In this document: piece by piece, positions 1-64,000 of the stretch
How positions within the stretch are numbered: position 1 is the stretch's first letter
How the letters are laid out: each line of letters opens with the position of its first letter
Assembly (NCBI GenBank): GCA_964519305.1
Contig: CAZFHY010000001.1
Coordinates: forward strand, 122,032 to 186,031
Direction: 5' to 3'
Length of the DNA stretch: 64,000 nt
From: Candidatus Undinarchaeota archaeon
GTDB lineage: Archaea; SpSt-1190; JASMDC01
The notes under the pieces: generated by a model
The model's database searches: none
What the model was told of the DNA's origin: nothing
The model's input: only the letters and a program-made list of their open reading frames with translations
Position numbers and translations under genes: made by a program

Positions 1-2
1 AG

Positions 3-1037
3 AGGTCGGGCCGTGAGCACGCTCTCGCCCCTTACTCGGGAGATGGGCTGGGTATCCATCACGGTCACCCTGATTGGAAGTGTCACGTTGTAGAACGCTT
101 TCCAGACCCTGAAGCACTGTGCCCCGAAGGAGGTCACCTCCTTGACGACACGGTCGGTGTTACCGCGCTGGTCCAGGAGCCTCACGATGAGGTCCTTATC
201 TTCATAATCGAGGGACCACTGGATGTTGCTCTCCTGGAGCTCGGATTCACGTACAAGGGAGAGCTCCTCGGACACGGTTAGTACCATGTTCTCCTGAAGA
301 TGGAGCCTTATCTCGTCCACGGTGACGGTCTCCTCCTGACACCCGAACTCAGGCGGGCTGTTCGGAGAGAATATACGCGGATCCTCGATGATTAGATGGC
401 CAAGGGACTTCTCAAGCCGGCGACCGTTCTTATGTATGGTCACATACTCCTCTGCCAACCGACGAAGGAGGAGCAGGCGGACGGGGAGGTCAGCTGTGAC
501 TTCCATCCGAGCGGTGCGCTCTTGCGCATCAGTTACATCGATCGAGACAGTGGTAGTGATACGGTTCTCGTCAGCATAGCTGACGTCGACCTCGGGAGGA
601 CCAAATGTCAGGTCGGCGATATCCTTGTCCAGTATCTTGATCGCCTCTCCGAACCGGGCCCAAGTCTCCCTCTTCAGAGCGTTGGTTACCTGTTCAATAG
701 AGGGGATCGTGGACACGTTGCCTCGGACGAACCAGTAGGGCGTAGGTCCATGACGCAGGAACGGGAGGTGTTCCCGGCGATATCCCCCATGTAGCGCGAG
801 CTCCTCGCACGCCCCGAACGTAGCGTCCTCCAAGGCCTTGGTGAGCACGACATCGAGCTTAACCGCTTCCCCCGCATCGGTCTCGGCTTCAAGCTCATGC
901 TGCCGGACATCCGTCTCGGCGCTGCTACGTGAGTACTGGAGGTACATGACCATGGCGACCATGAGAGCGAACGCCATCATGCCCATGAGAGCTATCTGTC
1001 CCCGGCGACCCACCACGACACCGAGCCATCGCAGCAT
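3..1037 (-). CDS. Secreted/membrane protein with class III (type IV prepilin-like) signal peptide, partial (runs off left edge)
   Basis: Not in the ORF track. My translation from ATG 1037 reads MLRWLGVVVGRRGQIALMGMMAFALMVAMVMYLQY...ELALHGGY...TPYWF, and I saw no stop before the window edge. RRG|Q followed by a hydrophobic stretch matches the archaeal class III signal peptide pattern. Confidence 0.75.
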   Translation of the reverse strand, partial: MLRWLGVVVGRRGQIALMGMMAFALMVAMVMYLQYSRSSAETDVRQHELEAETDAGEAVKLDVVLTKALEDATFGACEELALHGGYRREHLPFLRHGPTPYWFVRGNVSTIPSIEQVTNALKRETWARFGEAIKILDKDIADLTFGPPEVDVSYADENRITTTVSIDVTDAQERTARMEVTADLPVRLLLLRRLAEEYVTIHKNGRRLEKSLGHLIIEDPRIFSPNSPPEFGCQEETVTVDEIRLHLQENMVLTVSEELSLVRESELQESNIQWSLDYEDKDLIVRLLDQRGNTDRVVKEVTSFGAQCFRVWKAFYNVTLPIRVTVMDTQPISRVRGESVLTARP

Positions 1038-1091
1038 TATATGTTTTTAGGATGATGAAAATATAATACTTGAGCGGCCTATTGCTGAACG

Positions 1092-4000
1092 GTGGAAGCG
1101 AGAGCTGTCGTGATGGCCCTGTGCCTTGCGCTCGTGACGGTGTCCGCACTGGACGTAGCGCCCTCTTGCACCGGCGCGTTCACAGATTCCGGGCCTCTTG
1201 ATAAGGGTGCGGCTTCGACAACAGTAGGCGCTCTTGCGGCCTACGCTCACCAGAAGTGCGCCCAACGTGCCATCGAAGGATGCTGTTACTTCGTCGTCGG
1301 CTCGGTACCAGACGGATTCGACCACTGCGCCGTCGCCTCCAACGGTTACATCTGCGACACGGACGGCGATCCCTGCTATCACGTGAACCAAGTAGTTGAT
1401 GGCGGACATCCAAAGTGCTGCCAGGACCTTACGTCCCAGACCGCTCATGGTTCGTTCGTGGCATTCTCCCTCGAGAGTGTGGCCCCGTTCTCCTCAGTAT
1501 CTCTCCGCCTCACGGCGACCTGTTCCCCCGGGACGTCCACGGTGTGCGAAGCGGGACCCTCTGTCGCTCTGGCGACGTGCACATCATCATCATGCGATGA
1601 CAGCTCAATGGATGATTGTTCCCCGCGTCCCGCCGTCACTTTCACCGCGTCCGGGGAAATCCTCACCGCTGACATTTCGGCCGATGTGCTCGATACTCTG
1701 GCCGCAGGGAGCACCTCTTTAGGGCTCAGGCTCACTGCACCAGCAACGACCCATACCTTCTCCTGGCCGACCGATACGCTCTGCACAGAGGTCTACTATG
1801 AGGATAAGGGACGGTGCGATGTCGTTGATGGGACGAAGCACACTGGCGTGCAGCTCATTGGAGACGGTGCACCAGCGCTCATCATCGACCGTTCCTGTAC
1901 GAACGGGAGGGATTGTGGCCCCGGAGATACCTGGGAATGCATCCTCTCGCAGGGGATCACCGGCCAGTGCGGCGAGTGCTCGGACAATCCCGGAGCACCA
2001 TGCACGACCCGGGAGGGAGCCAACGGTTTCTGCTGTGGTTCGGTCTGCGCACCCGTCCCGTTCATCTGGGCCGATGCCAGCGGGGACGGTCGCCCGCCGG
2101 GTGAGGTGTGCGGGTCCAGTACGTGCTCAGGCACCATCGACTGCAGTAATGCGGCATGGGTCTGCTCCTCGACAGGGAACACATGTTGTAAGGAGGACGC
2201 TGTGCGCTCGTGCTCGACCGCCGGGGTGTGCGATGCCGAGGTCACGACGGAGTGCGCTCCCTATCTATGCACGAACGGCTCGTGCGCCACCACATGCGTG
2301 GACGATGACGGGTGCGCGAACGGGTACGCCTGTATCGAGGGGGCCTGCCGCCAGCGGTGCTCGTCCACGCTAACCTGCGCAGGTAATCCCTGCGTGGATA
2401 CTAACAGTGACGCTAAGCTTGATGCCTGTATGCCCTGCGCTTCGGGAGGGCAGCGATGCGGGCTTCCCGATGGGGGATCAGGTTTCTGTTGTGGTGGTTC
2501 CTGTAAAGTGCCTCCGTTCAACGTCGACAAGAGCGTCGGTGTGCTCTCAGCCGATGTCGGGTGCGGGACCGGCCAGTGCGCAGGAAAGGCCCTCTGCACC
2601 GAGGACTGGCTCTGTGATACCAAGGGCACGGGCTGCTGTACCGACGACCGCCAGGGCGCGTGTACCTCCGCGGGTTCCTGTGAGACGAAAACGGACTGCA
2701 ATCCCTTCAGGTGTGACGGGAACTCATGCGCTACAAGCTGTACAGACTACAAGGGATGCACGACAGGGTGCTGTGCCGGAAAAGTATGCGTGGCCTTCGG
2801 TTCCGTGAGCGAGGGCGACCCATGCCTTGAGGGATGTCAGTGCGCCACAGGTCTGTGCGACAAGGGCGTTTGCCGCACAGCGCCCACCTGCATCAGGGCC
2901 GACGAGTGCGAGAGCGGACTGTGCGTGGAGGGGGTGTGCCGTGATACCTGTGGACCGGACGGTGCTACCTGTCGTACCTTGTCCGGTGTGGGTAACTGCT
3001 GCGCAGGCTCATGCCTGGCCGCACCTACCGGTCTCTCCCCGGACGGGGCGTGTGGGGCAGGCAACTGCACGGGCACGGTCATCTGCCGAGGAACGTGGAT
3101 ATGCTCATCGAACAGTACCGCCTGCTGCTCCACAAGCGATGCTGGTTCCTCGGCTGCTGGGTCATGCTCGTCCCTGGGCGAGTGCCTGCCGTCCGAGGTT
3201 TGCCTTCCCGGATGCGATGGTGTCCTCTTCCTGGTCCGTGGATGCTCTGCAGGAGCATGTACACCGGTAAAGCAGGAGGTCTGTACGGGACGCTGTACGT
3301 CCGAAGGGTGCGTAGGATGCCTAGAGACGACCGACTGCCCTCCCACTGAATGCGAGGGTACCGTACTAGTAACACGCTCGTGCGTGGACACTACCTGCAT
3401 CGAGGAGGAAGCGGACTGCGGGGCGGACGGGCTCGTATGCACGCCCGACGGTTGTACTGGCTGCAAGGGGGATACGGCGTGCACCGAACTCTATGGTGAA
3501 GGATACGCATGCCATCTACCTAGCGGTACATGTCGCCTTGCCGTCTGCAGGTCCGATGACGAATGCCCCGGCACCTGCGCTAATAATACCTTCGTCCCGG
3601 GACAATGCCATGACCTGGTATGTGTCCAAGGTGAGCCCGTACCTTGTACCCTGGGCGAGGTCTGCTCGCTCCAGGGATGTACTGCATGCACCCATCGCGT
3701 GAACTGCAGCATAGCGTACGGCCTCGGGCGCTCATGTGTCGCAGGCAGGTGCGTGGACCTCTGCGGGGACGGTACTTGTGATGCCGAGGAGAACTGTCGT
3801 CTCTGTCCCCCGGATTGTGGATGTCCCACCGAGATCATGTGCGATCCCCTTGCCACGCAGGGTGATACGGCCGGGTGCGTTGGGGATGAGGACGATGATG
3901 GGATCATCGACTCGCGGGACCCCCGTCCCCGCGACGGGGACAACATATGCGCACGTAACCAGGACTGCCAGCCGGCCTGCTACACCAACGTACTCTACCA

Positions 4001-5390
4001 GTTCCGGTGCGTGAACGGGGGCTGCACGATCCTTGAGAAAACACCCTGTAGTGACGAGCATCTTGTGTGCGATCCTGTCGTTGGGACGTGCGGACGATGT
4101 TCTGATGACGGTCCATGCCGCACCCTCATAGGCCCCCATGGACAGTGCTTCAAAGGCACCTGCCTTCCTGATTCGGACGAGGATGGTGTGCCAGATACCA
4201 TCGATCCCTGCCGCCTCGATCCCACCAACACCTGCACGATCCGGTGCGGGGACGAACTGTGTGACGATGGTGAGGACTGCGTCACCTGTCCCCAGGACTG
4301 TGGATGCGATGACGGCAACCACTGCACTAAGGACGTGTGCGATCCGGACGCCCGCATTTGCGCCAATACACCCCTTCCCTGTGGTAGCGGGTGCGGTGGG
4401 GGTAATGTGTGCGACGGACGCGGCGGGTGCGGTGAACCGGGTGGCGAAGCCGCCTCATGCGGCTGCACGGAAGTCTGTCGACGTGGCCTCATGTGCCTCC
4501 AAGGATCATGTATTGTAGCGACATGCGGTGACGGTAAATGCGAGAACGAATGTGGCGTCTGCCCAGAGGACTGCCCACCGTCAACGTGTGCCGGGGACGG
4601 GACGTGCGATCCTACGACCGGCGAGGACTGTCTCACATCAGCCGACTGCGCCTGCACGACAGGGGACCTGTGCGATCCGAGATCCCCTCTCGCTGACGTC
4701 AACGGATGTGTTGGCGGATGCGGGGACGGGCGGTGCCATCCCGATGAGTGCGCCTTCTGCGCAAAGGACTGCTCCGTGTCCGACTGCAGCGGGAATGGTG
4801 TCTGTGACACGGCCATCGGTGAGAGCTGTACCACCAGCAACGAGGACTGCGTGTGCCATGCCGACGTGAACGTGACGTCCGAGGTCGAGTCCGAAGCAGG
4901 TACGTGGACATCCATACCCATTCAGGTCCATAACGACGGGACGCTCGCGGACCGCTTCGTCATCATGGTCAGCACGTCGCTCGATAGCAAATGGGAGCGC
5001 GTGGAGACCTCTGAGATGGAACCGAACGCCACCCAGTTCCTCACGCTCGAGGTACAGGTCCCGGAGAAGGCAGGTCGTCATCCCGTCCGGATCCGTATCA
5101 CGCCCAAGAGCGACCCATCAAGTGAGGTCGAGCGCACGGTGATGGTCGAATCGGCGGTCAAGGGATGGCTCGAACGGACCCTGGAGGGCACGATCCTTGG
5201 CTGGGTCCTGGACATAAAGGACCTCCTTGAACTTGTGTTCATCATCGTGTCGCTGGCCGGAGCAGTCGTACTTGCCTTCCGCAAGCGCGGTCAGCTGGCG
5301 CGTTCGGCCCAGACTGGTGCCCCGGCGGTCTACAACCAGCCACAGTCCATGTACAACAATATGCGGTACTATGGACCGTACTACCGGTGA
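1092..5390 (+). CDS. Giant Cys-rich cell-surface protein (CGDG-type repeats, thrombospondin type-3-like Ca-binding motifs, C-terminal Ig-like domain, TM anchor, Tyr-rich tail)
   Basis: 1432-aa ORF with a signal peptide. Repeats such as CGDGTCDAEENCRLCPPDCGC, plus DEDDDGIIDSRDP and DSDEDGVPDTIDPC. TM LVFIIVSLAGAVVLAF is followed by RKR and a Y/N/Q tail. Confidence 0.85.
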   Translation: MEARAVVMALCLALVTVSALDVAPSCTGAFTDSGPLDKGAASTTVGALAAYAHQKCAQRAIEGCCYFVVGSVPDGFDHCAVASNGYICDTDGDPCYHVNQVVDGGHPKCCQDLTSQTAHGSFVAFSLESVAPFSSVSLRLTATCSPGTSTVCEAGPSVALATCTSSSCDDSSMDDCSPRPAVTFTASGEILTADISADVLDTLAAGSTSLGLRLTAPATTHTFSWPTDTLCTEVYYEDKGRCDVVDGTKHTGVQLIGDGAPALIIDRSCTNGRDCGPGDTWECILSQGITGQCGECSDNPGAPCTTREGANGFCCGSVCAPVPFIWADASGDGRPPGEVCGSSTCSGTIDCSNAAWVCSSTGNTCCKEDAVRSCSTAGVCDAEVTTECAPYLCTNGSCATTCVDDDGCANGYACIEGACRQRCSSTLTCAGNPCVDTNSDAKLDACMPCASGGQRCGLPDGGSGFCCGGSCKVPPFNVDKSVGVLSADVGCGTGQCAGKALCTEDWLCDTKGTGCCTDDRQGACTSAGSCETKTDCNPFRCDGNSCATSCTDYKGCTTGCCAGKVCVAFGSVSEGDPCLEGCQCATGLCDKGVCRTAPTCIRADECESGLCVEGVCRDTCGPDGATCRTLSGVGNCCAGSCLAAPTGLSPDGACGAGNCTGTVICRGTWICSSNSTACCSTSDAGSSAAGSCSSLGECLPSEVCLPGCDGVLFLVRGCSAGACTPVKQEVCTGRCTSEGCVGCLETTDCPPTECEGTVLVTRSCVDTTCIEEEADCGADGLVCTPDGCTGCKGDTACTELYGEGYACHLPSGTCRLAVCRSDDECPGTCANNTFVPGQCHDLVCVQGEPVPCTLGEVCSLQGCTACTHRVNCSIAYGLGRSCVAGRCVDLCGDGTCDAEENCRLCPPDCGCPTEIMCDPLATQGDTAGCVGDEDDDGIIDSRDPRPRDGDNICARNQDCQPACYTNVLYQFRCVNGGCTILEKTPCSDEHLVCDPVVGTCGRCSDDGPCRTLIGPHGQCFKGTCLPDSDEDGVPDTIDPCRLDPTNTCTIRCGDELCDDGEDCVTCPQDCGCDDGNHCTKDVCDPDARICANTPLPCGSGCGGGNVCDGRGGCGEPGGEAASCGCTEVCRRGLMCLQGSCIVATCGDGKCENECGVCPEDCPPSTCAGDGTCDPTTGEDCLTSADCACTTGDLCDPRSPLADVNGCVGGCGDGRCHPDECAFCAKDCSVSDCSGNGVCDTAIGESCTTSNEDCVCHADVNVTSEVESEAGTWTSIPIQVHNDGTLADRFVIMVSTSLDSKWERVETSEMEPNATQFLTLEVQVPEKAGRHPVRIRITPKSDPSSEVERTVMVESAVKGWLERTLEGTILGWVLDIKDLLELVFIIVSLAGAVVLAFRKRGQLARSAQTGAPAVYNQPQSMYNNMRYYGPYYR

Positions 5391-5400
5391 TGGAGCGGTT

Positions 5401-6120
5401 TCAGGCCTGGCCTTCCCAGCCACCCTGACCTGCGGCCGGGTAATGGTTCCGGTAGTAGTAGTAGGATAGTCCCTCGTACCCGCCATCGTAGTATGTCGTC
5501 ACGGGCACTGGGGCTTGCTGTTGTTCGGTGGATCCCCCCGTGCGGACCACGGACAGCGCCGCCAGTACGAGAGCCAGGGCGACCAGTCCTGCGAACACCA
5601 TGGTCCGACGGTCCGTGTAACCCTTCGAGCGGACCACGAGCGGTTGCTGTGGTTTCGTGGCGACCGGTGTCGCGGCGGGCGAGTCCTCCACCAGATCGAG
5701 GGGGACGCACTCAGAGTCGGGGCAGACGGACGTGACCTTGATCGTCCCCGTGGTCTTCACCGCAACGGACGTGTCCTTGATGGCAGCAGTGATCGTGTAC
5801 TCGAGCGGGCCGCTCTTGTCCTTGGGCACACGGAACGGGAGCTTGAGCACCTCGGTGGTGCGCATACCAAGGTTGTAGTGCTTTGCGTCCTTGAATAGCG
5901 CGGCGCCCTGCCCCTGGAGATCCAGCTCCAATAAGGCCGAGCTTGTGAGGTAGTTGGTAATCACGACGTTGACAACGCCCCTCCCACCAGCACATGTCGG
6001 GACGGATTCGTCCACGAGCTCCACACCGATCGTCTTTAGACCGAGGCCCGAGGGTACGCAGAGCAGTGCAAGGACGAGTGCGATCGTGCACTGACCGGTG
6101 ACGGACCTGCGGATGGCCAC
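5401..6120 (-). CDS. Small surface protein: signal peptide, one Ig-like domain, TM anchor, Tyr/Gly-rich tail
   Basis: Start placed at GTG 6120, just downstream of a TTTTAAAA TATA-like box at about 6142-6151. Hydrophobic N-terminus, a beta-rich domain, TM MVFAGLVALALVLAALSVV and tail YYDGGYEGLSYYYYRNHYP. Confidence 0.7.
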   Translation of the reverse strand: MAIRRSVTGQCTIALVLALLCVPSGLGLKTIGVELVDESVPTCAGGRGVVNVVITNYLTSSALLELDLQGQGAALFKDAKHYNLGMRTTEVLKLPFRVPKDKSGPLEYTITAAIKDTSVAVKTTGTIKVTSVCPDSECVPLDLVEDSPAATPVATKPQQPLVVRSKGYTDRRTMVFAGLVALALVLAALSVVRTGGSTEQQQAPVPVTTYYDGGYEGLSYYYYRNHYPAAGQGGWEGQA

Positions 6121-6171
6121 GATGCCTTGATACCGGTGGGATTTTAAAAAAGTATCCGCGGGGCCGAGCAA

Positions 6172-7002
6172 TCACTCATCGGCACGGTGGACCATGAACA
6201 CTTCAGGTCCTCCGTTGAAGAGATAGGGTGCGGGATGGACATAGAACTGGACCTCGGCCACTGTTGCCGGCCCGAAGCCCTCGACGTACCGCTCCACAGC
6301 GCCGATAGCAGAGCCATTGAACCGGAAGTCGTCCACGACAAGGACGTTCCGGCCGGCGAACCGCTTGATGTGCTCATCCGCCTGGGGCGGGGCAATGACC
6401 TCACGGTCCATGCGGGTCTGTGACGAGTAGCGCACGGCCTCCACATCGAAACCGGAGTATCCCATGGCCTCGAGCTCCTCGCACACGATACCGGCTGGTT
6501 CCACGCCTCCTGACTCCACTGCCAGCACCAAAAGGTCGTCGGTATATGATGGGTCCCGAGCGACCTCGCGCTCGATGTGCGCGCGGACCTTCTGGCGGAA
6601 GGCATCCTCCCATCTGTCCCGGAAAGGCAGGTCGTCCAGTGTCCGTCGGGTCACGGGCACGTCGCTCACGGCCGCGGTTAGCTCGTCCTTATGTCCGTCG
6701 AGCGTGTTCTGTAGTGAATCCAGGTAGGTCGAATCGCCCGTATGAGCGTAAGCAACGGCGTCCTGGGCAGCATCGAGTGTCAGATGGATACGCTCGTAGG
6801 CGTTCTCCACCTCCTCAGGAGCGGCCATCATACCGTGGTAGTGCTGGGCATAAGCATCGAAGACCACCTGGTTGAGGTACATGGCCAGTTGTCTGACCTC
6901 GGTCCGGTTCCCGGGATTGTGTTCGAGCTCATTGTAGAGGCGATCAACGACCTGAGCTCCATCCGTCACGCCATAAAGCGGTTCCGGTCGGTCCTCGAGC
7001 AC
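6172..7002 (-). CDS. Type I phosphoribosyltransferase-like domain protein
   Basis: LAVESGG and VLVVDDFRFNGSA resemble PRTase/PRPP-binding motifs. There is a helical N-terminal extension. Confidence 0.6.
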   Translation of the reverse strand: MLEDRPEPLYGVTDGAQVVDRLYNELEHNPGNRTEVRQLAMYLNQVVFDAYAQHYHGMMAAPEEVENAYERIHLTLDAAQDAVAYAHTGDSTYLDSLQNTLDGHKDELTAAVSDVPVTRRTLDDLPFRDRWEDAFRQKVRAHIEREVARDPSYTDDLLVLAVESGGVEPAGIVCEELEAMGYSGFDVEAVRYSSQTRMDREVIAPPQADEHIKRFAGRNVLVVDDFRFNGSAIGAVERYVEGFGPATVAEVQFYVHPAPYLFNGGPEVFMVHRADE

Positions 7003-7053
7003 AGGAGGGCGGGCACGGCAGGGGGTACTTATAGTTTTCCCGGAGGTAGGCCG

Positions 7054-8091
7054 CTAGCGGGTGACGGTCACCTTGGATAGACCCCGGGGATTGTCCGGGT
7101 CCAATCCTCTACGTAATGCGAGGTGACAGGCGGCCACCTGTGCAGGTACCACGAGAGGGATGGGTGAGAGGCACTCGGGGATGCCATCGAGCGGGAGTCC
7201 GACTGCGGCCGTGGCCCGGTCGAGGAGAGGAGAGCCTTTCGAACCCACCACTACCGCGGGTCCCGCTGCTGACAGACGCTCGATGATAGGTCCCATGGAA
7301 GGTGCGGTAGCATCCTCGGGCGCGAAGATAAGCGCCGGCGCCTTCCCGGCCACGGCAACGGGGCCATGGAGGTACTCCGCTCCGGACCATGCCTCCCCGG
7401 GCAATAGTGCGGTCTCCTTGAGCTTCAGCGCGGCCTCCAGGGCGGTGGAGTAGTTATAACCCCGCCCAAGCACAGAAAGCCCGTCATGGTCGATGATCGG
7501 GGCCAGCCCGGCATACTCCTGTTCATCTTCGAGCGTTCGTTCCAACACCCGGGGCACATCACGAAGCCCATCAAGCACTTCGTCCTGTCGTGCCATGGTG
7601 GCCACGAGCAAGGCCAGGGCGGCCAGCTGCGATGTGTAGGTCTTTGTAGCGGGAATGGCACGTTCCTTTCCAGCCTGAGTGAGGAGCACGTGGTCGGCCA
7701 CATCGGCGAGGGGCGAGTCGGGGACGTTGGTAACAGCGACCGTTACGGCACCCCCCTCCTTCGCCGCGGTCAGCACTTCTCCAACGTCGGCTGCGGCCCC
7801 GGATTGGGAGATGCCTACGGCCAGAGCACCCTCCAAAGGGAGTCGGGCTCGGTAGAGCGTGAGCACCGATGGGGCCGAGAGCGAGACGGGTACACGCCAC
7901 AGCACCTCGAACAGGTACTTTGCATAATGGGACGCGTTATGTGACGTCCCGCGCGCGGCCACGAGCACCAGGGGCGGTCGCTTTGGGAACGCCGCGGCCA
8001 CCTCGGCGACAGGTCCTCTGAGCGCTTCGACGGTCCGCGACACAGTGCTGGGCTGCTCGCGCACCTCGGTAAGCATCACCGCTTCGGCCAT
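7054..8091 (-). CDS. Double-SIS-domain sugar-phosphate isomerase/deaminase (GlmS C-terminal-like)
   Basis: Motifs EQP, ARGTS, ISQSG, ATKTY, ALKLKE, HGP and C-terminal PRGLSKVT. No glutaminase domain. Confidence 0.88.
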   Translation of the reverse strand: MAEAVMLTEVREQPSTVSRTVEALRGPVAEVAAAFPKRPPLVLVAARGTSHNASHYAKYLFEVLWRVPVSLSAPSVLTLYRARLPLEGALAVGISQSGAAADVGEVLTAAKEGGAVTVAVTNVPDSPLADVADHVLLTQAGKERAIPATKTYTSQLAALALLVATMARQDEVLDGLRDVPRVLERTLEDEQEYAGLAPIIDHDGLSVLGRGYNYSTALEAALKLKETALLPGEAWSGAEYLHGPVAVAGKAPALIFAPEDATAPSMGPIIERLSAAGPAVVVGSKGSPLLDRATAAVGLPLDGIPECLSPIPLVVPAQVAACHLALRRGLDPDNPRGLSKVTVTR

Positions 8092-8092
8092 C

Positions 8093-8803
8093 TCACACCA
8101 GCCTGAAGTACACCCGTCGGTTGCCCTTGCCCTTGTTCTCGCACTTCATTACCTCAAGGGTACCTATCTCCGATGTGTTCTGGACATGGGTCCCACCGTC
8201 CGCCTGGACGTCGAAGTCCTCGATCTCTACGATGCGCAGGACCTTGAGACCCTCGGGGAGACCTTTGGCCAGCTTCGTGAGCCCACGTTGCTCCACTTCC
8301 TCCCTAGAGAGGTAGTACACCTTCACAGGTCGGCCTTCGCGGATGAGCGCGTTGGCCTTGTCAACACAGGTCTGGATGAGCTCCCGATCGAAATCCTTGA
8401 TATTGAAGTCGAATCGTGAGCGGTCGCAGTTGAGCTGGTTCCCCGTGATGAGCGCCCCACAGTCCTTATGGAACACCGTGGAGAGCACATGGGCGGCCGT
8501 ATGATAGCACATGAGCGTATGGCGGCGGTCCCAGTCAACGATGCAGTGAACAGCATCGCCCTCCTTGAGCGCTCCCTCGGGCTCGACCTGATGGGACACC
8601 TTCCCACCGAACTTTCCGACGTAGATTATCCGCACTTCACGACCGTCCTCGGTCACCATCCGCCCGGTGTCATGTGGCTGACCTCCGCCCGTGGGGTAGA
8701 ACGCGGTCCGGTCCAGCACCACGAACTTACCATCTGTGACACTGGCAACGGTAGCATCGAACTCCTTGAGATAGGCGTCGTCAAGGTAGAGCGCGTCTTT
8801 CAT
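8093..8803 (-). CDS. alaXM: Alanyl-tRNA editing protein AlaX-M
   Basis: Starts MKDALYLDDAY (ATG 8803). Contains FYPTGGGQPHDTG, HTAAH, QADGGTHV and NKGKGNRRVY. Confidence 0.92.
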   Translation of the reverse strand: MKDALYLDDAYLKEFDATVASVTDGKFVVLDRTAFYPTGGGQPHDTGRMVTEDGREVRIIYVGKFGGKVSHQVEPEGALKEGDAVHCIVDWDRRHTLMCYHTAAHVLSTVFHKDCGALITGNQLNCDRSRFDFNIKDFDRELIQTCVDKANALIREGRPVKVYYLSREEVEQRGLTKLAKGLPEGLKVLRIVEIEDFDVQADGGTHVQNTSEIGTLEVMKCENKGKGNRRVYFRLV

Positions 8804-8852
8804 GGATTGACCGGGCCCGTAAATGCTTATTAATCCTCTTGTGATGTCGCGG

Positions 8853-11699
8853 TCAGCCACCGTTCTGGCGCGGCCCCCGGCCTTCCTGCGAGCCTCGCCA
8901 CTCGGGTGCATGATACCAATTGCTACGACCAGCGGCGGCGTTCTGACCGGGAGCGCTTGCAGGATAGTACCCGGCTGTGTGCTGGTAAGTCGTGCGGCCC
9001 GTCGTGCCCTCTGTCGATGGGACTGTCTTGGCCACTCCATGTGAACTGCGTGCTAACGCAACGGAACCGGCGATCACTACCAGTAGGACCACACCGATGA
9101 AGATGCTCAGCCAGTTGATGGCACTGTCTGCACCACCGAGCCCGCCGATCCGCACCTCGGGTCGCGGATTCAGTTCCTTGCACCGCCATCCCGGGAGCTT
9201 GACGAAGGTTATCTTCATGTCGCTCATGGCAGCGTTGTCCACCTGCTTCTTCACCGAGAAGGCGAGGTCCACCTTCTTCTTCCCCTTGAGACGGTCAACG
9301 CTCCACAGTACGACAGGGTCCTCAACTACAACCTTCACGTCCTGCTTGAACGTGAGGCCCTTCACGCTCTCGGCGAAGGTCTTGGGTATTACCTGCACTA
9401 TACAGAAGTCCTCCTGGTCCTCTTCTTTTGTGTTCTCCACCGTTAGCTTCACCATGGTCGCTGTGGCCGCCTCTCCATCCGTCAACTCGCTGCCCTCCGA
9501 GTCGACCTGGACCACCTGACCGGTCACGCTCACGTCCATGACGGTACGGATGTTCTTCGAGGTCTCGAGCGCGTTCTCGGTCAGCTCCTCGGCGTCACCT
9601 CCGAACAGCTTCGAAAGATCGAACAGCTCCATTACGGCCGGGATGGCCACTGCCTCCGACTCCTGCTGAGGTACGAACTCGTGACGTGTAAGCGTGGTCA
9701 CGCCCGTGTCGTCGTTCCGTACCGCATCGACCTCGTCCCTGATGCGGCCGATGGTCTCCCGGGCACCGGCGAGGTCCCCGTCCCCCAGCGACCGCCACGC
9801 GGCCTGCACCAGCCCATCGAGGTCAGGAGGTCGCTCTCCCTTGAGCGCCATCAGCACGAGCATCTTATCCTGGAACACAGGAGAGGTCAGGAGCCTTTCG
9901 AGCTCTAGCAGGTCGGCGCAGTTGTCGTTACACTCCACGGGCATCCCCGTGCACACCGCTGCGCATCCCGCCTCCTTGGCCATATCAGAGATTGCCGCTG
10001 CCAGCGGATCAGATGGGACGCTCGCAGGAGCACCTCCTTGGTCGAGGGTCGATTCGTCCAGCGTCGGCCGAGGTCCTGGCGTGCTGGCCGGACCGTCCTC
10101 AGGTTCGTCTGGTGAGGGCCCCGTACCGTCATCGGGAGCATCGGTGGGTGCGGCCGTGGCGACGGTTGTGGGCACAGTGGTGGCGTACTGTGTCGGGACA
10201 GTGGTGGGAACTAGGGTCACATCACCGTCAGGGAGGGTCGTGGGCACAACGGTCGGGACCGTGGTTGGGACCAAGCTAGGGATGATGGTGGGGACCACGG
10301 TCGGGAGCGGAGTGGGGACCGGAGTAGGATTTGGGTCAGGTGTCGCTCCCGGTGAAGGGTCCGGGTACGGGTTCGGATCATCCTCCGGATCATCCTCCGG
10401 ATCGGGTTCGGGTGTGGTTTCTGGGATGGTGGTCGCTGCCGGAGGCGTACCCTCGGGCTCCTCCTCGGGAAGGATCGTGACGTTGGGGAGCGGAAGAGGT
10501 GTCGGCTCGGCCATGTCATCGGGATCGGGTGTAGGTGTAGCAATCTCCAGAGGGCCTGCCCGGGGCCAGAACTCCACGTGGTAGAGGTCCGAGTGCCCGC
10601 GTGACGTTCCCTGCCAGACTATGTGCACTTTCCCCCGGTACGTGACGGCGATGGATGGGTTCGAGTCCTCTCCCTCGGCATCGCTCACCTGCTGTACGTC
10701 CCAGGTCCGGCCCAGATTGCTGGAGAAACCGTACACAATCTCGGAGGACATGCTCGTCCTGTGCTCGGCGGTCAGGAGCACACGCTTTTTCCCGGATGTG
10801 ACGATCGAAGGACGGGACAGCTCCATCCCAGCTACTGCGTTCATCTCCCAGGTCGCACCACTGTTGCTTGAGCGGGCGATGTTGACCGTGATAGGACAGT
10901 AGGTCGCATTGCATGCAGGGTCCATCCCCTCCCAGGCCACGTACACGTCGTTACCGCGCACGGCTATGTCGGGATTCGTCTGACGCAAGGTGTCGGCGGT
11001 GATGTTGTGCAGGTCCCAGCTCAGCCCATTATCCTCAGAGACCGCGTGCAGGATGTCAACATCGATGCCCTCGTGTCGTTGCCAAGCCACGTGAAGGCGC
11101 CCGTTAGTTGTCACGCCCACCACTGGATTGCTATCGTCCGAGACCACTGTCGAGACCGCGCCTTGTGTCCAGGTCCGCCCCTTGTCCCAGGAGCTCGCCA
11201 CCATGATGTCCCGTGCCCCCTCGGGCCCACGCTCCCAGGTCATGTGTACATCGCCGTTCGAGCGGACGAAGAGGGCAGGATTGACATCGAGCTCAGGCCC
11301 GTCGGTCACCCTCGTCACCGCCCAAGACTTCCCACCATCCGTGGAACGACCATGGAATATGTCGAATCCCTCATCCTGGACCTGGTACCATGCAACATGG
11401 ATGGCCCATTTATGATGGTCGACGGCATGACGCGGGCCCAGCCCACAGGCGCTACCCCCTCCAGTCACCCTATGGGTCCGCCATTTCTTGGAGCGGAAGT
11501 CCTTGACGTACACGTTGAAGGTGTCGTCCCAGTCGGTGAACCAAGCGATCGTACGTTTGTGCTTGGAGTGATCTATGTTGATGATGGGGAAGAGATTGGC
11601 CCCCGCGTTGGAGGTGAGCCGGACAATCTTGCCGTCCTTGGCAGATCCCAGGAGGAGGAGCAAGACCATAACCAGGACGAGTTGTCGTGTGCTCACCAT
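8853..11699 (-). CDS. Surface protein: BNR/Asp-box (sialidase-like) beta-propeller, Pro/Thr-rich stalk, C-terminal TM, Tyr/Gly/Gln tail
   Basis: Signal peptide and repeated SxDxGxTW Asp-boxes (STDGGKSW, SWDKGRTW, SEDNGLSW, SSNSGATW, SSNLGRTW). PTxx repeats form the stalk. TM WLSIFIGVVLLVVIAGSVAL. Confidence 0.85.
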   Translation of the reverse strand: MVSTRQLVLVMVLLLLLGSAKDGKIVRLTSNAGANLFPIINIDHSKHKRTIAWFTDWDDTFNVYVKDFRSKKWRTHRVTGGGSACGLGPRHAVDHHKWAIHVAWYQVQDEGFDIFHGRSTDGGKSWAVTRVTDGPELDVNPALFVRSNGDVHMTWERGPEGARDIMVASSWDKGRTWTQGAVSTVVSDDSNPVVGVTTNGRLHVAWQRHEGIDVDILHAVSEDNGLSWDLHNITADTLRQTNPDIAVRGNDVYVAWEGMDPACNATYCPITVNIARSSNSGATWEMNAVAGMELSRPSIVTSGKKRVLLTAEHRTSMSSEIVYGFSSNLGRTWDVQQVSDAEGEDSNPSIAVTYRGKVHIVWQGTSRGHSDLYHVEFWPRAGPLEIATPTPDPDDMAEPTPLPLPNVTILPEEEPEGTPPAATTIPETTPEPDPEDDPEDDPNPYPDPSPGATPDPNPTPVPTPLPTVVPTIIPSLVPTTVPTVVPTTLPDGDVTLVPTTVPTQYATTVPTTVATAAPTDAPDDGTGPSPDEPEDGPASTPGPRPTLDESTLDQGGAPASVPSDPLAAAISDMAKEAGCAAVCTGMPVECNDNCADLLELERLLTSPVFQDKMLVLMALKGERPPDLDGLVQAAWRSLGDGDLAGARETIGRIRDEVDAVRNDDTGVTTLTRHEFVPQQESEAVAIPAVMELFDLSKLFGGDAEELTENALETSKNIRTVMDVSVTGQVVQVDSEGSELTDGEAATATMVKLTVENTKEEDQEDFCIVQVIPKTFAESVKGLTFKQDVKVVVEDPVVLWSVDRLKGKKKVDLAFSVKKQVDNAAMSDMKITFVKLPGWRCKELNPRPEVRIGGLGGADSAINWLSIFIGVVLLVVIAGSVALARSSHGVAKTVPSTEGTTGRTTYQHTAGYYPASAPGQNAAAGRSNWYHAPEWRGSQEGRGPRQNGG
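10140..10540 (-). repeat. Low-complexity Pro/Thr/Asp/Glu coding repeats (PEDD x2, tandem PTxx units)
   Basis: 12-bp unit ggatcatcctcc duplicated at about 10375-10400. The protein reads PTPVPTPLPTVVPTIIPSLVPTTVPTVVPTTLP. Confidence 0.8.
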
Positions 11700-11784
11700 C
11701 TTATGTCCCGACCAGATTCTACAGATTACTCAATCTCTCGCCTGAGAGCTATTTATAGCTTAAGCTCTCCCCGGACTGCATCCG

Positions 11785-12225
11785 ATGGACGAGGAGACGG
11801 CAACACTCCTGCGACGGCTAGACAAGCGCGTGCGTGGCAGGGACCACTATCTTTCGTTCCCCACACGGTTCTGCATCGAAGGGATCGAGGAGGAGTTCTT
11901 CTCAAAGTTCCTCGTGGCCGCCGTGGCCCGCCAGAAGTACCCTGCATTCTTCCAGCTCGTGCGCAGACTGCGCTCCCGTATTATCGCGCTTCCCTGCGAC
12001 ACCATCTCCGAGCGCGTGGAGGAGGAGCTGGACCGGGACCGGATACCTCTCCTCCTCCTCCCTGCCGACGTCCCCTCGAACCGCTATGAACGCGTGGACG
12101 GGCTCAACGTATGCGTTATGGACGTTGCCCTCGAAGAGTTCGAGCATATGGCTGCTGATCCGTTCATGGGCGACCTCTTCCCACCCGAGGTAGTCCGAGA
12201 GGTCAGGAAGGCGGCTCAGGCATAG
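11785..12225 (+). CDS. Hypothetical protein
   Basis: 146-aa ORF with ATG and protein-like composition. TTTATA box about 30 nt upstream. Confidence 0.65.
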   Translation: MDEETATLLRRLDKRVRGRDHYLSFPTRFCIEGIEEEFFSKFLVAAVARQKYPAFFQLVRRLRSRIIALPCDTISERVEEELDRDRIPLLLLPADVPSNRYERVDGLNVCVMDVALEEFEHMAADPFMGDLFPPEVVREVRKAAQA

Positions 12226-12668
12226 GCAGCCTCCAGGAGCTGTTCACCCTCGCTGAAGATGCCATAGGCTCCCGATGCAGCTTCCTTGAACCGTCCGTGG
12301 AGCCTGTGCCAGTTGATGCGGCAGGACTCGATCGTCTCGAGGTCCCGGGCCATGGTGGCGATGCTCCGCAGGCACGCCCGAACAACGATCTCCTCATAGA
12401 GATACTTCTCCGTCAGTTTCATCGACACCTCGACAGGGCTCACGTCGCAGTGGACCGCCTGGGTCAGCAGGAAGTCCCTCGCCTCCCTGAAGGCGTGGCC
12501 GTGCCGCACCGCCTCGAACATGAGAGCGATGTAGCTGCGCAGAGCGCGAGGAAGCTCGTCCTCGTCCGCACTGCTCCGGATCTCGGACGCAACTAGCGAG
12601 GCCTGCTCGCACACGCTCCGTTCGTACGCCCAGATTAGTTCCGATATGGTGTTCGATGTAGATTCCAT
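12216..12668 (-). CDS. Hypothetical alpha-helical protein
   Basis: ATG 12668 is preceded by a GGTGA RBS. It converges on the neighbouring gene with a 10-bp overlap. Confidence 0.65.
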   Translation of the reverse strand: MESTSNTISELIWAYERSVCEQASLVASEIRSSADEDELPRALRSYIALMFEAVRHGHAFREARDFLLTQAVHCDVSPVEVSMKLTEKYLYEEIVVRACLRSIATMARDLETIESCRINWHRLHGRFKEAASGAYGIFSEGEQLLEAAYA

Positions 12669-12694
12669 AGCACTCACCGAGAAGAAGCTCGCGG

Positions 12695-12765
12695 TGCCTA
12701 TCGCATAATAGGTACGACGGGTTTCTTCCCGGTCGTCCCTACCAGCAAGCTGGTATGCGATGGCA
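12695..12765 (-). promoter_or_regulatory. Structured 5' leader (three-way junction) of the 12216..12668 gene
   Basis: Minus-strand pairings: TGCC-ATCGCATA/TATGCGAT-A-GGCA; CCAG-CTTG-CTGG; TAGG.ACGA.CGGG/CCCG-TCGT.CCTA. It begins about 25 nt below a TTTTAAAT box at 12790-12797. Confidence 0.5.
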
Positions 12766-12869
12766 TAGCAGGAACTACTTCTTCATCGTATTTAAAATTA
12801 GACCGGGGGCGGGGATTCGTAAACGTGGTACGGGACTGATACCGGAGGCGTGTACCATTTTGGATGTAT

Positions 12870-14090
12870 CTAGAAGAACCTCAATCTCGCGAGGTTGACG
12901 ACCGCCATACTGAGCGGGAACCCGACGGTCGACAGGAACTTCGTCAGCGTCTCCTTGTCGAAAGGCCAGACGGGCATATCGCTGGCCTTCCTGTACAGCT
13001 CTTCAAGGTCATTGAGCTTTCTGAGCTTCTCGGGATCCACGTCCCGGTCCTCGTCAAGGACCTCGTTGTATATCGATTCGTAATAGGAATTGGTCTTCCG
13101 GCTCAGCCGGTCGAGCAGGTCGATCTTCTTCTCGCTCATGAGATGGTGGACCTTATGGAGGGGGTAGAAGAAGAGGAGCGTGGCGAGGGCCATGTAGACC
13201 ACTATCCCGGAATAGACCACCCACAACTGGGACGGGCTAGCGGTGAACAGCCCGACGCTGAGCCAGATACCGACGGCCAGGAGGACCGAGTCGACGGAGA
13301 AGCTCAGGTCGCCCAGAGGCTTCAGTCCGCCGGAATGGTCGGGGTGAAGCGGCTGGACGTTCAGGTCGAACTCATCGCTCAGCCGTCTCAGGTAGAACAC
13401 GGTCACGAGCACCTTCCATACAATGAGAGCGAAGAAGACCGCTATGAGCATGTCCCCGAGGACGTAGGAGCCTCTCGTCACCGGGAACCGGTCCACGGTG
13501 CACCAGTCGTACTCGCCTACGGGGATGCTGAAGTTGACCACACCGACGATGAGCGCGAACACGAGAGCGAGGAGGTATGCGTCCTTGTGATTGAGACGTC
13601 GCTCGAAGTCCTTGAGGAAGCTTCGGTACTCCTCGCGGAGCTGCTCGAGGTCCGAACTATCCCCCTCCTTCAGAGAGATTGTCTGCTGGTCCCACAATCG
13701 GTCGTAGCAGAGATTGGTATTGCGGAAAAGACGCTTGATCAGAGGGATGGAGAGGATGAGTATCAGATAGCCCGGAACGCGCCATCGCGATGAACAGGGC
13801 AGGTGCCACAACGCCCAAGCTCCAGAGGCGAGGCGACTCCCCCCGAAGGGAGCGATGCTACGGGCGCTCGTGCCAGTGGCATCGGCCATCTGTTCCGCGG
13901 TGGGGAGGCCGTGGTACCCGATTATGGATAGCAGGATGCATAGGAAAAGAACGACAATGAGATGGAAATTATCCATGAGCCCCTTGACGTAGGGATTGTC
14001 GACCAACGTGATCTCATAGAAGATGCCAGCTACATCGTCATCTTTTAGATCCAAGGTAGATACCAACCCCCGCAATAAGGTCCTGAACAC
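12870..14090 (-). CDS. Multi-pass membrane protein of unknown function
   Basis: Several TM segments, with motif-like HPDHSGGLKPLG and C-terminal PVWPFD. Confidence 0.75.
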   Translation of the reverse strand: MFRTLLRGLVSTLDLKDDDVAGIFYEITLVDNPYVKGLMDNFHLIVVLFLCILLSIIGYHGLPTAEQMADATGTSARSIAPFGGSRLASGAWALWHLPCSSRWRVPGYLILILSIPLIKRLFRNTNLCYDRLWDQQTISLKEGDSSDLEQLREEYRSFLKDFERRLNHKDAYLLALVFALIVGVVNFSIPVGEYDWCTVDRFPVTRGSYVLGDMLIAVFFALIVWKVLVTVFYLRRLSDEFDLNVQPLHPDHSGGLKPLGDLSFSVDSVLLAVGIWLSVGLFTASPSQLWVVYSGIVVYMALATLLFFYPLHKVHHLMSEKKIDLLDRLSRKTNSYYESIYNEVLDEDRDVDPEKLRKLNDLEELYRKASDMPVWPFDKETLTKFLSTVGFPLSMAVVNLARLRFF

Positions 14091-14135
14091 TCACCTATAA
14101 AAAAATGTGGCACCATCAGCATCTCGGGTTCTACC

Positions 14136-14339
14136 ATGGAAAAGGGTTCTATCAAGATCGTGGGATACGGCGTACACTCCGGCGAGGGCCGGCTCAGCTG
14201 GACATGCAACTGCGAGGGCGAGCACGCGCCCCATCACGGGCTCCAGATGCAGTACGGGCTGCTGGCGAAGATCCGCTGCCCCAAGTGTGGGACCGAGGCC
14301 ACTATACTTGGCGACGAGGTCCCCAAGATCCTCGAGTAG
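14136..14339 (+). CDS. Small putative Zn-ribbon protein
   Basis: 67 aa with CNC...CPKCG. CTATAAAAAA box about 30-40 nt upstream. Confidence 0.6.
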   Translation: MEKGSIKIVGYGVHSGEGRLSWTCNCEGEHAPHHGLQMQYGLLAKIRCPKCGTEATILGDEVPKILE

Positions 14340-14403
14340 TTAACAGGCCTGACGGCTCCTTCAACGGACAGGTGACGGTCCGAGCCTTAGCGCTAATAAG
14401 CTA

Positions 14404-16860
14404 CTACCGGACGCTCGCCTCGAACTTCGCGCGGAAGTCCTTGTCCTGGCTGAACCGGGTTATGTAGTCCATGAACACCGGTAGGCTAAGGCTGCCCGGC
14501 TGCTGTTTGTGCCTGTAGTACAGGCTCTCCAGGAACTTCATCCGGACGTACCGCTCCCGTTCGTACTCCTGGTCGGTCATGTCCATGTTGTACTCGGCGA
14601 TACGTCTCTCCAGGGGCGAGAGGCCTTTCACCATGCGCACCACCTGCTTGGACTTGGTGTCGTACTTGTACACCTGCAGGAGCGGGGGGATGTCCAGTTC
14701 GGCGGGCTTGGACTTGTCGATCTCCACGATCTCGATGACGCGACGGAGCTGAACACGCTTGCGCTCCTTGGAGTCGTAGAACGAGAGTCGCCGCTGTACG
14801 AGGATGATGTCCAGGGTCTGGATATCCATGGGAGCGATGTTCATGGGAGGATTCTTCATGCGCTTGGCGGCCGACGTGGCGTCCAGTGCGTGGAACGTGC
14901 ACATACATCCGCGTGCCTGTCCGGCCAGCACCGAGTTGATGAAGGCCCGCGCCTCTTCGCCCGAACGCACCTCACCCACGATGACCCGGTCAGGCCGCAT
15001 ACGCAGAGTATCCTCCAGCAGGTCCTCCATCCCGATCTCGGCCTGGGGAACGGTGACGACCCGGGCCTGGTGGTTGTGGGGCAGGTTGATCTCGGGGGTT
15101 GACTCCAGAATGATGATGCGCTCGTCGGGCGGGATGAACGTCGAGATGGCATTGAGGGTGGTGGTCTTTCCCGAGCCGGTGTTTCCGCCGATGAGCATGG
15201 AGATCTCGTTCTCCAATGTCAGCCACATGTAGGTGAGCGCGTCGATCGACATGGTACCGAACTCGGCGATCTCGATGGGGGTGAGCGGGTTCGCCCGGAA
15301 CTTGCGGATGGTGATGAGCGAACCGGTCAGGGTCATGGGACTGATGCACGCATGGAGACGGGAGCCGTCGGGAAGCCGGGTGTTGACCCGAGGGTGCATA
15401 TCATCGATCTTTGCCCCCGGCTGGGATCGCACCATGCGCTCGATGATGGCCCGCACCTCCATCTGACCTCCCTTGTCGGGATTGAAGAAGATGTTGGTCT
15501 TGAGCATCCCGTACTTGCGGTGGTAGACGTAGATAGGCCGCGCCTGGCCCACACCGATACCCATTACCTCCTCCAGGGCGTCGTCCTTGAGCAGGAGGTC
15601 GAAGGGACCGAACCCCGTGGAGTTGAGGGTCGCGAGCATGGAGAGAGGGTCCAGCTTCTCCGGGTCCACGCCAGCACCCATGTACCGGGCCACCTCTAGG
15701 ATGAACGCTTTCATCTGTTCGTACGTGGACGTGTTGAGCGAACCCGACTCGATGAACCGGTCGATGGAGCGCTTGATGATGGTACGTTCCACATCAGAGA
15801 TCGAGGGTATGACGTTCACGTAGTACACGGGCTTGGGTTCGCTGGGGACCATGGCGATGGAACCGAAGGTACGGGCGGTGCCCTCGTCATTGATCACGAT
15901 TGGCTCGAGCTCACGGATCGACTGGGCAGGGAAGACCGACAGCGACCATGTACCCGTGTCGACGGCAGCGCTGACCTGCTCGGCATGGACGGCCTCGATG
16001 GCGTTGAAGCCCTGGTTGGCGCATTCCTCTAGACAGAGGGGATGGTCGGCGACGCCGTAGCAGATGTCGCACTTCCGGGCGATGTCCCCGAGCACCCAGA
16101 TGGAATCGTAGGGGCATGCTTTGACGCACTCGCCGCAGCCAGTACACCTGTCCTCCTGCACGCTGAGGATGTCCTTGCCCGGCCCCACGGGCACGATGGC
16201 CTTCTCGGGGCACGCCTTGGCACAGTCCGCGGTCTCGGGCGTACAATGCTTGCACATGATGGGTGCATTGTCGAATTTGATCGCCTGCTTGGGGCACACA
16301 GGGACGCACTTGGCGCATCGCGTGCATGAGTTGTAGTTGATCGCGATCTTTGAGGACATGGGTGCCGAGGTGTTGGCAATCTTTATATGGGGTGTGTTTT
16401 CGGGCAGTTCCGATGGTGGGGATTCATCCCCCTTGCCCTTCTTCTTCCCGGTCTTTGCCTTCTGCGTCTGTCCTTTCCCCTTCGCAGGAGGCGCTTCCTT
16501 CTTCGGCGGGGCAGGGCTAGGAGCAGGGGGCGGGGTCTTTTTCTTTGGAGGCACCTCCTTCGGCGGTGTCGGCTTCGGGACCGGAGGCGGGGATTCCTTC
16601 TTGGAGGGTGCATTCTTCGGCGGTGAGGGCTTGGGTGCGGGCGGAGTCGTCGCCTCCGGAGGCGGAGACTGTTCCTCCTTCTTGGGAGGTACCTTCTTCT
16701 TAGGAGTTGTCGGGATGGATACCCGTCGGGATTGTTTCTTTGTGCTGATGGCGTCGGGCATCCGTTCGATACGCTGGAGCTTGGCGCCCTTCGCGCCTGC
16801 AGGCAGCCGTGGTGGTGGTGGTGGAGGTGCCTTCTTCTTCCCCTTCTTTTCCGGGCTCAT
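14404..16860 (-). CDS. TadA/CpaF/VirB11-family secretion ATPase with N-terminal Pro/Lys-rich region and multi-[4Fe-4S] ferredoxin domain
   Basis: Walker A GNTGSGKTT, LRMRPDRVIVGEVR, TFHA, LPDGSRL and ITIRKF. Cys motifs CTRCAKCVPVCP, CKHC..C...CP, CTGCGECVKACP and CDIC......CLEEC lie in the same frame. Confidence 0.9.
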   Translation of the reverse strand: MSPEKKGKKKAPPPPPPRLPAGAKGAKLQRIERMPDAISTKKQSRRVSIPTTPKKKVPPKKEEQSPPPEATTPPAPKPSPPKNAPSKKESPPPVPKPTPPKEVPPKKKTPPPAPSPAPPKKEAPPAKGKGQTQKAKTGKKKGKGDESPPSELPENTPHIKIANTSAPMSSKIAINYNSCTRCAKCVPVCPKQAIKFDNAPIMCKHCTPETADCAKACPEKAIVPVGPGKDILSVQEDRCTGCGECVKACPYDSIWVLGDIARKCDICYGVADHPLCLEECANQGFNAIEAVHAEQVSAAVDTGTWSLSVFPAQSIRELEPIVINDEGTARTFGSIAMVPSEPKPVYYVNVIPSISDVERTIIKRSIDRFIESGSLNTSTYEQMKAFILEVARYMGAGVDPEKLDPLSMLATLNSTGFGPFDLLLKDDALEEVMGIGVGQARPIYVYHRKYGMLKTNIFFNPDKGGQMEVRAIIERMVRSQPGAKIDDMHPRVNTRLPDGSRLHACISPMTLTGSLITIRKFRANPLTPIEIAEFGTMSIDALTYMWLTLENEISMLIGGNTGSGKTTTLNAISTFIPPDERIIILESTPEINLPHNHQARVVTVPQAEIGMEDLLEDTLRMRPDRVIVGEVRSGEEARAFINSVLAGQARGCMCTFHALDATSAAKRMKNPPMNIAPMDIQTLDIILVQRRLSFYDSKERKRVQLRRVIEIVEIDKSKPAELDIPPLLQVYKYDTKSKQVVRMVKGLSPLERRIAEYNMDMTDQEYERERYVRMKFLESLYYRHKQQPGSLSLPVFMDYITRFSQDKDFRAKFEASVR

Positions 16861-17570
16861 GCGGAGAACCCGGCCTCCTTCTCCATCTCCACGAGCTCCG
16901 AATCGAGCTGTTCGTCGTCGACCTTCACTGAAGCGGATTGGATGTCCCGCTTCTTGTCGCGGAGGTCTGCGAGCTTTTCTTCATAGCCCTCAAGGTCACG
17001 GTCGATGAGGGACAGCGTCTCCACGATGAGGTGGAAAGGATCCTCGTCCTGGAGCACCTCTTCCCGACGGCCCAAGCTCTCGGTCTCCTCCCTGGATATC
17101 TTCAGAGACTGCTGATGGTTGGCGATGCCTTCCACCATCAACCGACATTTCTTGACCAGGTTCTGCAGGTTCTCTTTGCTCTTGAGCTTGGCCTTTATTG
17201 CGAGCTTGTTCATGATGAAGGTCCTCGCCCCAGTGGCGTTCCCGCCCCGGAGGGTCATGAACGCCTCCTGATGGAAGTGCATGATCTGGTTGTTGTAGGT
17301 CACGTCCTTCTGCCGGATAATGTCGATCTCTTCCTCCGTCTTATCGACGAAGTCCTCGACCTCGATCCGCCTCTCCTTGAGCCGGTCATCGAGCGCCTCT
17401 ATGTTCTGGATGATCTCGTAGGCGCGCGGGTCCGTGAAGGAACCACCCTTCCTCTTCTTCTTCAGAAGGAGGATGAGCACGATGGCGAGCACCCCGATCC
17501 CCCCAACTCCGAGGAAAAGGTAGAGCGGATCGATACCCAAGATGGGGTCCATGCCTTCAAAGGGGTTCAT
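16857..17570 (-). CDS. N-terminally membrane-anchored coiled-coil protein, Snf7/ESCRT-III-like
   Basis: ATG 17570 has a GAGGT RBS and a TTTATAT box upstream. TM LYLFLGVGGIGVLAIVLILLL is followed by KKKRK. The helical hairpin QI...EA...L..GN...A and C-terminal VDDEQLDSEL resemble Snf7. Its stop overlaps the ATPase start (ATGA). Confidence 0.7.
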   Translation of the reverse strand: MNPFEGMDPILGIDPLYLFLGVGGIGVLAIVLILLLKKKRKGGSFTDPRAYEIIQNIEALDDRLKERRIEVEDFVDKTEEEIDIIRQKDVTYNNQIMHFHQEAFMTLRGGNATGARTFIMNKLAIKAKLKSKENLQNLVKKCRLMVEGIANHQQSLKISREETESLGRREEVLQDEDPFHLIVETLSLIDRDLEGYEEKLADLRDKKRDIQSASVKVDDEQLDSELVEMEKEAGFSA

Positions 17571-17604
17571 GCGCTCGGACCTCGGTGTTGAAATGATATA
17601 AAGC

Positions 17605-19767
17605 CTATGTGCCGGTCCTGCGGAGCACGAGCGCCGTTCGGGACGGTATGTACACCTGCACGGACTGTGCCTGATCGTGGGCCGGGACCTCTTGGCTGGA
17701 CAGTGCGATCGAGTCATCTACACGCCCATGACCGCCGAGGTCGCTCGCATCGCTATCCAGCACGATGCTGTACTCGCCCGCCTCGGGTACACCGAACCGG
17801 TAGTCCGGGATGGATGCCGATGGATTGAAGTTGAAGATGAAGACGAGCCCCCCCCGCTCGAAAATGAGCACGTTGTTGGCCTCGTCCACGTTGAGCCGAC
17901 GGGCAGGGCCCGCGGCAAGCATGCTAGTCTCAGTGGCGAGCCCGATCATGACCTTGTCGAACGCGAGCAGGTATCTGTAGCGGAGGTCCTTGTCATCGGC
18001 CAGCGACCACTGGCGGCGGGCGTGCTTGTAGCTCCAGCTGTTGCCCTCTCGTGGGAAATCGATCCACTCCGGATGGCCGAACTCGTTGCCTATGAAGTTA
18101 AGGTACCCTTCACCGCCCAGGGCGAGCGTGATGAGCCGGATCATCTTGTGGAGGGCCATACCGCGGTCGACGCGAAGGCTCTGATCGCCGGTGCGCATGA
18201 ACCAGTACATGTCCGCATCCATGAGCCAGAACGCGAGGGTCTTGTCCCCCACCAGCGCCTGATCGTGGCTCTCCGCGTAGGCTATGGTCCGCTCTGACGG
18301 ACGCCGGTTGGTGAGCACGTTCCACAGCTCGTTCATGCTCCAGTTCTCGTCGGGAACGTGCTTTAACAGCTTGATCCAGTAGTCCGGGATGCCCATGCCC
18401 AACCGGTAGTCGAAACCAAGGCCTCCCTCGATGACAGCACGTCCGAGTCCCGGCATACCCGACATATCCTCGGCGATGAGCCAGGAACAGGGTTTCACCT
18501 CCTTACAGATAGTGGCAGCCAGCTGGATATACGTGATCGCCTCATGGTCGATGTTGTGCTTGAAGTACATGTCGTAGTGTGTGAAGTCCACCCCGAACCC
18601 GTGATGTAGGTACATCATGGAGGTGATGCCGTCGAACCGGAATCCATCGAAATGATACTCTTCCAGCCAGTACCGCAGATTGGACAGGAGGAAGTGGACT
18701 ACCTCGATCTTCCCGTAGTTGAATAGCATGGAGTCCCAAGATATGTGTTCCCCGCGAGGACCCTCGTGGAAGAACTGCCATACGGTGCCGTCGAACCGGT
18801 TGATACCCTCTGCCAGGTTCTTGACGGCATGGGAGTGCACGAGGTCGAGCAGCACTCGGATGCCTAGGCGGTGAGCGGTGTTCACTAGGTACTTCAGGTC
18901 CTCAGGAGTGCCGAACCTCGATGAGGGGGCGAAGAAGTTCGAGACGTGATAACCGAAGGAGCCGTAATAGGGGTGCTCCTGGACGGCCATGAGCTGGATT
19001 GCGTTGTACCCCAGCTCCTTGATTCGAGGAAGGACGTTGTCCGCGAACTCGCGATAGGTGCCGATGCCCTCCCGTTCCTGGGCCATTCCTACATGTGCTT
19101 CATAGATGACGAGCGGCTCGTCCTTCTGTGGCTTGAATCTGCCGTCGGTCCACTTGAACGGCTTCGGGGGCAGCCATACCTGGCCTGCGAAGTCCTTGGT
19201 ATCATCGTCCTGTACAGCACGACGGACATAGAGCGGGATACGGTCCATGCTCCCCTCCTCGGAGACCACGTGGACCTTGACCTTGCTACCATGGGTGAAC
19301 GTCTTCTTGTACTCCTTCCGGGGCAGGAAGATCTCCCACTGGCCCATCTCCTTCTGCTCCAGTGGATGTGATGTGCGGTCCCAGCCGTTGAAGTCGCCTG
19401 TGAGATAGAGGGCATTGGCATTGGGCGCCCACTCGCGGTACACCCACCCGTCCTTCACCTCGTGGATGCCGAACCAGAGGTGGCCGGAGGCGAACTCCGT
19501 GAGAGAGGAGTTATGTGCGTAGATGTGGTCGAGCATGCGTTCGTAGCGTTCATGACGGAGCCTCAGCTCACGCTTGTAAGGCTCGAGCCATGGATCGACG
19601 ACGATGAGACCGGTGCCGTCGGTGGGCAGGGAAGGTCTTTCCGGCTCCTGTGCTAGAGCGTTCGCTGGGGCCTTACGAGCCTTGGACGGCGGTTTCGTAT
19701 TCACCACCCGCTCGATGCGGGGTCCTTTGACCCGTATCTCCGTCCTAGATCGCTTCTTCCCCGTCAC
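17605..19767 (-). CDS. glgB: 1,4-alpha-glucan (glycogen) branching enzyme, GH13
   Basis: YREWAPNA, YEAHVGMA, EHPYYGSFGYHV, FDGFRFDGITSM, AEDMSGMP, YAESHDQALVGDKT and GNEFGHPEWIDFPR. Confidence 0.95.
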   Translation of the reverse strand: MTGKKRSRTEIRVKGPRIERVVNTKPPSKARKAPANALAQEPERPSLPTDGTGLIVVDPWLEPYKRELRLRHERYERMLDHIYAHNSSLTEFASGHLWFGIHEVKDGWVYREWAPNANALYLTGDFNGWDRTSHPLEQKEMGQWEIFLPRKEYKKTFTHGSKVKVHVVSEEGSMDRIPLYVRRAVQDDDTKDFAGQVWLPPKPFKWTDGRFKPQKDEPLVIYEAHVGMAQEREGIGTYREFADNVLPRIKELGYNAIQLMAVQEHPYYGSFGYHVSNFFAPSSRFGTPEDLKYLVNTAHRLGIRVLLDLVHSHAVKNLAEGINRFDGTVWQFFHEGPRGEHISWDSMLFNYGKIEVVHFLLSNLRYWLEEYHFDGFRFDGITSMMYLHHGFGVDFTHYDMYFKHNIDHEAITYIQLAATICKEVKPCSWLIAEDMSGMPGLGRAVIEGGLGFDYRLGMGIPDYWIKLLKHVPDENWSMNELWNVLTNRRPSERTIAYAESHDQALVGDKTLAFWLMDADMYWFMRTGDQSLRVDRGMALHKMIRLITLALGGEGYLNFIGNEFGHPEWIDFPREGNSWSYKHARRQWSLADDKDLRYRYLLAFDKVMIGLATETSMLAAGPARRLNVDEANNVLIFERGGLVFIFNFNPSASIPDYRFGVPEAGEYSIVLDSDASDLGGHGRVDDSIALSSQEVPAHDQAQSVQVYIPSRTALVLRRTGT

Positions 19768-19844
19768 AGTAACTCCCGCTACCGACCTATCCCTTCGTTA
19801 ATATGAAGCTTTGCTTTACGTAGAAGGAGGCTTGCTCGCCCCTG

Positions 19845-19860
19845 AGAAAGCCTTTTTAAC
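19845..19860 (+). promoter_or_regulatory. BRE/TATA promoter of tRNA pair
   Basis: GAAAGC-CTTTTTAAC, about 28 nt upstream of tRNA-Val. Confidence 0.6.
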
Positions 19861-19887
19861 CTTTGCCCCCTGTGGGGAGGCTGCGGC

Positions 19888-19962
19888 GGGCCTGTGGTCT
19901 AGTTGGTCCATGACATCCGCCTTACTAGCGGGGGATCGCCGGTTCGAATCCGGCCGGGCCCA
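19888..19962 (+). tRNA. tRNA-Val (TAC)
   Basis: Acceptor GGGCCTG/CGGGCCC+A. Anticodon arm TCCGC-CTTACTA-GCGGG. T arm GCCGG-TTCGAAT-CCGGC. CCA is not encoded. Confidence 0.92.
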
Positions 19963-19976
19963 TAGGCCGTCGCGGA

Positions 19977-20053
19977 GCCGATGTGGTGTAGCCTGGTTAG
20001 CACCGGGGACTGTGGATCCCCGAGCTCGGGTTCAAATCCCGGCATCGGCCCCA
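19977..20053 (+). tRNA. tRNA-His (GTG)
   Basis: Acceptor GCCGATG/CATCGGC, discriminator C, encoded CCA. Anticodon arm GGGGA-CTGTGGA-TCCCC. T arm TCGGG-TTCAAAT-CCCGG. Confidence 0.95.
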
Positions 20054-20123
20054 TCTTCACAGTGCTAGTGTGAGCGCTCAACCATGAAGTAATCCCGGAT
20101 GTCAAGTACCGGGATAACCGGAC

Positions 20124-21374
20124 CTAGTATGTCTTGTACTTCTTCACGGACCCTGACCGGAAGGAGCCCCTGAACCGCCTTGGCGGGCCCCGGGATTGCC
20201 TCGGGGGCGGCCGCGCGGCCGCTCCGAACGCGTCCATCGCACGGTTCGAATGGAACCTGTGGTCCACGAGCGTCATTTTCACCCGTGTGAGCCGCTCGAT
20301 ATCGCGCAGGAGGTCGCGTTCCTCCGCCGAGCACAGAGAAAGGGCCATGCCTGACGCCCCGGCCCGCGCCGTACGCCCTATGCGGTGGATGTAGACCTCG
20401 GACTCATTAGGGAGATTATAGTTGACAACGTGTGAGATGTTATCGACGTCGATACCGCGTGCAGCGATGTCCGTAGCAACGAGCACCTGAATGCGGCCCG
20501 ATTTGAAATTGTTCATCGCCTGAGTTCGTCGGTTCTGAGTCTTATTGCCGTGGATGGCATCGGCCTCGATCCCGTGCTTGTTGAGCACGCGGGCCACCTT
20601 GTTCGCCCCGTGCTTCGTGCGGGTGAACACCAAGGCGGATGTCACGTGTCGCATACGGAGGAGCTCGATCAACAATGCATCCTTGGCGTTGCGATCCACG
20701 AAGAAGACGCATTGGTCAACGCTCTCTACTGTGGTCGCCTGAGGAGCCACCTCCACACGGACCGGATCTACGAGAAACTGTTGGACGAGCTCACGTATCG
20801 TCGCTGACATGGTAGCTGAATAGCATTGTGATTGGCGTAGGCGGTGGAACTTGGCAACGATCCGGCGGACGTCATTGATGAAGCCCATGTCTAGCATCCT
20901 GTCCACCTCGTCGAGCACGAAGTACTCGACACCGTTCAGCTTGATGTAACCCTGGTTCATCAGGTCGAGAAGCCGTCCCGGTGTGGCTACGAGGATGTCG
21001 ACGCCCCGGGAAAGGGCCCTGACCTGTTGCCCCTGCTTGACGCCTCCGAACACGACCGTGTGCCTGAACTTGAGGAACCGGCCATAGGTACCAAAGCTCT
21101 CGTCGATCTGTGCAGCGAGCTCTCGCGTGGGCGCGAGAACGAGCACGCGGGGAGATCCCGGAACGGGGACCCAGCGCTCTTCGGACAGTTTTTGAAGAAT
21201 AGGCAATACGAATGCAGCGGTCTTGCCCGTGCCCGTCTGGGCGATGCCGATCAGGTCGCGTCCATTCATGAGATGGGGGATGGCCTGCTCCTGTATCGGC
21301 GTGGGCGTGGTGTATCCTTCTTTATCCAACGCCCGCTGGAGTGGCTCAATGAGATTCAGTTCTTCAAATGACAT
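20124..21374 (-). CDS. DEAD-box RNA helicase (RhlE-like)
   Basis: Starts MSFEELNL after a GAGGT RBS. Q motif PTPIQ, AQTGTGKT, PTRELA, TPGRL, DEVD, SAT, ARGID and HRIGRTARAG. Confidence 0.93.
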   Translation of the reverse strand: MSFEELNLIEPLQRALDKEGYTTPTPIQEQAIPHLMNGRDLIGIAQTGTGKTAAFVLPILQKLSEERWVPVPGSPRVLVLAPTRELAAQIDESFGTYGRFLKFRHTVVFGGVKQGQQVRALSRGVDILVATPGRLLDLMNQGYIKLNGVEYFVLDEVDRMLDMGFINDVRRIVAKFHRLRQSQCYSATMSATIRELVQQFLVDPVRVEVAPQATTVESVDQCVFFVDRNAKDALLIELLRMRHVTSALVFTRTKHGANKVARVLNKHGIEADAIHGNKTQNRRTQAMNNFKSGRIQVLVATDIAARGIDVDNISHVVNYNLPNESEVYIHRIGRTARAGASGMALSLCSAEERDLLRDIERLTRVKMTLVDHRFHSNRAMDAFGAAARPPPRQSRGPPRRFRGSFRSGSVKKYKTY

Positions 21375-21600
21375 GTTTTTACCTCGGGATGATCTGTAGA
21401 ACGTTGATAGATGACCTGAGGATGGCCGGGGGTATTTAAATACCGGGGGTGGGTCCTTCTTTCGGATATGTCCTCGAGCGGGATATCCGTTCTCAGCCCC
21501 AATCATCGGCCTTCACATGCTGCACTGCTATCCAACACCGGGCTTTGAATGGGCCCGGACCCTCAACCTTATTAAAACACTGATGCGATGACCGCCCGGG

Positions 21601-23199
21601 ATGGCGATGATCCACCTCCTCAACGACCTCCTGCGGCCGTTGATACCCGATTCGGTCCTCATCGCCTTCTTCCTGTTCCTTGCAGCGCTCCTCACCGCAC
21701 GTCGGTCCCTATCATGGCAGTTCCGACGTATCGGCCAAGGGACATGGTCGCTTCTGGCGGTCGTGGTCCTCATCACGTTATGGATCAGGCTGACCATCCC
21801 GCCTCTACAGCACGTGATATACGTGGACGAAGCACAGTACATGGAGGCCGGTAAGGAGATGCTGCGGACGGGCCACCAGGGCGAACTGATCCTGTCCGTG
21901 GGATGGCCGTTCGTTCTCAGGCTTGCGTTCGCACTCTTCGGGACATCTAACTGGGTGGCCATCAACACTTCGATCCTGCTCGGAGCGCTCTCCGTCGTTC
22001 CCCTCTTTCTCCTCGCCTACCTAGTAACGGACCGTACCGATCTGGCACTTGTTGCCTCGATGGTGTTGGCGCTCTATCCTCCGCACATCAGGTGGTCGGC
22101 CACCGCTGCGAGCAACGCGTCCTCCCTCTTCTTCATGCTCCTGACGCTCGTGTTCTTCATGGTCTATTATCGGACGGAAAGGACATCCGTGGCGTGGCTC
22201 GCCTGGATGAGCATCGCCTTCACGGCCCAGTTCCGGCCCGAGAACCATGCTCTTATCGTCCTGTTCCTCATCGGTCGGGTCATCATAGGTGGTAGAGGCA
22301 AGCGCATGCCGGGCTCGATATATTTGATCCAGGGCCTCATCATGGTGCTCCTCGTCCTCCCCAATCTTGCACAGGTGCTCGAGGACAATGTGTACACGAA
22401 CTGGATAGAGAGCGATAGTGACGGACGCATGACGGGCAGCAACTGGAGCCTCGCCAATCTCGTCAACAACTCCCGTGAGTACGGTCCGGAACTGTTCGGC
22501 GGCATCTACCACCCGTTGATCGTACCAGTGATGATGGTCATCGGTATGGTCGTTCTTACCACCAGGAAACAGCCCGAGAGCCAGTTCCTCATGACATGGT
22601 TCGTGGTCTTGTGGCTTATCTACTTCACGTCCTGGTTCCAGACCCTGGCGGGGAGGGATAGGTTCTACATGGTCCTGTATCCGGCCATCGCCATCTATGC
22701 GGCAGCGGGAGCTGTCCATCTGGCTGACGCACTATCGACCCACCTCACGAGTTCATGGACGCGGTGGGGCGCCCTCATCATAGTAGCGGTCCTCACCGTC
22801 CATATCTACGTTCCATATACGGTGTTCGGCTCGAAGACGTACTCGCAATCCGCCCTTGCTCTCGAGACGAGGATACCGGAACTGGCGGAACAAGAACTCC
22901 CGCCCGATTGCGTGATCGTCGCGAACTGGCCTGTGATCCTGAGGTCCACTACAGAGCTCGAGGTCGTCGACCTCGATGATTTCGTCCAGCTCCTCCCTGT
23001 CCAGGAGGGATTGTTCGGACGGACCCAGTGCATCCTCTTCTTCGAGGACTACACCTGTCTGGACTGGAAACCCTACCTGGCCCAACGTTGCGACCTTTTC
23101 CGAAGGATGTTCGAGACCGAACCATACAGGAGCTATCAGGAAGGAGAGACCCGGTACACTTTCCATCGCATTACGCGGAGAAATATCGCAGTAGGGTGA
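21601..23199 (+). CDS. GT-C-fold membrane glycosyltransferase (PMT/ArnT-like)
   Basis: About a dozen TM segments. First-loop VDEAQY, FRPEN and RFY motifs, and a soluble C-terminal domain. Confidence 0.75.
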   Translation: MAMIHLLNDLLRPLIPDSVLIAFFLFLAALLTARRSLSWQFRRIGQGTWSLLAVVVLITLWIRLTIPPLQHVIYVDEAQYMEAGKEMLRTGHQGELILSVGWPFVLRLAFALFGTSNWVAINTSILLGALSVVPLFLLAYLVTDRTDLALVASMVLALYPPHIRWSATAASNASSLFFMLLTLVFFMVYYRTERTSVAWLAWMSIAFTAQFRPENHALIVLFLIGRVIIGGRGKRMPGSIYLIQGLIMVLLVLPNLAQVLEDNVYTNWIESDSDGRMTGSNWSLANLVNNSREYGPELFGGIYHPLIVPVMMVIGMVVLTTRKQPESQFLMTWFVVLWLIYFTSWFQTLAGRDRFYMVLYPAIAIYAAAGAVHLADALSTHLTSSWTRWGALIIVAVLTVHIYVPYTVFGSKTYSQSALALETRIPELAEQELPPDCVIVANWPVILRSTTELEVVDLDDFVQLLPVQEGLFGRTQCILFFEDYTCLDWKPYLAQRCDLFRRMFETEPYRSYQEGETRYTFHRITRRNIAVG

Positions 23200-23228
23200 G
23201 GCCTGCTATTCTGGACGTGGTGTCCAGT

Positions 23229-23723
23229 TCACGTTGCGCCTGAAAAGAACGTGTGCGCGATGAGACCAGCGATCGGTGCGAAGAGGATCGTGCTGGCGAT
23301 GTGGATGAGGGTTATCTTCCATCCCAGGATACCCACTGCCATCGGGAGCCGGGCGATCGACAAGAGCCCCCAAGCGGTCAGGAACGCGACCAAGGTCCCA
23401 ACGCCGGCACCTGCCTTGAGGAAACCGGCTGCGATGGGGAAGGTCACATGGGGTCCGCCGGGAGCGAGAGTACCGGCCGCCGTACCGATGAGGATCCCCC
23501 GCGTGCCCGATTCAGCGCTCACCCACTCGGAGACCAGCTCCTCGGGCACTAGGACCTGTACCATCCCGGCCACGACGAACGCAGCTATCAGGAGGGGCAG
23601 GACCTGTACCGTCATGTCCAGGCCGGCCTTCAGACCGGTGATGTGCAGGTCACCTCCCTTTGAGTAGCCAATGTAGAGAAGCACGAGCGCGAGTGCTCCC
23701 ATCAGTAAAGTAGGTGCCAACAT
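23229..23723 (-). CDS. Permease (ArsP/DUF318-like half-size)
   Basis: Hydrophobic protein with GTLAPGGP..TFPIAAGFLKAGAGVG..VAFLTAW. Confidence 0.75.
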   Translation of the reverse strand: MLAPTLLMGALALVLLYIGYSKGGDLHITGLKAGLDMTVQVLPLLIAAFVVAGMVQVLVPEELVSEWVSAESGTRGILIGTAAGTLAPGGPHVTFPIAAGFLKAGAGVGTLVAFLTAWGLLSIARLPMAVGILGWKITLIHIASTILFAPIAGLIAHTFFSGAT

Positions 23724-23798
23724 GGACGGTTTCCTCCTTTTTACTTCCATACGCCAGCATCAGCGAGGTTATCCCGACAAGAAAAAGAACCTTTATTA

Positions 23799-25172
23799 AT
23801 GGGCAGTGGCGGACGCCACAACGTGGGAAGGCATGCACGTGTCGCGTTTATGTTCATCGCCATCGTGATATCCATTTCCTTAGCCCAACAGCTGAATTTC
23901 TACATGAAGCTCCATCATACCTGGAGCGGGACTGTGTTCTTCCCGGACGGCACGAAGCGGCTCATCGGCACATTCCCCCAGCTGGAGGTCGGGAGCGGGT
24001 ATCGGCTCGAACTGGAGCATCAGGACGCACGGATCGTTCTCGGGCTTAGGGACGCTACCGTGGCCTCCGACATCGACCTCGACCTGACCGGGATGAAGGT
24101 TGTTTCCAGTGGCAAAGGTCACTTCATCGGTATCCCTCAGGCCGGATGGCGGGCGATCGCTGACCAGTTAAGGCCCAGGTCCGTCCTCATCTCTTTCCCG
24201 ACGACGGGCGACAAGCTCTATTCATGCGCCAAGGAGGACCCTGTCAACTGCACGACCGCCGACTGGAAAGAGTGTACGACGTGCTCCAAGACCGGACAGG
24301 GATGGATCGTACTCCCGCAGGGGAGCTATGGTACTTCGAGCGATAGCCAGGCACCCGTCGATGTCGTCAAGAAGGCCGACGAACTGCTGAAGTGGAAGGA
24401 GATCCTGATGGCACTTGTGGCACTGGCCGGTATGGGCTGGGGTGCACTGAAGCTCGCAAAGCGGCACACGCTCGGTGAAGAAAAGGTAGAGCTCCTGCGG
24501 GACATCGCTCTCGAGGGAGGCCACGTCAAGCTCACGCTCACAGTGCTCAACCACTCGACCTTCGCCATACGTAAGGTCGAGGTGCACCTGGACGTCCCCG
24601 ACCACCTCAAGGTAAAGGAGCCCGCGGTACTCCCGCTGGAGATGGGCGACGTCGAGGCCGAGGAGCGGATGACGGCGGTGTTCCGGCTCATCCCCATCCA
24701 GCGCGTGACGGGGAACATCCAAGGTACGATAACCTACCTCGACAGGCGTGGGGAGCGCGTCTCGGTAACCCTCAAGGAGGTGCCGGTCCCCTGCCTCTGC
24801 TCGTTCATGGTGAAGACCGCCATCCCAGAGGAGGAGTTCGATGAGAAGCATGGGCATATGGAAACGGTGGTCCGACACAGGAAAAGCACCCAGGAACAGG
24901 ACCCCGTCATCGACGGGCTCAAGGAGCGGTGCAGCGTGCTGGAGGTCATAGCTGAGCGCTGGGATTCCGACGAGGAGTGGATCGGCAAGTACTTCGCCAA
25001 GGAGCGGCACAGCAACCGCGAGTTCGGCCTGGTCATCCGGTACAGCAAGGCCGGGCAGGAAGGAGAGAAAGCCCCGATCGAGATCACCGCCTTCGGCGAG
25101 GACAGGGACACGATCACAGGTCTTGCCGAGGAGATCGCTGCCTTCCTCGATTACGAGGAGGAGAACCAGTAG
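23799..25172 (+). CDS. Membrane protein with C-terminal beta-sandwich + platform domain resembling a coatomer/adaptin appendage
   Basis: N-terminal hydrophobic segment and a second TM ILMALVALAGMGWGAL. The C-terminal ~230 aa contain VLNHS..I..V.V.L, GNIQGTITY, FM....IPEEEF and IEITAF....ITGLAEEI. Confidence 0.7.
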   Translation: MGSGGRHNVGRHARVAFMFIAIVISISLAQQLNFYMKLHHTWSGTVFFPDGTKRLIGTFPQLEVGSGYRLELEHQDARIVLGLRDATVASDIDLDLTGMKVVSSGKGHFIGIPQAGWRAIADQLRPRSVLISFPTTGDKLYSCAKEDPVNCTTADWKECTTCSKTGQGWIVLPQGSYGTSSDSQAPVDVVKKADELLKWKEILMALVALAGMGWGALKLAKRHTLGEEKVELLRDIALEGGHVKLTLTVLNHSTFAIRKVEVHLDVPDHLKVKEPAVLPLEMGDVEAEERMTAVFRLIPIQRVTGNIQGTITYLDRRGERVSVTLKEVPVPCLCSFMVKTAIPEEEFDEKHGHMETVVRHRKSTQEQDPVIDGLKERCSVLEVIAERWDSDEEWIGKYFAKERHSNREFGLVIRYSKAGQEGEKAPIEITAFGEDRDTITGLAEEIAAFLDYEEENQ

Positions 25173-25253
25173 ACAACTCCAATTCACCCCGACTCCCTAT
25201 CGGTTTTTTATTTCATAACCGGTACGGCCACGCATAGCGAGGTTGAACGAGTC

Positions 25254-25745
25254 ATGGCGTTGAAAATGAAATGGCCCACAGCCTGCATCGGATGTGGTGC
25301 GACTGAAGAGGACTCTCCTCTAGGCAAGGAGGAGAACCGGTGGGAGGCTGCACCTGGTGAGGAACTACCGACCGAGGGCAAGGAACGGAAGGCCGCTCGG
25401 AAAGCCCGGTCCCTGTGGGCGACCACCTACGTCTGCAGCGAGTGCAAGGGAAAGGCCCGGAAGAACAGGTTGACCGCCGCTGCCCCGTATCTGGCGGGAT
25501 CCGTGCTTCTTGCCGGTTTTGGTTTCACGTCCCTGGGCGATGGAGCTAGCTCCCTTCCACTCGTGCTCATGGGTGCTGGTGCTCTCCTGCTATTCCCTGC
25601 CATCCACCATATCGAGCAGGGCTCGCATCTGTTCTACTACAACGTCGACCTGGACGCGGATCCCCGCACCGTAACCTTCGACTCAGATGCGTTCCGGAAG
25701 AAGTTCACCGAGGCGAATCCTGACCTGGATATCGAGGTACGCTGA
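25254..25745 (+). CDS. Hypothetical membrane protein with CxxC...CxxC
   Basis: CIGCG and CSECK, followed by two TM helices. Confidence 0.65.
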   Translation: MALKMKWPTACIGCGATEEDSPLGKEENRWEAAPGEELPTEGKERKAARKARSLWATTYVCSECKGKARKNRLTAAAPYLAGSVLLAGFGFTSLGDGASSLPLVLMGAGALLLFPAIHHIEQGSHLFYYNVDLDADPRTVTFDSDAFRKKFTEANPDLDIEVR

Positions 25746-25746
25746 G

Positions 25747-26712
25747 TCAGTACCTGCAGTTAAGTGGTCTGGCCAGGCGTTGCTTCATGAGCGCAAGCTG
25801 CTCGCGCATCTGGTCGATGACCTCGCGTGACCGCGCGTCCGGGCTACCGGCCGCCAGCCGCTCGACCTCGCCCTCGAGCTCCTCGATGTACCCGCTGGGA
25901 TTCTTGTTGCGGTTCCCCCAGTCACCGATGCGGCACTGGCGCTCGGCAACGTAAGGCCCCAGAGCTTCGATGACCTCTTCCTGTAGGTCATCGCTATGCA
26001 CGGCGTGAGGACCGAGGAACGAGAGGGTAGTCCCGTCCTTCTTCATGTCCAGCGCGGCGGTCGAATAGAACACGTTCATATGGAACGTGGGGTACACCTC
26101 CCTGATGCGGTCCTCCAGTCGCTTGAACAGCTCGAGGCTCTGACCTGAGCCCCCAAGGCTGAACATGCTGGCCGACGCCCACTCCAGCCCGGGGCGTTGC
26201 TGGAAGTCCTCGAGGATGGCAGCGTAGGCTGCCTCGACAGAGCTACCGGTGGCCACCGTGTCACCGGTGAGGAGGTGGATGCGTCCCGTCTCGGGCATGG
26301 CCTCGAAGTTCTTGTATGTCACCTCGGCCGTGAAGTCACCATCGTTGCCCACAGCATGACGCTTGATACCAAGGAAGTTGATGGGCAGCTGCTCACCGAA
26401 CACCTTCTGGAAGGCGCGTTCGATGTGATAGTACAGCCCGCCGCTGAGGAGGATGACCTCAACTACCTCGCCCTGGGGCGTGTCGTTGAGCGGGACGAGC
26501 TCGGCCGCGACCTTGAGCGCGTTCTTCATGGCCTCGAGCGAGGTGGCCTGCAGCGGCTCACCGGCCAGCCACGGCTTGAACAGCATCTCCCTACCGTACT
26601 GCTCATCGATGATGTAGGTCCGCTCGGGGACGCCGTCCATCACCACCCGGTACACCCGGATACCCTTGATCGTCCGCCGTTCGAGCTGGTAGTCATTTGC
26701 CTCGGCCATCAT
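25747..26712 (-). CDS. Phosphoribosyltransferase-like (UPRTase-like fold) protein
   Basis: ILLSGGLYY and LLTGDTVATGSS (PRPP-loop-like). Confidence 0.6.
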   Translation of the reverse strand: MMAEANDYQLERRTIKGIRVYRVVMDGVPERTYIIDEQYGREMLFKPWLAGEPLQATSLEAMKNALKVAAELVPLNDTPQGEVVEVILLSGGLYYHIERAFQKVFGEQLPINFLGIKRHAVGNDGDFTAEVTYKNFEAMPETGRIHLLTGDTVATGSSVEAAYAAILEDFQQRPGLEWASASMFSLGGSGQSLELFKRLEDRIREVYPTFHMNVFYSTAALDMKKDGTTLSFLGPHAVHSDDLQEEVIEALGPYVAERQCRIGDWGNRNKNPSGYIEELEGEVERLAAGSPDARSREVIDQMREQLALMKQRLARPLNCRY

Positions 26713-26792
26713 AATCCACCTTGGAGTGGATTGACGCCAAACGCGTAGAAATAAAAGTCTCCGTTCGCCCCGGGGTCGCGGGAAAGGGAACC

Positions 26793-27413
26793 ATGTCGAT
26801 CCACGATATCACCGTGAACTTGCGCGAGGGCATGACCATCTATCCGGGCGATCCGACCTTCACTCGCGAGGTAGTGTCGACCGTCGCCGAAGGATGCGCC
26901 CTCTCCAAGCTGCACCTCGGCGCCCACACGGGCACCCATGTCGATGCGCCCGCCCATATGGTGGAAGGGGGATCGACCATCGATGCTGTTAATCCCGACG
27001 TGCTCGTTGGCCCTGCGGTGGTCGTGGAGGTCACCCACCCCCTGCGCATCACCCGGGAGGAGCTGACCACCCATCACTGGGACGGTGTAGAGCGGGTGCT
27101 GTTCCGAACAGGGAACGCAGGGAGCCTCGGTACGGCACACTTCAGGGAGGACTACGTGTACCTGGACGAGGAGGCCGCCCGGTTCCTCGCCGAGAAGGGC
27201 GTCCGACTGGTGGGTGTGGACTATCTCTCCGTCGATCCACCCCATAGCGGGACACATCCTGCTCACATGGCCCTTTTCGCCGCTGACATCGTAATCATCG
27301 AAGGCCTCGACCTATCGCATGTGAGCCCCGGCAGGTATGAGCTCATCTGCGCTCCTTTGAAAGTGAAGGGTGGCGACGGTGCTCCCGCTCGCGTGTTCCT
27401 TAAGGACCTTTGA
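26793..27413 (+). CDS. Cyclase family metal-dependent hydrolase (kynurenine formamidase-like)
   Basis: YPGDP, HTGTHVDAPAH, GVDYLSVD, IIEGL and DGAPAR. Confidence 0.92.
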   Translation: MSIHDITVNLREGMTIYPGDPTFTREVVSTVAEGCALSKLHLGAHTGTHVDAPAHMVEGGSTIDAVNPDVLVGPAVVVEVTHPLRITREELTTHHWDGVERVLFRTGNAGSLGTAHFREDYVYLDEEAARFLAEKGVRLVGVDYLSVDPPHSGTHPAHMALFAADIVIIEGLDLSHVSPGRYELICAPLKVKGGDGAPARVFLKDL

Positions 27414-27432
27414 GCCGGGACCGTCCGTTATA

Positions 27433-28275
27433 CTATACTTTCACTCCGTTGGCGACGAGCCCCTGATAGACCACGGACCAGACGTACTGGGCGTTCGGTG
27501 TGTATCCATCTGGAAGGAGCTGGGCACGGTCGAAGGTCACGTTCGTGCGCTTGATGTCCTTGCCGACGGCGGCCTTCAGGTAGTCGGTGATCCCCTTCTC
27601 CTGAAGGTTGATGGCCATGACACCGGCGAGCGGCCCTTGGGAAGGACGCAAGGTGAGGACTATCTCGTCGATCTCCTTGGTCAGCTCACCCGTCGGTGTG
27701 AACGTAACCGACACTAGCCCTTCCCGGGTGGAAGTGGGGCGCTTGGTGGTGAAACCATACTGCTCCAGCGACCGCATCAAGGCGATGATGTCGCGGGACG
27801 GTCCGACCTCGATCCGTTCAGCGTGCATGGCATCGCTCGACATGGAGATCTCCCCCTGGCCAACTACCTTCCATCGCTGCTCCTGGGAGCTCAGCTCTGC
27901 CGCTGACGGCACCTCGACCTCGAAAGGATAGCTCTGCTGGAAGCCTGGCCCGACCTGTAGGTTCATGGCAAGGACCTTCTGGTCCTCGACCTCTCTCTTG
28001 ACTACCTTCCGGCGCCGACTCCTGTGATGGATGTCGGGACCGTCGTCATCGTCGTCATCGTACTCATGAACGGTCTGGTGCTCGGTGACGTACTCATCCC
28101 ACTCCTCTACGAGCATGACCTTGAGCGTGTTCACCGTCTGTTGCGTGTTCCCGCCGACGATTGTCAGCGTCCCCTGTATGGCGTCACCCTGCGCAAATCG
28201 AGTGTCGCCAAGCTGGACCCTTACATTTGCCCCTCCGACGCCCACTGTAGCGCCGATCTGTCCTAGGATTCCCAT
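27433..28275 (-). CDS. Spo0M-family (arrestin-like fold) protein
   Basis: Starts MGILGQIGATVGVGGANV..L, followed by G.L.I.GG..QQ.V and PFEVEVP, typical of the Spo0M N-terminus. Confidence 0.7.
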   Translation of the reverse strand: MGILGQIGATVGVGGANVRVQLGDTRFAQGDAIQGTLTIVGGNTQQTVNTLKVMLVEEWDEYVTEHQTVHEYDDDDDDGPDIHHRSRRRKVVKREVEDQKVLAMNLQVGPGFQQSYPFEVEVPSAAELSSQEQRWKVVGQGEISMSSDAMHAERIEVGPSRDIIALMRSLEQYGFTTKRPTSTREGLVSVTFTPTGELTKEIDEIVLTLRPSQGPLAGVMAINLQEKGITDYLKAAVGKDIKRTNVTFDRAQLLPDGYTPNAQYVWSVVYQGLVANGVKV

Positions 28276-28371
28276 TCCCGTCCCGGAGAACTTCAACATA
28301 CAACGATAAAAAGATACTTGGGAGGCGACCCCCGGACAACACATAAAACTCTAGGTGGACCATAACGCCCC

Positions 28372-29475
28372 ATGGCTGAACGCTCGTATCTCCCTGTCGA
28401 TGTCGTAGAACGGTTCATGACGGATGTCTTCATCGCCCTTGGCGTTCCAGAAGAGGACGCCCAGGTCTCGACCGACGTCCTCATCTCCAGCGACCTGCGG
28501 GGCATAGAATCCCATGGAGTTGGACGACTGAAGTACTACTACGACCGGATCGTCTCGGGCAGGCATCTGGCGACCACCGATTTCGATATCGTTAAGGAGA
28601 CCGAGACCACCGCACTGATCGACGGGCACCACGGTATGGGTCACCCTATCGCCAAGCGCGCCATGCGCATGGCCATGGACAAAGCGAAGCAGTACGGTAC
28701 TGGAGCGGTGTCGGTACGCAACGGCACCCATTTCGGGATCGCCGGGTACTATCCGCTCATGGCGGCCGCCGAGGGCATGGTGGGCTTCTGTTTCACCAAC
28801 GCAAGACCATCCATCCCACCCACGTTCGGTACCGAGCCCATGATGGGTACGAACCCAATAGCGTTCGCCGCCCCCTCTGACCAGGACTTCCCCTTCTGCT
28901 TCGACGGAGCTACCGCAATCATACAGCGGGGTAAGGTGGAGTGCGCAGCTCGCGATGAGAAGCCTCTGCCCGATGGAACGATCGTCGATCCTAGTGGGGA
29001 GTGTCTCACGGACCCGGACGTCATCCTTCGCGAGATGGTCAAAGGCAACGCTGCTGCCCTGGCCATCGGTGGAGCCGGTGAAGAGCATGGGGGACACAAG
29101 GGCTACGGTCTCGCTGCCATGGTGGAGGTCATCTCGGCCTCGTTCTGCAACGGTGCGTTCCTCAAGGACCTCTCCGGACTTGCCGAGGACGGTTCGCCCG
29201 CCCACTTCCGGCTGGGCCACTTCTTCCTGGCCATCGACGTGGAGCACTTCCTACCCCTGGAGGAGTTCGAGCGCACGACCGGCGCCATCATGCGCGCGCT
29301 CCAGTGTTCGCGCAAGGCACCGGGCCAGGACCGCATCTATGTGGCAGGGGAGAAGGAACGGGATAACGAGCAGCGCATCCGCAAGGAGGGCGTTCCGGCA
29401 AATCCCAACCTTCTCAAGGACCTCGCCACGGTGCGCGACGAGCTGAGTATCAAGGGGTACGAAGAGTATTTCTAG
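28372..29475 (+). CDS. Ldh_2 family (type 2 malate/L-lactate dehydrogenase-like) oxidoreductase
   Basis: DLRGIESHG, THFGIAGYY, GTNPIAF, GHKGYGL and YVAGE. Confidence 0.92.
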   Translation: MAERSYLPVDVVERFMTDVFIALGVPEEDAQVSTDVLISSDLRGIESHGVGRLKYYYDRIVSGRHLATTDFDIVKETETTALIDGHHGMGHPIAKRAMRMAMDKAKQYGTGAVSVRNGTHFGIAGYYPLMAAAEGMVGFCFTNARPSIPPTFGTEPMMGTNPIAFAAPSDQDFPFCFDGATAIIQRGKVECAARDEKPLPDGTIVDPSGECLTDPDVILREMVKGNAAALAIGGAGEEHGGHKGYGLAAMVEVISASFCNGAFLKDLSGLAEDGSPAHFRLGHFFLAIDVEHFLPLEEFERTTGAIMRALQCSRKAPGQDRIYVAGEKERDNEQRIRKEGVPANPNLLKDLATVRDELSIKGYEEYF

Positions 29476-30134
29476 GCACGCTTTGCGTCCACCTTGATGG
29501 TAAGGAGGTCTCCCAGAGAGGCCTCTAGAACGTCGCCGTCGACCACTGGCCCGACGCCCTCGGGTGTACCGGTGAGGATCACGTCACCCCGTTCCAGCGT
29601 CATGATGTCAGAGACGAAGGAGATTATGTGCGCTACCGAATGGACCATGTAGCGTGTGTTCGAGCTTTGACGCACCTGGCCGTTCACACGCAGCTCGAGA
29701 TTTAGGTCGTGCGGATCGGGAACAGCGTCCCGAGGGATTACAGGACTGAGGGGCGCGAAGGTGTCGAATCCCTTGGCGATGGACCAGGGTAGGCCCTTCT
29801 TCTTCGCCTCGGCCTGTACGTCGCGGGCGGTGAGGTCCAGTCCGAGCAGGTACCCGAGCACGTGGTCCCGGGCAGTTTCTTCAGTGACATGACTGCACGT
29901 GTCGCCGATCACTATTCCGAGTTCGACCTCGTGATGCACATCCATGGAACGTGGGGGCAGCACCACCGTTCCACCGTCCGGGATTATTGCGGAGGCGGGC
30001 TTGAGGAAGAGCACCGGGTCTGGCGGGAGCTCTGCATGCATCTCCTCGGCATGCTTGCGGTACGTGCGCGCCAGGCACACGAGCTTCCCGCACCGGATCC
30101 GCTCACCGGTGTCCTTCATAATGAGCTCGGCCAT
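29472..30134 (-). CDS. Fumarylacetoacetate hydrolase family protein
   Basis: FLKP, HHEVEL, DLTARD, AKGFDTF and GDVILTGTPEGVG. Confidence 0.93.
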   Translation of the reverse strand: MAELIMKDTGERIRCGKLVCLARTYRKHAEEMHAELPPDPVLFLKPASAIIPDGGTVVLPPRSMDVHHEVELGIVIGDTCSHVTEETARDHVLGYLLGLDLTARDVQAEAKKKGLPWSIAKGFDTFAPLSPVIPRDAVPDPHDLNLELRVNGQVRQSSNTRYMVHSVAHIISFVSDIMTLERGDVILTGTPEGVGPVVDGDVLEASLGDLLTIKVDAKRA

Positions 30135-30184
30135 GGAATTGCTTAGGACCCGGACAGCTTATAACGGTTGCCCCGGGGAGGAGT

Positions 30185-31261
30185 TCAGCGCGCGATGCTC
30201 CATGTGGAAAGGGCACCGGGATCCTCGACCTTCTCGAACGCATCTGCGATCTCGATGTCACGTGAGTGCTTCTCGCCGATATAGGCGTTCACACGGTTAG
30301 CGAACTCCTTGTCCTTCTCGAAGTCGTTCTGGAACTCCTCGATGGTCGAGTAGCTTGTTCCGAGATCCTTGTTCACCCAGCCCCGGATCATGTCGATGAC
30401 CTCTGGTGTCTCCCTCTCATCTGTGATGGTAGAGCTGTACGAGTCTATAGCGCTTAGACGAACAGGCTCTCCCTTATCGTTCGTGAGCACGTGGGTCGTG
30501 CCCACTTGTCCATAGGCGAGGGCATCAATCTTTCCTATTGGGGTTTCCACCGCCATCTTGACAAGATCGTAGTGACTGTTAGGATTGTACAAGTTCTCAG
30601 ATGCATGCAAAGGTCGGACCTGGCGATCGGTGATGAAGGTCACCCATGCTTCGGCCTCACCCGCAGTATCTTTTGACGGGGGGACGTAGAGAGCGAACGG
30701 CTGCTGGTAGTTGTGTGAGACGCGGTTGATATAGACTACATTGCCGGGTCCTTTCCCCTTGACCATGACGATGGGGTCCTGTGTCGCTCTGTGCTCGTCC
30801 GTGGTCAGCTTGATGTCGAACAGGTCCTCGTACTTTGAAAAGCTCTTCTCTGAGAACTTGTCGACCATTTGTGCTGGATTCCTGTTCGATCCGTATCCGA
30901 CGAAGGGGAGGAGGTTGTCTACTCCCTTCTCGCTTAGGTAGTGACGGAGCGTCATCTCTTCGCTCTTTCCCGTGCGAGCATCCTCATAGAGGAGGGTACC
31001 GTTCAGCATACGTTCTACACCCTCCTTTTCCTTGTCCAGCTTGAGCTCGTAGACCATCGAGGTCTCAGGGTCCACCACGCATGCATCGTCGCTATACTTT
31101 GGTCCAGGGTACCAGCTGTGGTTGGGAGTGCCGTCCGGTGCATTGGTCTTGCGCAGTTCGGGATCGGCCCGGGGAGCAGTGAATGTCGAAAGGGAGACGT
31201 TGTGATATGTGTCGAGCTGGTAGGGTCCGACGTTGCCCTCCAAGCCTTCGCCTATCATCAC
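30185..31261 (-). CDS. Hypothetical protein, possible gamma-glutamylcyclotransferase-like fold
   Basis: VGYGSNRNP resembles the GGCT YGSN motif. Confidence 0.55.
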   Translation of the reverse strand: MMIGEGLEGNVGPYQLDTYHNVSLSTFTAPRADPELRKTNAPDGTPNHSWYPGPKYSDDACVVDPETSMVYELKLDKEKEGVERMLNGTLLYEDARTGKSEEMTLRHYLSEKGVDNLLPFVGYGSNRNPAQMVDKFSEKSFSKYEDLFDIKLTTDEHRATQDPIVMVKGKGPGNVVYINRVSHNYQQPFALYVPPSKDTAGEAEAWVTFITDRQVRPLHASENLYNPNSHYDLVKMAVETPIGKIDALAYGQVGTTHVLTNDKGEPVRLSAIDSYSSTITDERETPEVIDMIRGWVNKDLGTSYSTIEEFQNDFEKDKEFANRVNAYIGEKHSRDIEIADAFEKVEDPGALSTWSIAR

Positions 31262-31363
31262 CCATAGTATATGGTTCCCTGTCTATTTAAAGTTTACTAC
31301 TTTTGAGTAGTAACATGGTGAGTCGTGCATAGGATCCGCTATCACAAACCTTGAAATGCCTTG

Positions 31364-31930
31364 ATGAACCACCCACTCGACATCACCGCGAACGATATCC
31401 TGACAATCCTGGCGGGTCTTGGCCCCCATCCACTAGTCACTATCAGCCTTGCTGTCGGGGCCATCGCCGCGCTCCTCACCTATCGCTCAAAAGGAAGCGC
31501 GCGGGACGCGGTTATCGTTTTCATGGTGGCGACGATCGCCGCCGTCACCCCCTTGCATCCCCTCATCATCCTCGTTCTAGCAGCGGTCTGGACGAACCGA
31601 TGGCTCTATGAACGGACCGATGACAACGGCCTCGCTCTCGTCCTATCGTTCCCCGTGGGCATCGCCGTGTTCGCCGTCCTGGTAAGGTTCATGCTCATAT
31701 GGGGTTTCGTCGCCCTGTATCAACCACAATCCGCATCCGAGACCACCCAGACGGGGGCGCTCATCGGCCTGATGTTCTTTCTGGCGCCCCTCTATATCAT
31801 ATCCACTGTCATCGGCCTCGCCGGATTCGTATTCGTGAGCACGGGTATATCAGTACGACGATCGTGGTATCACGCTGAGATGCTCGAGAAGGCACAGGAT
31901 GGATCGGGCGATCCAGGGGACCAGGCTTAA
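31364..31930 (+). CDS. Hypothetical multi-pass membrane protein
   Basis: Four to five hydrophobic segments. Confidence 0.6.
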   Translation: MNHPLDITANDILTILAGLGPHPLVTISLAVGAIAALLTYRSKGSARDAVIVFMVATIAAVTPLHPLIILVLAAVWTNRWLYERTDDNGLALVLSFPVGIAVFAVLVRFMLIWGFVALYQPQSASETTQTGALIGLMFFLAPLYIISTVIGLAGFVFVSTGISVRRSWYHAEMLEKAQDGSGDPGDQA

Positions 31931-31955
31931 AAAGGTGCTGCCTCCTCAAACGGTC

Positions 31956-32288
31956 ATGGCCGACGAGAACCTCTCCGAGAAGGTTGCCTACTGTGGCCTC
32001 TACTGCGGCTCTTGCGGTTCCCACACACGGGGCAGGTGCCCCACATGCAAGAAGAGCGAGGGGAACGACTGGTGCGATGTTCGTAAGTGCTGCATCGAGA
32101 AAGGATTTGCATCCTGCGCGGAGTGCACTGAGTTCGAGGACCTCAACGAGTGCCAGAACCTCAACAATATCATGTCCAAGATCTTCGGCTTCCTCTTCCG
32201 CTCGGACCGTGTCGGCAGTCTCGAGATGATCCGCAAGGAAGGCATCGAGGACTACGCCAAGCGGAAGGATGAAGCAGGGATGATGTAG
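31956..32288 (+). CDS. DUF3795-like Cys-rich protein
   Basis: YCGLYCGSC...CPTC...CDVRKCC.EKG...CAEC. Confidence 0.8.
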   Translation: MADENLSEKVAYCGLYCGSCGSHTRGRCPTCKKSEGNDWCDVRKCCIEKGFASCAECTEFEDLNECQNLNNIMSKIFGFLFRSDRVGSLEMIRKEGIEDYAKRKDEAGMM

Positions 32289-32304
32289 CCCCTCTTGTGA
32301 GAGC

Positions 32305-33120
32305 ATGGTCACCTTGGAGAATCCACCCTGTATGTCGGCCGTCCTATTCCCCAGTCACGGCCATCGTATCATCGGGTCCATCCTGATGGCCGAGGGCGCT
32401 GGCCCTCACCCAACGCTCGTTCTGCTCCACGGGCTCCCCGGATATGAACGCAACGGGGATCTGGCGCACGAGGTACGACGGGCCGGATGGAACGTGCTCG
32501 TGTTCTCATATCGTGGCTCATGGGGGTGTGAGGGCTCGTTCTCCATCGCCAACTGCATAGAGGACGTGGATTCTGCGCTGACGTTCCTGCGTGGCCCAAA
32601 GGCCTGCGACCTTCGGGTGGACCGCGAGCGTCTCGTGCTGGCCGGGGCCAGCCTCGGAGGATTCGTCGCGCTCCATGCTGCCGCCAGGGATCCAGCGATC
32701 ATCGGTGTCGCGTCCATCGCAGGGTATGACTTCGGGGCGGTCGCGCTGACGCGGGCAGACGATCCCAAAGCGCGGGATGAAGCTGTGACATCGCTTGGGG
32801 AAGCGAGCCTGGCACCACTTACAGGGACATCAGCTGCGGCGATAGTGGATGAGGTGGCATGCCGAGCGATGGACTGGCAGCTGTCCCGCACGGTCCCGGC
32901 GCTGAAGGACCGGCATGTTTTCCTTTTAGGAGGGAGCAGAGACACAGTAGCTCCACCAGACGTCCATCTACGAAACCTCGTGGGAGAGTTCGAGCGAGCG
33001 GGAGCTCGCCACATGTCCCATGTCGTGCTCGAAGGTGATCATAATTTCTCAGAGGTCCGGACTGATCTCGCACATCAACTGATCGCTTGGCTCAGTGAGG
33101 TCCGCACGGCCGAGCAATAG
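32305..33120 (+). CDS. Alpha/beta hydrolase
   Basis: LHGLPG, YRGSWG, nucleophile elbow GASLGG, Asp in DTVAP and His in GDHNF. Confidence 0.85.
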   Translation: MVTLENPPCMSAVLFPSHGHRIIGSILMAEGAGPHPTLVLLHGLPGYERNGDLAHEVRRAGWNVLVFSYRGSWGCEGSFSIANCIEDVDSALTFLRGPKACDLRVDRERLVLAGASLGGFVALHAAARDPAIIGVASIAGYDFGAVALTRADDPKARDEAVTSLGEASLAPLTGTSAAAIVDEVACRAMDWQLSRTVPALKDRHVFLLGGSRDTVAPPDVHLRNLVGEFERAGARHMSHVVLEGDHNFSEVRTDLAHQLIAWLSEVRTAEQ

Positions 33121-33152
33121 TGTTTTAAAACCTGTCGTCCGCACCATCTCCG

Positions 33153-34718
33153 GTGGCAACCAAGGACGAGATAGTGGTCGTACTCGACTTCGGCGGGCAG
33201 TACTGTCATCTCATCGCCCGACGACTCCGTGAGCTCGGGGTCTACTCGTTCATCCTCCCATACACCGTGAAGGTCAAACGGCTCAAGGAGCTCCCCATCA
33301 AGGGGATTGTGCTCTCAGGCGGACCCTCATCGGTGTACGAGAAGGGTGCGCCCAAGCTCCCCAAGGCGGTCCTTTCGTACGCCTTGGAAGAAGGTATCCC
33401 CATGCTCGGTATCTGCTATGGCCATCAGCTCTTGGCCAAGATGCTCGGTGGGACAGTCAAACCCGGTAAGGAACGAGAGTACGGACGGGCCATGTTCTAC
33501 CCGAGGCGATGTACGGGACTCTTCGAAGGGCTATGGGAGGAGGAGACCGTGTGGATGTCCCACGGCGACCTTGTGGAGGAGCCGCCGGAAGGGTACGAGG
33601 TGCTCGGTACCACTAACACATGTCCGGTAGCCGCATTTGGGAGCGAGGACACCCATGTCTACGGTATCCAGTTCCACCCAGAGGTCGCTCATACGCCTTG
33701 CGGGCGCAAGGTCCTCGGAAACTTCCTGGACATCACGGGAGCGGCGCGTACCTGGTCGATGGCACCGTTCGTTGAAGAGACGGTAGCACGCATCAAGGAG
33801 GAGGTCGGTAAGGAGCGTGTGCTCCTGGGCCTTAGCGGGGGTGTGGACTCATCCGTCGTTGCAGCGCTCCTACACAAAGCAGTGGGGAACTCACTCCACT
33901 GTGTGTTCGTTGACAACGGGCTCCTGCGGGACAACGACCGGCCGTTCGTCGAGGAGGTATTCTCCAAGAACGTGCCCGTCAAGAACCTCCATATCGTCGA
34001 TGCGACGGACCGCTTCCTGAACGCGCTCAAGGGCGTCACCGATCCGGAGGAGAAACGACACATCATCGGCCACACCTTCATCGACGTGTTCGAGGAGAAG
34101 GCCAAGAGCCTGGACAAGGAAGCAGGCCACATCGAGTTCCTGGCCCAGGGCACGATCTACCCTGACCGGGTGGAGAGCGCGTCCACCTCCAAGCACTCGG
34201 CCAAGATAAAGTCCCACCACAACGTGGCCCTCCCCGAAGGGATGCGGTTCTCCCTCATCGAGCCACTGGCCGAGCTCTACAAGGACGAGGTCCGTGCCAT
34301 CGGTGCCACGCTCGATCTCCCTCGTGAGCTGGTGGACCGTCAGCCGTTCCCCGGCCCTGGCCTGGCAGTACGTTGCCTGGGCGAGATCACCCGGGAGCGC
34401 CTCGATACCCTCCGCCTCGCCGACCGCATCGTACGCGAAGATGTCGCTGCCGCGGGGATAACCAAGGAGTTGTGGCAGTACTTTCCGGCGCTCCTGCCCG
34501 TGCGCACGGTAGGCGTAATGGGCGACGCACGCACCTACAACGAGGCCATCGCAATCAGGTGCGTCCAGAGCATCGATGCCATGACGGCCAACGTCTATCC
34601 TTTCGACTGGGATGTCCTGCGTGCCATGGCCGCACGTATAGTTAACGAGGTCAAAGGGGTCAACCGCGTGTTCTACGACATCACGGACAAGCCCCCGGCC
34701 ACAATCGAGATGGAGTAG
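33153..34718 (+). CDS. guaA: GMP synthase (glutamine-hydrolysing), single fused polypeptide
   Basis: DFGGQY, GICYG, QFHPE, SGGVDS, QGTIYPD, KSHHNV, PFPGPGL and KPPATIE. Confidence 0.96.
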   Translation: MATKDEIVVVLDFGGQYCHLIARRLRELGVYSFILPYTVKVKRLKELPIKGIVLSGGPSSVYEKGAPKLPKAVLSYALEEGIPMLGICYGHQLLAKMLGGTVKPGKEREYGRAMFYPRRCTGLFEGLWEEETVWMSHGDLVEEPPEGYEVLGTTNTCPVAAFGSEDTHVYGIQFHPEVAHTPCGRKVLGNFLDITGAARTWSMAPFVEETVARIKEEVGKERVLLGLSGGVDSSVVAALLHKAVGNSLHCVFVDNGLLRDNDRPFVEEVFSKNVPVKNLHIVDATDRFLNALKGVTDPEEKRHIIGHTFIDVFEEKAKSLDKEAGHIEFLAQGTIYPDRVESASTSKHSAKIKSHHNVALPEGMRFSLIEPLAELYKDEVRAIGATLDLPRELVDRQPFPGPGLAVRCLGEITRERLDTLRLADRIVREDVAAAGITKELWQYFPALLPVRTVGVMGDARTYNEAIAIRCVQSIDAMTANVYPFDWDVLRAMAARIVNEVKGVNRVFYDITDKPPATIEME

Positions 34719-34763
34719 CTGCTGGCCGCGCGTTTTTTAAAGATTGCACGGCAGCCCCCGGTC

Positions 34764-36431
34764 GTGGCCCGGACCCTCATCATCCGCAACGCCTGCGTGT
34801 ACGACCCGCTGGCAGGGACCGATGGTGAGGTCATGGACCTATGTTGTCGCGACGGCCGGATGGTCGATGACGTCAAAGAACGCGATGCCTTGGAGCTGGA
34901 CGCGGGAGGGCGCGTCACCATGGCCGGCGGAGTGGACATCCATTCACATATCGCTGGTTCGAAGGTCAACCGGGCCAGGTGTCTGCGCCCCGAGGATTCA
35001 TCACATCAAGTACGTAATCACGATCCTGTCGCCGGTATAGGGGCAGGTTCGGGCCTCACGGTCCCGTCCACACGGCTCACCGGGGCCCTGTACGCCGAGA
35101 TGGGGTACACCACCGTCATCGAGCCCGCCATGGCCCCGCTCAAGGGCCGCCACACTCATGAGGAGCTGGCCGACACACCCTTGTTGGATACCGGGGCACT
35201 GGTGCTGGCGGGGAATCACCACCGGTTGCTCGAATACATCAGAGATGGACACGAGGAGCTCGTGGCACCCTGGTGCGCCTGGCTAATCCACGCCACGCGG
35301 GCTCTCGGGCTAAAAGTGGTCAACCCGGCCGGGAACGCCGCCTGGGAGTGGGCCAAGAACGTCAACGCTCTCGACGAGCCGACACCCCACTTCGGCGTCA
35401 CCGCTGCAGAGGTCCTGACGAACCTTCAGAACGCGGTCGCCGTTCTCAAGCTGCCCCACCCCATTCACGTCCACCTCAACAACCTTGGGATCCCCGGGAA
35501 CGCGGACATCACCATAGAGTCCCTACGTCTCCTGGGTAAGAACGGACAGGCACATGTAACGCATCTCCAGTTCCACACCTATGGCGGTGGATCATGGAAG
35601 GACTTCTCCTCTAGGGCAGAGGAGGTTGCCGGTGAGCTCTCACAGCATCCCGGGCTCACAACCGATATCGGACAGGTCATGTTCGGCGACACCACCACGC
35701 TCACCGCCGACGGCCCCGCCGAATGGCACCTTGGTCGTATCAACCGCCTCAAGTGGGTGAACACCGATGTAGAGAGGGAGACGGGTGGCGGCATCGTCCC
35801 CTACGTCTATCGTCCGACCAGTGGTGTGAACGCTATCCAGTGGGCGGCCGGCCTCGAACTCGCCCTGCTCATCGACGATCCTTGGCGCGTGTTCCTCACA
35901 ACCGATGCTCCCAACGGCTGCCCGTTCGCTCGATACCCAGATATCATGACGCTGCTGGCGAGCCAGAAGGCACGGGAGCGGGCCCTGGACGACGTCCATG
36001 AGCGTGCATCCTCGGCCACCACTCTCCCCTCCCTCGATCGTGAGTACTCGCTGTCAGAGCTGGCAATCATGACCCGGGCCGGCACAGCAAAGCGTCTCGG
36101 TCTGGGTACCAAGGGCGGCCTCAGCCCCGGAATGGACGCGGACATCGCTGTGTACGACTTCCTGCCCGATGACGTTAATGACCCGAAAAAGCTCCGTCAG
36201 GGACTCGGCCGAGCCTTCCTCACTGTCAAGAGTGGCGAGGTCGTTGTGCGGGACGGACGTGTCGTGACGACGGTCCCAGGGTCCACGCTATTCACTCGTC
36301 CGAAGTACGACGATGAGGCCGTCCGCGAGGACCGTGTCGCCTTCTTCAAAGACCACAGCACCATCACCGAGGCAAACTATACGGTACAGGAAGACTATCT
36401 GCCCCATCCCCGGGAGGTGCCCTGTTGCTGA
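34764..36431 (+). CDS. fwdA: Formylmethanofuran dehydrogenase subunit A (FwdA/FhcA amidohydrolase)
   Basis: GVDIHSHIAG.KVN, YAEMGYTT, LKVVNP, HVHLNNLG.PGN, HLQFH, TADGP, QWAAGLEL and LTTD.PN. Confidence 0.92.
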   Translation: MARTLIIRNACVYDPLAGTDGEVMDLCCRDGRMVDDVKERDALELDAGGRVTMAGGVDIHSHIAGSKVNRARCLRPEDSSHQVRNHDPVAGIGAGSGLTVPSTRLTGALYAEMGYTTVIEPAMAPLKGRHTHEELADTPLLDTGALVLAGNHHRLLEYIRDGHEELVAPWCAWLIHATRALGLKVVNPAGNAAWEWAKNVNALDEPTPHFGVTAAEVLTNLQNAVAVLKLPHPIHVHLNNLGIPGNADITIESLRLLGKNGQAHVTHLQFHTYGGGSWKDFSSRAEEVAGELSQHPGLTTDIGQVMFGDTTTLTADGPAEWHLGRINRLKWVNTDVERETGGGIVPYVYRPTSGVNAIQWAAGLELALLIDDPWRVFLTTDAPNGCPFARYPDIMTLLASQKARERALDDVHERASSATTLPSLDREYSLSELAIMTRAGTAKRLGLGTKGGLSPGMDADIAVYDFLPDDVNDPKKLRQGLGRAFLTVKSGEVVVRDGRVVTTVPGSTLFTRPKYDDEAVREDRVAFFKDHSTITEANYTVQEDYLPHPREVPCC

Positions 36432-37216
36432 CCGTGCGCGAGCTAGTTCTAAGGCCAATCGACCAACCCGCCGTCGGGCTCGAGGCAGAGAGCATCTGCC
36501 CCAACACCTTCGCGGGAAAGACGAGTGACCGCATCTCAGAGCTCCCCATCTGGCGGGGCAACCGCAAGGTCGCGCTCGGCGACCACTTCGAAGTGGAAGG
36601 ACGTGCAGGCTCCATCGCGGGACGCACACGCATCATCATCGAGGGCGACGTGGCACGGACCAAGCGCATCGGTCAGGGGATGACCGGCGGCGAGTTGGTG
36701 ATCAAGGGTGCCGCGGGAATGCATACTGGCAGCGGTATGTCGGGCGGGCGTCTGGAAGTGGAAGGTGACTGCGGCGACTGGGCAGGTATGGCCATGACGG
36801 GCGGCGACCTGGTGGTCCGAGGTTCGGTAGGGCACCATCTTGGCGCAGCTCTACCCGGCGACTGGACGGGCATGACCGGAGGCCGCATCGAGGTCGCTGG
36901 TGACTGCGGTGTCGAGGCTGGCGCATGGATGACCGGTGGTACGCTCATAATCAGAGGAACGGCCGGGCCATTCCTCGGCGTCCATATGCAGAACGGGGAG
37001 ATACTGGCCGGCGCCTGTCCCCGCCGTGTCGGTGGCGAGATGCGGGGCGGACTGATCGTCGTCCTCGGGCCCGTTCACGTGCTCCCATCCTTCGTATCCG
37101 ACGGCAACATAGATGACGTCGATATCGCTGGAGAACGGCTCTCGGGCCCTTTCGCACGGTACTTGGGTGACGTTGCAGAGAAGGGCAAGGGGACGCTGGT
37201 CGTGCGCGAGGGGTAG
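36425..37216 (+). CDS. fwdC: Formylmethanofuran dehydrogenase subunit C (GXGXG beta-helix)
   Basis: I.P..FAG, GNR..LGD.F.V and repeated G..M.GG.L.V.G. Overlaps the fwdA stop. Confidence 0.9.
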   Translation: MLTVRELVLRPIDQPAVGLEAESICPNTFAGKTSDRISELPIWRGNRKVALGDHFEVEGRAGSIAGRTRIIIEGDVARTKRIGQGMTGGELVIKGAAGMHTGSGMSGGRLEVEGDCGDWAGMAMTGGDLVVRGSVGHHLGAALPGDWTGMTGGRIEVAGDCGVEAGAWMTGGTLIIRGTAGPFLGVHMQNGEILAGACPRRVGGEMRGGLIVVLGPVHVLPSFVSDGNIDDVDIAGERLSGPFARYLGDVAEKGKGTLVVREG

Positions 37217-37248
37217 GCTTCTTATAGTTTGTCCCCCCTGCCGGGACC

Positions 37249-38547
37249 ATGGGCATGAAGGCGGTGATACTGGCCGCTGGACAGGGGACGCGTCTCCATC
37301 CGCTCACGGCCACACGACAGAAGTCCATGATCCCTCTTGCAGGAAAGCCGATCCTCTATCACGTGCTCTCGGCCGTGAAGGCTGCCCGCATCTCGGAGGT
37401 CGTGCTCGTCGTCAACGAGTTCGCGGACGAGATTCGCCAGTACTTCGGTACAGGTGAACGGTTTGGCCTTTCCATCAGCTACGTGGACCAAGGTCAATGC
37501 CTGGGGACGGCCCATGCCCTTCACACTGCGGCCGAGAACACCAAGCTCAACGATGAATTCCTCCTCATCCATGGTGACCTCATCTTCGACCACGCGATAA
37601 TGGAACAGCTGCGTGCCGTCAAGGGTGGCTCAGTGATCGTCGGTGCCCATGTTGACAATCCCTGGGAGTACGGGGTGCTAACATGCAACGGCTCCCACCT
37701 CACCGAGGTGCGTGAGAGACCACCCGAGCAGGAGGCGAAGGGATGCATGGTCAACGCCGGCATCTACCTCCTTGAGCCCGCCTTCCTGGACACAGTCGCC
37801 AGGGGAGAGACCGAGCGACAGGAGTACGACATCCCCCATGCCCTCAACCACTACCTCAAGGGTGGTAACCGAGTGGAAGTGCTCGAGCACCGTGGTTACT
37901 ACCGTGACGTCGGACGCCCTTGGGAGCTCCTGGAGGCCAACGAGTTCATCATGAAGAAGATCGATCACAGGATCGAAGGCGAGCTCGAACCGGGCGTTGT
38001 GATCAAAGGTGATGTCGTCATCGAGAAGGGTACAATCATCACAGGTACATCCTACATCAAGGGTCCCGTCTACATCGGCAAGAACTGCGAGATAGGCCCT
38101 AACTGCTTCATCCGGGACAATGTCAATATCTCCGACAACGTGCGTATCGGCCGTGCCGTGGAGGTAAAGAACTCCCTTATCCTCGGTGGCTCCAAGGCGG
38201 AGCACCTCGCATACATCGGGGATGCGCTCATCGGTGCAGGGTGCAATTTCGGCGCCGGTACCAAGGTGGCCAACCTCCGGTTCGACGACAAGCCGATCAA
38301 TGTCCGCATCAAGGGCGAGACCGTGTCATCGGGCCGTCGAAAGCTCGGCGCCATCCTGGGCGACGGGGTAAAGACCGGCGTCAACGCATCCATCATGCCT
38401 GGCGTGAAGGCCGGTCCCAACACACACATCGGCCCCGGCGTCATCGTGTACCGCGACCTCGAGCCCAACATCCGAATCTTCGTGCGTCAGGAGTACGACA
38501 TCACCCCCATCGGCGAGGGGGAGGAAGAGGGCGGGGGCACCGGGTAG
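37249..38547 (+). CDS. glmU: Archaeal bifunctional sugar-1-phosphate nucleotidylyltransferase/acetyltransferase (GlmU-like)
   Basis: AVILAAGQGTRL.PLT, LGTAHA, NAGIY, DVGRPW, hexapeptide repeats, NFGAGT.VANLRFD and GRRKLGA. Confidence 0.9.
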   Translation: MGMKAVILAAGQGTRLHPLTATRQKSMIPLAGKPILYHVLSAVKAARISEVVLVVNEFADEIRQYFGTGERFGLSISYVDQGQCLGTAHALHTAAENTKLNDEFLLIHGDLIFDHAIMEQLRAVKGGSVIVGAHVDNPWEYGVLTCNGSHLTEVRERPPEQEAKGCMVNAGIYLLEPAFLDTVARGETERQEYDIPHALNHYLKGGNRVEVLEHRGYYRDVGRPWELLEANEFIMKKIDHRIEGELEPGVVIKGDVVIEKGTIITGTSYIKGPVYIGKNCEIGPNCFIRDNVNISDNVRIGRAVEVKNSLILGGSKAEHLAYIGDALIGAGCNFGAGTKVANLRFDDKPINVRIKGETVSSGRRKLGAILGDGVKTGVNASIMPGVKAGPNTHIGPGVIVYRDLEPNIRIFVRQEYDITPIGEGEEEGGGTG

Positions 38548-38557
38548 GTACCCGAGC

Positions 38558-38812
38558 ATGGAGCACGAGGCCACCGACAATTCCTGGGGGCCACGTCGTG
38601 CCCTAGGCTATGCTTTCGGGGCCCTTGCCAACACGGTCAACAGCCTCGCGCTCACAGCCTCATATATCGTTGGTATCGGATGCACGGCACTGACTGCCCG
38701 GCTCGTAGGCAAGAGGTTCCTTGAGCTCGGACCGGACGCGGGTGCACCGAGCTACTGGGAGCCTACTGATCAGGGTAGAGCTCCGCGGGATAGATACTAT
38801 AGACAGTACTGA
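38558..38812 (+). CDS. Small membrane protein, SxtJ-like
   Basis: Hydrophobic core with C-terminal SYW...YYRQY, immediately upstream of the carbamoyltransferase. Confidence 0.65.
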   Translation: MEHEATDNSWGPRRALGYAFGALANTVNSLALTASYIVGIGCTALTARLVGKRFLELGPDAGAPSYWEPTDQGRAPRDRYYRQY

Positions 38813-38821
38813 GGTATAACC

Positions 38822-40588
38822 ATGGACGTGCTCGGGATCGCCTGCTTCTACCACGACGCCTCGGCCTGCCTTGTGCGGGATGGCGAGGTCGTGGCGGCAT
38901 CTGCAGAGGAGCGGTTCACACGCGTCAAACACGACATCACGTTCCCTCTGAACGCTATCCGCGCCTGCCTCGATGAGGGTGGGATAACGGTGGACGAGCT
39001 GGACCATATCGCCCATTACGAGAAGCCGCTCCTCCGTCTGGAGCGAGCGCTCCACCAGCACATCCAGATGTTCCCGCGGGGGCTCCCTTCTTTCGTACGG
39101 GCCATGCCTGACCTACTCCTGCGTAAGCTGCGTGTGGTATCTCGCGTACGGAAGGAACTGGGCTACGGGGGGGATGTGCTCTTCATCCCCCATCACGTGG
39201 CCCACGCGGCAGGTGCGTTCTTGTGCAGCCCCTTCGAGCAGGCTGCTATCCTCACCATAGACGGTGTCGGCGAGTGGACCACGACTGCGTGGGGAATGGG
39301 TGAAGATACCGAGGTCAGACTGGAGCAACAGCTGCGCTTCCCCCACTCGCTCGGCCTCCTGTACTCGACCATCACTGCCTACCTGGGTTTCGCCGTGAAC
39401 AACTCGGAATACAAGGTCATGGGTTTGGCCGCCTTCGGTAACCTCGATCCCACTACCAACGAATACTACAAGCTGCTTAAGGAGGTCATCGATGTCCGCG
39501 ACGACGGGAGCTTCCGACTGGACATGCGCTACTTCGATTACCATTTTGCAGGCCGCATGCCTTCGGGCGAACTTTGCGAATTGTTGGGAGGCCCCGTGGC
39601 ACCACCTGGACTGGCGCCCACTCAGCGACACAAGGACATCGCCGCCGCACTCCAGATCCTTACAGAGGAGGTGCTCACCACCACATGTAACCACGTGCAC
39701 GCACAGACGGACTGCCCTGACCTGGTGCTCTCTGGCGGGGTAGGGCTCAACTGTGTGTTCAACGGCACCATCCTTAAGGAGACTCCGTTCGAGCGGGTGT
39801 GGATCCCCCCCGATCCGGGTGATGGAGGTACGAGCATGGGCGCCGCTCTCCACGCATCCCATAGCGTGCTCGGTAAACCTCGTTCATCCCATTTCCGCTC
39901 TCCATACCTCGGACCGGGCTTCACCGACGATCAGGTCAAAGAGTTCCTGAAGGATAACGGTATAGTCCATAAAGAGCTCTCGGACGAAGATGAGCTTATC
40001 GACACAACGTTGAGCATTATCGAGGACGGCCAGGTAGTAGGATGGTTCCAGGGACGGATGGAATGGGGCCCTCGAGCTCTTGGGAACCGGAGCATCCTTG
40101 CCGATCCACGTGACGCTAAGATGAAGGACGTGCTCAATGAGAAGGTCAAACGGCGTGAGCCGTTCCGACCTTTCGCACCGTCGGTGTGCGCCGAGGATGC
40201 CGCGGACTGGTTCGACGTGGACCTCCCGCTACCCGGGCCGACAGCGTACATGCTCATGAGTTACCCTGTCCGTGAGAACAAGCTCGACCTCATCCCGGCC
40301 GCGGTCCACGTGGACGGCACTGCACGGCTCCAGGCTGTACATAGGGAGACCAATCCCCTCTTCCATAAGCTCATCAAGGGATTCGGTGAACATACGAAGG
40401 TGCCGGTCCTGGTTAACACATCGTTCAATATCCGTGGCGAACCCATCGTTTGCGCTCCAGAGGACGCTTTCCGATGCATGATGGGTACGGGTATCGACTG
40501 CACCCTGCTCGGCCGCTTCCTTGTCAGGCGGGAGGACAATCCCGATGACGAGTGGGACAGCTCCTCTCGCTCCCGGACCGATAATTGA
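38822..40588 (+). CDS. O-carbamoyltransferase (NodU/CmcH family)
   Basis: HDASA, EERFTRVKH, HHVAHAA, DGVGE, SLGLLY, EYKVMGLA, GPRALGNRSIL, FRPFAP, HVDGTAR and NTSFN..GEP. Confidence 0.95.
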   Translation: MDVLGIACFYHDASACLVRDGEVVAASAEERFTRVKHDITFPLNAIRACLDEGGITVDELDHIAHYEKPLLRLERALHQHIQMFPRGLPSFVRAMPDLLLRKLRVVSRVRKELGYGGDVLFIPHHVAHAAGAFLCSPFEQAAILTIDGVGEWTTTAWGMGEDTEVRLEQQLRFPHSLGLLYSTITAYLGFAVNNSEYKVMGLAAFGNLDPTTNEYYKLLKEVIDVRDDGSFRLDMRYFDYHFAGRMPSGELCELLGGPVAPPGLAPTQRHKDIAAALQILTEEVLTTTCNHVHAQTDCPDLVLSGGVGLNCVFNGTILKETPFERVWIPPDPGDGGTSMGAALHASHSVLGKPRSSHFRSPYLGPGFTDDQVKEFLKDNGIVHKELSDEDELIDTTLSIIEDGQVVGWFQGRMEWGPRALGNRSILADPRDAKMKDVLNEKVKRREPFRPFAPSVCAEDAADWFDVDLPLPGPTAYMLMSYPVRENKLDLIPAAVHVDGTARLQAVHRETNPLFHKLIKGFGEHTKVPVLVNTSFNIRGEPIVCAPEDAFRCMMGTGIDCTLLGRFLVRREDNPDDEWDSSSRSRTDN

Positions 40589-40650
40589 TGACATGCGGCG
40601 AGGATAGGTTTTTATGTCACGACCGGATGTAGTGCAGTTGAGGTTCTGAT

Positions 40651-40812
40651 ATGGGCCGGAATCCGATGCTTGTGCGCGAGGTGCTCGACTACCTCTGGGA
40701 TAACAAGGCATGGTGGCTCGCTCCCGCCCTCATCACCCTGCTCATCGTGGGAGCATTGCTGGCAGCGGGCCAGAGTTCTGCTCTATCGCCGTTCGTGTAC
40801 GCGATGATCTAG
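40651..40812 (+). CDS. DUF5989/SxtK-like small membrane peptide
   Basis: Below the ORF-track cutoff. GAGGT RBS, then MGRNPMLVREVLDYLWDNKAWWLAPALITLLIVGALLAAGQSSALSPFVYAMI (KxWWLxP and SxxxPFxY signatures). Confidence 0.8.
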   Translation: MGRNPMLVREVLDYLWDNKAWWLAPALITLLIVGALLAAGQSSALSPFVYAMI

Positions 40813-40820
40813 TGGACGTC

Positions 40821-41858
40821 TCACAGTTCCTCGAACTGCTCATCCACCCGGTCCAGAAGGGCGGTCCGCTCACGTGGCTGAAGGAAGGCCGCCTTCACAC
40901 CGGCCTTGACCAGTGACTTGATATCACCCCGGCTGAGACCGAGATGCTTGGAGCATTTGAACAGCTCATTAGTGACGGTCGTGTCCGAGATCGTGCGGTT
41001 ATCGGTGTTGATGCATACTCGCAGATCGTCGCGGAAATAGCGGAGCATGGGATGGGTCCCGATGCTGCTCACTACGCGTGTCTGGACGTTGCTCGTGGGG
41101 CAGACCTCGAGGGCGATCCGCCTTACGTTAACATAATCGTAGAGCTTTGTGTTCTCCTGTATCTTAGTACCATGTCCGATGCGGTCGGCGCGGAGGTAGT
41201 TTATCGCCTCTTCGATGCTCTTGGCACCGTAGCCCTCACCTGCATGAACAGTCACTGGAACGAAGTTCTTGAGCACGGGAGCGAACGCTTCCATCAGGTC
41301 CTTAGGACGATGGCCTCGCTCGGCCCCGGCCAGGTCGAATCCGACCACGCCGCGTCCCTGGAATATCACGGCCAGCTCGGCGGCCTCTCGTGTGCGCTCG
41401 AGCTCGGTGCGGATACCACAAAGGATAAGGCCTGTCTTGATGGAGTAGTCCTTCTCGGCACGCTTCATCCCATCAAGTACAGAAGACACCACGCGCTGAG
41501 GAGATAGGTCATCGGTCTCGTAATTTGTGGGTCCGAACCGCAACTCCAGGTAGATCACGTTCTCCTTCGCTGCATCCTCGCACACCTCGTAAGCAACCCG
41601 CTCAAGGGCCGCAGGGTCCCGAAGAACGGACTCCGTCGTGGTAAAGGCGGCAAGGTACTCCTCAAGGGAGCGGAACTCGGATGGGGAGATCGTTTTCTTT
41701 AACTTCCCGATGTCCTTCGAGGGGAGTGGAACGCTCTGTTCATCAGCCAGCTCGACAAGGGTCTTGAGCCGGATCGATCCTCCAAGATGGCAATGGAGAT
41801 CCGTCTTGAAGATGCTCTCCAGGAAGCGCTTATCCGGAGCGCCCCCGTCGTTCACCAT
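40821..41858 (-). CDS. add: Adenosine deaminase family protein
   Basis: DLHCHLGGS, YLELRF.P, GFDLAG.E, TVHAGE, RIGHG, EVCPTSN and NTDN. Confidence 0.9.
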   Translation of the reverse strand: MVNDGGAPDKRFLESIFKTDLHCHLGGSIRLKTLVELADEQSVPLPSKDIGKLKKTISPSEFRSLEEYLAAFTTTESVLRDPAALERVAYEVCEDAAKENVIYLELRFGPTNYETDDLSPQRVVSSVLDGMKRAEKDYSIKTGLILCGIRTELERTREAAELAVIFQGRGVVGFDLAGAERGHRPKDLMEAFAPVLKNFVPVTVHAGEGYGAKSIEEAINYLRADRIGHGTKIQENTKLYDYVNVRRIALEVCPTSNVQTRVVSSIGTHPMLRYFRDDLRVCINTDNRTISDTTVTNELFKCSKHLGLSRGDIKSLVKAGVKAAFLQPRERTALLDRVDEQFEEL

Positions 41859-41972
41859 GTTGGCGGGCAGGATGTTCAGGTTTAAAAAGACTGTGCCCCC
41901 CAAAGACAAGGTTAGGAACCGCTTCAAACCCTATAAAGTATCGTATCAGGGCCATACCGCGTTTTATATGTC

Positions 41973-41987
41973 GATTTTCGGAAAATC
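41973..41987. promoter_or_regulatory. Inverted repeat GATTTTC-G-GAAAATC (candidate operator) in divergent intergenic region
   Basis: Perfect 7-bp arms between add and the small wHTH gene. Confidence 0.4.
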
Positions 41988-42102
41988 TGTCGTTTAGAGT
42001 TTTCTAGAATTCCCTATCTTCCCCTATAGTCCTATTGAACGCCGTAACGGAGCAGAAAGCCTTAAATAACGCCACGACGTCTTCAATAATGGAGGGTCGG
42101 GT

Positions 42103-42330
42103 GTGAAGAAAGCTACTAAGGAGAGATTGTTTCTAAATGCCCTCGATTTCCTGGTCCAACGAAGAGGATGGGTGAGCGTTGATTACCTCTCCTACCTGAC
42201 GAAGTTGAGCCCCTCCTATCTGGGAAGGAAGTTCAACCAGATGGTGTCCAAGGAGAAGGTAGAGAAGAAGTTAGTATACACGGATACCAACACATCCACG
42301 CTCTACCGCTACAAGTCCGCCGCACAGTAG
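42103..42330 (+). CDS. Small winged helix-turn-helix-like DNA-binding protein
   Basis: 75 aa and basic. WVSVDYLSYLTKLSPSYLGRKFNQMV..EKVEK....TLYRY fits a wHTH. CAGAAAGC-CTTAAATA promoter and GGAGG RBS upstream. Confidence 0.65.
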   Translation: MKKATKERLFLNALDFLVQRRGWVSVDYLSYLTKLSPSYLGRKFNQMVSKEKVEKKLVYTDTNTSTLYRYKSAAQ

Positions 42331-42403
42331 GTCGTTACCTCTTTCAGAAGGATATTGCTCATTCTGGAGCATCAGCTATGTTATTATGGCAGAGCGCCCT
42401 TTC

Positions 42404-43177
42404 TCAAGGTGCGGCCACGACGTAATCGCCACTGGGAACGTAGGCTTCCCAAGAGCCATCGGCCGTGGTATCCTCCAGCAGGTCCAGGCTGGCATAGAGC
42501 GCTCGGAGCTCCATGTCGATTCGGTCCGCGATCTCGAAGGTACCCGGAGGTTCAAAGGTGACTGCGTAGGCGTCCCGGGATGCCCAGAAGTCGCGGAAGC
42601 AGCCGGGACGGTCTCGCCGGACAACGCCCCATGAGATCGGATGTTTCTCACCAACAGCATCGACCGCTGCCTGGCCAAGGTTGATGTCCTCCCGGATAGG
42701 TGTGGACTCGTAAACGTAGAATCCCTTTGTGGACCGGGGCGCTTCGTGCATGTCCAGTGCAGCTATGTAATCCTCACGACCGATGCTCCCGATGAGAGCC
42801 AATGTCTCGGGTTCCTTGAAAAATCCGTAATCACGGTTGAGATCGACACCATGAGCGTTCCCACGCTGGTCCGCCTCATAGCCATCGGGATTTACCATCG
42901 GGTATAGTGTTATGTCGAGTGCTGTACCGTTCTCGCCAGCCTCACGAATGAAGTTCAAGGCCGCCATGGGCCCTGCGGGTTCGTTTCCATGGTGTCCTGC
43001 CGTGACCAGCACAGGGGCTCCCTCGCCGTGGATGTGTGCACGATAAATATCGCGCCCTTCCGCAGAGCTACCGACTACTTCCAAGTCAACGTTATCGTAC
43101 AGACCGGCCAGTCGTTCCAACTCCTCCGAGTAAGAAGGAAAGTCCATCTTCTCATCATAGAACATCTCGCGTTCCAC
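42404..43177 (-). CDS. M14-family zinc carboxypeptidase-like protein
   Basis: GSSAEGRDI, HGNE, NPDG, DLNRD and DMHE. Confidence 0.88.
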   Translation of the reverse strand: MEREMFYDEKMDFPSYSEELERLAGLYDNVDLEVVGSSAEGRDIYRAHIHGEGAPVLVTAGHHGNEPAGPMAALNFIREAGENGTALDITLYPMVNPDGYEADQRGNAHGVDLNRDYGFFKEPETLALIGSIGREDYIAALDMHEAPRSTKGFYVYESTPIREDINLGQAAVDAVGEKHPISWGVVRRDRPGCFRDFWASRDAYAVTFEPPGTFEIADRIDMELRALYASLDLLEDTTADGSWEAYVPSGDYVVAAP

Positions 43178-43297
43178 ACTGACCCCTTTCTGACCCTGGC
43201 TTGCGGGTGCAGCGGTATAAATACTTGTCGGTGACGGGCGCCGTCAAAACCCAAGGGATATAAGTCATGTAACCATGATAGTATGTGAGCGGTAGCC

Positions 43298-46200
43298 ATG
43301 CGAACGCCAATCCTAGTGTTCCTGCTGGTGGTCTGCCTTGCGTCGGGCGCCTACCACGCGTGCTGGACCGAGTCCGATTGTCTTTCCGGTACGACCGAGT
43401 CTTGCGTGCTCGAAGATGGCAGCTGCGGTGTCCCCGCACTGTCCGTTCCGGTGCTGGAGACCGGGCTATCGTGGGGCGAGGAGAAGACCTTCACGATCCA
43501 TGTGGCCAACAACGAGACATTCCAGCGACCCATCGACGCGGTGTTCGCCATCGACCATACAGGGAGCATGCGTGACGATCTTGAGGAGTTCAGGAACACC
43601 TGGGCCGCTATCACAGAAGTGCTCAAGACCAAGTCCGAAGGTAATTTCCGAGTAGCCCTTATCCCATTTGCCAACCAGTTCACCCACAGCTTCGGTCCAC
43701 CAAAGCTGCCCCTCCCATTCCAGGACTTCTATGCTGACGAATACGCAGCCGACGCCGCTATCCAATCGGGGCTTGCGGCGATCTATGACCGTGTCACCGG
43801 CGGAGAGGAGTGTCGAGAGAACTCCTACGATGCGATCCAGTACGCCGTGCGTGAGAAATGGGCCTCGGACTGGGGAAGCCAGCTCCCCGAGAACCGGTGG
43901 CGTGAGCAGTCCCTGAAGCTCGTGTACGTGATCACCGACGCGGCGGTCTTCACCGGGATGTACGCCAGCATGCGGAACCTTGCCGACGAGGCCAAGGCCA
44001 AGCGCATCGTAGTGTTCGGGTTCACGCCCGATCCCGATGATCCTAAGTACCGCTCACCCTGTCCACCCACCTGTCCCAGATGTACGCGCTCAGGTAGTAC
44101 TTGTGAACTCCTGTGCTCCTTCGTACCTAACCCGGAGGGTGATGATATCGAGGTGTGCGAGAGCAAGTGCTGCTCAGGGAATCCATCATGGCTCGGTGTG
44201 TACACGGACAAGTGCGAGCCCGACGGTGGTGGTTCGACGGTATGTGCGGACAAGACGTTCAGGCCCGGGCTCCTCATGGAGAACTACCAGTACTGCTACG
44301 ATCTGATCAATGTCACTGACGACACTGGAGGCACCTATTTCAAGTCCTTCGACAAGGCCGAGATGCGGTTCAAGATCACACAGGCCTTCGAGGAAGTGGA
44401 CTTCAACCATTTCAAGCTAAAGACACGGAAGGTGTCCGGTCCGGGGGATCTCGAGATCTCGCTCCCCAGTCCAGAACAGTTCAATGTAGAGGTATGTGAC
44501 GTACTTTTCGAATGGCCTGACGAGGCACAGGACCCACCATGTAAGATACGGTCGAACCTGAAAGTAAAGGTTCCCGACGGAGTGCTGGAGGGCGAGTACG
44601 TCTACAACGTGACGCTCGAGGCGGATACGGGATATACAGAAGAGCTCCAGATACGTGTCCAGGTCCGTACACCCGTCCTGGCGACGATCACCTACGCGGC
44701 CACAGCTCTCTACGACCGGGTACTGGTCTTCCTGAACCTAACGAACACAGGGATCCATAAGACACTTCAACCGGTCACGTCCATGTCGAGCATATCCTGC
44801 GCAGGGAAAGATGCCAAGGTGTTCTGGGGTCCGGGCTCCGACAGCGTACCTCCTGGCGAGAGCCTCACGGCGGTGGCGGACTGCACCGGCGCAAGCATGA
44901 CCTCCAATGGGATGAGTCTTCGCATCACCGAGGTCAGCCCCCTGCTGCTTACCGGGAACCTGGGTGAGAAGGTTGAGATCATGGCCAACATCACCAACCT
45001 CGCAGGCTCCACACTTCTCTACCTTGACAACGCACACTTCTTCACTCTGACCCTGAACGGTGCCCCCCTCTCGGGGAAGGACGTCGTGTATCTCAACGGG
45101 CCCAAGCTCTATCGCATCGTTGGGAGCCTCCCTGCCGGAGCAGCTATCGATGGTTACAACGTGCTCGAGGTGAGCATCAGTGAATCGGGCTCCTCCGCAT
45201 CGGACTTCGCACTCCTACGAAAGGGAACCCCTTCATTGAAGGTATCCTCCCATCTCCAGCTCGGCCTATCGAGCACGGAGGTGCTCACTGCCCCAGATAC
45301 CACCAGAACAGTATCTACAGCGGCGGACCCGCTCGTTCTGGGTGATTCATCGCTCTTCACCCATACCGACTTCTCGCTAGGAGGGCTCAGCAGGAAGACC
45401 GGGCCCGAGCTCGTCGTCAACCATACCCTGAAAAGGGGCTTCATCATGTTACGTTCCAAGCGGAAGGACGACGGGACTGTCACTGTGCCGTACAATCGTA
45501 CCGGTGCGCTCCCCGCCACTATCACACGTACCGTCACCCTGCCCTACCTGATGGAGCACGACCTCGACCTTATCGGGTTCTCGGACGGTGCCATCGGCGC
45601 GTCCCGGCTCGATCCTGCGACCAACGTGCTGTTCGGTTCCATGGCCCTTCCCGACGCCTCGATCGACACCCTCCGTGAGGGATGGTACGGTCCAGTGTTC
45701 GGCGTGCGACTCGACTATGAGAACTACACGCTTTACAGGCCGGGGATGCTCCCGTTCATGTTCTCCAGTCCAGAGCCGATCCCATCCATTACGGTCGACA
45801 TAGCGGCCCCGTTGGTGAACCGGACCCTTACTCTAGAGCCTGGAAAGGGCGGTATCGATGAAGATACGCTCTTTGCTAACGCTACGGTACAGCCCAACGG
45901 CGGGGTCGTACTCGAGGTCCACGTGGGCGTGGCAGAGGAAGGGACGGTGCGGGTCAACGTCTCCACCGACATGAGGAACGAGGTGATAATCACGGTCCCC
46001 TATGCGGAGATCGAGCCCTTCATCCTCGACGCACCGTCGTCCATCTCAGCCGTCCCCAACCTTACTACGGAGTTCTCTCTGGGGATCAGCAACCACAGGC
46101 CCGATGACGACACGTTCCGCGTGTGCGCGAAAGGGGACGGTGTGAAGGTATTCGCGGGTGACACGGAGCTCACGTCGGTCCCAGAGGACACCGGTTCAAG

Positions 46201-48292
46201 ATATGGGAAGCCCCCGCCGGTCCCGCCGTGCCACGAAGTGACCGGGAAGGCAGGGCAGAGGACGGCTGTCAACCTGACGATCGAGCTCACACGGGAGGAC
46301 GCTGCGTCCCTCACTCTCAACGTCACGTCCATAAGCGATCCATTGCTCGAGCGATTGGCCGAGATCGCCGTGAAACCGGCGGACTTCTCCAAGTCCGCCA
46401 TCACCCTCACAGGATGCCGGAAGAATCAATGGAAGCTCATCTGCTCCTTCCAGGCCATCAATGGAGGGAACACGGAGAACACCTACCGTTATGCTGTGAT
46501 GCCGGACCTGATGGTCGGGGACCTCACCTACGAACAGTTCACCCTGGGCTCAAAACAATCCAAGGTCGTCGATGTCTCGGCCCTCCTGGTGGCGTGCGAC
46601 ATCAGCCTTGAAGCAAGGGCCAATCTCCTGGCACTGGGAACTGCTCATTTCATCGGTCGGACCTTTGCCAGCGAGGACGGCTATGCTCTCACGAGCGGGA
46701 TGGACGAGATGGCTGCTGCCTTCGACACCCTCGCGGGAGCTCATGAACTCCTAGGGCTCGATGACGCGACGCGGACCGCATTAATGAGCGCTGTCGATGC
46801 GTTCAAGAGCATGCCCAGTAAGGACACCGGGGACGCACTGGCCACGGTGGCGGCTGCGGCCAATGAGGCGTTCGTGGCCTCGCTCAAGACCACTTGCACA
46901 ATGAGCCATGCCAAGAAGATCTCCGCCAACATCATGGTCTGCGACACGCCCTTGAAGGTCCAGGACGAGTCGACCTTCACGTGCAACAGCAAGGCTTTTA
47001 CGCTAGAGGACGTAAAGTTCCCCTTCGACTGCGACGTCGAAGCCAATGAGGAACTGGAGAAGGTCCTCGAGGACGGCGAGACATACGGTGTGCTGATAGG
47101 TCAGGAGGCGAAGCTCCCTATCGTGGTGCGGAACCGGATGCATTTCGACCTGCTATTCGACTTCAGCGCGTCGGCGAGCTACGACCTTGAGAACGCTCTT
47201 CTGGAGGAATCCAAGGTGCTCATCACCTCCGATGAGGAGCACTTGTTCACCGTGACCATCAAGCTCGATGACGAGAGCGACCAGCGCCTTTATCTTAAGA
47301 CAACCCCGTCAGGGATGCCGAAACGGACCCAGGGTTTCGAGATCGAGCTCAGACCTGAATTGGATGTCAAGGTCAGCTTCGACGCAACGCCCCATTTGAC
47401 CACTTCCGATGTGGAGGCAACCCAGAGCATCGATCTCATTGTCGAGGTGCACAACACCGGTAATAGTAAGGAGACCTTCACTGCCACCCTGGATGGCCCC
47501 ATAGCAGATATGTCCTCAATCATCGACGATAAGATTGATCTCGCTCCCGGCGAATCATCGAACATCACCGTCGCCGTCACGACAGAGAAACGTGGGACTG
47601 TGAAGGGCACGCTGAAGGTCACGACGAAGAGCGATGAGTCGGTCGTCAAGGATGTCGATCTCTCTGTTACCGCCACTGCGCCCGAGATCATCGCGAAAGC
47701 TCCTGAGAGCCTCGATGGCACGGGCACCATCGTCGTGCGTAACGATGGTGAGATGGAGGGAGAGGTCGATGTGAGCATCACCGGGGACGCCTCGTCCTGC
47801 GTCAACCTCGTCAACAGCAGCGTTGTGGTAACAGCGGGCGGATCTGTGTCAGTTGCTTTGGAGAACGAGTGCGAGGAAGCAAGTGAGATTGAGGTCACGC
47901 TCGAGGGGGCGGGATTCTCTAAGACATTCACCCTCAAGGTGGCCGCCATGGCGACACCGGAACCCAGCGATGATATGCCTATCGACAATGGGTCCATCGA
48001 CGATGGGCCCACACCCGAGGCCCCCGAAGATGAGGAAGGCGGTATGGGGATGGGGCCGGTAATCATCGTAGGCGTTCTTCTCGTGATCGGGGGTGGTGTC
48101 GTTGTCATGAAGAAGAAGAAGGCCGCTACGGGCACCGGTGCTGCGGCGAAACCGGGTGCTGCGACTGCAGCCCAGAACATGCAGCAGGGACGACAGGGGG
48201 TGCAAGGCCAGCAGGCCGCCTATGGAGCTGCTGGTTATGGCGCCTACAACTCGAATTATATGAATAGGTATCCCTATTATGGGAGGCGGTAA
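43298..48292 (+). CDS. Giant vWA-domain surface protein with Ig-like array, TM anchor and Q/G/Y tail (paralog 1)
   Basis: Signal peptide, DAVFAIDHTGSM (MIDAS-like), ENSYDAI, VITDA and TGG.YF. Many NxT/S sequons. TM is followed by KKKK and a low-complexity tail. Confidence 0.88.
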   Translation: MRTPILVFLLVVCLASGAYHACWTESDCLSGTTESCVLEDGSCGVPALSVPVLETGLSWGEEKTFTIHVANNETFQRPIDAVFAIDHTGSMRDDLEEFRNTWAAITEVLKTKSEGNFRVALIPFANQFTHSFGPPKLPLPFQDFYADEYAADAAIQSGLAAIYDRVTGGEECRENSYDAIQYAVREKWASDWGSQLPENRWREQSLKLVYVITDAAVFTGMYASMRNLADEAKAKRIVVFGFTPDPDDPKYRSPCPPTCPRCTRSGSTCELLCSFVPNPEGDDIEVCESKCCSGNPSWLGVYTDKCEPDGGGSTVCADKTFRPGLLMENYQYCYDLINVTDDTGGTYFKSFDKAEMRFKITQAFEEVDFNHFKLKTRKVSGPGDLEISLPSPEQFNVEVCDVLFEWPDEAQDPPCKIRSNLKVKVPDGVLEGEYVYNVTLEADTGYTEELQIRVQVRTPVLATITYAATALYDRVLVFLNLTNTGIHKTLQPVTSMSSISCAGKDAKVFWGPGSDSVPPGESLTAVADCTGASMTSNGMSLRITEVSPLLLTGNLGEKVEIMANITNLAGSTLLYLDNAHFFTLTLNGAPLSGKDVVYLNGPKLYRIVGSLPAGAAIDGYNVLEVSISESGSSASDFALLRKGTPSLKVSSHLQLGLSSTEVLTAPDTTRTVSTAADPLVLGDSSLFTHTDFSLGGLSRKTGPELVVNHTLKRGFIMLRSKRKDDGTVTVPYNRTGALPATITRTVTLPYLMEHDLDLIGFSDGAIGASRLDPATNVLFGSMALPDASIDTLREGWYGPVFGVRLDYENYTLYRPGMLPFMFSSPEPIPSITVDIAAPLVNRTLTLEPGKGGIDEDTLFANATVQPNGGVVLEVHVGVAEEGTVRVNVSTDMRNEVIITVPYAEIEPFILDAPSSISAVPNLTTEFSLGISNHRPDDDTFRVCAKGDGVKVFAGDTELTSVPEDTGSRYGKPPPVPPCHEVTGKAGQRTAVNLTIELTREDAASLTLNVTSISDPLLERLAEIAVKPADFSKSAITLTGCRKNQWKLICSFQAINGGNTENTYRYAVMPDLMVGDLTYEQFTLGSKQSKVVDVSALLVACDISLEARANLLALGTAHFIGRTFASEDGYALTSGMDEMAAAFDTLAGAHELLGLDDATRTALMSAVDAFKSMPSKDTGDALATVAAAANEAFVASLKTTCTMSHAKKISANIMVCDTPLKVQDESTFTCNSKAFTLEDVKFPFDCDVEANEELEKVLEDGETYGVLIGQEAKLPIVVRNRMHFDLLFDFSASASYDLENALLEESKVLITSDEEHLFTVTIKLDDESDQRLYLKTTPSGMPKRTQGFEIELRPELDVKVSFDATPHLTTSDVEATQSIDLIVEVHNTGNSKETFTATLDGPIADMSSIIDDKIDLAPGESSNITVAVTTEKRGTVKGTLKVTTKSDESVVKDVDLSVTATAPEIIAKAPESLDGTGTIVVRNDGEMEGEVDVSITGDASSCVNLVNSSVVVTAGGSVSVALENECEEASEIEVTLEGAGFSKTFTLKVAAMATPEPSDDMPIDNGSIDDGPTPEAPEDEEGGMGMGPVIIVGVLLVIGGGVVVMKKKKAATGTGAAAKPGAATAAQNMQQGRQGVQGQQAAYGAAGYGAYNSNYMNRYPYYGRR

Positions 48293-48294
48293 GG

Positions 48295-51200
48295 ATGGGG
48301 GATGGAATCACAAATAGGTCCCGGACCAATGAGCTTAAGGGGTGCCTGTCGGGCCTTTTATTCCTGGTGCTCATCCTAGTAACGGTCCCCGCGGCCGGTG
48401 AACGTTCCTACATGTGCTACACGGACATACACTGCGACCTCGGTCTTTGTCTTGATGACTGGAACTCCTGCGTTTCACCTTTCCTCGCCAGGAACGAGAC
48501 AATGCTAGACCTGTACTGGGAGGACACTAGCGAGGTAGGTGTGCTCACCTTCAATCGCGGAGGGCGGGCCAAGTCGATCGACGTTGTCTTCGTCACTGAC
48601 TTCACGGCCAGTATGGCCGACGACCTTGAGCAGTTCATCACTGACTGGGACAGTATTGTCTATAATATGGGCTCCAAGGTCAACAACAAGCTCCGTGTGG
48701 CAATGATCCCCTTCCAGGACGAGCTCGTACGTAAGCTGCCCGGGCCCACCGGTGATCCCATCGATGTGCTCACGACGTTCAAGGACTTCGAGACCGACAC
48801 CGATGTCAACATCCAATATTTCAAGGACCGGCTCCAAGTGCTCAAGGACAGGGCAGAGACAGTAGGCGGGGGCGGTGACTGCCGCGAGAACTCCTACGAT
48901 GCGATAAGGTACACAATCGAGGAGGATTGGGGCCGTGACTACGAGTTCGGTGCGCTCCCGGGCGTGTGCGACAACGGTGCCTGTGCCTGGCGTCCTGATG
49001 CCCTGAAGATCATCTTCGTAACAACCGATGCCGCTGTATTCACGGGAAGATACAATGAGATGGAGCTCCTGGCCAACGCCGCAAGTGCGGCTGGTGTAAT
49101 CGTATTCGGTCTCACACCCAATCCATCAGAAGGTGGAGCTAAGTCCCCCTGCCCCCCCACATGCCCTCCGTGCACGTCCACTGGAAACGAATGTGGCCTC
49201 ACCTGCACGGGTGAAGGTGCAGCGCGGCTCTGCGAGTCCACTTGCTGCAGCGGAGATCCCTCATGGAAGGGCAACACTGGGGACACCTGCGACGATACGG
49301 TCCCCGATCCCAAGGACTGTTCTGGTATGGCCTGGGCGCCCGATACCGAACGTGAGGCGTACCGGTACTGCTATGACCTTATCAACATAACCAAGGACAC
49401 GAAGGGCAAGTACTTCGACGGGTTCAGCCTAGGGACACTTTCACAGAAGATCAATCTAGCCCTCGACTCAATCGATTACAACCTCATCACACTCAGCCTC
49501 GCAGGGCCCAATGAGGTACACACCGGCATCCTCAATACCATCACGGGGCGTCCGGAACCGACAACCACGGTGATGCTCCAGGCCCATACGGGCGAACAAT
49601 GTATAGAGGTCATCGAAGGGGTACCATGCAAGTCGCTCAGGCGTGTGGAGGTGACCGTGCCCGAGGGCACCCCCGTGGGCTGGTACAACTACACCCTCAC
49701 CATCTCGTCCGACACGGGGGACTCTGAGACCCTTGACTTGGATGTCGCGGTCAAGGCCCCGGTGAACGTTGACGTGGATTACGCTCCGTACGTGCTCGAC
49801 GGCAGGCTCCTGGCCTTCGTGAACATCACCAATAAATCCCCGATAGCGGCCGCTGTCCCGGACCGTGAGCGCACTGAGATATCATGTGATTCGGTGAAGG
49901 CGGGTCTGCTCTGGGAAGCAGGGATCGATGCGATCCCGCCCGGGGGTTCCACGATCGTCGTAGCTGACTGCCTCGGTGCCGCTCGCAGCTCTAACGGATA
50001 CCAGCTCATCATCGAAGAGCTATCCCCTGAGGCTATTGCGGACAGGGACCCTGAGCGTATCAATGTCACGTTCATGCTCCTCGACTCCAAGGGAGACCCG
50101 GTACCATTCATGGAGAACGCCTACCTCTATTCGATCACGTTCAACGGTAAGGACATGGGCGATAAGGGTATCGTGTACGATGTAGTGAAAGGCCGCTATA
50201 AACTAACGGTCGATGTACCGGCGGGCACGGCCAAGGACGGGTTCAATGTGCTCAAGGTCGCCGTCGACGATGCAGGGAAGACCGCCAGTGATGCCCGCTT
50301 CGTACGCTGGGGCAACGACCGTCTCGAACTCTCATCCTTCATCCCGTTCGGTGATGATCCCCGCCAGCAGGTTGACCAGGCCTCCTCCCGCAAGTTGAAG
50401 GATGTCCGCCGTCCCACCCTGGATATCGGCCTGCGGAGCCTGTTCCTTCACCAAACGTTCGTCAGAGGGGACATCGTTAAACGTGCCGGTCCTCAGCTCA
50501 TCGTCAATTACACGACCGAGCGGGGATTCATGCTCTTCCAGGGATTCGAGCGGTCCACAGGCATCATGGACGTCGTTGTGAACAAGACCGGTCTCCTTCC
50601 AGGTACGGTCATCCGGACCTACGAGAGGGAATTCGTCGAGGACCATGCGTTCTACATCGCCATCCGCGAAGGTGATGAGATAGGTGGCTCGCGCCTGATG
50701 CCTGCACAAATGGTGACCTACGGTATCCTTGATCGGGCAAGTGTCGGGATCCAACGCCCTGAGGAGGGTTGGCAAGGCGATACCTACGTTGTCGGTCACC
50801 ATTACAACAACCTCTCGCTACATCACTCCGAGGATGTCACGTTCATCTTCTCCGTACCGGAGAACGTGACGACCGTTGCGGTCAACGTATCCTCACCTGC
50901 CCTCTCGGGCCCACGACAGATCATTCTAGACAAGCAGGGCTACTCGGAGGAGGGTCTCTTTGTGAACCGGACCACGGATCTTGCACATGGGAGTCTTGTA
51001 ACGGTCCATGTCCGGGCCAAGGATGCTGGGATCCTCTGGGTCAACCTCACTACAGGTAACAGGGACCTCTTCTTCATCAAGGTGCCCTTCCGCATCACCG
51101 AGCCATTCCGTATCTCGGCCCCTGAGAACATGACAGTCGTCCCCAATAAGACCGGGGAGTTCGCATTCCGTCTGAACAACCTCATGTTCGAACAGGACAG

Positions 51201-53331
51201 CTATCGTGTGTGTGGCACGGCCACCGGTGTCAAGGCCTGGGTGAACGGGATCGAGGTGACCGGCCAGCCTGACAAGCAAGGGAGCGCACCTTGCCACTCG
51301 GTCACTGTCGACGGTGGGGCCACCGCCACGCTCAACGTCACAGTCCGGTTGGAGACCGAGACGGGGGGCGATCTCATCCTCAACGTAACCTCGGAAACGG
51401 ACGAACGTTTGAGCCGTGTCGCCAAGGTATCCCTCCTCCCGTCGTTCTTCACAAGCTCTCACATACAGCTCAAGGAGTGCGTCAAGAACGAATGGGATAT
51501 GAGCTGCAACTTCGAGTTCATCAACGGCGGGAACGTTCGCAATACATATCGATATGGTTTCGCAGGGGACATTCTCCTTGTGACCCCTCCATTCTCGTCC
51601 GTTGACGTTGACGCCAAGGCCTCGTCCAACAAGTACCTGAAGGCACGCATCATCGGGTGCTCGCTCGACCTCGATCTGAAGAACTACATCACATCCATAG
51701 GAAAGTTGTTCTTCCTGGCCAAGCTTTTCGCCGACGGCGGTAACTTCACATCAGGAGGGCCGCTGGCCAGTTTCTTCACCGAGGCGGATCTGCTGGCCAC
51801 ACGGGTGGAGGATATGGGGGTCCCCACTGAATCGGCTCGGTTGAAGGGCGCCATCGAAGCGTTCCGGACCTCCCCCGATGCCACGACCGGTGCAACTCTT
51901 GCCGAGGCAGTGGAAGCGCTCTATACTGCTTTCTTCGAAGCCCATCGGAAGACGTGCCGGCTCAGCCGGGCAACGAGTATCGAGGTTACTGCATATGCTT
52001 GTGACACGCCCATGCAGCTCGACGATGAGTTGCGGTACGCGTGCGTGAACCGCACGTTCGAGGTGACAGATATCCTCATCGACCTCGATTATGAGCTCAA
52101 ACCGGATCCCGATCTCTCCTCAATACTACAGAAGACCGGAGCGCTCCACGTGCTCGCGGGCCAGGAAGTTTCCTTCGACATGATCATACGCAACAACCTC
52201 CACTTCCCGCTCCTCTTCGACTTCATCGCATCAGAGGGGTACTCCGAGGTCGCGCTGGCAGAGGAGAGCGAAGTGCTCATCGAGGAGGACAGCCAGCATG
52301 TGTTCTCCGTACCCATCTCCTGGTCAACGCCCGACCGGTACATGGTACACGTCAAGGCCCTCCCCACGGGCTACACCGAGCAGCAGCGCAAGGTGCCGGT
52401 CCCCGTGGAGGTCGACATCGAGGAGGTGCTCGACATGGAACTGGAGGTCCATACGGGCGATGTCTCCCTTGCTGCAGGGGAAACGGTCGAACTCGTGGCC
52501 ACTCTTACAAACAAGGGAAACGGTAAGGCAACATTCATCGTATCCGTTGACGGGGATACGAACGTATTCTCACCACCGGGCGTCAGCCACCCACTACTTG
52601 ACGCAGGTGCGTCGATCAACATCACCATAAAGGCAACGGCACCCAAGGAGCGGGGCGTCCAGACGGCCACCTTATCGGTGACCCATGGGATCAAGGACGA
52701 CCTTGTACGAACGGCCAAGTTCTCCGTCACCGTGAGCGCACCCGAGTTCTCCCTCAGCGTACCAGAGACGCTAGGCGAGAACAGTACTATCAGGATCGAT
52801 AACCTCGGTGATGCGGACGGTACCATCGCGCTCACACTCAATAATAATGCCGCGGCCTGCGTGATGCTCTCCAACTCGAGCGTCGAGGTCCCTGCCGGCG
52901 GATTCGTAGAGATAGGTATAACCAGCGAATGCGCCGAATTAGAGAGCCTCGAACTCCTTGTCGAAGGGGCCAACTATGATAAGGTCCATCCGATCGCGCT
53001 CGAGCCACCAACTACCACCATGGAGCCTACCATGGAAGCAACACCTGAAGCAACACCTGAACCGACGCCCGAGCCCGAGAGCGGTGGCTTGGGCGCTGGT
53101 GGCGCCATCATCATTATCGTGTTGATCGGCGGAGGAGCCGTCATTGCTCATAAGAAAGGGCTTATCGGTGGTGCCAAGACCAAGCCCCCCACCAAGGGAA
53201 TGACACGGATGACCGGTGCTGCAGGACAGCCTGGGATGACGGGTACAGGCGGATATCGCGGAGCACAGCAAGGTTGGAACCAGCAGGGATCTATGTACGG
53301 GAACCGTGGACAATATCCGCAGCGCCGGTGA
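48295..53331 (+). CDS. Giant vWA-domain surface protein with Ig-like array, TM anchor and Q/G/Y tail (paralog 2)
   Basis: DVVFVTDFTASM, CRENSYDAI and TTDAAVFTG. Colinear similarity to 43298..48292 throughout. Confidence 0.88.
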   Translation: MGDGITNRSRTNELKGCLSGLLFLVLILVTVPAAGERSYMCYTDIHCDLGLCLDDWNSCVSPFLARNETMLDLYWEDTSEVGVLTFNRGGRAKSIDVVFVTDFTASMADDLEQFITDWDSIVYNMGSKVNNKLRVAMIPFQDELVRKLPGPTGDPIDVLTTFKDFETDTDVNIQYFKDRLQVLKDRAETVGGGGDCRENSYDAIRYTIEEDWGRDYEFGALPGVCDNGACAWRPDALKIIFVTTDAAVFTGRYNEMELLANAASAAGVIVFGLTPNPSEGGAKSPCPPTCPPCTSTGNECGLTCTGEGAARLCESTCCSGDPSWKGNTGDTCDDTVPDPKDCSGMAWAPDTEREAYRYCYDLINITKDTKGKYFDGFSLGTLSQKINLALDSIDYNLITLSLAGPNEVHTGILNTITGRPEPTTTVMLQAHTGEQCIEVIEGVPCKSLRRVEVTVPEGTPVGWYNYTLTISSDTGDSETLDLDVAVKAPVNVDVDYAPYVLDGRLLAFVNITNKSPIAAAVPDRERTEISCDSVKAGLLWEAGIDAIPPGGSTIVVADCLGAARSSNGYQLIIEELSPEAIADRDPERINVTFMLLDSKGDPVPFMENAYLYSITFNGKDMGDKGIVYDVVKGRYKLTVDVPAGTAKDGFNVLKVAVDDAGKTASDARFVRWGNDRLELSSFIPFGDDPRQQVDQASSRKLKDVRRPTLDIGLRSLFLHQTFVRGDIVKRAGPQLIVNYTTERGFMLFQGFERSTGIMDVVVNKTGLLPGTVIRTYEREFVEDHAFYIAIREGDEIGGSRLMPAQMVTYGILDRASVGIQRPEEGWQGDTYVVGHHYNNLSLHHSEDVTFIFSVPENVTTVAVNVSSPALSGPRQIILDKQGYSEEGLFVNRTTDLAHGSLVTVHVRAKDAGILWVNLTTGNRDLFFIKVPFRITEPFRISAPENMTVVPNKTGEFAFRLNNLMFEQDSYRVCGTATGVKAWVNGIEVTGQPDKQGSAPCHSVTVDGGATATLNVTVRLETETGGDLILNVTSETDERLSRVAKVSLLPSFFTSSHIQLKECVKNEWDMSCNFEFINGGNVRNTYRYGFAGDILLVTPPFSSVDVDAKASSNKYLKARIIGCSLDLDLKNYITSIGKLFFLAKLFADGGNFTSGGPLASFFTEADLLATRVEDMGVPTESARLKGAIEAFRTSPDATTGATLAEAVEALYTAFFEAHRKTCRLSRATSIEVTAYACDTPMQLDDELRYACVNRTFEVTDILIDLDYELKPDPDLSSILQKTGALHVLAGQEVSFDMIIRNNLHFPLLFDFIASEGYSEVALAEESEVLIEEDSQHVFSVPISWSTPDRYMVHVKALPTGYTEQQRKVPVPVEVDIEEVLDMELEVHTGDVSLAAGETVELVATLTNKGNGKATFIVSVDGDTNVFSPPGVSHPLLDAGASINITIKATAPKERGVQTATLSVTHGIKDDLVRTAKFSVTVSAPEFSLSVPETLGENSTIRIDNLGDADGTIALTLNNNAAACVMLSNSSVEVPAGGFVEIGITSECAELESLELLVEGANYDKVHPIALEPPTTTMEPTMEATPEATPEPTPEPESGGLGAGGAIIIIVLIGGGAVIAHKKGLIGGAKTKPPTKGMTRMTGAAGQPGMTGTGGYRGAQQGWNQQGSMYGNRGQYPQRR

Positions 53332-53374
53332 CCATACTAAGACATAAATAGCACACAGGCGTTATAGTCCTCTT

Positions 53375-56300
53375 ATGAGTCCTGCCTATAGAGCGCTTAT
53401 CACTATCATCGCCTTGTTCTCGGCCTTGGTACCGATTACCATGGCCGAGCTATCGATCGGTGATGTCGAAGTGGTGGATGCACACGGCAAGTATTTCCTA
53501 TTCTTCACCATCACCACCGACACATCCCCAGTATCCCTCTATCCCTTCTTCCAGGACGGTATCGTCAGCTCAGGAGGATGCACCCCCGGCGACCAGCACC
53601 GCGTCCTCTTCAAGGACAGCATTCTCCAGAGCGGTGGATCGACAACGGCCGCGGTGTACTGCCCCGGCGCTCTCGACGGCCAAGCGAACTTCACGTTCAC
53701 CTACCACAATTACACATCGGAGCCCCCTGAGCTTACTATCACCGATCCTATCCAGGTCGACTTTACCATCGATGACCTCACCCGGCTCGACCTTATGGAG
53801 ACCGAATCCATCGAGTGCGCCGTGGGCAAGGAGGCCCGTGACCTTCCAGTATCGGTCGGGCGCCGTGTCGAGCTCGGCGTTGGGGACGAACGGAACGTCG
53901 CCTATTACGTCACTAACATGCTCGCTGACGGATTCTATCCGCTCCTCGTCAAGTACTCATTCAAATTCCTCGAGTTCGACGAGTCCGAAGGGAAAATACG
54001 AATCGAAGGCAACAACACCGAGGTAGTCAATTTCACCTTCGATTGCGCCGACGGCCTGGATACTAAGAAAAAGATCGGGAACATCACCGCATATCACCGG
54101 GACATCGACTGTGCAAGCGAGAACGATGCCTCGACAGCGGTTCTCTGGGTGGGGTACAACAACGAGGACACCATAATTGTTGACAACGATATGGCGAGTG
54201 GTGAGTATTACACTCATATGGAGTTCCCGGCCCAGTCATGGCGCTTCAGCTTCCACCGCAACGAGAACGCGATCCAGGCGATCGAGACCAAGTGCATGCT
54301 GTTCAAGGACACGGTAATCTACGCCCTCGTCCGGAACGCGACACACCTTTCCTACCAAGAAGGGAAACCTCTTGTCGACGTGTCCCAGCTCTCCAAGCTC
54401 TCAGGAAAGCTTACTTCTGCCAGCCGAGAGGTCATCGACGGACGACTTGTCTATCGCTATACATCGAATTACACCCACGTGAAGTACGGGGAGGACCCTC
54501 AACCCATCTCCGCTCTCCCGAAATGGTATGTGGAGAAGGAGGTGCTCATAAAACGTGAGATCAACGGCCAGATCCAGGATATGGTGCGACAGGTGCCCAC
54601 GGAGTGGGACCTTGACTTCCTCGCCCACGGGATATCTGGCGAGGGTGTGGTGTCATGGAACTTCTCATCGGCCGAGTACGGAGTCGAGTACAACATCACG
54701 ACGGTCTACCTCGTTATCACTCCCGTCGATATCTATGCTCCCGACACGATAGAAGTGGTCCCTGTCCAGAACAACACTGTGGCTTTTACCCTGCGTAACA
54801 ACATGGTCGAAGGCGATATCCGCCTTTGCGCAAAAGCGTCGGCAGGATGGAACGCCTTGGTACGAAAGGAGGAGATAAACCTCCCATGCCAGAACATCAC
54901 CGTGGCAAAGGGTGATGAGGCCGAGACCCAGGTCCTCTTCTGGTCGGACGGCGTGGAGACGGGGACCGTCAAGATAGAGGTCTACAACACACGTGACGAT
55001 CTTCTTGTCGGGACAAAGGGTGTGGACGTAGGTGCGGCCCGGTTCAAGAAATTCAACATCGGTACCTATTCGTGTGCAGCGGTCGGGCCTCCGGCCGGAG
55101 AACTGGCAGAGGCCAATTGTGATCTGTCGTTCAGGAACGAGGGCAACCTGGCCGAGCTCGTCTACTACTCGGTCATCGTCGACACCATAACGCCGGCCTT
55201 CTCGATGAACCAGGTACAACTCTCCAAGTACTCCGAACGGACGACCAACCACACGGCAATAATGTACGGATGCGATCTAACTGATGGAGAGAAGAAGCTA
55301 CTTGCCCATCTTGATAAGAGCCTATTCTTCAGCCAACTGGCGACGATGGTCACAGGGGAGGTGTCGGAGCTCGCCGGGAGCTATACAGTTGCGTTCGGTA
55401 CGACAAAGGGTCTGCTCATCAATATCAACCAGACTGCATATGACGCTCTTCGCACGAGCCTCACCACTATGCTGGCTACACCCACTCTTGGGAACGCCAA
55501 GGAACTAACCGCTACCATCACCGACTACAAGTTCGTACTGATATCCCATCTTATGGGTAAGTGCGAGCTCGCGCCCACGAACACAGTGAACGCAACACTC
55601 ATGGTATGCTCCGAGGATCCCACATCAGGTTGCTCGGAAAGGACGATCACCATGAGCCCCTTCAAGTTCACTCCATCGTTCAACATCACCAACACCCATC
55701 CCAAGCTCTATCTCCGGCCCGGGGACAAGGCCTCGGCCATCGTGAGCCTCACCAACGAGCAGGGATTCCCCATCCGCTTCAAGCTCTCATCCAATGACGC
55801 TTGCTCGAAGTTCATTGGTACCATCGACAAGGAGACGGTCCCAATGGAGGTGTACAGCATCAGTCTCAACATCACTGCTGCCTCCGACCAGAGCGATGAG
55901 TGCACGTTCATAGTGACGGCCCATCCTGTGGGCATCCCGGACTCCGCACTGAGCACGGAACTGGAGCTCGTCATCACCAAGGAGGACCATATCGGGATGA
56001 AGATGTCTGCGACGTCCGGTCTTTCGGGAGTTCCTGGTGAGACCGTGGAGTTCTTCGTCAACGTATCCAACACCGGGAACGTTGAGGATACCTACGACAT
56101 CGTCATCGACGGGACCGGTGACACCGTTCTCGGTTCCCCCATCACCCGGTCCTTGAAGGCCGCGGCATACCAACCTCTCGTGATCCCCTTCACCATGGGT
56201 CTCCCCGATAATGCCGCGGGCACTTACACCCTCTTAGCGACGGTCACCTCGCAGGCAAAGCCAAGCGAGATCACCGAATCCCAGCCTATCAACATCGAAA

Positions 56301-57004
56301 TCCTCCGGCCTAACATCGTGGTCGACATCCCCCCCAAGCTCGAGAAGGGCTCGGTCATCAAGATCAAGAACAATGGGACTGCACCTGCCACATTCAAGCT
56401 CACCCTAGACGGCGAACTGAAGAACTGCCTCTCCATCAAGGACAAGGAGTACACCGTCGAGGACGGCAAGGAGATCGAGCTCGCAGTGGATTTCCGCTGT
56501 AAGGTCTCCGAGATGGACGACAAGAACAAGAAGCTCACACTGGGTATCGATGGAGGAAAGCAGCTGAGCTTCAACAAGGTGACCCGTGTGGTCACGCGGA
56601 CCCTGGACGACATCGACACAGGAACAGGCCAGCCCGCCTCCACGCCAGAGCCCACTGCGACGCCCGCTCCGACAGTTGCCACGACCCCGGAGCCGACTGA
56701 GGGCACCGGTGACGATGACTTCGGTGAGGACCCCTATGCTACGCCCGAGGCCACTCCCGATCCAGAGGTCTCAGGTACAAAGACCGAGGGCGGTTCGTCC
56801 GCCATGCTCTATGCCATCGCTGCGTTGGGCGTTATATTGCTCATCGCCGGGGGCGGTGTGGCTTTCATGATGCAAAAGGAAGCCGCGCGCAAGGCCGCCA
56901 TGAAGGCCAATCTGCAGAAGGCCATGACGTCCTACAGTGGAGGTCAACAGCAGAGCGGTTACGGCCAGCAGCAGAAGCAGTGGGGCAGCGGCGGTTACCA
57001 GTAG
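53375..57004 (+). CDS. Large surface protein with Ig-like array, TM anchor and Q/G/Y tail (partial paralog lacking vWA)
   Basis: Signal peptide. The C-terminal two-thirds parallel the two upstream proteins (I.AP..I.VVP, F.N.GN...Y, NTGN..DTY). TPEP linker, TM and tail SYSGGQQQSGYGQQQKQWGSGGYQ. Confidence 0.85.
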   Translation: MSPAYRALITIIALFSALVPITMAELSIGDVEVVDAHGKYFLFFTITTDTSPVSLYPFFQDGIVSSGGCTPGDQHRVLFKDSILQSGGSTTAAVYCPGALDGQANFTFTYHNYTSEPPELTITDPIQVDFTIDDLTRLDLMETESIECAVGKEARDLPVSVGRRVELGVGDERNVAYYVTNMLADGFYPLLVKYSFKFLEFDESEGKIRIEGNNTEVVNFTFDCADGLDTKKKIGNITAYHRDIDCASENDASTAVLWVGYNNEDTIIVDNDMASGEYYTHMEFPAQSWRFSFHRNENAIQAIETKCMLFKDTVIYALVRNATHLSYQEGKPLVDVSQLSKLSGKLTSASREVIDGRLVYRYTSNYTHVKYGEDPQPISALPKWYVEKEVLIKREINGQIQDMVRQVPTEWDLDFLAHGISGEGVVSWNFSSAEYGVEYNITTVYLVITPVDIYAPDTIEVVPVQNNTVAFTLRNNMVEGDIRLCAKASAGWNALVRKEEINLPCQNITVAKGDEAETQVLFWSDGVETGTVKIEVYNTRDDLLVGTKGVDVGAARFKKFNIGTYSCAAVGPPAGELAEANCDLSFRNEGNLAELVYYSVIVDTITPAFSMNQVQLSKYSERTTNHTAIMYGCDLTDGEKKLLAHLDKSLFFSQLATMVTGEVSELAGSYTVAFGTTKGLLININQTAYDALRTSLTTMLATPTLGNAKELTATITDYKFVLISHLMGKCELAPTNTVNATLMVCSEDPTSGCSERTITMSPFKFTPSFNITNTHPKLYLRPGDKASAIVSLTNEQGFPIRFKLSSNDACSKFIGTIDKETVPMEVYSISLNITAASDQSDECTFIVTAHPVGIPDSALSTELELVITKEDHIGMKMSATSGLSGVPGETVEFFVNVSNTGNVEDTYDIVIDGTGDTVLGSPITRSLKAAAYQPLVIPFTMGLPDNAAGTYTLLATVTSQAKPSEITESQPINIEILRPNIVVDIPPKLEKGSVIKIKNNGTAPATFKLTLDGELKNCLSIKDKEYTVEDGKEIELAVDFRCKVSEMDDKNKKLTLGIDGGKQLSFNKVTRVVTRTLDDIDTGTGQPASTPEPTATPAPTVATTPEPTEGTGDDDFGEDPYATPEATPDPEVSGTKTEGGSSAMLYAIAALGVILLIAGGGVAFMMQKEAARKAAMKANLQKAMTSYSGGQQQSGYGQQQKQWGSGGYQ

Positions 57005-57016
57005 GACGCTTGCAGT

Positions 57017-57111
57017 GAGCGAGCGGCCGTGGGGGTCTCGGACGGACCGTGTTCTTAAGGGACGTCAGTAATCCCTATCCACAGCACGTCGTCATCGGCC
57101 CCCTCCCGCTC
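57017..57111 (-). ncRNA. Candidate structured RNA with kink-turn
   Basis: Minus strand: outer stem GAGCGGG/CTCGCTC; GGGGGCC-GAT-GA-CGAC...GTC-C-GA-GACCCCC (K-turn geometry); inner hairpin GGGA-N9-TCCC. Confidence 0.4.
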
Positions 57112-57140
57112 AATCCAGGGGCGCCCGCTGGCGGGGGATG

Positions 57141-57179
57141 AGAGAGAAAAAAAGGGGCAGGGGGGATGAATCCCTGCCC
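57141..57179 (-). terminator. GC-rich hairpin followed by T7 tract
   Basis: Minus strand GGGCAGGGA-TTCA-TCCCCCCTGCCC-CTTTTTTTCTCTCT, downstream of the 57212..57517 gene. Confidence 0.55.
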
Positions 57180-57211
57180 GGCACCCTGGGATGATCTGTG
57201 TACGAGAAATC

Positions 57212-57517
57212 CTACCTAGCGGCCTTTGCGCACACGTCCCACTGCTCAAGCATGGACCCCGCACGGGTGGCGAGGAACTCCACGGATCGACGGGTGAGGC
57301 TCAGGGACTGAAGCCGGTCCCATCGCGTGGTCTCCAGGTTCTTGGATACCTTCTCGATGGAAAGGTTGGTGGGCCAAACCACGAACCTGAACCCAAGGTT
57401 CTCCTTGATGGGCACGTAGTACGTGGTCAGCGGCCGCACCTTGACGGCCATGTCCTGCTCGAGGACTTCATCGGTCTTGATGTCGCTTTCTGTGTTGGCA
57501 TTATCCTTGTCAGCCAT
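57212..57517 (-). CDS. Small hypothetical protein
   Basis: ATG 57517 with a GGTGTGA RBS, 101 aa, divergent from rpl7ae. Confidence 0.6.
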   Translation of the reverse strand: MADKDNANTESDIKTDEVLEQDMAVKVRPLTTYYVPIKENLGFRFVVWPTNLSIEKVSKNLETTRWDRLQSLSLTRRSVEFLATRAGSMLEQWDVCAKAAR

Positions 57518-57644
57518 AGATTCACACCGGTCGGGGTAATGTCGTCCGTGGACTAAATGGATTCGTGACGACCGGCAAGGGGGAAAAAGGCTACGCGGCC
57601 TGTGAGGAAGTCTTATAAATTGAACCTTTCCACAACTCAAACCA

Positions 57645-57683
57645 AACCAATGAACGATGACGGAATTTATTCCGAGGAAGGTT
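57645..57683 (+). promoter_or_regulatory. K-turn-containing 5' UTR of rpl7ae (autoregulatory site)
   Basis: C-GAT-GA-CGGAATTTATTC-C-GA-G nested within AACC-AAT-GA...GGTT. TATA box CTTATAAAT at about 57612-57620. Confidence 0.6.
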
Positions 57684-57690
57684 GAAAGAA

Positions 57691-58062
57691 ATGGCAGCGA
57701 TTCATGTGAAGTATGACACACCCAAAGAGCTCGCCGACAAGGCCCTCGAGGCCATCGAGGTCGCTAAGACCTCCGGTAAGCTCAAGAAGGGCAGCAATGA
57801 GGCCACGAAGGTCATCGAGCGCAAGCTGGCGAGCCTCGTGGTCATCGCCGAAGACGTCACGCCCCCCGAGGTCGTGGCACACCTCCCTCCCCTCTGTGAG
57901 GAGAAGGAGATACCTTATGTCTATGTCCAGAGCAAGGTGGAACTGGGCGCCGCGGCCGGCATCGATGTGCCCTCGGCGGCAATCGCCATCACCAAACCTG
58001 GCAATGCCAAGCCCATTATCGAGGAGATCCAGGCCAAGGTCGCCGAGCTCCTGAAGAAGTAG
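57691..58062 (+). CDS. rpl7ae: 50S ribosomal protein L7Ae
   Basis: [36 protein letters not shown] and ELGAAAGI. Confidence 0.97.
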
Positions 58063-58071
58063 GGGAGCATC

Positions 58072-58323
58072 GTGGCACGAGGTGCTGAAAAGAAGGTAGA
58101 GGCGAAAGCGGCTGCGTCCGATCTGGGAACACCTGCCAAGGTGGTCGAGATCATGGGACGCACCGGCGTCCGCGGCGAGGTCATCCAGGTCCGATGCGAA
58201 GTTCTCATCGGGCGCGACCAGGGTAAGATCATCGTGCGCAACATCAGAGGACCGATCAGGACTGGCGACATCCTGATGCTCATGGAGACAACCATGCAGG
58301 CCTCTAAGCTGTCAGCGAGGTAG
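58072..58323 (+). CDS. rps28e: 30S ribosomal protein S28e
   Basis: [22 protein letters not shown] and [16 protein letters not shown]. Confidence 0.96.
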
Positions 58324-58330
58324 GAGCACA

Positions 58331-58507
58331 ATGGACTGCAGCTTCTGTGGAAAAGAAATCGAGCCCGGTGCAGGTACGATGTTCATCAAGGACGATGGAA
58401 CCATCCTGTACTTCTGCTCGAGCAAGTGCGACAACAACCTCCTGAACCTCTCCCGGGTCCCCCGCCGGGTCAAGTGGACCGAGCAGGGGCAGAAGAAGAA
58501 GCCCTGA
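58331..58507 (+). CDS. rpl24e: 50S ribosomal protein L24e
   Basis: Below the ORF cutoff: [33 protein letters not shown]...PRRVKWT. Confidence 0.95.
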
Positions 58508-58550
58508 ATGCCGCGGCATCGACCGCGGCATCCCCCGGGAGTAGACAGCG

Positions 58551-60323
58551 TTGCGCCAACCGATAGTCTCTGTGCTAGGCCATGTAGACCATGGTAAGAC
58601 GAGCATCCTGGACTGGATCAGGAAGACATCGGTAGCATGTCGTGAGTCCGGCGGTATCACTCAGCATATTGGAGCAACGTGTGTACCCCTCAACGTCGTC
58701 GAGACATATTGTAAAGGGCTCATGAAGGATACGACCAGTCTGAGCATCCCGGGATTGCTATTCATCGACACACCGGGACACCACGCGTTCACAAGCCTCC
58801 GCAAGCGCGGGGGTGCGCTCTCCGATTTTGCTATTCTTGTCGTTGACCTCAACGACGGGTTCCAGCCCCAGACCATCGAGTCTCTGACGATTCTCCGCCA
58901 ATCGAAGACGCCATTCCTCGTGGCCGCCAACAAGGCGGACATGATCCATGGATGGAAGGCCGGGGAGAGTACCTGTATCTCAGAGAGCCTGAAGAACCAG
59001 TCAAAAGACGTCGTGGATAAGCTCGAGGAGCGTATCTACACTCTCGTAGGTCAGCTCTCGGAACACGGGTTCGAGGGAGAAAGGTACGATCGGATCACGA
59101 ACTTCGCCAAGCAGGTGTCCATCGTCCCGGTCTCTGCAAAGACCGGGGAAGGTATCGGCGAGCTCCTCATGGTGCTTTCCGGGCTCACGCAGCAGTTCCT
59201 CAAGGACGGCCTAGTCGTAGACGTGAGCGCGCCCGGTAAGGGCACAATCCTCGAGGTGAAAGAGGAGCGGGGCCTGGGCACTACTCTCGATGTCATCCTC
59301 TACGATGGCACGATCAAGGAGGGCGATACGATCGTCGTAGGCTCGCTTGGCCCGCCTATCGTGGCCCGCGTACGTGCCCTGCTCAACCCCAAACCCCTCG
59401 ACGAGATGCGCGATCCGAAGGACAAGTTCGACTCCGTCAAGGAGGTTCAGGCTGCGGCCGGTATCAAGATCGCGGCACCCGGCCTCGAGAACGCCATGGC
59501 GGGTACGACGCTGGCTGTTGCCAAGAACAAGAAAGAGGTCAAGCGGCTCGTCCAGGCGGCCACGCAAGAGGTGAGCGACGTCCTTGTTGAACAGGATGTC
59601 AACGGTGTGGTCATCAAGGCCGATACACTTGGCGCTCTTGAGGCCCTCGTGGGCATGCTCAAGACACTTGAAATCCCGATCAGCCGGGCTGATGTGGGGC
59701 GTATCACCAAACGCGATGTTCTCAAGGCCGAACAAGTTAGCAATACCGACCGTTACCGCGGTGTCGTGCTCGGGTTCAATACTACGGTCCTTCCCGATGC
59801 CAAGGAGCTGGCACGGAACAAAGGTGTGCCGGTCTTTAATAACAGCGTAATCTACCGGCTCCTCGACGACTACGATGAATGGACCACGACAGAGAGAGAT
59901 AAGGAAAAGGTAGAGCTCCTCTCCAACGTTGTGCGTGCCGGCAAGGTCCACGTGCTACGTGGCTACGTGTTCAGGCAGTGCAAGCCGGCCGTGGTCGGCG
60001 TAGAGGTCCTGGGCGGCCTAGTCAAGCCCGGATATCCCCTCATGACGCTGAAAGGCGATTGTGTGGGGCGTATCAAGGGTGTACAGGACAAGGGCGACAA
60101 CGTGCGTATGGCCGAGGAAGGAATGCAGGTCGCGCTCTCTATCGACTCAGCAAAAGTGGGGAAAGACTTCGATGAAGATGATATTCTCCTCACCGATATT
60201 CCTGAGCCCGATTACAGAACAATTAAAAAGATTTTGGAAGTTATCCGGGGAAGTGAGAAGGCGGCGCTTCAACAGATCGTCGATATTAAACGCACTCGCA
60301 ATCCGTTGTGGGCGCTAGGATAG
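58551..60323 (+). CDS. infB: Translation initiation factor aIF5B (IF-2)
   Basis: RQPIVSVLGHVDHGKT, GGITQHIGA, DTPGH and NKAD. No intein. Confidence 0.97.
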   Translation: MRQPIVSVLGHVDHGKTSILDWIRKTSVACRESGGITQHIGATCVPLNVVETYCKGLMKDTTSLSIPGLLFIDTPGHHAFTSLRKRGGALSDFAILVVDLNDGFQPQTIESLTILRQSKTPFLVAANKADMIHGWKAGESTCISESLKNQSKDVVDKLEERIYTLVGQLSEHGFEGERYDRITNFAKQVSIVPVSAKTGEGIGELLMVLSGLTQQFLKDGLVVDVSAPGKGTILEVKEERGLGTTLDVILYDGTIKEGDTIVVGSLGPPIVARVRALLNPKPLDEMRDPKDKFDSVKEVQAAAGIKIAAPGLENAMAGTTLAVAKNKKEVKRLVQAATQEVSDVLVEQDVNGVVIKADTLGALEALVGMLKTLEIPISRADVGRITKRDVLKAEQVSNTDRYRGVVLGFNTTVLPDAKELARNKGVPVFNNSVIYRLLDDYDEWTTTERDKEKVELLSNVVRAGKVHVLRGYVFRQCKPAVVGVEVLGGLVKPGYPLMTLKGDCVGRIKGVQDKGDNVRMAEEGMQVALSIDSAKVGKDFDEDDILLTDIPEPDYRTIKKILEVIRGSEKAALQQIVDIKRTRNPLWALG

Positions 60324-60334
60324 GGATGATGATA

Positions 60335-60739
60335 ATGGTGTTCAAAGTAACGATATCGGATATCAAGGGAGGCAAGTCCTACCAGAAGGAACTCTCTGGA
60401 GACGAAATGAAAGGATTCATCGGAAAGAAGATCGGTGAAACATTCAGGGGCGAAATCCTCGGCCTAACCGGTTACGAGCTCATAATAACAGGAGGCACAG
60501 ATAAGCAAGGTTTCGCCATGCGCAAGGATGTCGAGGGGGCTGCTCGTAAGAAGGTGCTCCTCGCCGGACCGCCCGGCTACCGACCGAAATCCGACGGAAT
60601 TCGCCGGCGCAAGAGTGTGCGCGGCAACATGATCTCGGATGCCATTCTACAGATAAACTCCAAGGTAGTCAAAGCCGGGAAGAAGAAGCTCGAGACATAC
60701 TTTGCTGGCGATGATGGAGGGGCCGAGAAGGCCGAGTGA
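60335..60739 (+). CDS. rps6e: 30S ribosomal protein S6e
   Basis: FKVTISD..GKSYQ, ITGGTDKQGFAMR and RRRKSVRGN. Confidence 0.96.
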   Translation: MVFKVTISDIKGGKSYQKELSGDEMKGFIGKKIGETFRGEILGLTGYELIITGGTDKQGFAMRKDVEGAARKKVLLAGPPGYRPKSDGIRRRKSVRGNMISDAILQINSKVVKAGKKKLETYFAGDDGGAEKAE

Positions 60740-60743
60740 TTAC

Positions 60744-61979
60744 ATGTCCCCCGATCCCGTACCACAACCTGAGGTCAATATCGGACTAGTCGGTCACATC
60801 GACCACGGAAAGACAACGCTCACTAAAGCTCTCAGTGGAGTATGGGCCGACACCCACTCCGAGGAGCTCAAGCGCGGTATAACGATCAAGCTCGGTTACG
60901 CTAACACATCATTCTACAAGTGCCCTAAGGAGAAGGGCCCAAAAGCATTCACCACCCTCAATCGGTGTGTGGCTTGCGGTGGCGAGGCAAAGCTCCAGCG
61001 AGCCGTATCCTTCGTCGACTCACCGGGTCACGAGACCCTCATGGCCACCATGCTCTGTGGTGCAGCCATCATGGACGGCGCGTTGCTGGTGGTCGCGGCC
61101 AACGAGGAGTGCCCCCAGCCCCAGACGAAAGAGCACCTCATGGCGCTGGACATAGTCGGCGTCGACAACATAGTCGTGGTCCAGAACAAGGTCGATCTGG
61201 TCTCTCGTGAGAAGGTCCAAGAGAATTACCAACAGATCGTCCAGTTCCTCGGAGAGGAACGCGCTAAGAAGACACCCATCATCCCGATCTCCGCTCAGCA
61301 CAATATCAACGTTGACGCCTTGATCCAGGCCATCGAGACGATCATCCCGACTCCAAAGCGGGACCCGTCAGCGGATCCGCGTATGTACGTCGCGCGCTCT
61401 TTCGATGTCAACCGACCAGGAAAACACCCCTCAAAACTTGTGGGTGGTGTCCTCGGCGGTGCTCTCGTTCAGGGCAAGCTCAAGATCGGTGACGAGATCG
61501 AGATCAGACCGGGGATCAGGCACAAGGTCGAGAACAAGGACATTTGGGAACCTTTACACACGACGATCACGACCATTACTACAGGGGACAAGGCAACCAA
61601 AGAAGTGACCCCTGGCGGTTCGTTCGGCATAGGTACGTCCCTTGATCCATCACTCTCTAAAGCGGACTCGCTCTCGGGCAACCTCGTAGGTTTCCCAGGT
61701 AAGCTGCCCCCGGTCCTCTCGACGCTCGACCTGGACGTCACCCTCCTCGAACGCGTGGTTGGGTCCAAGGAAGAGATCGCTGTTGATCCAATCTCTCCCA
61801 AGGAGCTGTTCATGATCAATGTCGGTTCGGCCACCACCGTCGGTGTGGTAGTCGACAAACACAAGGACCACGTTCGTGTGGCGCTCAAGCGGCCCGTATG
61901 CGCGTTGGAGGGCGAGCGTGCCTCGCTCTCACGGCGGTTCGGGGCTCGGTGGCGATTGATCGGGTACGGTGTCATCTAA
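60744..61979 (+). CDS. eif2g: Translation initiation factor aIF2 gamma subunit
   Basis: QPEVNIGLVGHIDHGKT, EELKRGITIKLGY, DSPGHE, PQPQT.EH and RWRLIGYG. Confidence 0.97.
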   Translation: MSPDPVPQPEVNIGLVGHIDHGKTTLTKALSGVWADTHSEELKRGITIKLGYANTSFYKCPKEKGPKAFTTLNRCVACGGEAKLQRAVSFVDSPGHETLMATMLCGAAIMDGALLVVAANEECPQPQTKEHLMALDIVGVDNIVVVQNKVDLVSREKVQENYQQIVQFLGEERAKKTPIIPISAQHNINVDALIQAIETIIPTPKRDPSADPRMYVARSFDVNRPGKHPSKLVGGVLGGALVQGKLKIGDEIEIRPGIRHKVENKDIWEPLHTTITTITTGDKATKEVTPGGSFGIGTSLDPSLSKADSLSGNLVGFPGKLPPVLSTLDLDVTLLERVVGSKEEIAVDPISPKELFMINVGSATTVGVVVDKHKDHVRVALKRPVCALEGERASLSRRFGARWRLIGYGVI

Positions 61980-62362
61980 TGATGTACGCTCTCGATACGA
62001 ACTTCCTGATGATCCCACATATCCATGGTGTGGACATCCTGACCGAGCTCACTCGCCTTAATCCCAGTGCTGAGACGGTCACCGTACACGCTGTTGTCGA
62101 CGAGTTGCAGTCACTGGCCGCAGCTGGCCGCGGCCGGGACAACCTCGCGGCCGAGGTCGGGCTCAAGGTCGTAGATTTGGGGGTCACCGTGCTCCCATTC
62201 TCTGCTCCGGGATCGGCGGACGATATTCTTGTTGCCCTTTCCCAAGAGAAAGGAGCTGTTGTGTGCACCCAGGACAAACAGCTCAAGCAGCGCCTCGCCG
62301 AGCTTAGACGCCCTGTAGTCGTCCTTCGCAATCGTAGTCATCTTGAAGAGGTGAGCGCATGA
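61979..62362 (+). CDS. PIN-domain ribonuclease (Fcf1/Utp24-like)
   Basis: LDTNFL, V.DEL, ADD and TQD..L, in the conserved position after eif2g. Confidence 0.85.
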   Translation: MMYALDTNFLMIPHIHGVDILTELTRLNPSAETVTVHAVVDELQSLAAAGRGRDNLAAEVGLKVVDLGVTVLPFSAPGSADDILVALSQEKGAVVCTQDKQLKQRLAELRRPVVVLRNRSHLEEVSA

Positions 62363-62916
62363 GCAATCCCTGGATTACCATCCCACCGGGACCGGATCCC
62401 CCAGAAATCGTCAACGTCGTGGTCGAGGTTCCGCGCGGGGGACGGAACAAGTACGAGATGGTATCTGATAAGGGGCAGGTGTACTACCAGCTCACCACGG
62501 TACTCTCAGCTCCCGTCTTCCATAACGGTGACTACGGCATAATCCCGCAGACGATATTCGACAACGGGGAGCCCCTCGACTGTCTTGTCGTCACCAGTGA
62601 ACCGACATTTCCCGGGTGCGTCATCGAGTCGCGCCCCATCGCGATCCTTGAAATGATCACAGGTGAGCAACGCTCGGACACGGTGCTGGCCGTGCCAGTC
62701 CGCGACCGAACGCTCGCTGATGTCAAACGACTTGACGACCTGCCAACCAACCTCCCTAAGGAGATCGCCCGGTACTTCAGTCTCCAGAGCGAGCTCGCAG
62801 GGGACGTCACTACCGAGGTGCTAGGATGGCGGGACGCGGTGACCGCTCGAAAGGTCATCGCACATTCGATGCGGCTGTTCGATAAGAAGGTGCGGCCGAA
62901 GCTGGATATTCGATAG
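62359..62916 (+). CDS. ppa: Family I inorganic pyrophosphatase homolog with degenerate active site
   Basis: VEVPRG.RNKYE, DYG.IPQT, EPTFPG..IESRPI and VLAVPV.D identify the family, but DGDPLD reads NGEPLD. Confidence 0.8.
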   Translation: MSNPWITIPPGPDPPEIVNVVVEVPRGGRNKYEMVSDKGQVYYQLTTVLSAPVFHNGDYGIIPQTIFDNGEPLDCLVVTSEPTFPGCVIESRPIAILEMITGEQRSDTVLAVPVRDRTLADVKRLDDLPTNLPKEIARYFSLQSELAGDVTTEVLGWRDAVTARKVIAHSMRLFDKKVRPKLDIR

Positions 62917-62928
62917 GAGGGTAGAATC

Positions 62929-63480
62929 ATGTACAAACTGGTCTCGATGCGCGACAGCGTAAGGGTGGACCCAGCGCTCCTGGGCAAGAAGCCCATGGAA
63001 GCGGTGGATGTATCCCTGCGCAAGGCATATGAGGGCCTCATGGACCGTCAGGTCGGTGTTGTGCTCTGTATCACTAAAGTAGAGAGCGTTGGCGAGGGAA
63101 AGATCATCCCCGGTGACGCTGGCGTCTACTACGACACTGTGTTCGAGATGCTCATCTACCGGCCCGAGCTCCACGAAGTGGTCGAGGGCACAATCATCGA
63201 GATCGTGGACTTCGGTGCATTCATCCGCCTTGGGCCCATCGACGGCCTCGTCCACATCTCGCAGATCACCGATGATTATATTTCGTACAGTAAGGACGGT
63301 GTCCTTATGGGCCGCGAGAGCAAGCGTGTGCTCAAGAGCGGTGACAAGGTCAGGGCACGCATCATCACCGTGTCCTACAAGCACAGTCAGTCCGCCAAGG
63401 TCGGTCTGACCATGCGCCAGCCCGGTCTCGGTAAGATCGATTGGGCAGGCGAGGAGGAAGGAGGTGTTGTCCTTGCCTGA
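62929..63480 (+). CDS. rpoE1: RNA polymerase subunit Rpo7 (E')
   Basis: VRVDP, G.IIPGD.GVY and S1 domain FGAFIRLGPIDGLVHISQI; LTMRQPGLGK. Confidence 0.97.
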   Translation: MYKLVSMRDSVRVDPALLGKKPMEAVDVSLRKAYEGLMDRQVGVVLCITKVESVGEGKIIPGDAGVYYDTVFEMLIYRPELHEVVEGTIIEIVDFGAFIRLGPIDGLVHISQITDDYISYSKDGVLMGRESKRVLKSGDKVRARIITVSYKHSQSAKVGLTMRQPGLGKIDWAGEEEGGVVLA

Positions 63481-63658
63481 GAAGGTCTGCCGCTCCTGCC
63501 GCCGTATCGTGCTGAAGGACAAGTGCCCCATCTGCGGAGGCGACTCCTTCACGACCACCTGGACCGGGGTGGCCCACATCCTGGACTCGAAGGATTCCAT
63601 CATCGCTACCGAGATGGGTGTCGATATCCCCGGAAAGTACGCTCTGCGCGTACGGTAA
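63473..63658 (+). CDS. spt4: Transcription elongation factor Spt4 (RpoE'')
   Basis: CRSC...CPICG, W.G, S.IA and PGKYALRVR. GGAGGTG RBS precedes the TTG start. Confidence 0.95.
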   Translation: MPEKVCRSCRRIVLKDKCPICGGDSFTTTWTGVAHILDSKDSIIATEMGVDIPGKYALRVR

Positions 63659-63682
63659 TGTTAACACAAGGAGTGAATCTAC

Positions 63683-64000
63683 ATGGAAGTTGAAATTGTT
63701 GAGACGTACAAGAACCTCCTGCTCGCGCGCACTGAAGTGCGCTTCCGCATCGACCACAAGGGGGCTGCAACTCCGCCCATCGGCGAGGTGCGAGCCCAAT
63801 TGGCATCGGCCCTGAAGGCGAAGAAGGATCTCTTGATCGTCAACCGGTACGTGACGACCTTCGGCATCGACTCCTGCGAGGGCAGTGCTTCGGTCTACAA
63901 GGACGCTGGTGTGCTCTCCAAGGTTGAGACCAAGGCCACGCTGATCAAGAACGGCCTCATCAAGGTAGAGGGAGAGGAGACAAAGGAAGAGAAGGCCGAG
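63683..64000 (+). CDS. rps24e: 30S ribosomal protein S24e (partial, runs off right edge)
   Basis: MEVEIVETYKNLLLARTEVRFRIDHKGAATP...TTFG...G.ASVY. Confidence 0.92.
   Translation, partial: MEVEIVETYKNLLLARTEVRFRIDHKGAATPPIGEVRAQLASALKAKKDLLIVNRYVTTFGIDSCEGSASVYKDAGVLSKVETKATLIKNGLIKVEGEETKEEKAE

What the first reader, a model, noticed from the sequence alone, without database searches (positions are those of the whole stretch)
5281..57004. Six surface proteins of different architecture share a TM + Tyr/Gly/Gln/Asn prion-like cytoplasmic tail
Seen after the C-terminal TM: 1092..5390 VYNQPQSMYNNMRYYGPYYR; 5401..6120 TTYYDGGYEGLSYYYYRNHYPAAGQGGW; 8853..11699 TTYQHTAGYYPASAPGQN..NWYH..W; 43298..48292 QQGRQGVQGQQAAYGAAGYGAYNSNYMNRYPYYGRR; 48295..53331 GGYRGAQQGWNQQGSMYGNRGQYPQRR; 53375..57004 SYSGGQQQSGYGQQQKQWGSGGYQ. 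The ectodomains differ (Cys-rich, Ig, beta-propeller, vWA). The tails are similar in composition but not in sequence, like the aromatic-sticker low-complexity domains of FUS-type proteins. None carries PGF-CTERM. Inference: a lineage-wide cytoplasmic signal that clusters adhesins (condensate or amyloid patch) or sorts them through an adaptor.
Basis: partly seen in the sequence, partly recalled or inferred. Interest (0 to 1): 0.82.

Follow-up and report, generated by a model that had tools for sequence, protein, structure and literature searches.

The report
Tyrosine/glutamine-rich cytoplasmic tails on archaeal surface proteins
About forty membrane-anchored proteins of this uncultured archaeon, and the big surface proteins of its small-genome relatives, end inside the cell in a floppy tail rich in tyrosine and glutamine, which probably lets them stick together under the membrane.

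Summary
All six ORFs end in a predicted TM helix, a basic patch and a 33-59 aa tail. Each tail ranks in the top 0.4-1.3% of 2398 C-termini for Y+G+Q+N. Genome-wide, 34 proteins carry such post-TM tails and 9 carry a similar N-terminal segment before a TM. None of the 34 strongest Q/Y-rich segments lies in a protein without a TM.

Enriched residues are Q (7.5x), Y (4x), P and G. Asn is not enriched and Phe is depleted. SYY, YYG and a terminal Arg exceed composition-matched shuffles.

Charge distribution, a zinc ribbon on one tail and wHTH domains on same-layout tails place the tails in the cytoplasm. All 17 orthologue pairs checked in the sister species keep the tail, and Tyr is 94% conserved. 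Three other families of the phylum have such tails. They were not seen in the limited stretches sampled from other archaea.

No known sorting family matches. The function is inferred: multivalent Tyr/Arg "sticker" tails that cluster envelope proteins. An adaptor-binding motif or interfacial anchor remains possible. It is a new variant of the prion-like domain, of moderate to high interest.

The parts
1092..5390 (+). P0001: 1432-aa Cys-rich surface protein. The TM anchor with the I-K-D-x-x-E-L motif is at about 5190-5288. The cytoplasmic tail GQLARSAQTGAPAVYNQPQSMYNNMRYYGPYYR is at 5289-5387.
   Evidence: Translation. No Pfam or NCBIfam family. Anchor module alignment A2. The orthologue keeps the tail, 22 of 33 identical.
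5401..6171 (-). P0002: small (about 240-256 aa) single-pass protein. The beta-sandwich ectodomain is followed by a TM at about 5527-5610 and a 41-aa tail with YY, GY and YYYY at 5404-5526.
   Evidence: Translation. AF2 model: strands at residues 48-146 (pLDDT about 70-77), helix at 188-211, tail at 212-256 with no secondary structure and pLDDT 34-39 (alignment of only 2 sequences). Orthologue alignment.
8853..11699 (-). P0003: 948-aa BNR/sialidase-like beta-propeller protein with a Pro/Thr-rich stalk. TM at about 9033-9119 and a 59-aa tail at 8856-9032. This is the weakest member.
   Evidence: Translation. PF13088 at 48.8 bits, cut-off 31.4. Tail 48 of 59 identical in the sister species. Rank 31 of 2398 for YGQN and 106 of 2398 for QY.
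43298..48292 (+). P0004: 1664-aa VWA-like/Ig-like surface protein. Gly-rich TM at 48032-48118 and a 57-aa tail at 48119-48289 ending NRYPYYGRR.
   Evidence: Translation. Homologues P0007 and P0009. Invariant Y1654, R1657, Y1660, R1663 and R1664 in alignment A1. Tail 52 of 57 identical in the sister species.
48295..53331 (+). P0005: 1678-aa paralogue of P0004. TM at 53077-53166 and a 54-aa tail at 53167-53328 ending NRGQYPQRR.
   Evidence: Translation. 33% identity to the P0004 lineage. Tail 42 of 54 identical in the sister species.
53375..57004 (+). P0006: 1209-aa distant paralogue of P0004 and P0005. TM at 56789-56878 and a 41-aa tail at 56879-57001 (TSYSGGQQQSGYGQQQKQWGSGGYQ).
   Evidence: Translation. 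21% identity over 835 aa to the P0004 orthologue, E 7e-40. Tail 33 of 41 identical, with a 5-aa GYGQQ indel in the sister species.

Best explanation
The six tails belong to a phylum-specific class of disordered cytoplasmic tails on single-pass (type I) envelope proteins.

The layout is: signal peptide, varied ectodomain, one TM helix, a K/R patch, a short Ala/Pro/Gly spacer of about 10-15 residues, and then a Tyr/Gln/Gly/Pro-rich low-complexity stretch that often ends in Arg. Shown here: the class is real, is predicted to be cytoplasmic, is confined to membrane proteins, is conserved with Tyr as the most conserved residue, and is shared across the phylum.

Inferred mechanism: the tails are multivalent 'stickers', using Tyr-Tyr and Tyr-Arg contacts with Gln/Gly spacers. 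Tethered in two dimensions under the membrane, they would associate with each other across different proteins. That would gather adhesin-like envelope proteins into patches or a cortical mesh and resist their extraction from the membrane.
For: - Specific to membrane proteins. Q+Y is at least 0.2 in 24 of 153 type-I tails, against 3 of 155 multipass tails and 3 of 1353 C-termini of proteins without a TM. All 34 proteins whose 25-aa Q/Y window scores 10 or more have a TM next to it. Low-complexity regions in soluble proteins are P/A-, K-, E- or RG/RD-rich, not Q/Y-rich.
- Sticker-like composition. Q is 7.5x and Y 4.0x the proteome; D, E, K and aliphatic residues are depleted; Y:W:F is 235:34:18.
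- Multivalent Tyr motifs. 25 of 34 tails carry YY. YYG occurs 17 times against 3.9 expected, and SYY 10 times against 1.2 (0 of 500 shuffles reach either). Arg lies in the last 3 residues in 15 of 34 tails, against 4.8 in shuffles.
- Selection on Tyr. In 17 of 17 orthologue pairs with the sister species the tail is kept. Tyr is kept in 107 of 114 positions. Y+W is kept in 123 of 133, against 763 of 989 for non-aromatic residues (the Fisher test, p 1.3e-5, compared Y+W with all other residues).
- Cytoplasmic side.
- Predicted disorder.
- Codon usage matches the rest of the gene, GC3 0.70 against 0.71.
- Phylum-wide. The six largest type-I proteins of G003 have such tails, as do proteins of G002 and G009.
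- Precedent. The cytosolic tail of synaptophysin drives co-condensation with the synapsin IDR (passages of bioRxiv 10.1101/2024.08.03.606464).
Against: - There is no experiment and no physical prediction of association.
- Tails are short, median about 55 aa. Tyr is clustered rather than evenly spaced, unlike well-studied phase-separating domains (that contrast is recalled, not tested).
- Positional conservation could equally mark a binding motif for one partner. Examples are the invariant Y..R..Y..RR end in the P0004 family and the YGPxY shared between P0001 and its G003 homologue.
- Preference for Y and W over F is also the signature of membrane-interface residues.
- Only about a quarter to a third of type-I proteins carry the tail.
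- My tail set was selected by Q/Y content, so its composition figures are circular. Only the shuffle, class-comparison and orthologue tests are not.
- TM calls rest on a Kyte-Doolittle window and genes on greedy longest ORFs.
Confidence: 0.4

Rival explanations
1. The tail carries short linear motifs, an (S)YY(G/A)-x-R-Y core and a C-terminal Arg or Arg-Arg, which one conserved cytoplasmic adaptor reads. That adaptor would sort, localise, quality-control or turn over envelope proteins. The Q/G-rich remainder is only a flexible tether.
For: SYY, YYG and terminal R are enriched beyond composition. The C-terminal Y..R..Y..RR is invariant across P0004, P0005, their orthologues and the 25%-identical P0009. 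Tails of relatives end in RRR, RRKR or RRP. The Tyr cluster sits a median of 14 residues from the TM, on a spacer.
Against: No candidate adaptor was found. Motif number, order and spacing vary widely between tails. Many tails lack a terminal Arg (19 of 34) or YY (9 of 34). A single tail used as an HMMER query finds only itself and its orthologue, even within its own genome.
Confidence: 0.25
2. The tail is a mechanical or biogenesis device. Tyr/Trp/Arg-rich segments lie on the cytoplasmic membrane interface, or simply provide length after the stop-transfer helix. Either way they would stop very large ectodomains from pulling the single helix out.
For: Y and W are enriched and F is depleted, as in interfacial aromatic belts (the belt rule is established knowledge, recalled). 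The carriers include very large proteins of up to 4130 aa. Surface proteins of other archaea have K/E-rich tails of 36-50 aa, so some tail is common.
Against: Many type-I proteins of the same genome have tails of 0-14 aa, so length is not required. Small proteins of 129-260 aa carry the tail too. Gln/Gly-rich stretches are not membrane-active. Other tails in the same genome are strongly charged, so the Q/Y make-up is a choice specific to this class.
Confidence: 0.18
3. The C-terminal region is the sorting signal of the phylum's single archaeosortase. The TM helix and tail would then be cut off.
For: One archaeosortase-family gene of no assigned subtype is present in G000 (TIGR04178 at 70 bits; no subtype model above its cut-off). 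The family is present in 16 of 17 genomes of the phylum, even the 0.6-Mb ones. A conserved hydrophobic-K-[DE]-x-x-E motif at the outer edge of the TM is shared by 10 G000 proteins and is restricted to the phylum.
Against: Known exosortase and archaeosortase signals end a few basic residues after the helix (recalled). Here 23-133 conserved residues follow it. A discarded tail would not keep 94% of its Tyr. A separate class with the canonical short basic end exists and could be the substrates. PGF-CTERM is absent, and other CTERM models score only sub-threshold on the TM.
Confidence: 0.07
4. The tails are neutral low-complexity sequence. Replication slippage of CAG/TAC-rich DNA would have expanded disordered tails that have no function of their own.
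For: QQ and QQQ runs exceed shuffles (QQQ 67 against 24.8). A GYGQQ indel separates the P0006 orthologues. Tail identity is 49-91% against 80-91% for the rest of the protein; it is below the rest in five of the six window pairs and above it in P0004.
Against: The composition is confined to TM-adjacent segments. Tyr is the most conserved tail residue. The trait persists across families of a phylum with very different genome sizes.
Confidence: 0.1

Closest known systems
Prion-like / candidate prion domains of archaea (Zajkowski et al., bioRxiv 10.1101/2020.07.20.212902; passages read)
   Same: Q-rich, low-charge, low-complexity segments. That paper notes that 'integral component of membrane' makes up about 58-70% of the GO terms on archaeal candidate prion domains.
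   Different: That survey used PLAAC, which needs Q/N-rich cores of about 60 aa. Here Asn is not enriched, Tyr is the conserved residue and most tails are under 60 aa. In the passages read I saw no mention of a post-TM position, type-I topology, shared motifs or a lineage-wide pattern. Its supplements were not seen.
FUS-family low-complexity domains and yeast Sup35 N domain (recalled, not from a call)
   Same: Tyr far above Phe, G/S/Q spacers and few charges. [G/S]Y[G/S]-like runs occur, such as SYSGGQQQSGYGQQ in P0006 and GYGYQQYGAQGGYQGQ in C19:53175.
   Different: Those domains are soluble, 100-200 aa long and have evenly spaced Tyr. These are membrane-tethered, 23-133 aa long, and have clustered YY and a basic C-terminus.
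Synaptophysin cytosolic tail (passages of bioRxiv 10.1101/2024.08.03.606464; its Tyr/Gly/Gln pentapeptide repeats are recalled)
   Same: It is a cytoplasmic C-terminal tail of a membrane protein. It interacts with a disordered, Arg-rich partner and clusters membranes or proteins.
   Different: Synaptophysin is a eukaryotic four-pass vesicle protein, a single family with a known partner (synapsin). Here dozens of unrelated single-pass archaeal proteins carry the tail and no partner is known.
PGF-CTERM and other archaeosortase/exosortase sorting signals
   Same: They are C-terminal modules shared by many otherwise unrelated surface proteins of one lineage, built as a motif, a TM helix and basic residues.
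   Different: TIGR04126 does not match. A long conserved tail follows the basic patch. Cleavage was neither shown nor is it expected.

Membership tests
PGF-CTERM / archaeosortase A substrates | Match to the PGF-CTERM model (TIGR04126) | tested here: not met
   There are 0 matches in the whole genome, while the control genomes Haloferax and Methanosarcina do match. No hit on the six C-termini at E up to 1.
PGF-CTERM / archaeosortase A substrates | Protein ends within a few basic residues after the TM helix | tested here: not met
   Tails of 33-59 aa follow the basic patch in the six proteins. The range is 23-133 aa in the 34-member set.
PGF-CTERM / archaeosortase A substrates | Cognate archaeosortase encoded in the genome | tested here: inconclusive
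   One archaeosortase-family gene is present (TIGR04178 at 70.2 bits). ArtA scores 40.1 against a cut-off of 75, and all other subtypes are below their cut-offs.
LPXTG and other sortase signals | Match above cut-off to an LPXTG or LAETG anchor model | tested here: not met
   The best score is TIGR01167 at 15.7 bits against a cut-off of 15.9. It lies on the TM of P0004 only and there is no LPXTG motif.
Prion-like domain (PLAAC-type candidate prion domain) | Q/N-rich, poor in charged and hydrophobic residues | tested here: inconclusive
   Q is 7.5x the proteome, D 0.4x and L and I 0.16x, but N is 0.78x. PLAAC itself could not be run.
Prion-like domain (PLAAC-type candidate prion domain) | Core of about 60 residues or more (PLAAC default, recalled) | tested here: inconclusive
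   15 of 34 tails are at least 60 aa long. All six tails in the window are shorter than 60 aa.
Prion-like domain (PLAAC-type candidate prion domain) | Forms self-templating amyloid | not testable with these tools
   This needs ThT or Congo-red binding, a Sup35-fusion test or a similar assay.
FUS-like aromatic sticker-spacer low-complexity domain | Tyr-dominated aromatics with G/S/Q spacers and low charge | tested here: met
   Y:W:F is 235:34:18. G is 13.8%, Q 18.6% and Y 10.9% of tail residues.
FUS-like aromatic sticker-spacer low-complexity domain | Evenly spaced aromatic residues (recalled criterion) | tested here: not met
   YY occurs 47 times against 28.3 expected, and 0 of 500 shuffles reach it. 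25 of 34 tails have a YY doublet.
FUS-like aromatic sticker-spacer low-complexity domain | Phase separation or hydrogel formation | not testable with these tools
   No physical assay or predictor was available.

The most novel reading that the evidence does not exclude
A whole archaeal phylum, Undinarchaeota-like and including a 3.6-Mb free-living-sized member, uses membrane-tethered prion-like tails as a shared 'cortical glue'. Dozens of unrelated envelope proteins would co-assemble through Tyr/Arg stickers into a two-dimensional condensate or amyloid-like mesh under the membrane. That mesh would organise attachment sites and mechanically anchor giant adhesins. It would be a prokaryotic counterpart of eukaryotic membrane-associated condensates, with an independent origin.
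Probability: 0.15. Interest if true: 0.85.

Novelty: new variant of a known kind. Interest (0 to 1): 0.6.

Why it matters
If the tails do self-associate, they would be the first lineage-wide case in archaea of a low-complexity 'sticker' domain organising envelope proteins from the cytoplasmic side. They would also give a testable handle on how wall-less, DPANN-related cells hold and cluster very large adhesins.

Without any mechanism, the tail is still a practical marker. A simple composition and topology rule picks out the surface proteome of this phylum. It also separates two anchor classes: the long Q/Y tail, and the short basic end that may be archaeosortase-processed.

The finding also refines the published remark that archaeal prion-like candidates are mostly membrane proteins. 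It gives them a defined position, topology and conserved residue.

Tried and rejected
- A single tail (65 aa, C19:53175) used as an HMMER query across the 17 genomes of the phylum found only itself and its orthologue. Homology search therefore cannot trace the class, and I used composition scans instead.
- ESM Atlas look-alikes of the P0004 TM plus tail scored 0.79-0.81, which is chance level by the tool's own figures. Dropped.
- The search for homologous proteins returned 4 proteins with P0004 (one the query itself) and 7 with the BNR domain of P0003 (one the window's own protein). That is too few to map tails widely. The two distant BNR homologues that have a C-terminal TM carry short basic, non-Q/Y tails.
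- CARDB-domain loci from other archaea (30 loci): about 3 reached a plausible C-terminal anchor and none had a Q/Y tail. The power is too low to count as a control.
- An RG/RD-rich protein next to a Q/Y-tail mini-gene looked like a possible Arg-rich partner. By its sequence it is fibrillarin followed by Nop5 (read by eye, no family search). Rejected as coincidence.
- NCBIfam and Pfam on the six proteins and their C-terminal 120 aa gave no sorting-signal family above cut-off.
- Literature searches and passages of the Undinarchaeota paper PMC7414124 gave no description of such tails.
- PLAAC and DeepTMHMM were not available. Topology rests on hydropathy and charge counts.
Full report
**What is at the coordinates.** The window is G000:C1:122032-186031 of a 3.63-Mb, 42-contig archaeal genome. 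aIF2-gamma and aIF5B-type genes lie in the window. Translating the six ORFs gives the quoted C-termini.

Each protein has the same layout: an N-terminal hydrophobic segment, a large ectodomain, one C-terminal hydrophobic helix, a K/R patch and a tail of 33-59 aa.

Pfam places only P0003 above cut-off (BNR_2, 48.8 bits). The Ig-like and VWA hits of P0004-P0006 are sub-threshold, and P0001 and P0002 have no hit. P0004, P0005 and P0006 are paralogues (33% and 21% identity). The six therefore represent four independent protein lineages, not six.

**Is it more than chance?** I called genes by greedy longest ORFs (2995 genes covering 92% of the genome). I called TM segments with a 19-residue Kyte-Doolittle window. 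Both methods are crude, so the counts are approximate.

- For Y+G+Q+N, each of the six tails ranks 10th to 31st among 2398 C-termini of equal length. For Q+Y alone they rank 18th to 40th, except P0003 at 106th.
- A Q+Y fraction of at least 0.2 occurs in 24 of 153 type-I tails, 3 of 155 multipass tails and 3 of 1353 C-termini of proteins with no predicted TM.
- A proteome-wide scan for 25-aa windows rich in Q+Y found 65 proteins scoring 8 or more. All 34 that score 10 or more have a TM next to the window. 26 were flagged as post-TM C-terminal tails, 2 more lie after the last TM, and 6 are N-terminal segments before a TM.
- With a threshold of 8 I listed 36 C-terminal tails and 9 N-terminal 'heads'. 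I dropped two tails by eye as false positives (C11:8128 and C6:57294).
- Low-complexity regions of soluble proteins are P/A-, K-, E- or RG/RD-rich, not Q/Y-rich.

**Anatomy of the tail class.** These figures come from the 34 retained tails. The set was selected by Q/Y content, so its raw composition is circular.

- Q is 7.5x and Y 4.0x the proteome frequency, P 1.7x and G 1.6x. N is 0.78x, so Asn is not part of the signature.
- F is 0.25x, and L, I, V, C, D and H are depleted. Y:W:F is 235:34:18.
- Against 500 within-tail shuffles, which control for composition, several motifs stand out. SYY occurs 10 times against 1.2 expected, YYG 17 against 3.9, QWG 8 against 1.0, YY 47 against 28.3 and QQQ 67 against 24.8.
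- Arg lies within the last three residues in 15 of 34 tails, against 4.8 in shuffles.
- The first 10 residues after the helix are K/R/A/P-rich. The first aromatic residue lies a median of 14 residues from the helix, and Tyr is 12-17% of residues between positions 10 and 45.
- GC3 and the Q and Y codon choices match the rest of the genes (0.70 against 0.71).
- An AF2 model of P0002 used an alignment of only two sequences (mean pLDDT 55). It shows a beta-sandwich, a helix at residues 188-211 and a tail with no structure at pLDDT 34-39.

**Which side of the membrane?** The 12 residues after the helix hold 106 K+R against 50 before it, and 45 D+E against 82. 28 of 36 proteins have more K/R after the helix, 4 have fewer and 4 are equal.

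One tail (C9:109207) continues into a CxxC...CxxC zinc ribbon. Several proteins of the same layout carry a winged-helix domain after the TM, and such a domain must be cytoplasmic.

The N-terminal heads are less clear. Two have a basic patch on the head side and the rest are neutral or acidic. A small GY(T/P)xEQ(I/V) helical motif occurs both in one type-I tail and in heads (by eye), which hints that the heads are cytoplasmic too.

**Conservation.** The sister species G001 (same genus, 3.8 Mb) keeps all six tails. Tail identity is 49-91%, against 80-91% for the rest of each protein.

Over 17 orthologue pairs, every tail is kept. Overall tail identity is 79%. Tyr is kept at 107 of 114 positions. 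Y+W is kept at 123 of 133, against 763 of 989 for non-aromatic residues; the Fisher test (p 1.3e-5) compared Y+W with all other residues.

In the P0004 family, a 25%-identical homologue from another assembly (P0009) has a Q/Y-rich tail. The five-sequence alignment has an invariant Y..R..Y..RR at the C-terminus.

**Lineage.** The genome's own family holds two species, of 3.6 and 3.8 Mb. All other members of its class and phylum in the collection are genomes of 0.6-1.2 Mb.

The sister record is titled 'Candidatus Undinarchaeales archaeon'. A paper on DPANN archaea of oxygen-deficient zones mentions about 4-Mb MAGs assigned to 'SpSt-1190' (passages of PMC10936187). I did not establish that these are the same lineage.

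Tails in relatives:

- In 20-kb samples around surface-protein genes, G003, G002 and G009 (three other families) have Y/Q/P-rich tails that often end in RRR, RRKR or RRP.
- G005 had no tail and G004 had a SHOCT-like tail.
- Five more distant archaea had K/E-rich tails or none.
- I rebuilt G003 (1.19 Mb) from loci and ran the same pipeline. The six largest type-I proteins (873-2681 aa) all carry Tyr-rich tails.
- In G003, Q+Y of at least 0.2 occurs in 3 of 33 type-I tails, 0 of 44 multipass tails and 0 of 600 C-termini without a TM.
- In 396-kb pieces of two outgroup archaea the figures were 0 of 15 and 0 of 10 type-I tails. This control is small, and one outgroup has lower GC.

**A second shared feature.** Ten G000 proteins, P0001 among them, share a C-terminal anchor. 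It comprises the last Ig-like strand, a short stalk and a nearly invariant hydrophobic-K-[DE]-x-x-E motif at the start of the TM helix.

A profile of this module finds 10 copies in G000, 10 in G001, 2 in G003, 1 in G002 and a weak one in G008. It finds none in 64 other archaeal genomes. Against 1.84 billion representative proteins it gives 28 hits, of which 13 cover the whole module. All 13 are followed by a Y/Q-rich tail, but they are kin of G000, G001 and G003.

This selection is blind to tail composition, so it gives modest independent support that anchor and tail travel together.

**Known families.** No CTERM sorting model reaches its cut-off on the six proteins. PGF-CTERM has no match in the genome.

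The genome does encode one archaeosortase-family protein of no assigned subtype. So do 16 of the 17 genomes of the phylum. A separate set of surface proteins ends a few basic residues after the helix, some with an APGxG-like motif. These fit the canonical signal better than the long-tailed proteins do.

**How it probably works.** These points are shown:

- The tail is disordered and predicted to be cytoplasmic.
- It is restricted to membrane proteins.
- Tyr is the conserved residue.
- It carries multiple YY-type motifs and a basic end.
- It is shared by unrelated proteins across a phylum.

The rest is inferred. The tails would act as multivalent stickers that associate with one another under the membrane, clustering or anchoring envelope proteins. 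I give this 0.4.

The closest precedent in print is the synaptophysin tail co-condensing with the synapsin IDR. Zajkowski et al. already noted that archaeal prion-like candidates are mostly membrane proteins. In the passages read I saw no mention of position, topology or lineage.

The rivals are:

- a short-motif adaptor signal (0.25);
- an interfacial or mechanical anchor, or a spacer (0.18);
- neutral slippage-driven sequence (0.10);
- an archaeosortase signal (0.07).

Against the spacer idea, many type-I proteins here have tails of 0-14 aa. Against neutrality stand the Tyr conservation and the restriction to TM-adjacent segments.

**Limits.**

- No proper gene caller or topology predictor was available.
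- The tail set is defined by the composition it is then described by.
- Relatives are kin, not independent samples.
- The outgroup sampling is thin.
- There is no functional evidence.
- I found no paper describing such tails in three full-text searches. The supplements of the papers cited were not seen.

**Verdict.** It is a new variant of a known kind, a prion-like low-complexity domain used as a membrane-tethered cytoplasmic tail in archaea. Interest is 0.6.

Noticed in passing
whole genome G000; relatives G001-G016: This 3.63-Mb genome is 99.8% complete with 4.3% contamination. It and one 3.8-Mb sister species sit in a class and phylum whose other 15 sampled genomes are 0.6-1.2 Mb. It is a large-genome relative of an otherwise genome-reduced, DPANN-type group.
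   Followed up: partly
window 5190-5288 (P0001); also G000 C11:61551-61787, C6:40655-40897, C3:188850-189077 and others: A phylum-restricted C-terminal anchor module has a nearly invariant Lys and Glu (hydrophobic-K-[DE]-x-x-E) at the outer edge of a short TM helix. There are 10 copies in G000 and none in 64 other archaeal genomes. Charged residues inside the helix suggest a partner within the membrane.
   Followed up: partly
G000:C8:91949-92884 (L192:5950-6885): A single archaeosortase-family gene fits no named subtype. The family is conserved in 16 of 17 genomes of the phylum, including the 0.6-Mb ones, yet there is no PGF-CTERM. Its signal is unknown. Candidates are proteins that end shortly after the TM, some with an APGxG-like motif.
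   Followed up: partly
G000 C2:76923-77915, C9:22475-23467, C11:74848-75813, C3:140239-141318 (and, seen, C20:67311-68309 and C21:26817-27806): A family of proteins of about 330 aa has a signal peptide, an ectodomain, one TM and a cytoplasmic winged-helix tail (motif FSKSKLSR). Of the four whose neighbours I listed, three sit inside clusters of large surface-protein genes, and two of those lie next to Q/Y-tail genes. They may be membrane-bound regulators of those clusters.
   Followed up: partly
G000 C4:10256-10834 (L032): A 192-aa protein has a weak, sub-threshold match to the archaeal flagellin/pilin N-terminal region at residues 92-158. An 88-aa Q/Y-rich leader and a KKK patch precede that region. 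This is far longer than usual class III signal peptides.
   Followed up: no
G000 C6:40292-47788 and C11:61164-73556: Two giant Cys-rich paralogues (2498 and 4130 aa) have extended tails of 125-133 aa. After the Q/Y part these tails carry repeated GLHPG motifs and end in GFHP or SFHP. The motifs are conserved in the sister species.
   Followed up: no
window 14404-16860 (-): An 818-aa ORF joins two 4Fe-4S ferredoxin-type cluster motifs (residues about 203-254) to a type II/IV secretion ATPase domain (residues 476-693). This is an unusual fusion for a pilus or archaellum-type ATPase.
   Followed up: no
G000 C2:170536-173424 tail; C6:102107-104184 and C15:93580-94779 heads; C22:10582-14052 tail: A short helical motif, (Q/E)GY(T/P/E)xE(Q/E)(I/V)...L...GY, recurs next to TM helices, both after C-terminal anchors and in N-terminal heads (by eye). 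No Pfam family was found for the proteins tested.
   Followed up: no

Follow-up and report, generated by a model that had tools for sequence, protein, structure and literature searches.

Does P0001, a small archaeal protein that carries a membrane anchor at its N terminus, belong to the ESCRT-III (Snf7/PspA) superfamily, and what might it do beside a pilus-type ATPase? The question is raised by one gene in a 64,000-nucleotide stretch of DNA from a Candidatus Undinarchaeota archaeon, which we call the window. A sequence-only reading of the window had likened the protein to Snf7 by eye. Our analysis suggests that P0001 probably represents a new branch of the ESCRT-III superfamily, one that is very rare, anchored by a transmembrane helix and unusual in its ATPase neighbour, and that its kinship with ESCRT-III is likely but not proven.

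P0001 is a conserved protein with an N-terminal membrane anchor

The gene encodes a 237-residue protein and runs on the minus strand from an ATG at 17570 to a TGA at 16859-16857 (Table 1). A longer version of the frame, starting from 17717, overlaps the last part of the GH13 gene that lies upstream and stops at 17607-17605. Five full-length homologues, each of 237 residues, begin with the same MNPFEG, and the start at 17570 is therefore supported. The comparison with the same-genus orthologue yields 56 synonymous and 16 non-synonymous codon differences, and P0001 is a real, conserved protein. The TATA-box-like element TTTATATC upstream of the gene is unchanged in the orthologous loci L001, L069 and L070. 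The element suggests that the P0001 gene has a promoter of its own and an mRNA with a short leader or none.

Table 1. Features of the P0001 locus, in positions of the window.
Feature	Position	Strand	Basis
P0001 gene, 237 aa	16857..17570	-	Stop 16857-16859; homologues with the same length and start; codon differences
Putative promoter, TATA-box-like TTTATATC	17595..17602	-	Read from the sequence, ~28 nt upstream of the P0001 ATG
Transmembrane helix, residues 16-36	17463..17525	-	Kyte-Doolittle; AlphaFold helix 15-41
Basic cluster KKKRK, residues 37-41	17448..17462	-	Protein sequence; basic clusters in relatives
Helix 1 of hairpin, residues 48-108, net charge -6	17247..17429	-	AlphaFold, local pLDDT 94-97
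Conserved block MHFHQEAF..LR..N..GARTF..NK, residues 97-122	17205..17282	-	Invariant columns; spans hairpin tip
Helix 2/3 of hairpin, residues 112-167, one unbroken helix, net charge +6	17070..17237	-	AlphaFold
Helix 4, residues 180-215, net charge -3	16926..17033	-	AlphaFold; preceded by a 12-residue linker with invariant Pro178
Acidic helix 5, residues 219-232, net charge -6	16875..16916	-	AlphaFold; aligns with Snf7 helix-5 block
ATGA overlap, P0001 stop / ATPase start	16857..16860	-	Sequence; recurs in orthologous loci
ATPase gene, 818 aa	14404..16860	-	Pfam T2SSE 3.3e-37, Fer4 7e-14

The sequence-only reading had described a true transmembrane helix followed by KKKRK, and this description holds. 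The highest-scoring 19-residue Kyte-Doolittle window of P0001 covers residues 18-36 (mean 2.93), and residues 15-41 are helical in both AlphaFold models. Relatives at 64%, 40% and 36% identity share the same plan of a hydrophobic N-terminus, a basic cluster and a helical part. The hydrophobic stretch is retained in P0008, P0010 (the relative with 40% identity) and P0011, its sequence not being conserved, and relatives carry RRSKRR, SRRRNN and SRKVNK at the position of KKKRK. The membrane anchor at the N-terminus is genuine and shared across the family. Because the basic cluster follows the transmembrane helix, the positive-inside rule would place the C-terminal domain in the cytoplasm. P0001 is thus predicted to be a single-pass membrane protein, with a short acidic N-terminus outside and its helical domain in the cytoplasm. 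The same reading had considered an integral anchor unusual for this superfamily, which is too strong if it means unheard-of, since bacterial "PspA and Snf7 homologs with a TM segment" are noted in a passage of PMC11237479. A transmembrane anchor in the superfamily is therefore not in itself new.

The predicted cytoplasmic domain is modelled as a long hairpin followed by two further helices

AlphaFold, run with a 10-sequence alignment, gave a model of P0001 with a pLDDT of 85.9 and a pTM of 0.68. The model contains a hairpin of 61 + 56 residues, then helices 4 and 5 (Table 1). The ESCRT-III fold begins with a helix-1/helix-2 hairpin that measures about 70 A or more, and helices 3 to 5 come after it. 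Helices 1 to 5 of ESCRT-III and PspA proteins have the same order and rough lengths as the helices of this model, and PspA has a long helix 1 and a fused helix 2/3. The helix 1 of canonical ESCRT-III proteins is basic and faces the membrane; in P0001 it is acidic, and it exceeds that of Snf7 by about 20 residues, seen as a gap in the alignment. ESCRT-III proteins have a basic N-terminal and an acidic C-terminal half; in P0001, helix 2/3 is basic and helices 4 and 5 are acidic, but helix 1 is acidic too. The hairpin and C-terminal strings that had been compared with Snf7 by eye correspond to residues 80-132 and 216-232, respectively. The most conserved block of the family, at residues 97-122, aligns with the Snf7 pattern "l..GN...Ar" in hhalign, with the Gly of "GN" not conserved in the P0001 family. 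The sequence-only reading had also remarked that the protein has no obvious MIM tail. This is borne out, because P0001 terminates only five residues past helix 5, and the alignment described below stops at column 186 of the 226 columns of the Snf7 profile.

Profile comparison points to a remote relationship with Snf7

Standard searches were silent. HMMER-level searches of Pfam, NCBIfam, PHROGs and PDB sequences gave no Snf7 or PspA match for P0001. The Pfam search at E<=10 contained no Snf7 row, with sub-threshold matches to KIF9, RE_Eco47II, Spectrin and CCDC-167 only; NCBIfam returned 0 families, and PDB sequences gave 0 matches at E<=10. An hmmscan against PF03357 (Snf7) and PF04012 (PspA), proposed by the sequence-only reading as a check, produced no match, and the two models found nothing in the genome at E<=1. 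For seven members of the family, neither Snf7 nor PspA is among the 25 families listed out of 31 Pfam families. An HMM built from 52 archaeal Snf7 proteins placed the P0001 ORF 377th among 1510 ORFs listed (E 280).

Profiles were compared with hhalign, with secondary-structure scoring switched off and with profiles built for this analysis as the sole targets. The query profile (A4) comprised 10 sequences of the P0001 family, and the target profile (A5) comprised 52 archaeal proteins from Asgard-type ESCRT-III pairs, all 52 of which match Pfam Snf7. The comparison gave a probability of 87.3% and a score of 44.4, with a P of 3.8e-6 that would correspond to an E-value near 0.1 in a library-wide search. 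Repeat runs gave 87.9% and a score of 43.5 over 175 collinear columns, which pair residues 57-237 with profile columns 11-186. The Viterbi alignment has a single 1-residue gap, near residue 66, and passes through residues 80-132 without a gap.

Reversing the P0001 family lowered the score to 24.7 (against 43.5-44.4). One hundred column shuffles averaged 13.6 with a maximum of 21.0, 100 shuffles in seven-column blocks averaged 16.3 with a maximum of 30.2, and 0 of the 200 shuffles attained 43.5. Decoy helical families scored 12.6 (V-ATPase D), 15.7 (prefoldin beta), 18.2 (FlaD/E), 18.2 (FlaC) and 20.6 (LemA). Since the score lies well above the reversed, shuffled and decoy controls, the resemblance to Snf7 exceeds what chance composition would give. 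LemA (PF04011), represented by 30 archaeal sequences, was also rejected as a candidate family, with an hhalign probability of 2.0% and no PF04011 match in the genome at E<=1e-8.

Two parts of P0001 match the Snf7 profile independently and in order. Residues 44-165 alone gave a P of 1.2e-4 at profile columns 11-113, and residues 176-237 alone gave a P of 6e-4 at columns 166-186. Most of the signal is contributed by the family's divergent branch: P0010 and P0011 alone reached 87.7%, and these two with P0008 reached 90.6%. The P0001 clade alone gave 7%, yet in the same register, and P0001 as a single sequence gave 6-8%. When one of two Snf7 paralogue groups served as the target, the probability was only 16.7%. 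An archaeal PspA profile, built from 31 sequences of one phylum, gave no signal (0.5%), and the assignment of P0001 to PspA/IM30 by family HMM or profile was rejected on this value and on the missing Pfam row. Together, these results give moderate, not conclusive, support for remote homology to Snf7 over helices 1 to 5. The kinship that had been proposed by eye is upheld by a collinear match from the hairpin to helix 5 that exceeds five decoys; against it stand the silent HMM searches, the low probability of the P0001 clade alone and the noise-level fold matches described below.

The P0001 gene overlaps a gene for an Fe-S-bearing ATPase

The stop codon of P0001 and the start codon of the following gene share the bases ATGA, and we therefore infer that the two genes are translationally coupled. 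The product of the second gene opens with a low-complexity stretch of about 155 residues rich in Pro and Lys, after which come a ferredoxin-like domain of the poly-[4Fe-4S] type (about 195-297) and a T2SSE ATPase domain. The ATPase is of the FlaI/PilB class, with an intact Walker A motif and invariant GxTGSGKT, DR..GE and His columns; it matches the NCBIfam FlaI model at 1.3e-65, which is under the cut-off of that model. The genome has a paralogous Fer4-ATPase gene, and genome G027 has one as well; in both cases, two T2SSF platform genes follow it. The P0001-linked copy has no T2SSF platform gene beside it.

This neighbourhood raises the possibility that P0001 is a lineage-specific transmembrane coiled-coil scaffold of a type-IV-pilus-like machine, resembling FlaX/ArlX, and that its likeness to Snf7 reflects convergence on a hairpin. 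FlaX/ArlX of the crenarchaeal archaellum is monotopic and has a helical cytoplasmic part, and its gene accompanies that of a FlaI-type ATPase. A passage of PMC5019145 presents FlaX as a ring scaffold of 30 nm that interacts with FlaI; PMC4858521 names it the crenarchaeal counterpart of FlaC/D/E and also ascribes alpha-helical and coiled-coil cytoplasmic companions to archaeal type IV pilus loci. The predicted coupling of P0001 to an ATPase that lacks a platform gene would fit such a scaffold, as would the absence of an ESCRT-III signal by HMMER and the generic nature of the fold matches. Convergence, however, sits poorly with an hhalign match to Snf7 that is collinear in two blocks and far above the shuffles and all five decoys. 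In addition, the archaellum profiles gave 0.5% (6 FlaD/E sequences) and 0.9% (4 FlaC sequences) in a comparison that left out crenarchaeal FlaX itself, and PF04659 (FlaD/E) has no match in the genome. We therefore consider such a scaffold rather unlikely. Membership of the archaellum FlaC/D/E group itself was rejected on the same profile values and on the lack of an archaellum operon, as neither archaellin nor FlaG/F/H/J genes lie beside P0001.

Fold searches return generic helical bundles

The AlphaFold comparison with ESCRT-III structures that the sequence-only reading had suggested gave matches at noise level only. In a fold search of the PDB with the P0001 model, no match reached E<=0.001. 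The best rows were endophilin BAR domains (E 0.06, TM 0.48-0.49), and rows of the ESCRT-III family followed below the BAR-type bundles, with E 0.16-0.38 and TM 0.17-0.28. A wide fold search had a top Z of 12.5 and placed BAR, F-BAR and I-BAR proteins at Z 10-12.4 over 156-192 aligned residues (rmsd 3.4-7 A); an ESCRT-III entry was absent among its best 50 rows. One could thus propose that P0001 is a membrane-anchored, BAR-like crescent dimer that senses or shapes curvature and is unrelated to ESCRT-III, given that BAR-type proteins form long antiparallel three-helix bundles and are the best neighbours of the model among solved structures. These Z values, however, stay below about 13, the level up to which the search tool regards scores as commonplace for helical bundles, and the BAR-type scores are equalled or exceeded by axonemal proteins and by designed three-helix bundles. 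A sequence signal is missing as well, with no BAR family among the Pfam matches listed. Two of the four best matches in a library of predicted viral structures carried names, "Snf7 family protein" (E 0.031) and, also at ranks 3-4, "PspA/IM30 family protein" (E 0.036); a BAR protein appeared at rank 35. A BAR-like dimer is accordingly a very unlikely reading.

The nearest ESM Atlas clusters are also labelled "PspA/IM30", at 0.83-0.84 for P0001 and at 0.86-0.87, with 175 shared features, for P0010. Together with the viral fold matches, they provide weak leads towards the ESCRT-III (Snf7/PspA) superfamily. The look-alikes are PspA-like but the PspA profile is silent, and the methods thus disagree on the branch of the superfamily.

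Finally, it is most improbable that P0001 is a substrate of the neighbouring ATPase, either type IV pilin-like or secreted, with its helical part outside the cell. P0001 does have a hydrophobic N-terminal helix, with a Gly ahead of it at residue 6, and its gene adjoins that of a pilus-type ATPase. The residues before the helix, however, are variable in the family and absent in P0010, and five basic residues after the helix (and basic clusters in all relatives) point to a cytoplasmic C-terminus. The helical bundle, with a net charge of -13, is acidic and free of cysteine pairs and beta structure. A class III signal peptide, judged from the sequence, was rejected on these same features.

A possible transmembrane-anchored relative of ESCRT-III

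Compared with archaeal and eukaryotic ESCRT-III (Snf7, PF03357), P0001 has in common the collinear profile match, the hairpin-tip block, the acidic helix-5 block and, in the model, the order of helices. The membrane-binding element is N-terminal in both and occupies the same position, but it differs in kind, being the amphipathic helix 0 in ESCRT-III and a fully hydrophobic 21-residue helix plus KKKRK in P0001. P0001 further departs from ESCRT-III in having neither a Pfam-level Snf7 match nor a MIM tail, and MIT (PF04212) and Vps4_C (PF09336) domains were not found at E<=0.01 in the 99.8%-complete genome. The canonical ESCRT-III partner is Vps4 (MIT + AAA + Vps4_C), whereas the neighbour of P0001 is a FlaI/PilB-class ATPase; co-occurrence with Vps4 is termed a defining feature of archaeal ESCRT-III in a passage of PMC7619361. 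PspA and Vipp1 (IM30, PF04012), which form the bacterial branch of the superfamily, resemble P0001 in the long helix 1, the fused helix 2/3 and the lack of both MIM and Vps4, and differ in their amphipathic H0, which takes the place of a transmembrane helix. According to PMC7619361, the spirals of PspA, Vipp1 and ESCRT-III are anchored to the membrane by helix H0. The bacterial transmembrane homologues of PMC11237479, likened here by their description in that source, are also membrane-spanning superfamily members beside an ATPase gene, but they are associated with genes for AAA+ ATPases, ABC transporters and OmpA domains, whereas P0001 is archaeal and lies beside an Fe-S-bearing T2SSE/FlaI-class ATPase.

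Taking these comparisons as a whole, we lean towards P0001 being a highly diverged ESCRT-III (Snf7/PspA) cytoplasmic domain on a transmembrane anchor that works with the coupled ATPase. The transmembrane helix would replace amphipathic helix 0 at exactly its place. The hairpins of the cytoplasmic domains could then stack on one another, helix 5 touching the tip of a hairpin, to form membrane-attached filaments or rings, and such polymers may remodel the membrane. The overlap of the two genes is what suggests that P0001 might bind the product of the coupled gene, a presumably hexameric ATPase that bears an Fe-S domain, starts with a basic disordered stretch and lacks a platform protein of its own. 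The P0001 polymer may serve to dock this ATPase on the membrane; alternatively, turnover of the polymer may be the task of the ATPase, which would stand in for Vps4. FlaX/ArlX would be the closest functional analogue of this proposed partnership; it differs from P0001 in its setting among archaellum genes. A complete Vps4-independent ESCRT-III system, in which a transmembrane-anchored polymer is assembled, docked or disassembled by an Fe-S-bearing hexameric ATPase of the FlaI/PilB class, is in our estimate unlikely. If true, it would tie membrane remodelling to the redox or energy state of the cell and provide the first link between ESCRT-III and a type IV filament motor, two great archaeal membrane machineries.

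A passage of PMC7619361 reports ESCRT-III as not found in DPANN archaea. The present host is a large-genome archaeon that is filed under a DPANN class.

Organization of the P0001 gene and its family

P0001, the 237-aa protein under study, is encoded immediately upstream of, and in overlap with, the gene for a FlaI/PilB-class ATPase that carries an Fe-S domain. A longer ORF prediction from 17717 runs into the 3' end of the preceding gene. Because five database homologues, each exactly 237 aa, share the opening MNPFEG, we placed the start codon at 17570. The TATA-like element found upstream suggests that P0001 would have its own promoter and a near-leaderless mRNA.

Features of the P0001 locus, the encoded proteins and other parts of the window (window coordinates unless residues or another contig are indicated)
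Feature	Position	Strand	Remarks
P0001 gene	ATG at 17570, TGA 16859-16857	minus	237-codon frame
TATA-like TTTATATC	17602-17595		~28 nt upstream of the P0001 ATG; unchanged in orthologous loci
GH13 glucan-branching-type enzyme gene, upstream neighbour	end at 17607-17605		Pfam scan
ATGA overlap, P0001 stop/ATPase ATG	16860-16857	minus	conserved in orthologous loci
P0001 N-terminus	14 residues		mostly acidic
P0001 hydrophobic stretch	residues 16-36		21 aa; top 19-residue Kyte-Doolittle window mean 2.93
P0001 KKKRK	residues 37-41		followed by charged, helical sequence to the end
P0001 model helices (AlphaFold)	residues 15-41 (membrane), 48-108, 112-167, 180-215, 219-232
ATPase gene	14404-16860	minus	818 aa, three parts; overlaps the P0001 gene
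ATPase part 1	16393-16860, residues 1-155		~155 residues, Pro/Lys-rich low complexity, PPKK-type repeats
ATPase part 2			ferredoxin-like domain, two canonical CxxCxxCxxxCP motifs with additional clusters of Cys; Fer4 7e-14
ATPase part 3			T2SSE 3.3e-37; closest to the FlaI model, far below that model's cut-off
67-aa ORF, putative	14136-14339	plus	CxC...CPKC spacing, Zn-ribbon-like; between the ATPase gene and the 406-aa ORF
406-aa membrane ORF	12870-14090	minus
Paralogous Fer4-T2SSE ATPase	locus L083 6462-8678 (G000:C1:38000-54000, outside the window)		followed by two T2SSF platform genes
1432-aa ORF	1092-5390	plus	no Pfam match at E<=0.01
tRNA-Val(TAC) and tRNA-His(GTG), adjacent	19888-20053	plus	between branching-enzyme and DEAD-box helicase genes
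Three giant ORFs in succession	43298-57004	plus	1664, 1678 and 1209 aa

The P0001 gene is real and very rare. Comparison with the same-genus orthologue showed 56 synonymous and 16 non-synonymous codon differences. Eight proteins were found at E<=0.01 in a collection of 5.8 billion, and an exhaustive HMMER search of 1.84 billion representative proteins of all lengths gave two clusters at E<=0.001 and no fused forms. A word-index search with the family profile returned ten proteins at E<=10, every one a family member. Among 41 related genomes, only the source genome and its genus mate carry the family, and contig searches of genomes and of metagenomes each yielded one locus, that of a 93%-identical orthologue. 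The sequencing runs listed for the sequence were eight of DNA, from two studies that may have supplied the source samples, and none of RNA. Three divergent relatives, P0008, P0010 and P0011 (64%, 40% and 36% identical to P0001), share its plan of a hydrophobic N-terminus, not conserved in sequence, followed by a basic cluster and a helical domain. The family has an invariant block, MHFHQEAF..LR..N..ARTF..NK, and a conserved acidic C-terminal helix.

Profile comparison with archaeal Snf7 proteins

The sequence-only reading had proposed a Snf7/ESCRT-III-like protein, a likeness that hmmscan with Snf7 (PF03357) and PspA_IM30 (PF04012) did not detect. P0001 gave only sub-threshold Pfam rows (KIF9, RE_Eco47II, Spectrin and CCDC-167), and Snf7 and PspA_IM30 were absent from the 25 families listed of 31 for seven family members. 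NCBIfam gave no match for P0001, PHROGs none that was meaningful, and hmmsearch of PDB sequences with the family profile none at E<=10. Neither PF03357 nor PF04012 matched anywhere in the 99.8%-complete genome at E<=1. With a custom HMM of 52 archaeal Snf7 proteins, the P0001 ORF ranked 377th among the 1510 ORFs listed (E 280), and the genome's V-ATPase subunit D was among the top matches. The P0001 family is tiny and therefore easily missed by HMM-based surveys.

We then compared profiles with hhalign, using a ten-sequence alignment of the P0001 family and an alignment of the 52 archaeal Snf7-family proteins, which had been gathered by genome searches and all of which match Pfam Snf7. The two aligned with a probability of 87.3% (P 3.8e-6, score 44.4; 87.9% in separate runs). 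The Viterbi alignment spans 175 collinear columns, pairing P0001 residues 57-237 with Snf7-profile columns 11-186 of 226. The family's LR..N..GAR block falls on the Snf7 'l..GN...Ar' block, the Gly of 'GN' not being conserved in the family, and its C-terminal V.V.ed.ve.EL..lE.E on the Snf7 helix-5 block. The strings quoted in the sequence-only reading lie at residues 80-132 (the hairpin, described there as aligning to Snf7 without gaps) and 216-232, and the first of these segments does align without gaps to the archaeal profile in the Viterbi version. The posterior-realigned version retained 80 columns and has a 21-residue gap in helix 1.

Scores for the real family against Snf7 were 43.5-44.4, compared with 24.7 for the reversed family, a mean of 13.6 (maximum 21.0) for 100 column shuffles and a mean of 16.3 (maximum 30.2) for 100 seven-column block shuffles. 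Control profiles scored 17.3 (archaeal PspA; 31 proteins from a single phylum), 12.6 (V-ATPase D) and 15.7 (prefoldin beta). Readings of P0001 as LemA-like or as FlaC/D/E-like were dropped on their scores of 20.6 for LemA and 18.2 each for FlaC and FlaD/E. The positive control, Snf7 against PspA profiles, scored 57.5-64.6. Residues 44-165 and 176-237 of P0001 each aligned to Snf7 when used alone (P 1.2e-4 and 6e-4), and in order. Both branches of the family align in one register; P0010 with P0011 reached 87.7% and P0008 with P0010 and P0011 90.6%, and the P0001 clade alone 7%. P0001 as a single sequence gave 6-8% (score 24-25), and the family gave 79.6% and 16.7% against two Snf7 paralogue groups. 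As judged with custom-built profiles rather than a library-wide search, the Snf7 signal of the family is real, specific and reproducible yet moderate. We consider membership of P0001 in the ESCRT-III superfamily probable.

An overlapping pilus-type ATPase without a platform gene

Alignment of the ATPase with nine relatives showed invariant Walker A, Walker B-type and His columns. Its Pro/Lys-rich N-terminus is absent from the paralogue and from the Fer4-ATPase of another genome (G027). This N-terminus is strongly positive, in contrast to the soluble part of P0001, which has a net charge of -13; binding between the two is putative. The paralogue, encoded 77 kb away in the same genome, is 48% identical with the Fer4 domain included. 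Upstream of it lie two large ORFs without a Pfam match, a CetZ-like tubulin (Tubulin 1.6e-16, CetZ_C 8.6e-12) and an ORF of similar size, again without a Pfam match.

Two platform genes likewise follow the G027 Fer4-ATPase, and none lies beside the ATPase gene of the window. The 406-aa membrane ORF was considered as a hidden platform protein; it had no T2SSF match in Pfam, and BLASTP against the platform protein of the paralogue showed no similarity (best E 1.5). Because it lacks a T2SSF signal and a plus-strand ORF intervenes, we kept it out of the unit. Since there is no platform gene, we regard the unit as a two-gene module of an anchored helical protein and an 'orphan' pilus-type ATPase.

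Helical companion proteins are described for archaeal type IV pilus loci (PMC4858521). The closest functional precedent for the P0001/ATPase pair is FlaX, a monotopic membrane protein described as a ring-forming scaffold of FlaI (PMC5019145). P0001 might be a FlaX-like scaffold with no homology to ESCRT-III, a proposal that fits the neighbouring FlaI/PilB-class ATPase and has the Snf7 profile alignment against it; we think it unlikely.

Predicted structure and fold searches

AlphaFold modeling of P0001 with eight near-identical sequences gave a pLDDT of 46, and the addition of two divergent members raised this to 85.9 (pTM 0.68). In the model, a hairpin with arms of 61 and 56 residues is joined by a 12-residue linker to helices 4 and 5, the order of elements in ESCRT-III and PspA. 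Helices 2 and 3 are fused, and helix 1 has the length that it has in PspA. Net charge is -6 for helix 1 and +6 for helix 2/3; both helix 4 and helix 5 are acidic. Because helices 4 and 5 together span approximately the length of the hairpin, helix 5 of the model must lie near the hairpin tip, a placement taken from helix lengths rather than from coordinates.

Fold searches with this model did not single out ESCRT-III. Foldseek gave no PDB match at E<=0.001. The top match was an endophilin BAR domain (E 0.06, TM 0.48-0.49), and CdvB2, Vipp1, Asgard ESCRT-IIIB, Ist1 and Snf7 entries followed at E 0.16-0.38 and TM 0.17-0.28. In a wide structure search (VIA) the highest Z was 12.5; BAR, F-BAR and I-BAR domains scored Z 10-12, and the best 50 rows contained nothing from ESCRT-III. 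Re-scored Foldseek matches reached Z 14.0, and the search tool itself warns that helical bundles commonly score at this level. ESCRT-III structures have mostly been solved as open polymers, to which a closed monomer model cannot be fitted by superposition. A library of predicted viral structures gave no match at E<=0.001; the only named rows in its top four were 'Snf7 family protein' (E 0.031) and 'PspA/IM30 family protein' (E 0.036). The nearest ESM Atlas clusters, which serve as leads only, were all 'PspA/IM30' (0.83-0.84 for P0001; 0.86-0.87, with 175 shared features, for P0010). Together, three independent lines of weak-to-moderate strength point to the ESCRT-III superfamily, and none points firmly elsewhere. 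A BAR-like bundle, suggested by the leading PDB match, with Z values at a level usual for helical bundles, seems quite improbable to us. A pilin-like substrate, which the hydrophobic N-terminus and pilus-type ATPase might bring to mind, was dropped on the family alignment, in which relatives keep the basic cluster after that N-terminus, and is barely credible.

Departures from canonical ESCRT-III proteins

ESCRT-III proteins are regarded as soluble, binding membranes side-on through an amphipathic helix and, in archaea, working with Vps4. The absence of an obvious MIM tail, noted from the sequence, was borne out: only 5 residues of P0001 follow helix 5, and a MIM is therefore absent. Searches of the 99.8%-complete genome found neither MIT nor Vps4_C domains (E<=0.01). 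A review names Vps4 co-occurrence as a defining feature of archaeal ESCRT-III, reports homologues from every major lineage of archaea but DPANN, and describes helix H0 as the membrane anchor in PspA, Vipp1 and ESCRT-III spirals (PMC7619361). P0001 differs in having a true transmembrane helix at the position of H0.

No paper was retrieved by exact phrases for anchored or transmembrane ESCRT-III, for which wording may differ, as it does in PMC11237479, where bacterial membrane-spanning Snf7/PspA homologues beside AAA+ ATPases are already mentioned. In the literature searched we found no archaeal branch that lacks Vps4, is anchored by a transmembrane helix and is coupled to a FlaI/PilB-class Fe-S ATPase.

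A candidate membrane-anchored ESCRT-III-like module

Our whole reading, to which we give somewhat better than an even chance, is that P0001 is a membrane-anchored, MIM-less ESCRT-III-superfamily protein that polymerises and works with the ATPase. From the observed parts list and similarity we infer polymerisation, ATPase binding and remodelling. The cytoplasmic domains would probably polymerise beneath the membrane, and P0001 would probably partner the co-translated ATPase, either docking it at the membrane or serving as its substrate; redox or energy sensing is hinted at by the Fe-S domain. Given the small size of P0001 and the expected ease of expressing its cytoplasmic domain, filament formation and ATPase dependence are directly testable.

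If the P0001 family is truly a member, proteins of the ESCRT-III superfamily can be fixed within the bilayer and can lose the MIM/Vps4 module, and an ATPase of another class may have recruited them. ESCRT-III-like proteins would then also reach a lineage for which the review reports none (PMC7619361).

Placement of the lineage is uncertain because source labels disagree: a near-identical genome is labeled Candidatus Undinarchaeales, which taxonomy places under Nanobdellati, and one family member from another source is labeled 'Methanopyri archaeon'. The source genome is 3.63 Mb and that of its genus mate about 3.8 Mb, against 0.6-1.2 Mb for each of the 15 'same class' genomes sampled. The lineage has large genomes and either belongs to a class of small-genome archaea or has been misfiled there. 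Two of the small 'same class' genomes, G012 and G014, each contain a prefoldin-beta match with one in-frame TGA (G012:C35:16833-17123, locus L133; G014:C54:2675-2971, locus L131), which may reflect recoding, sequencing error or a broken gene.
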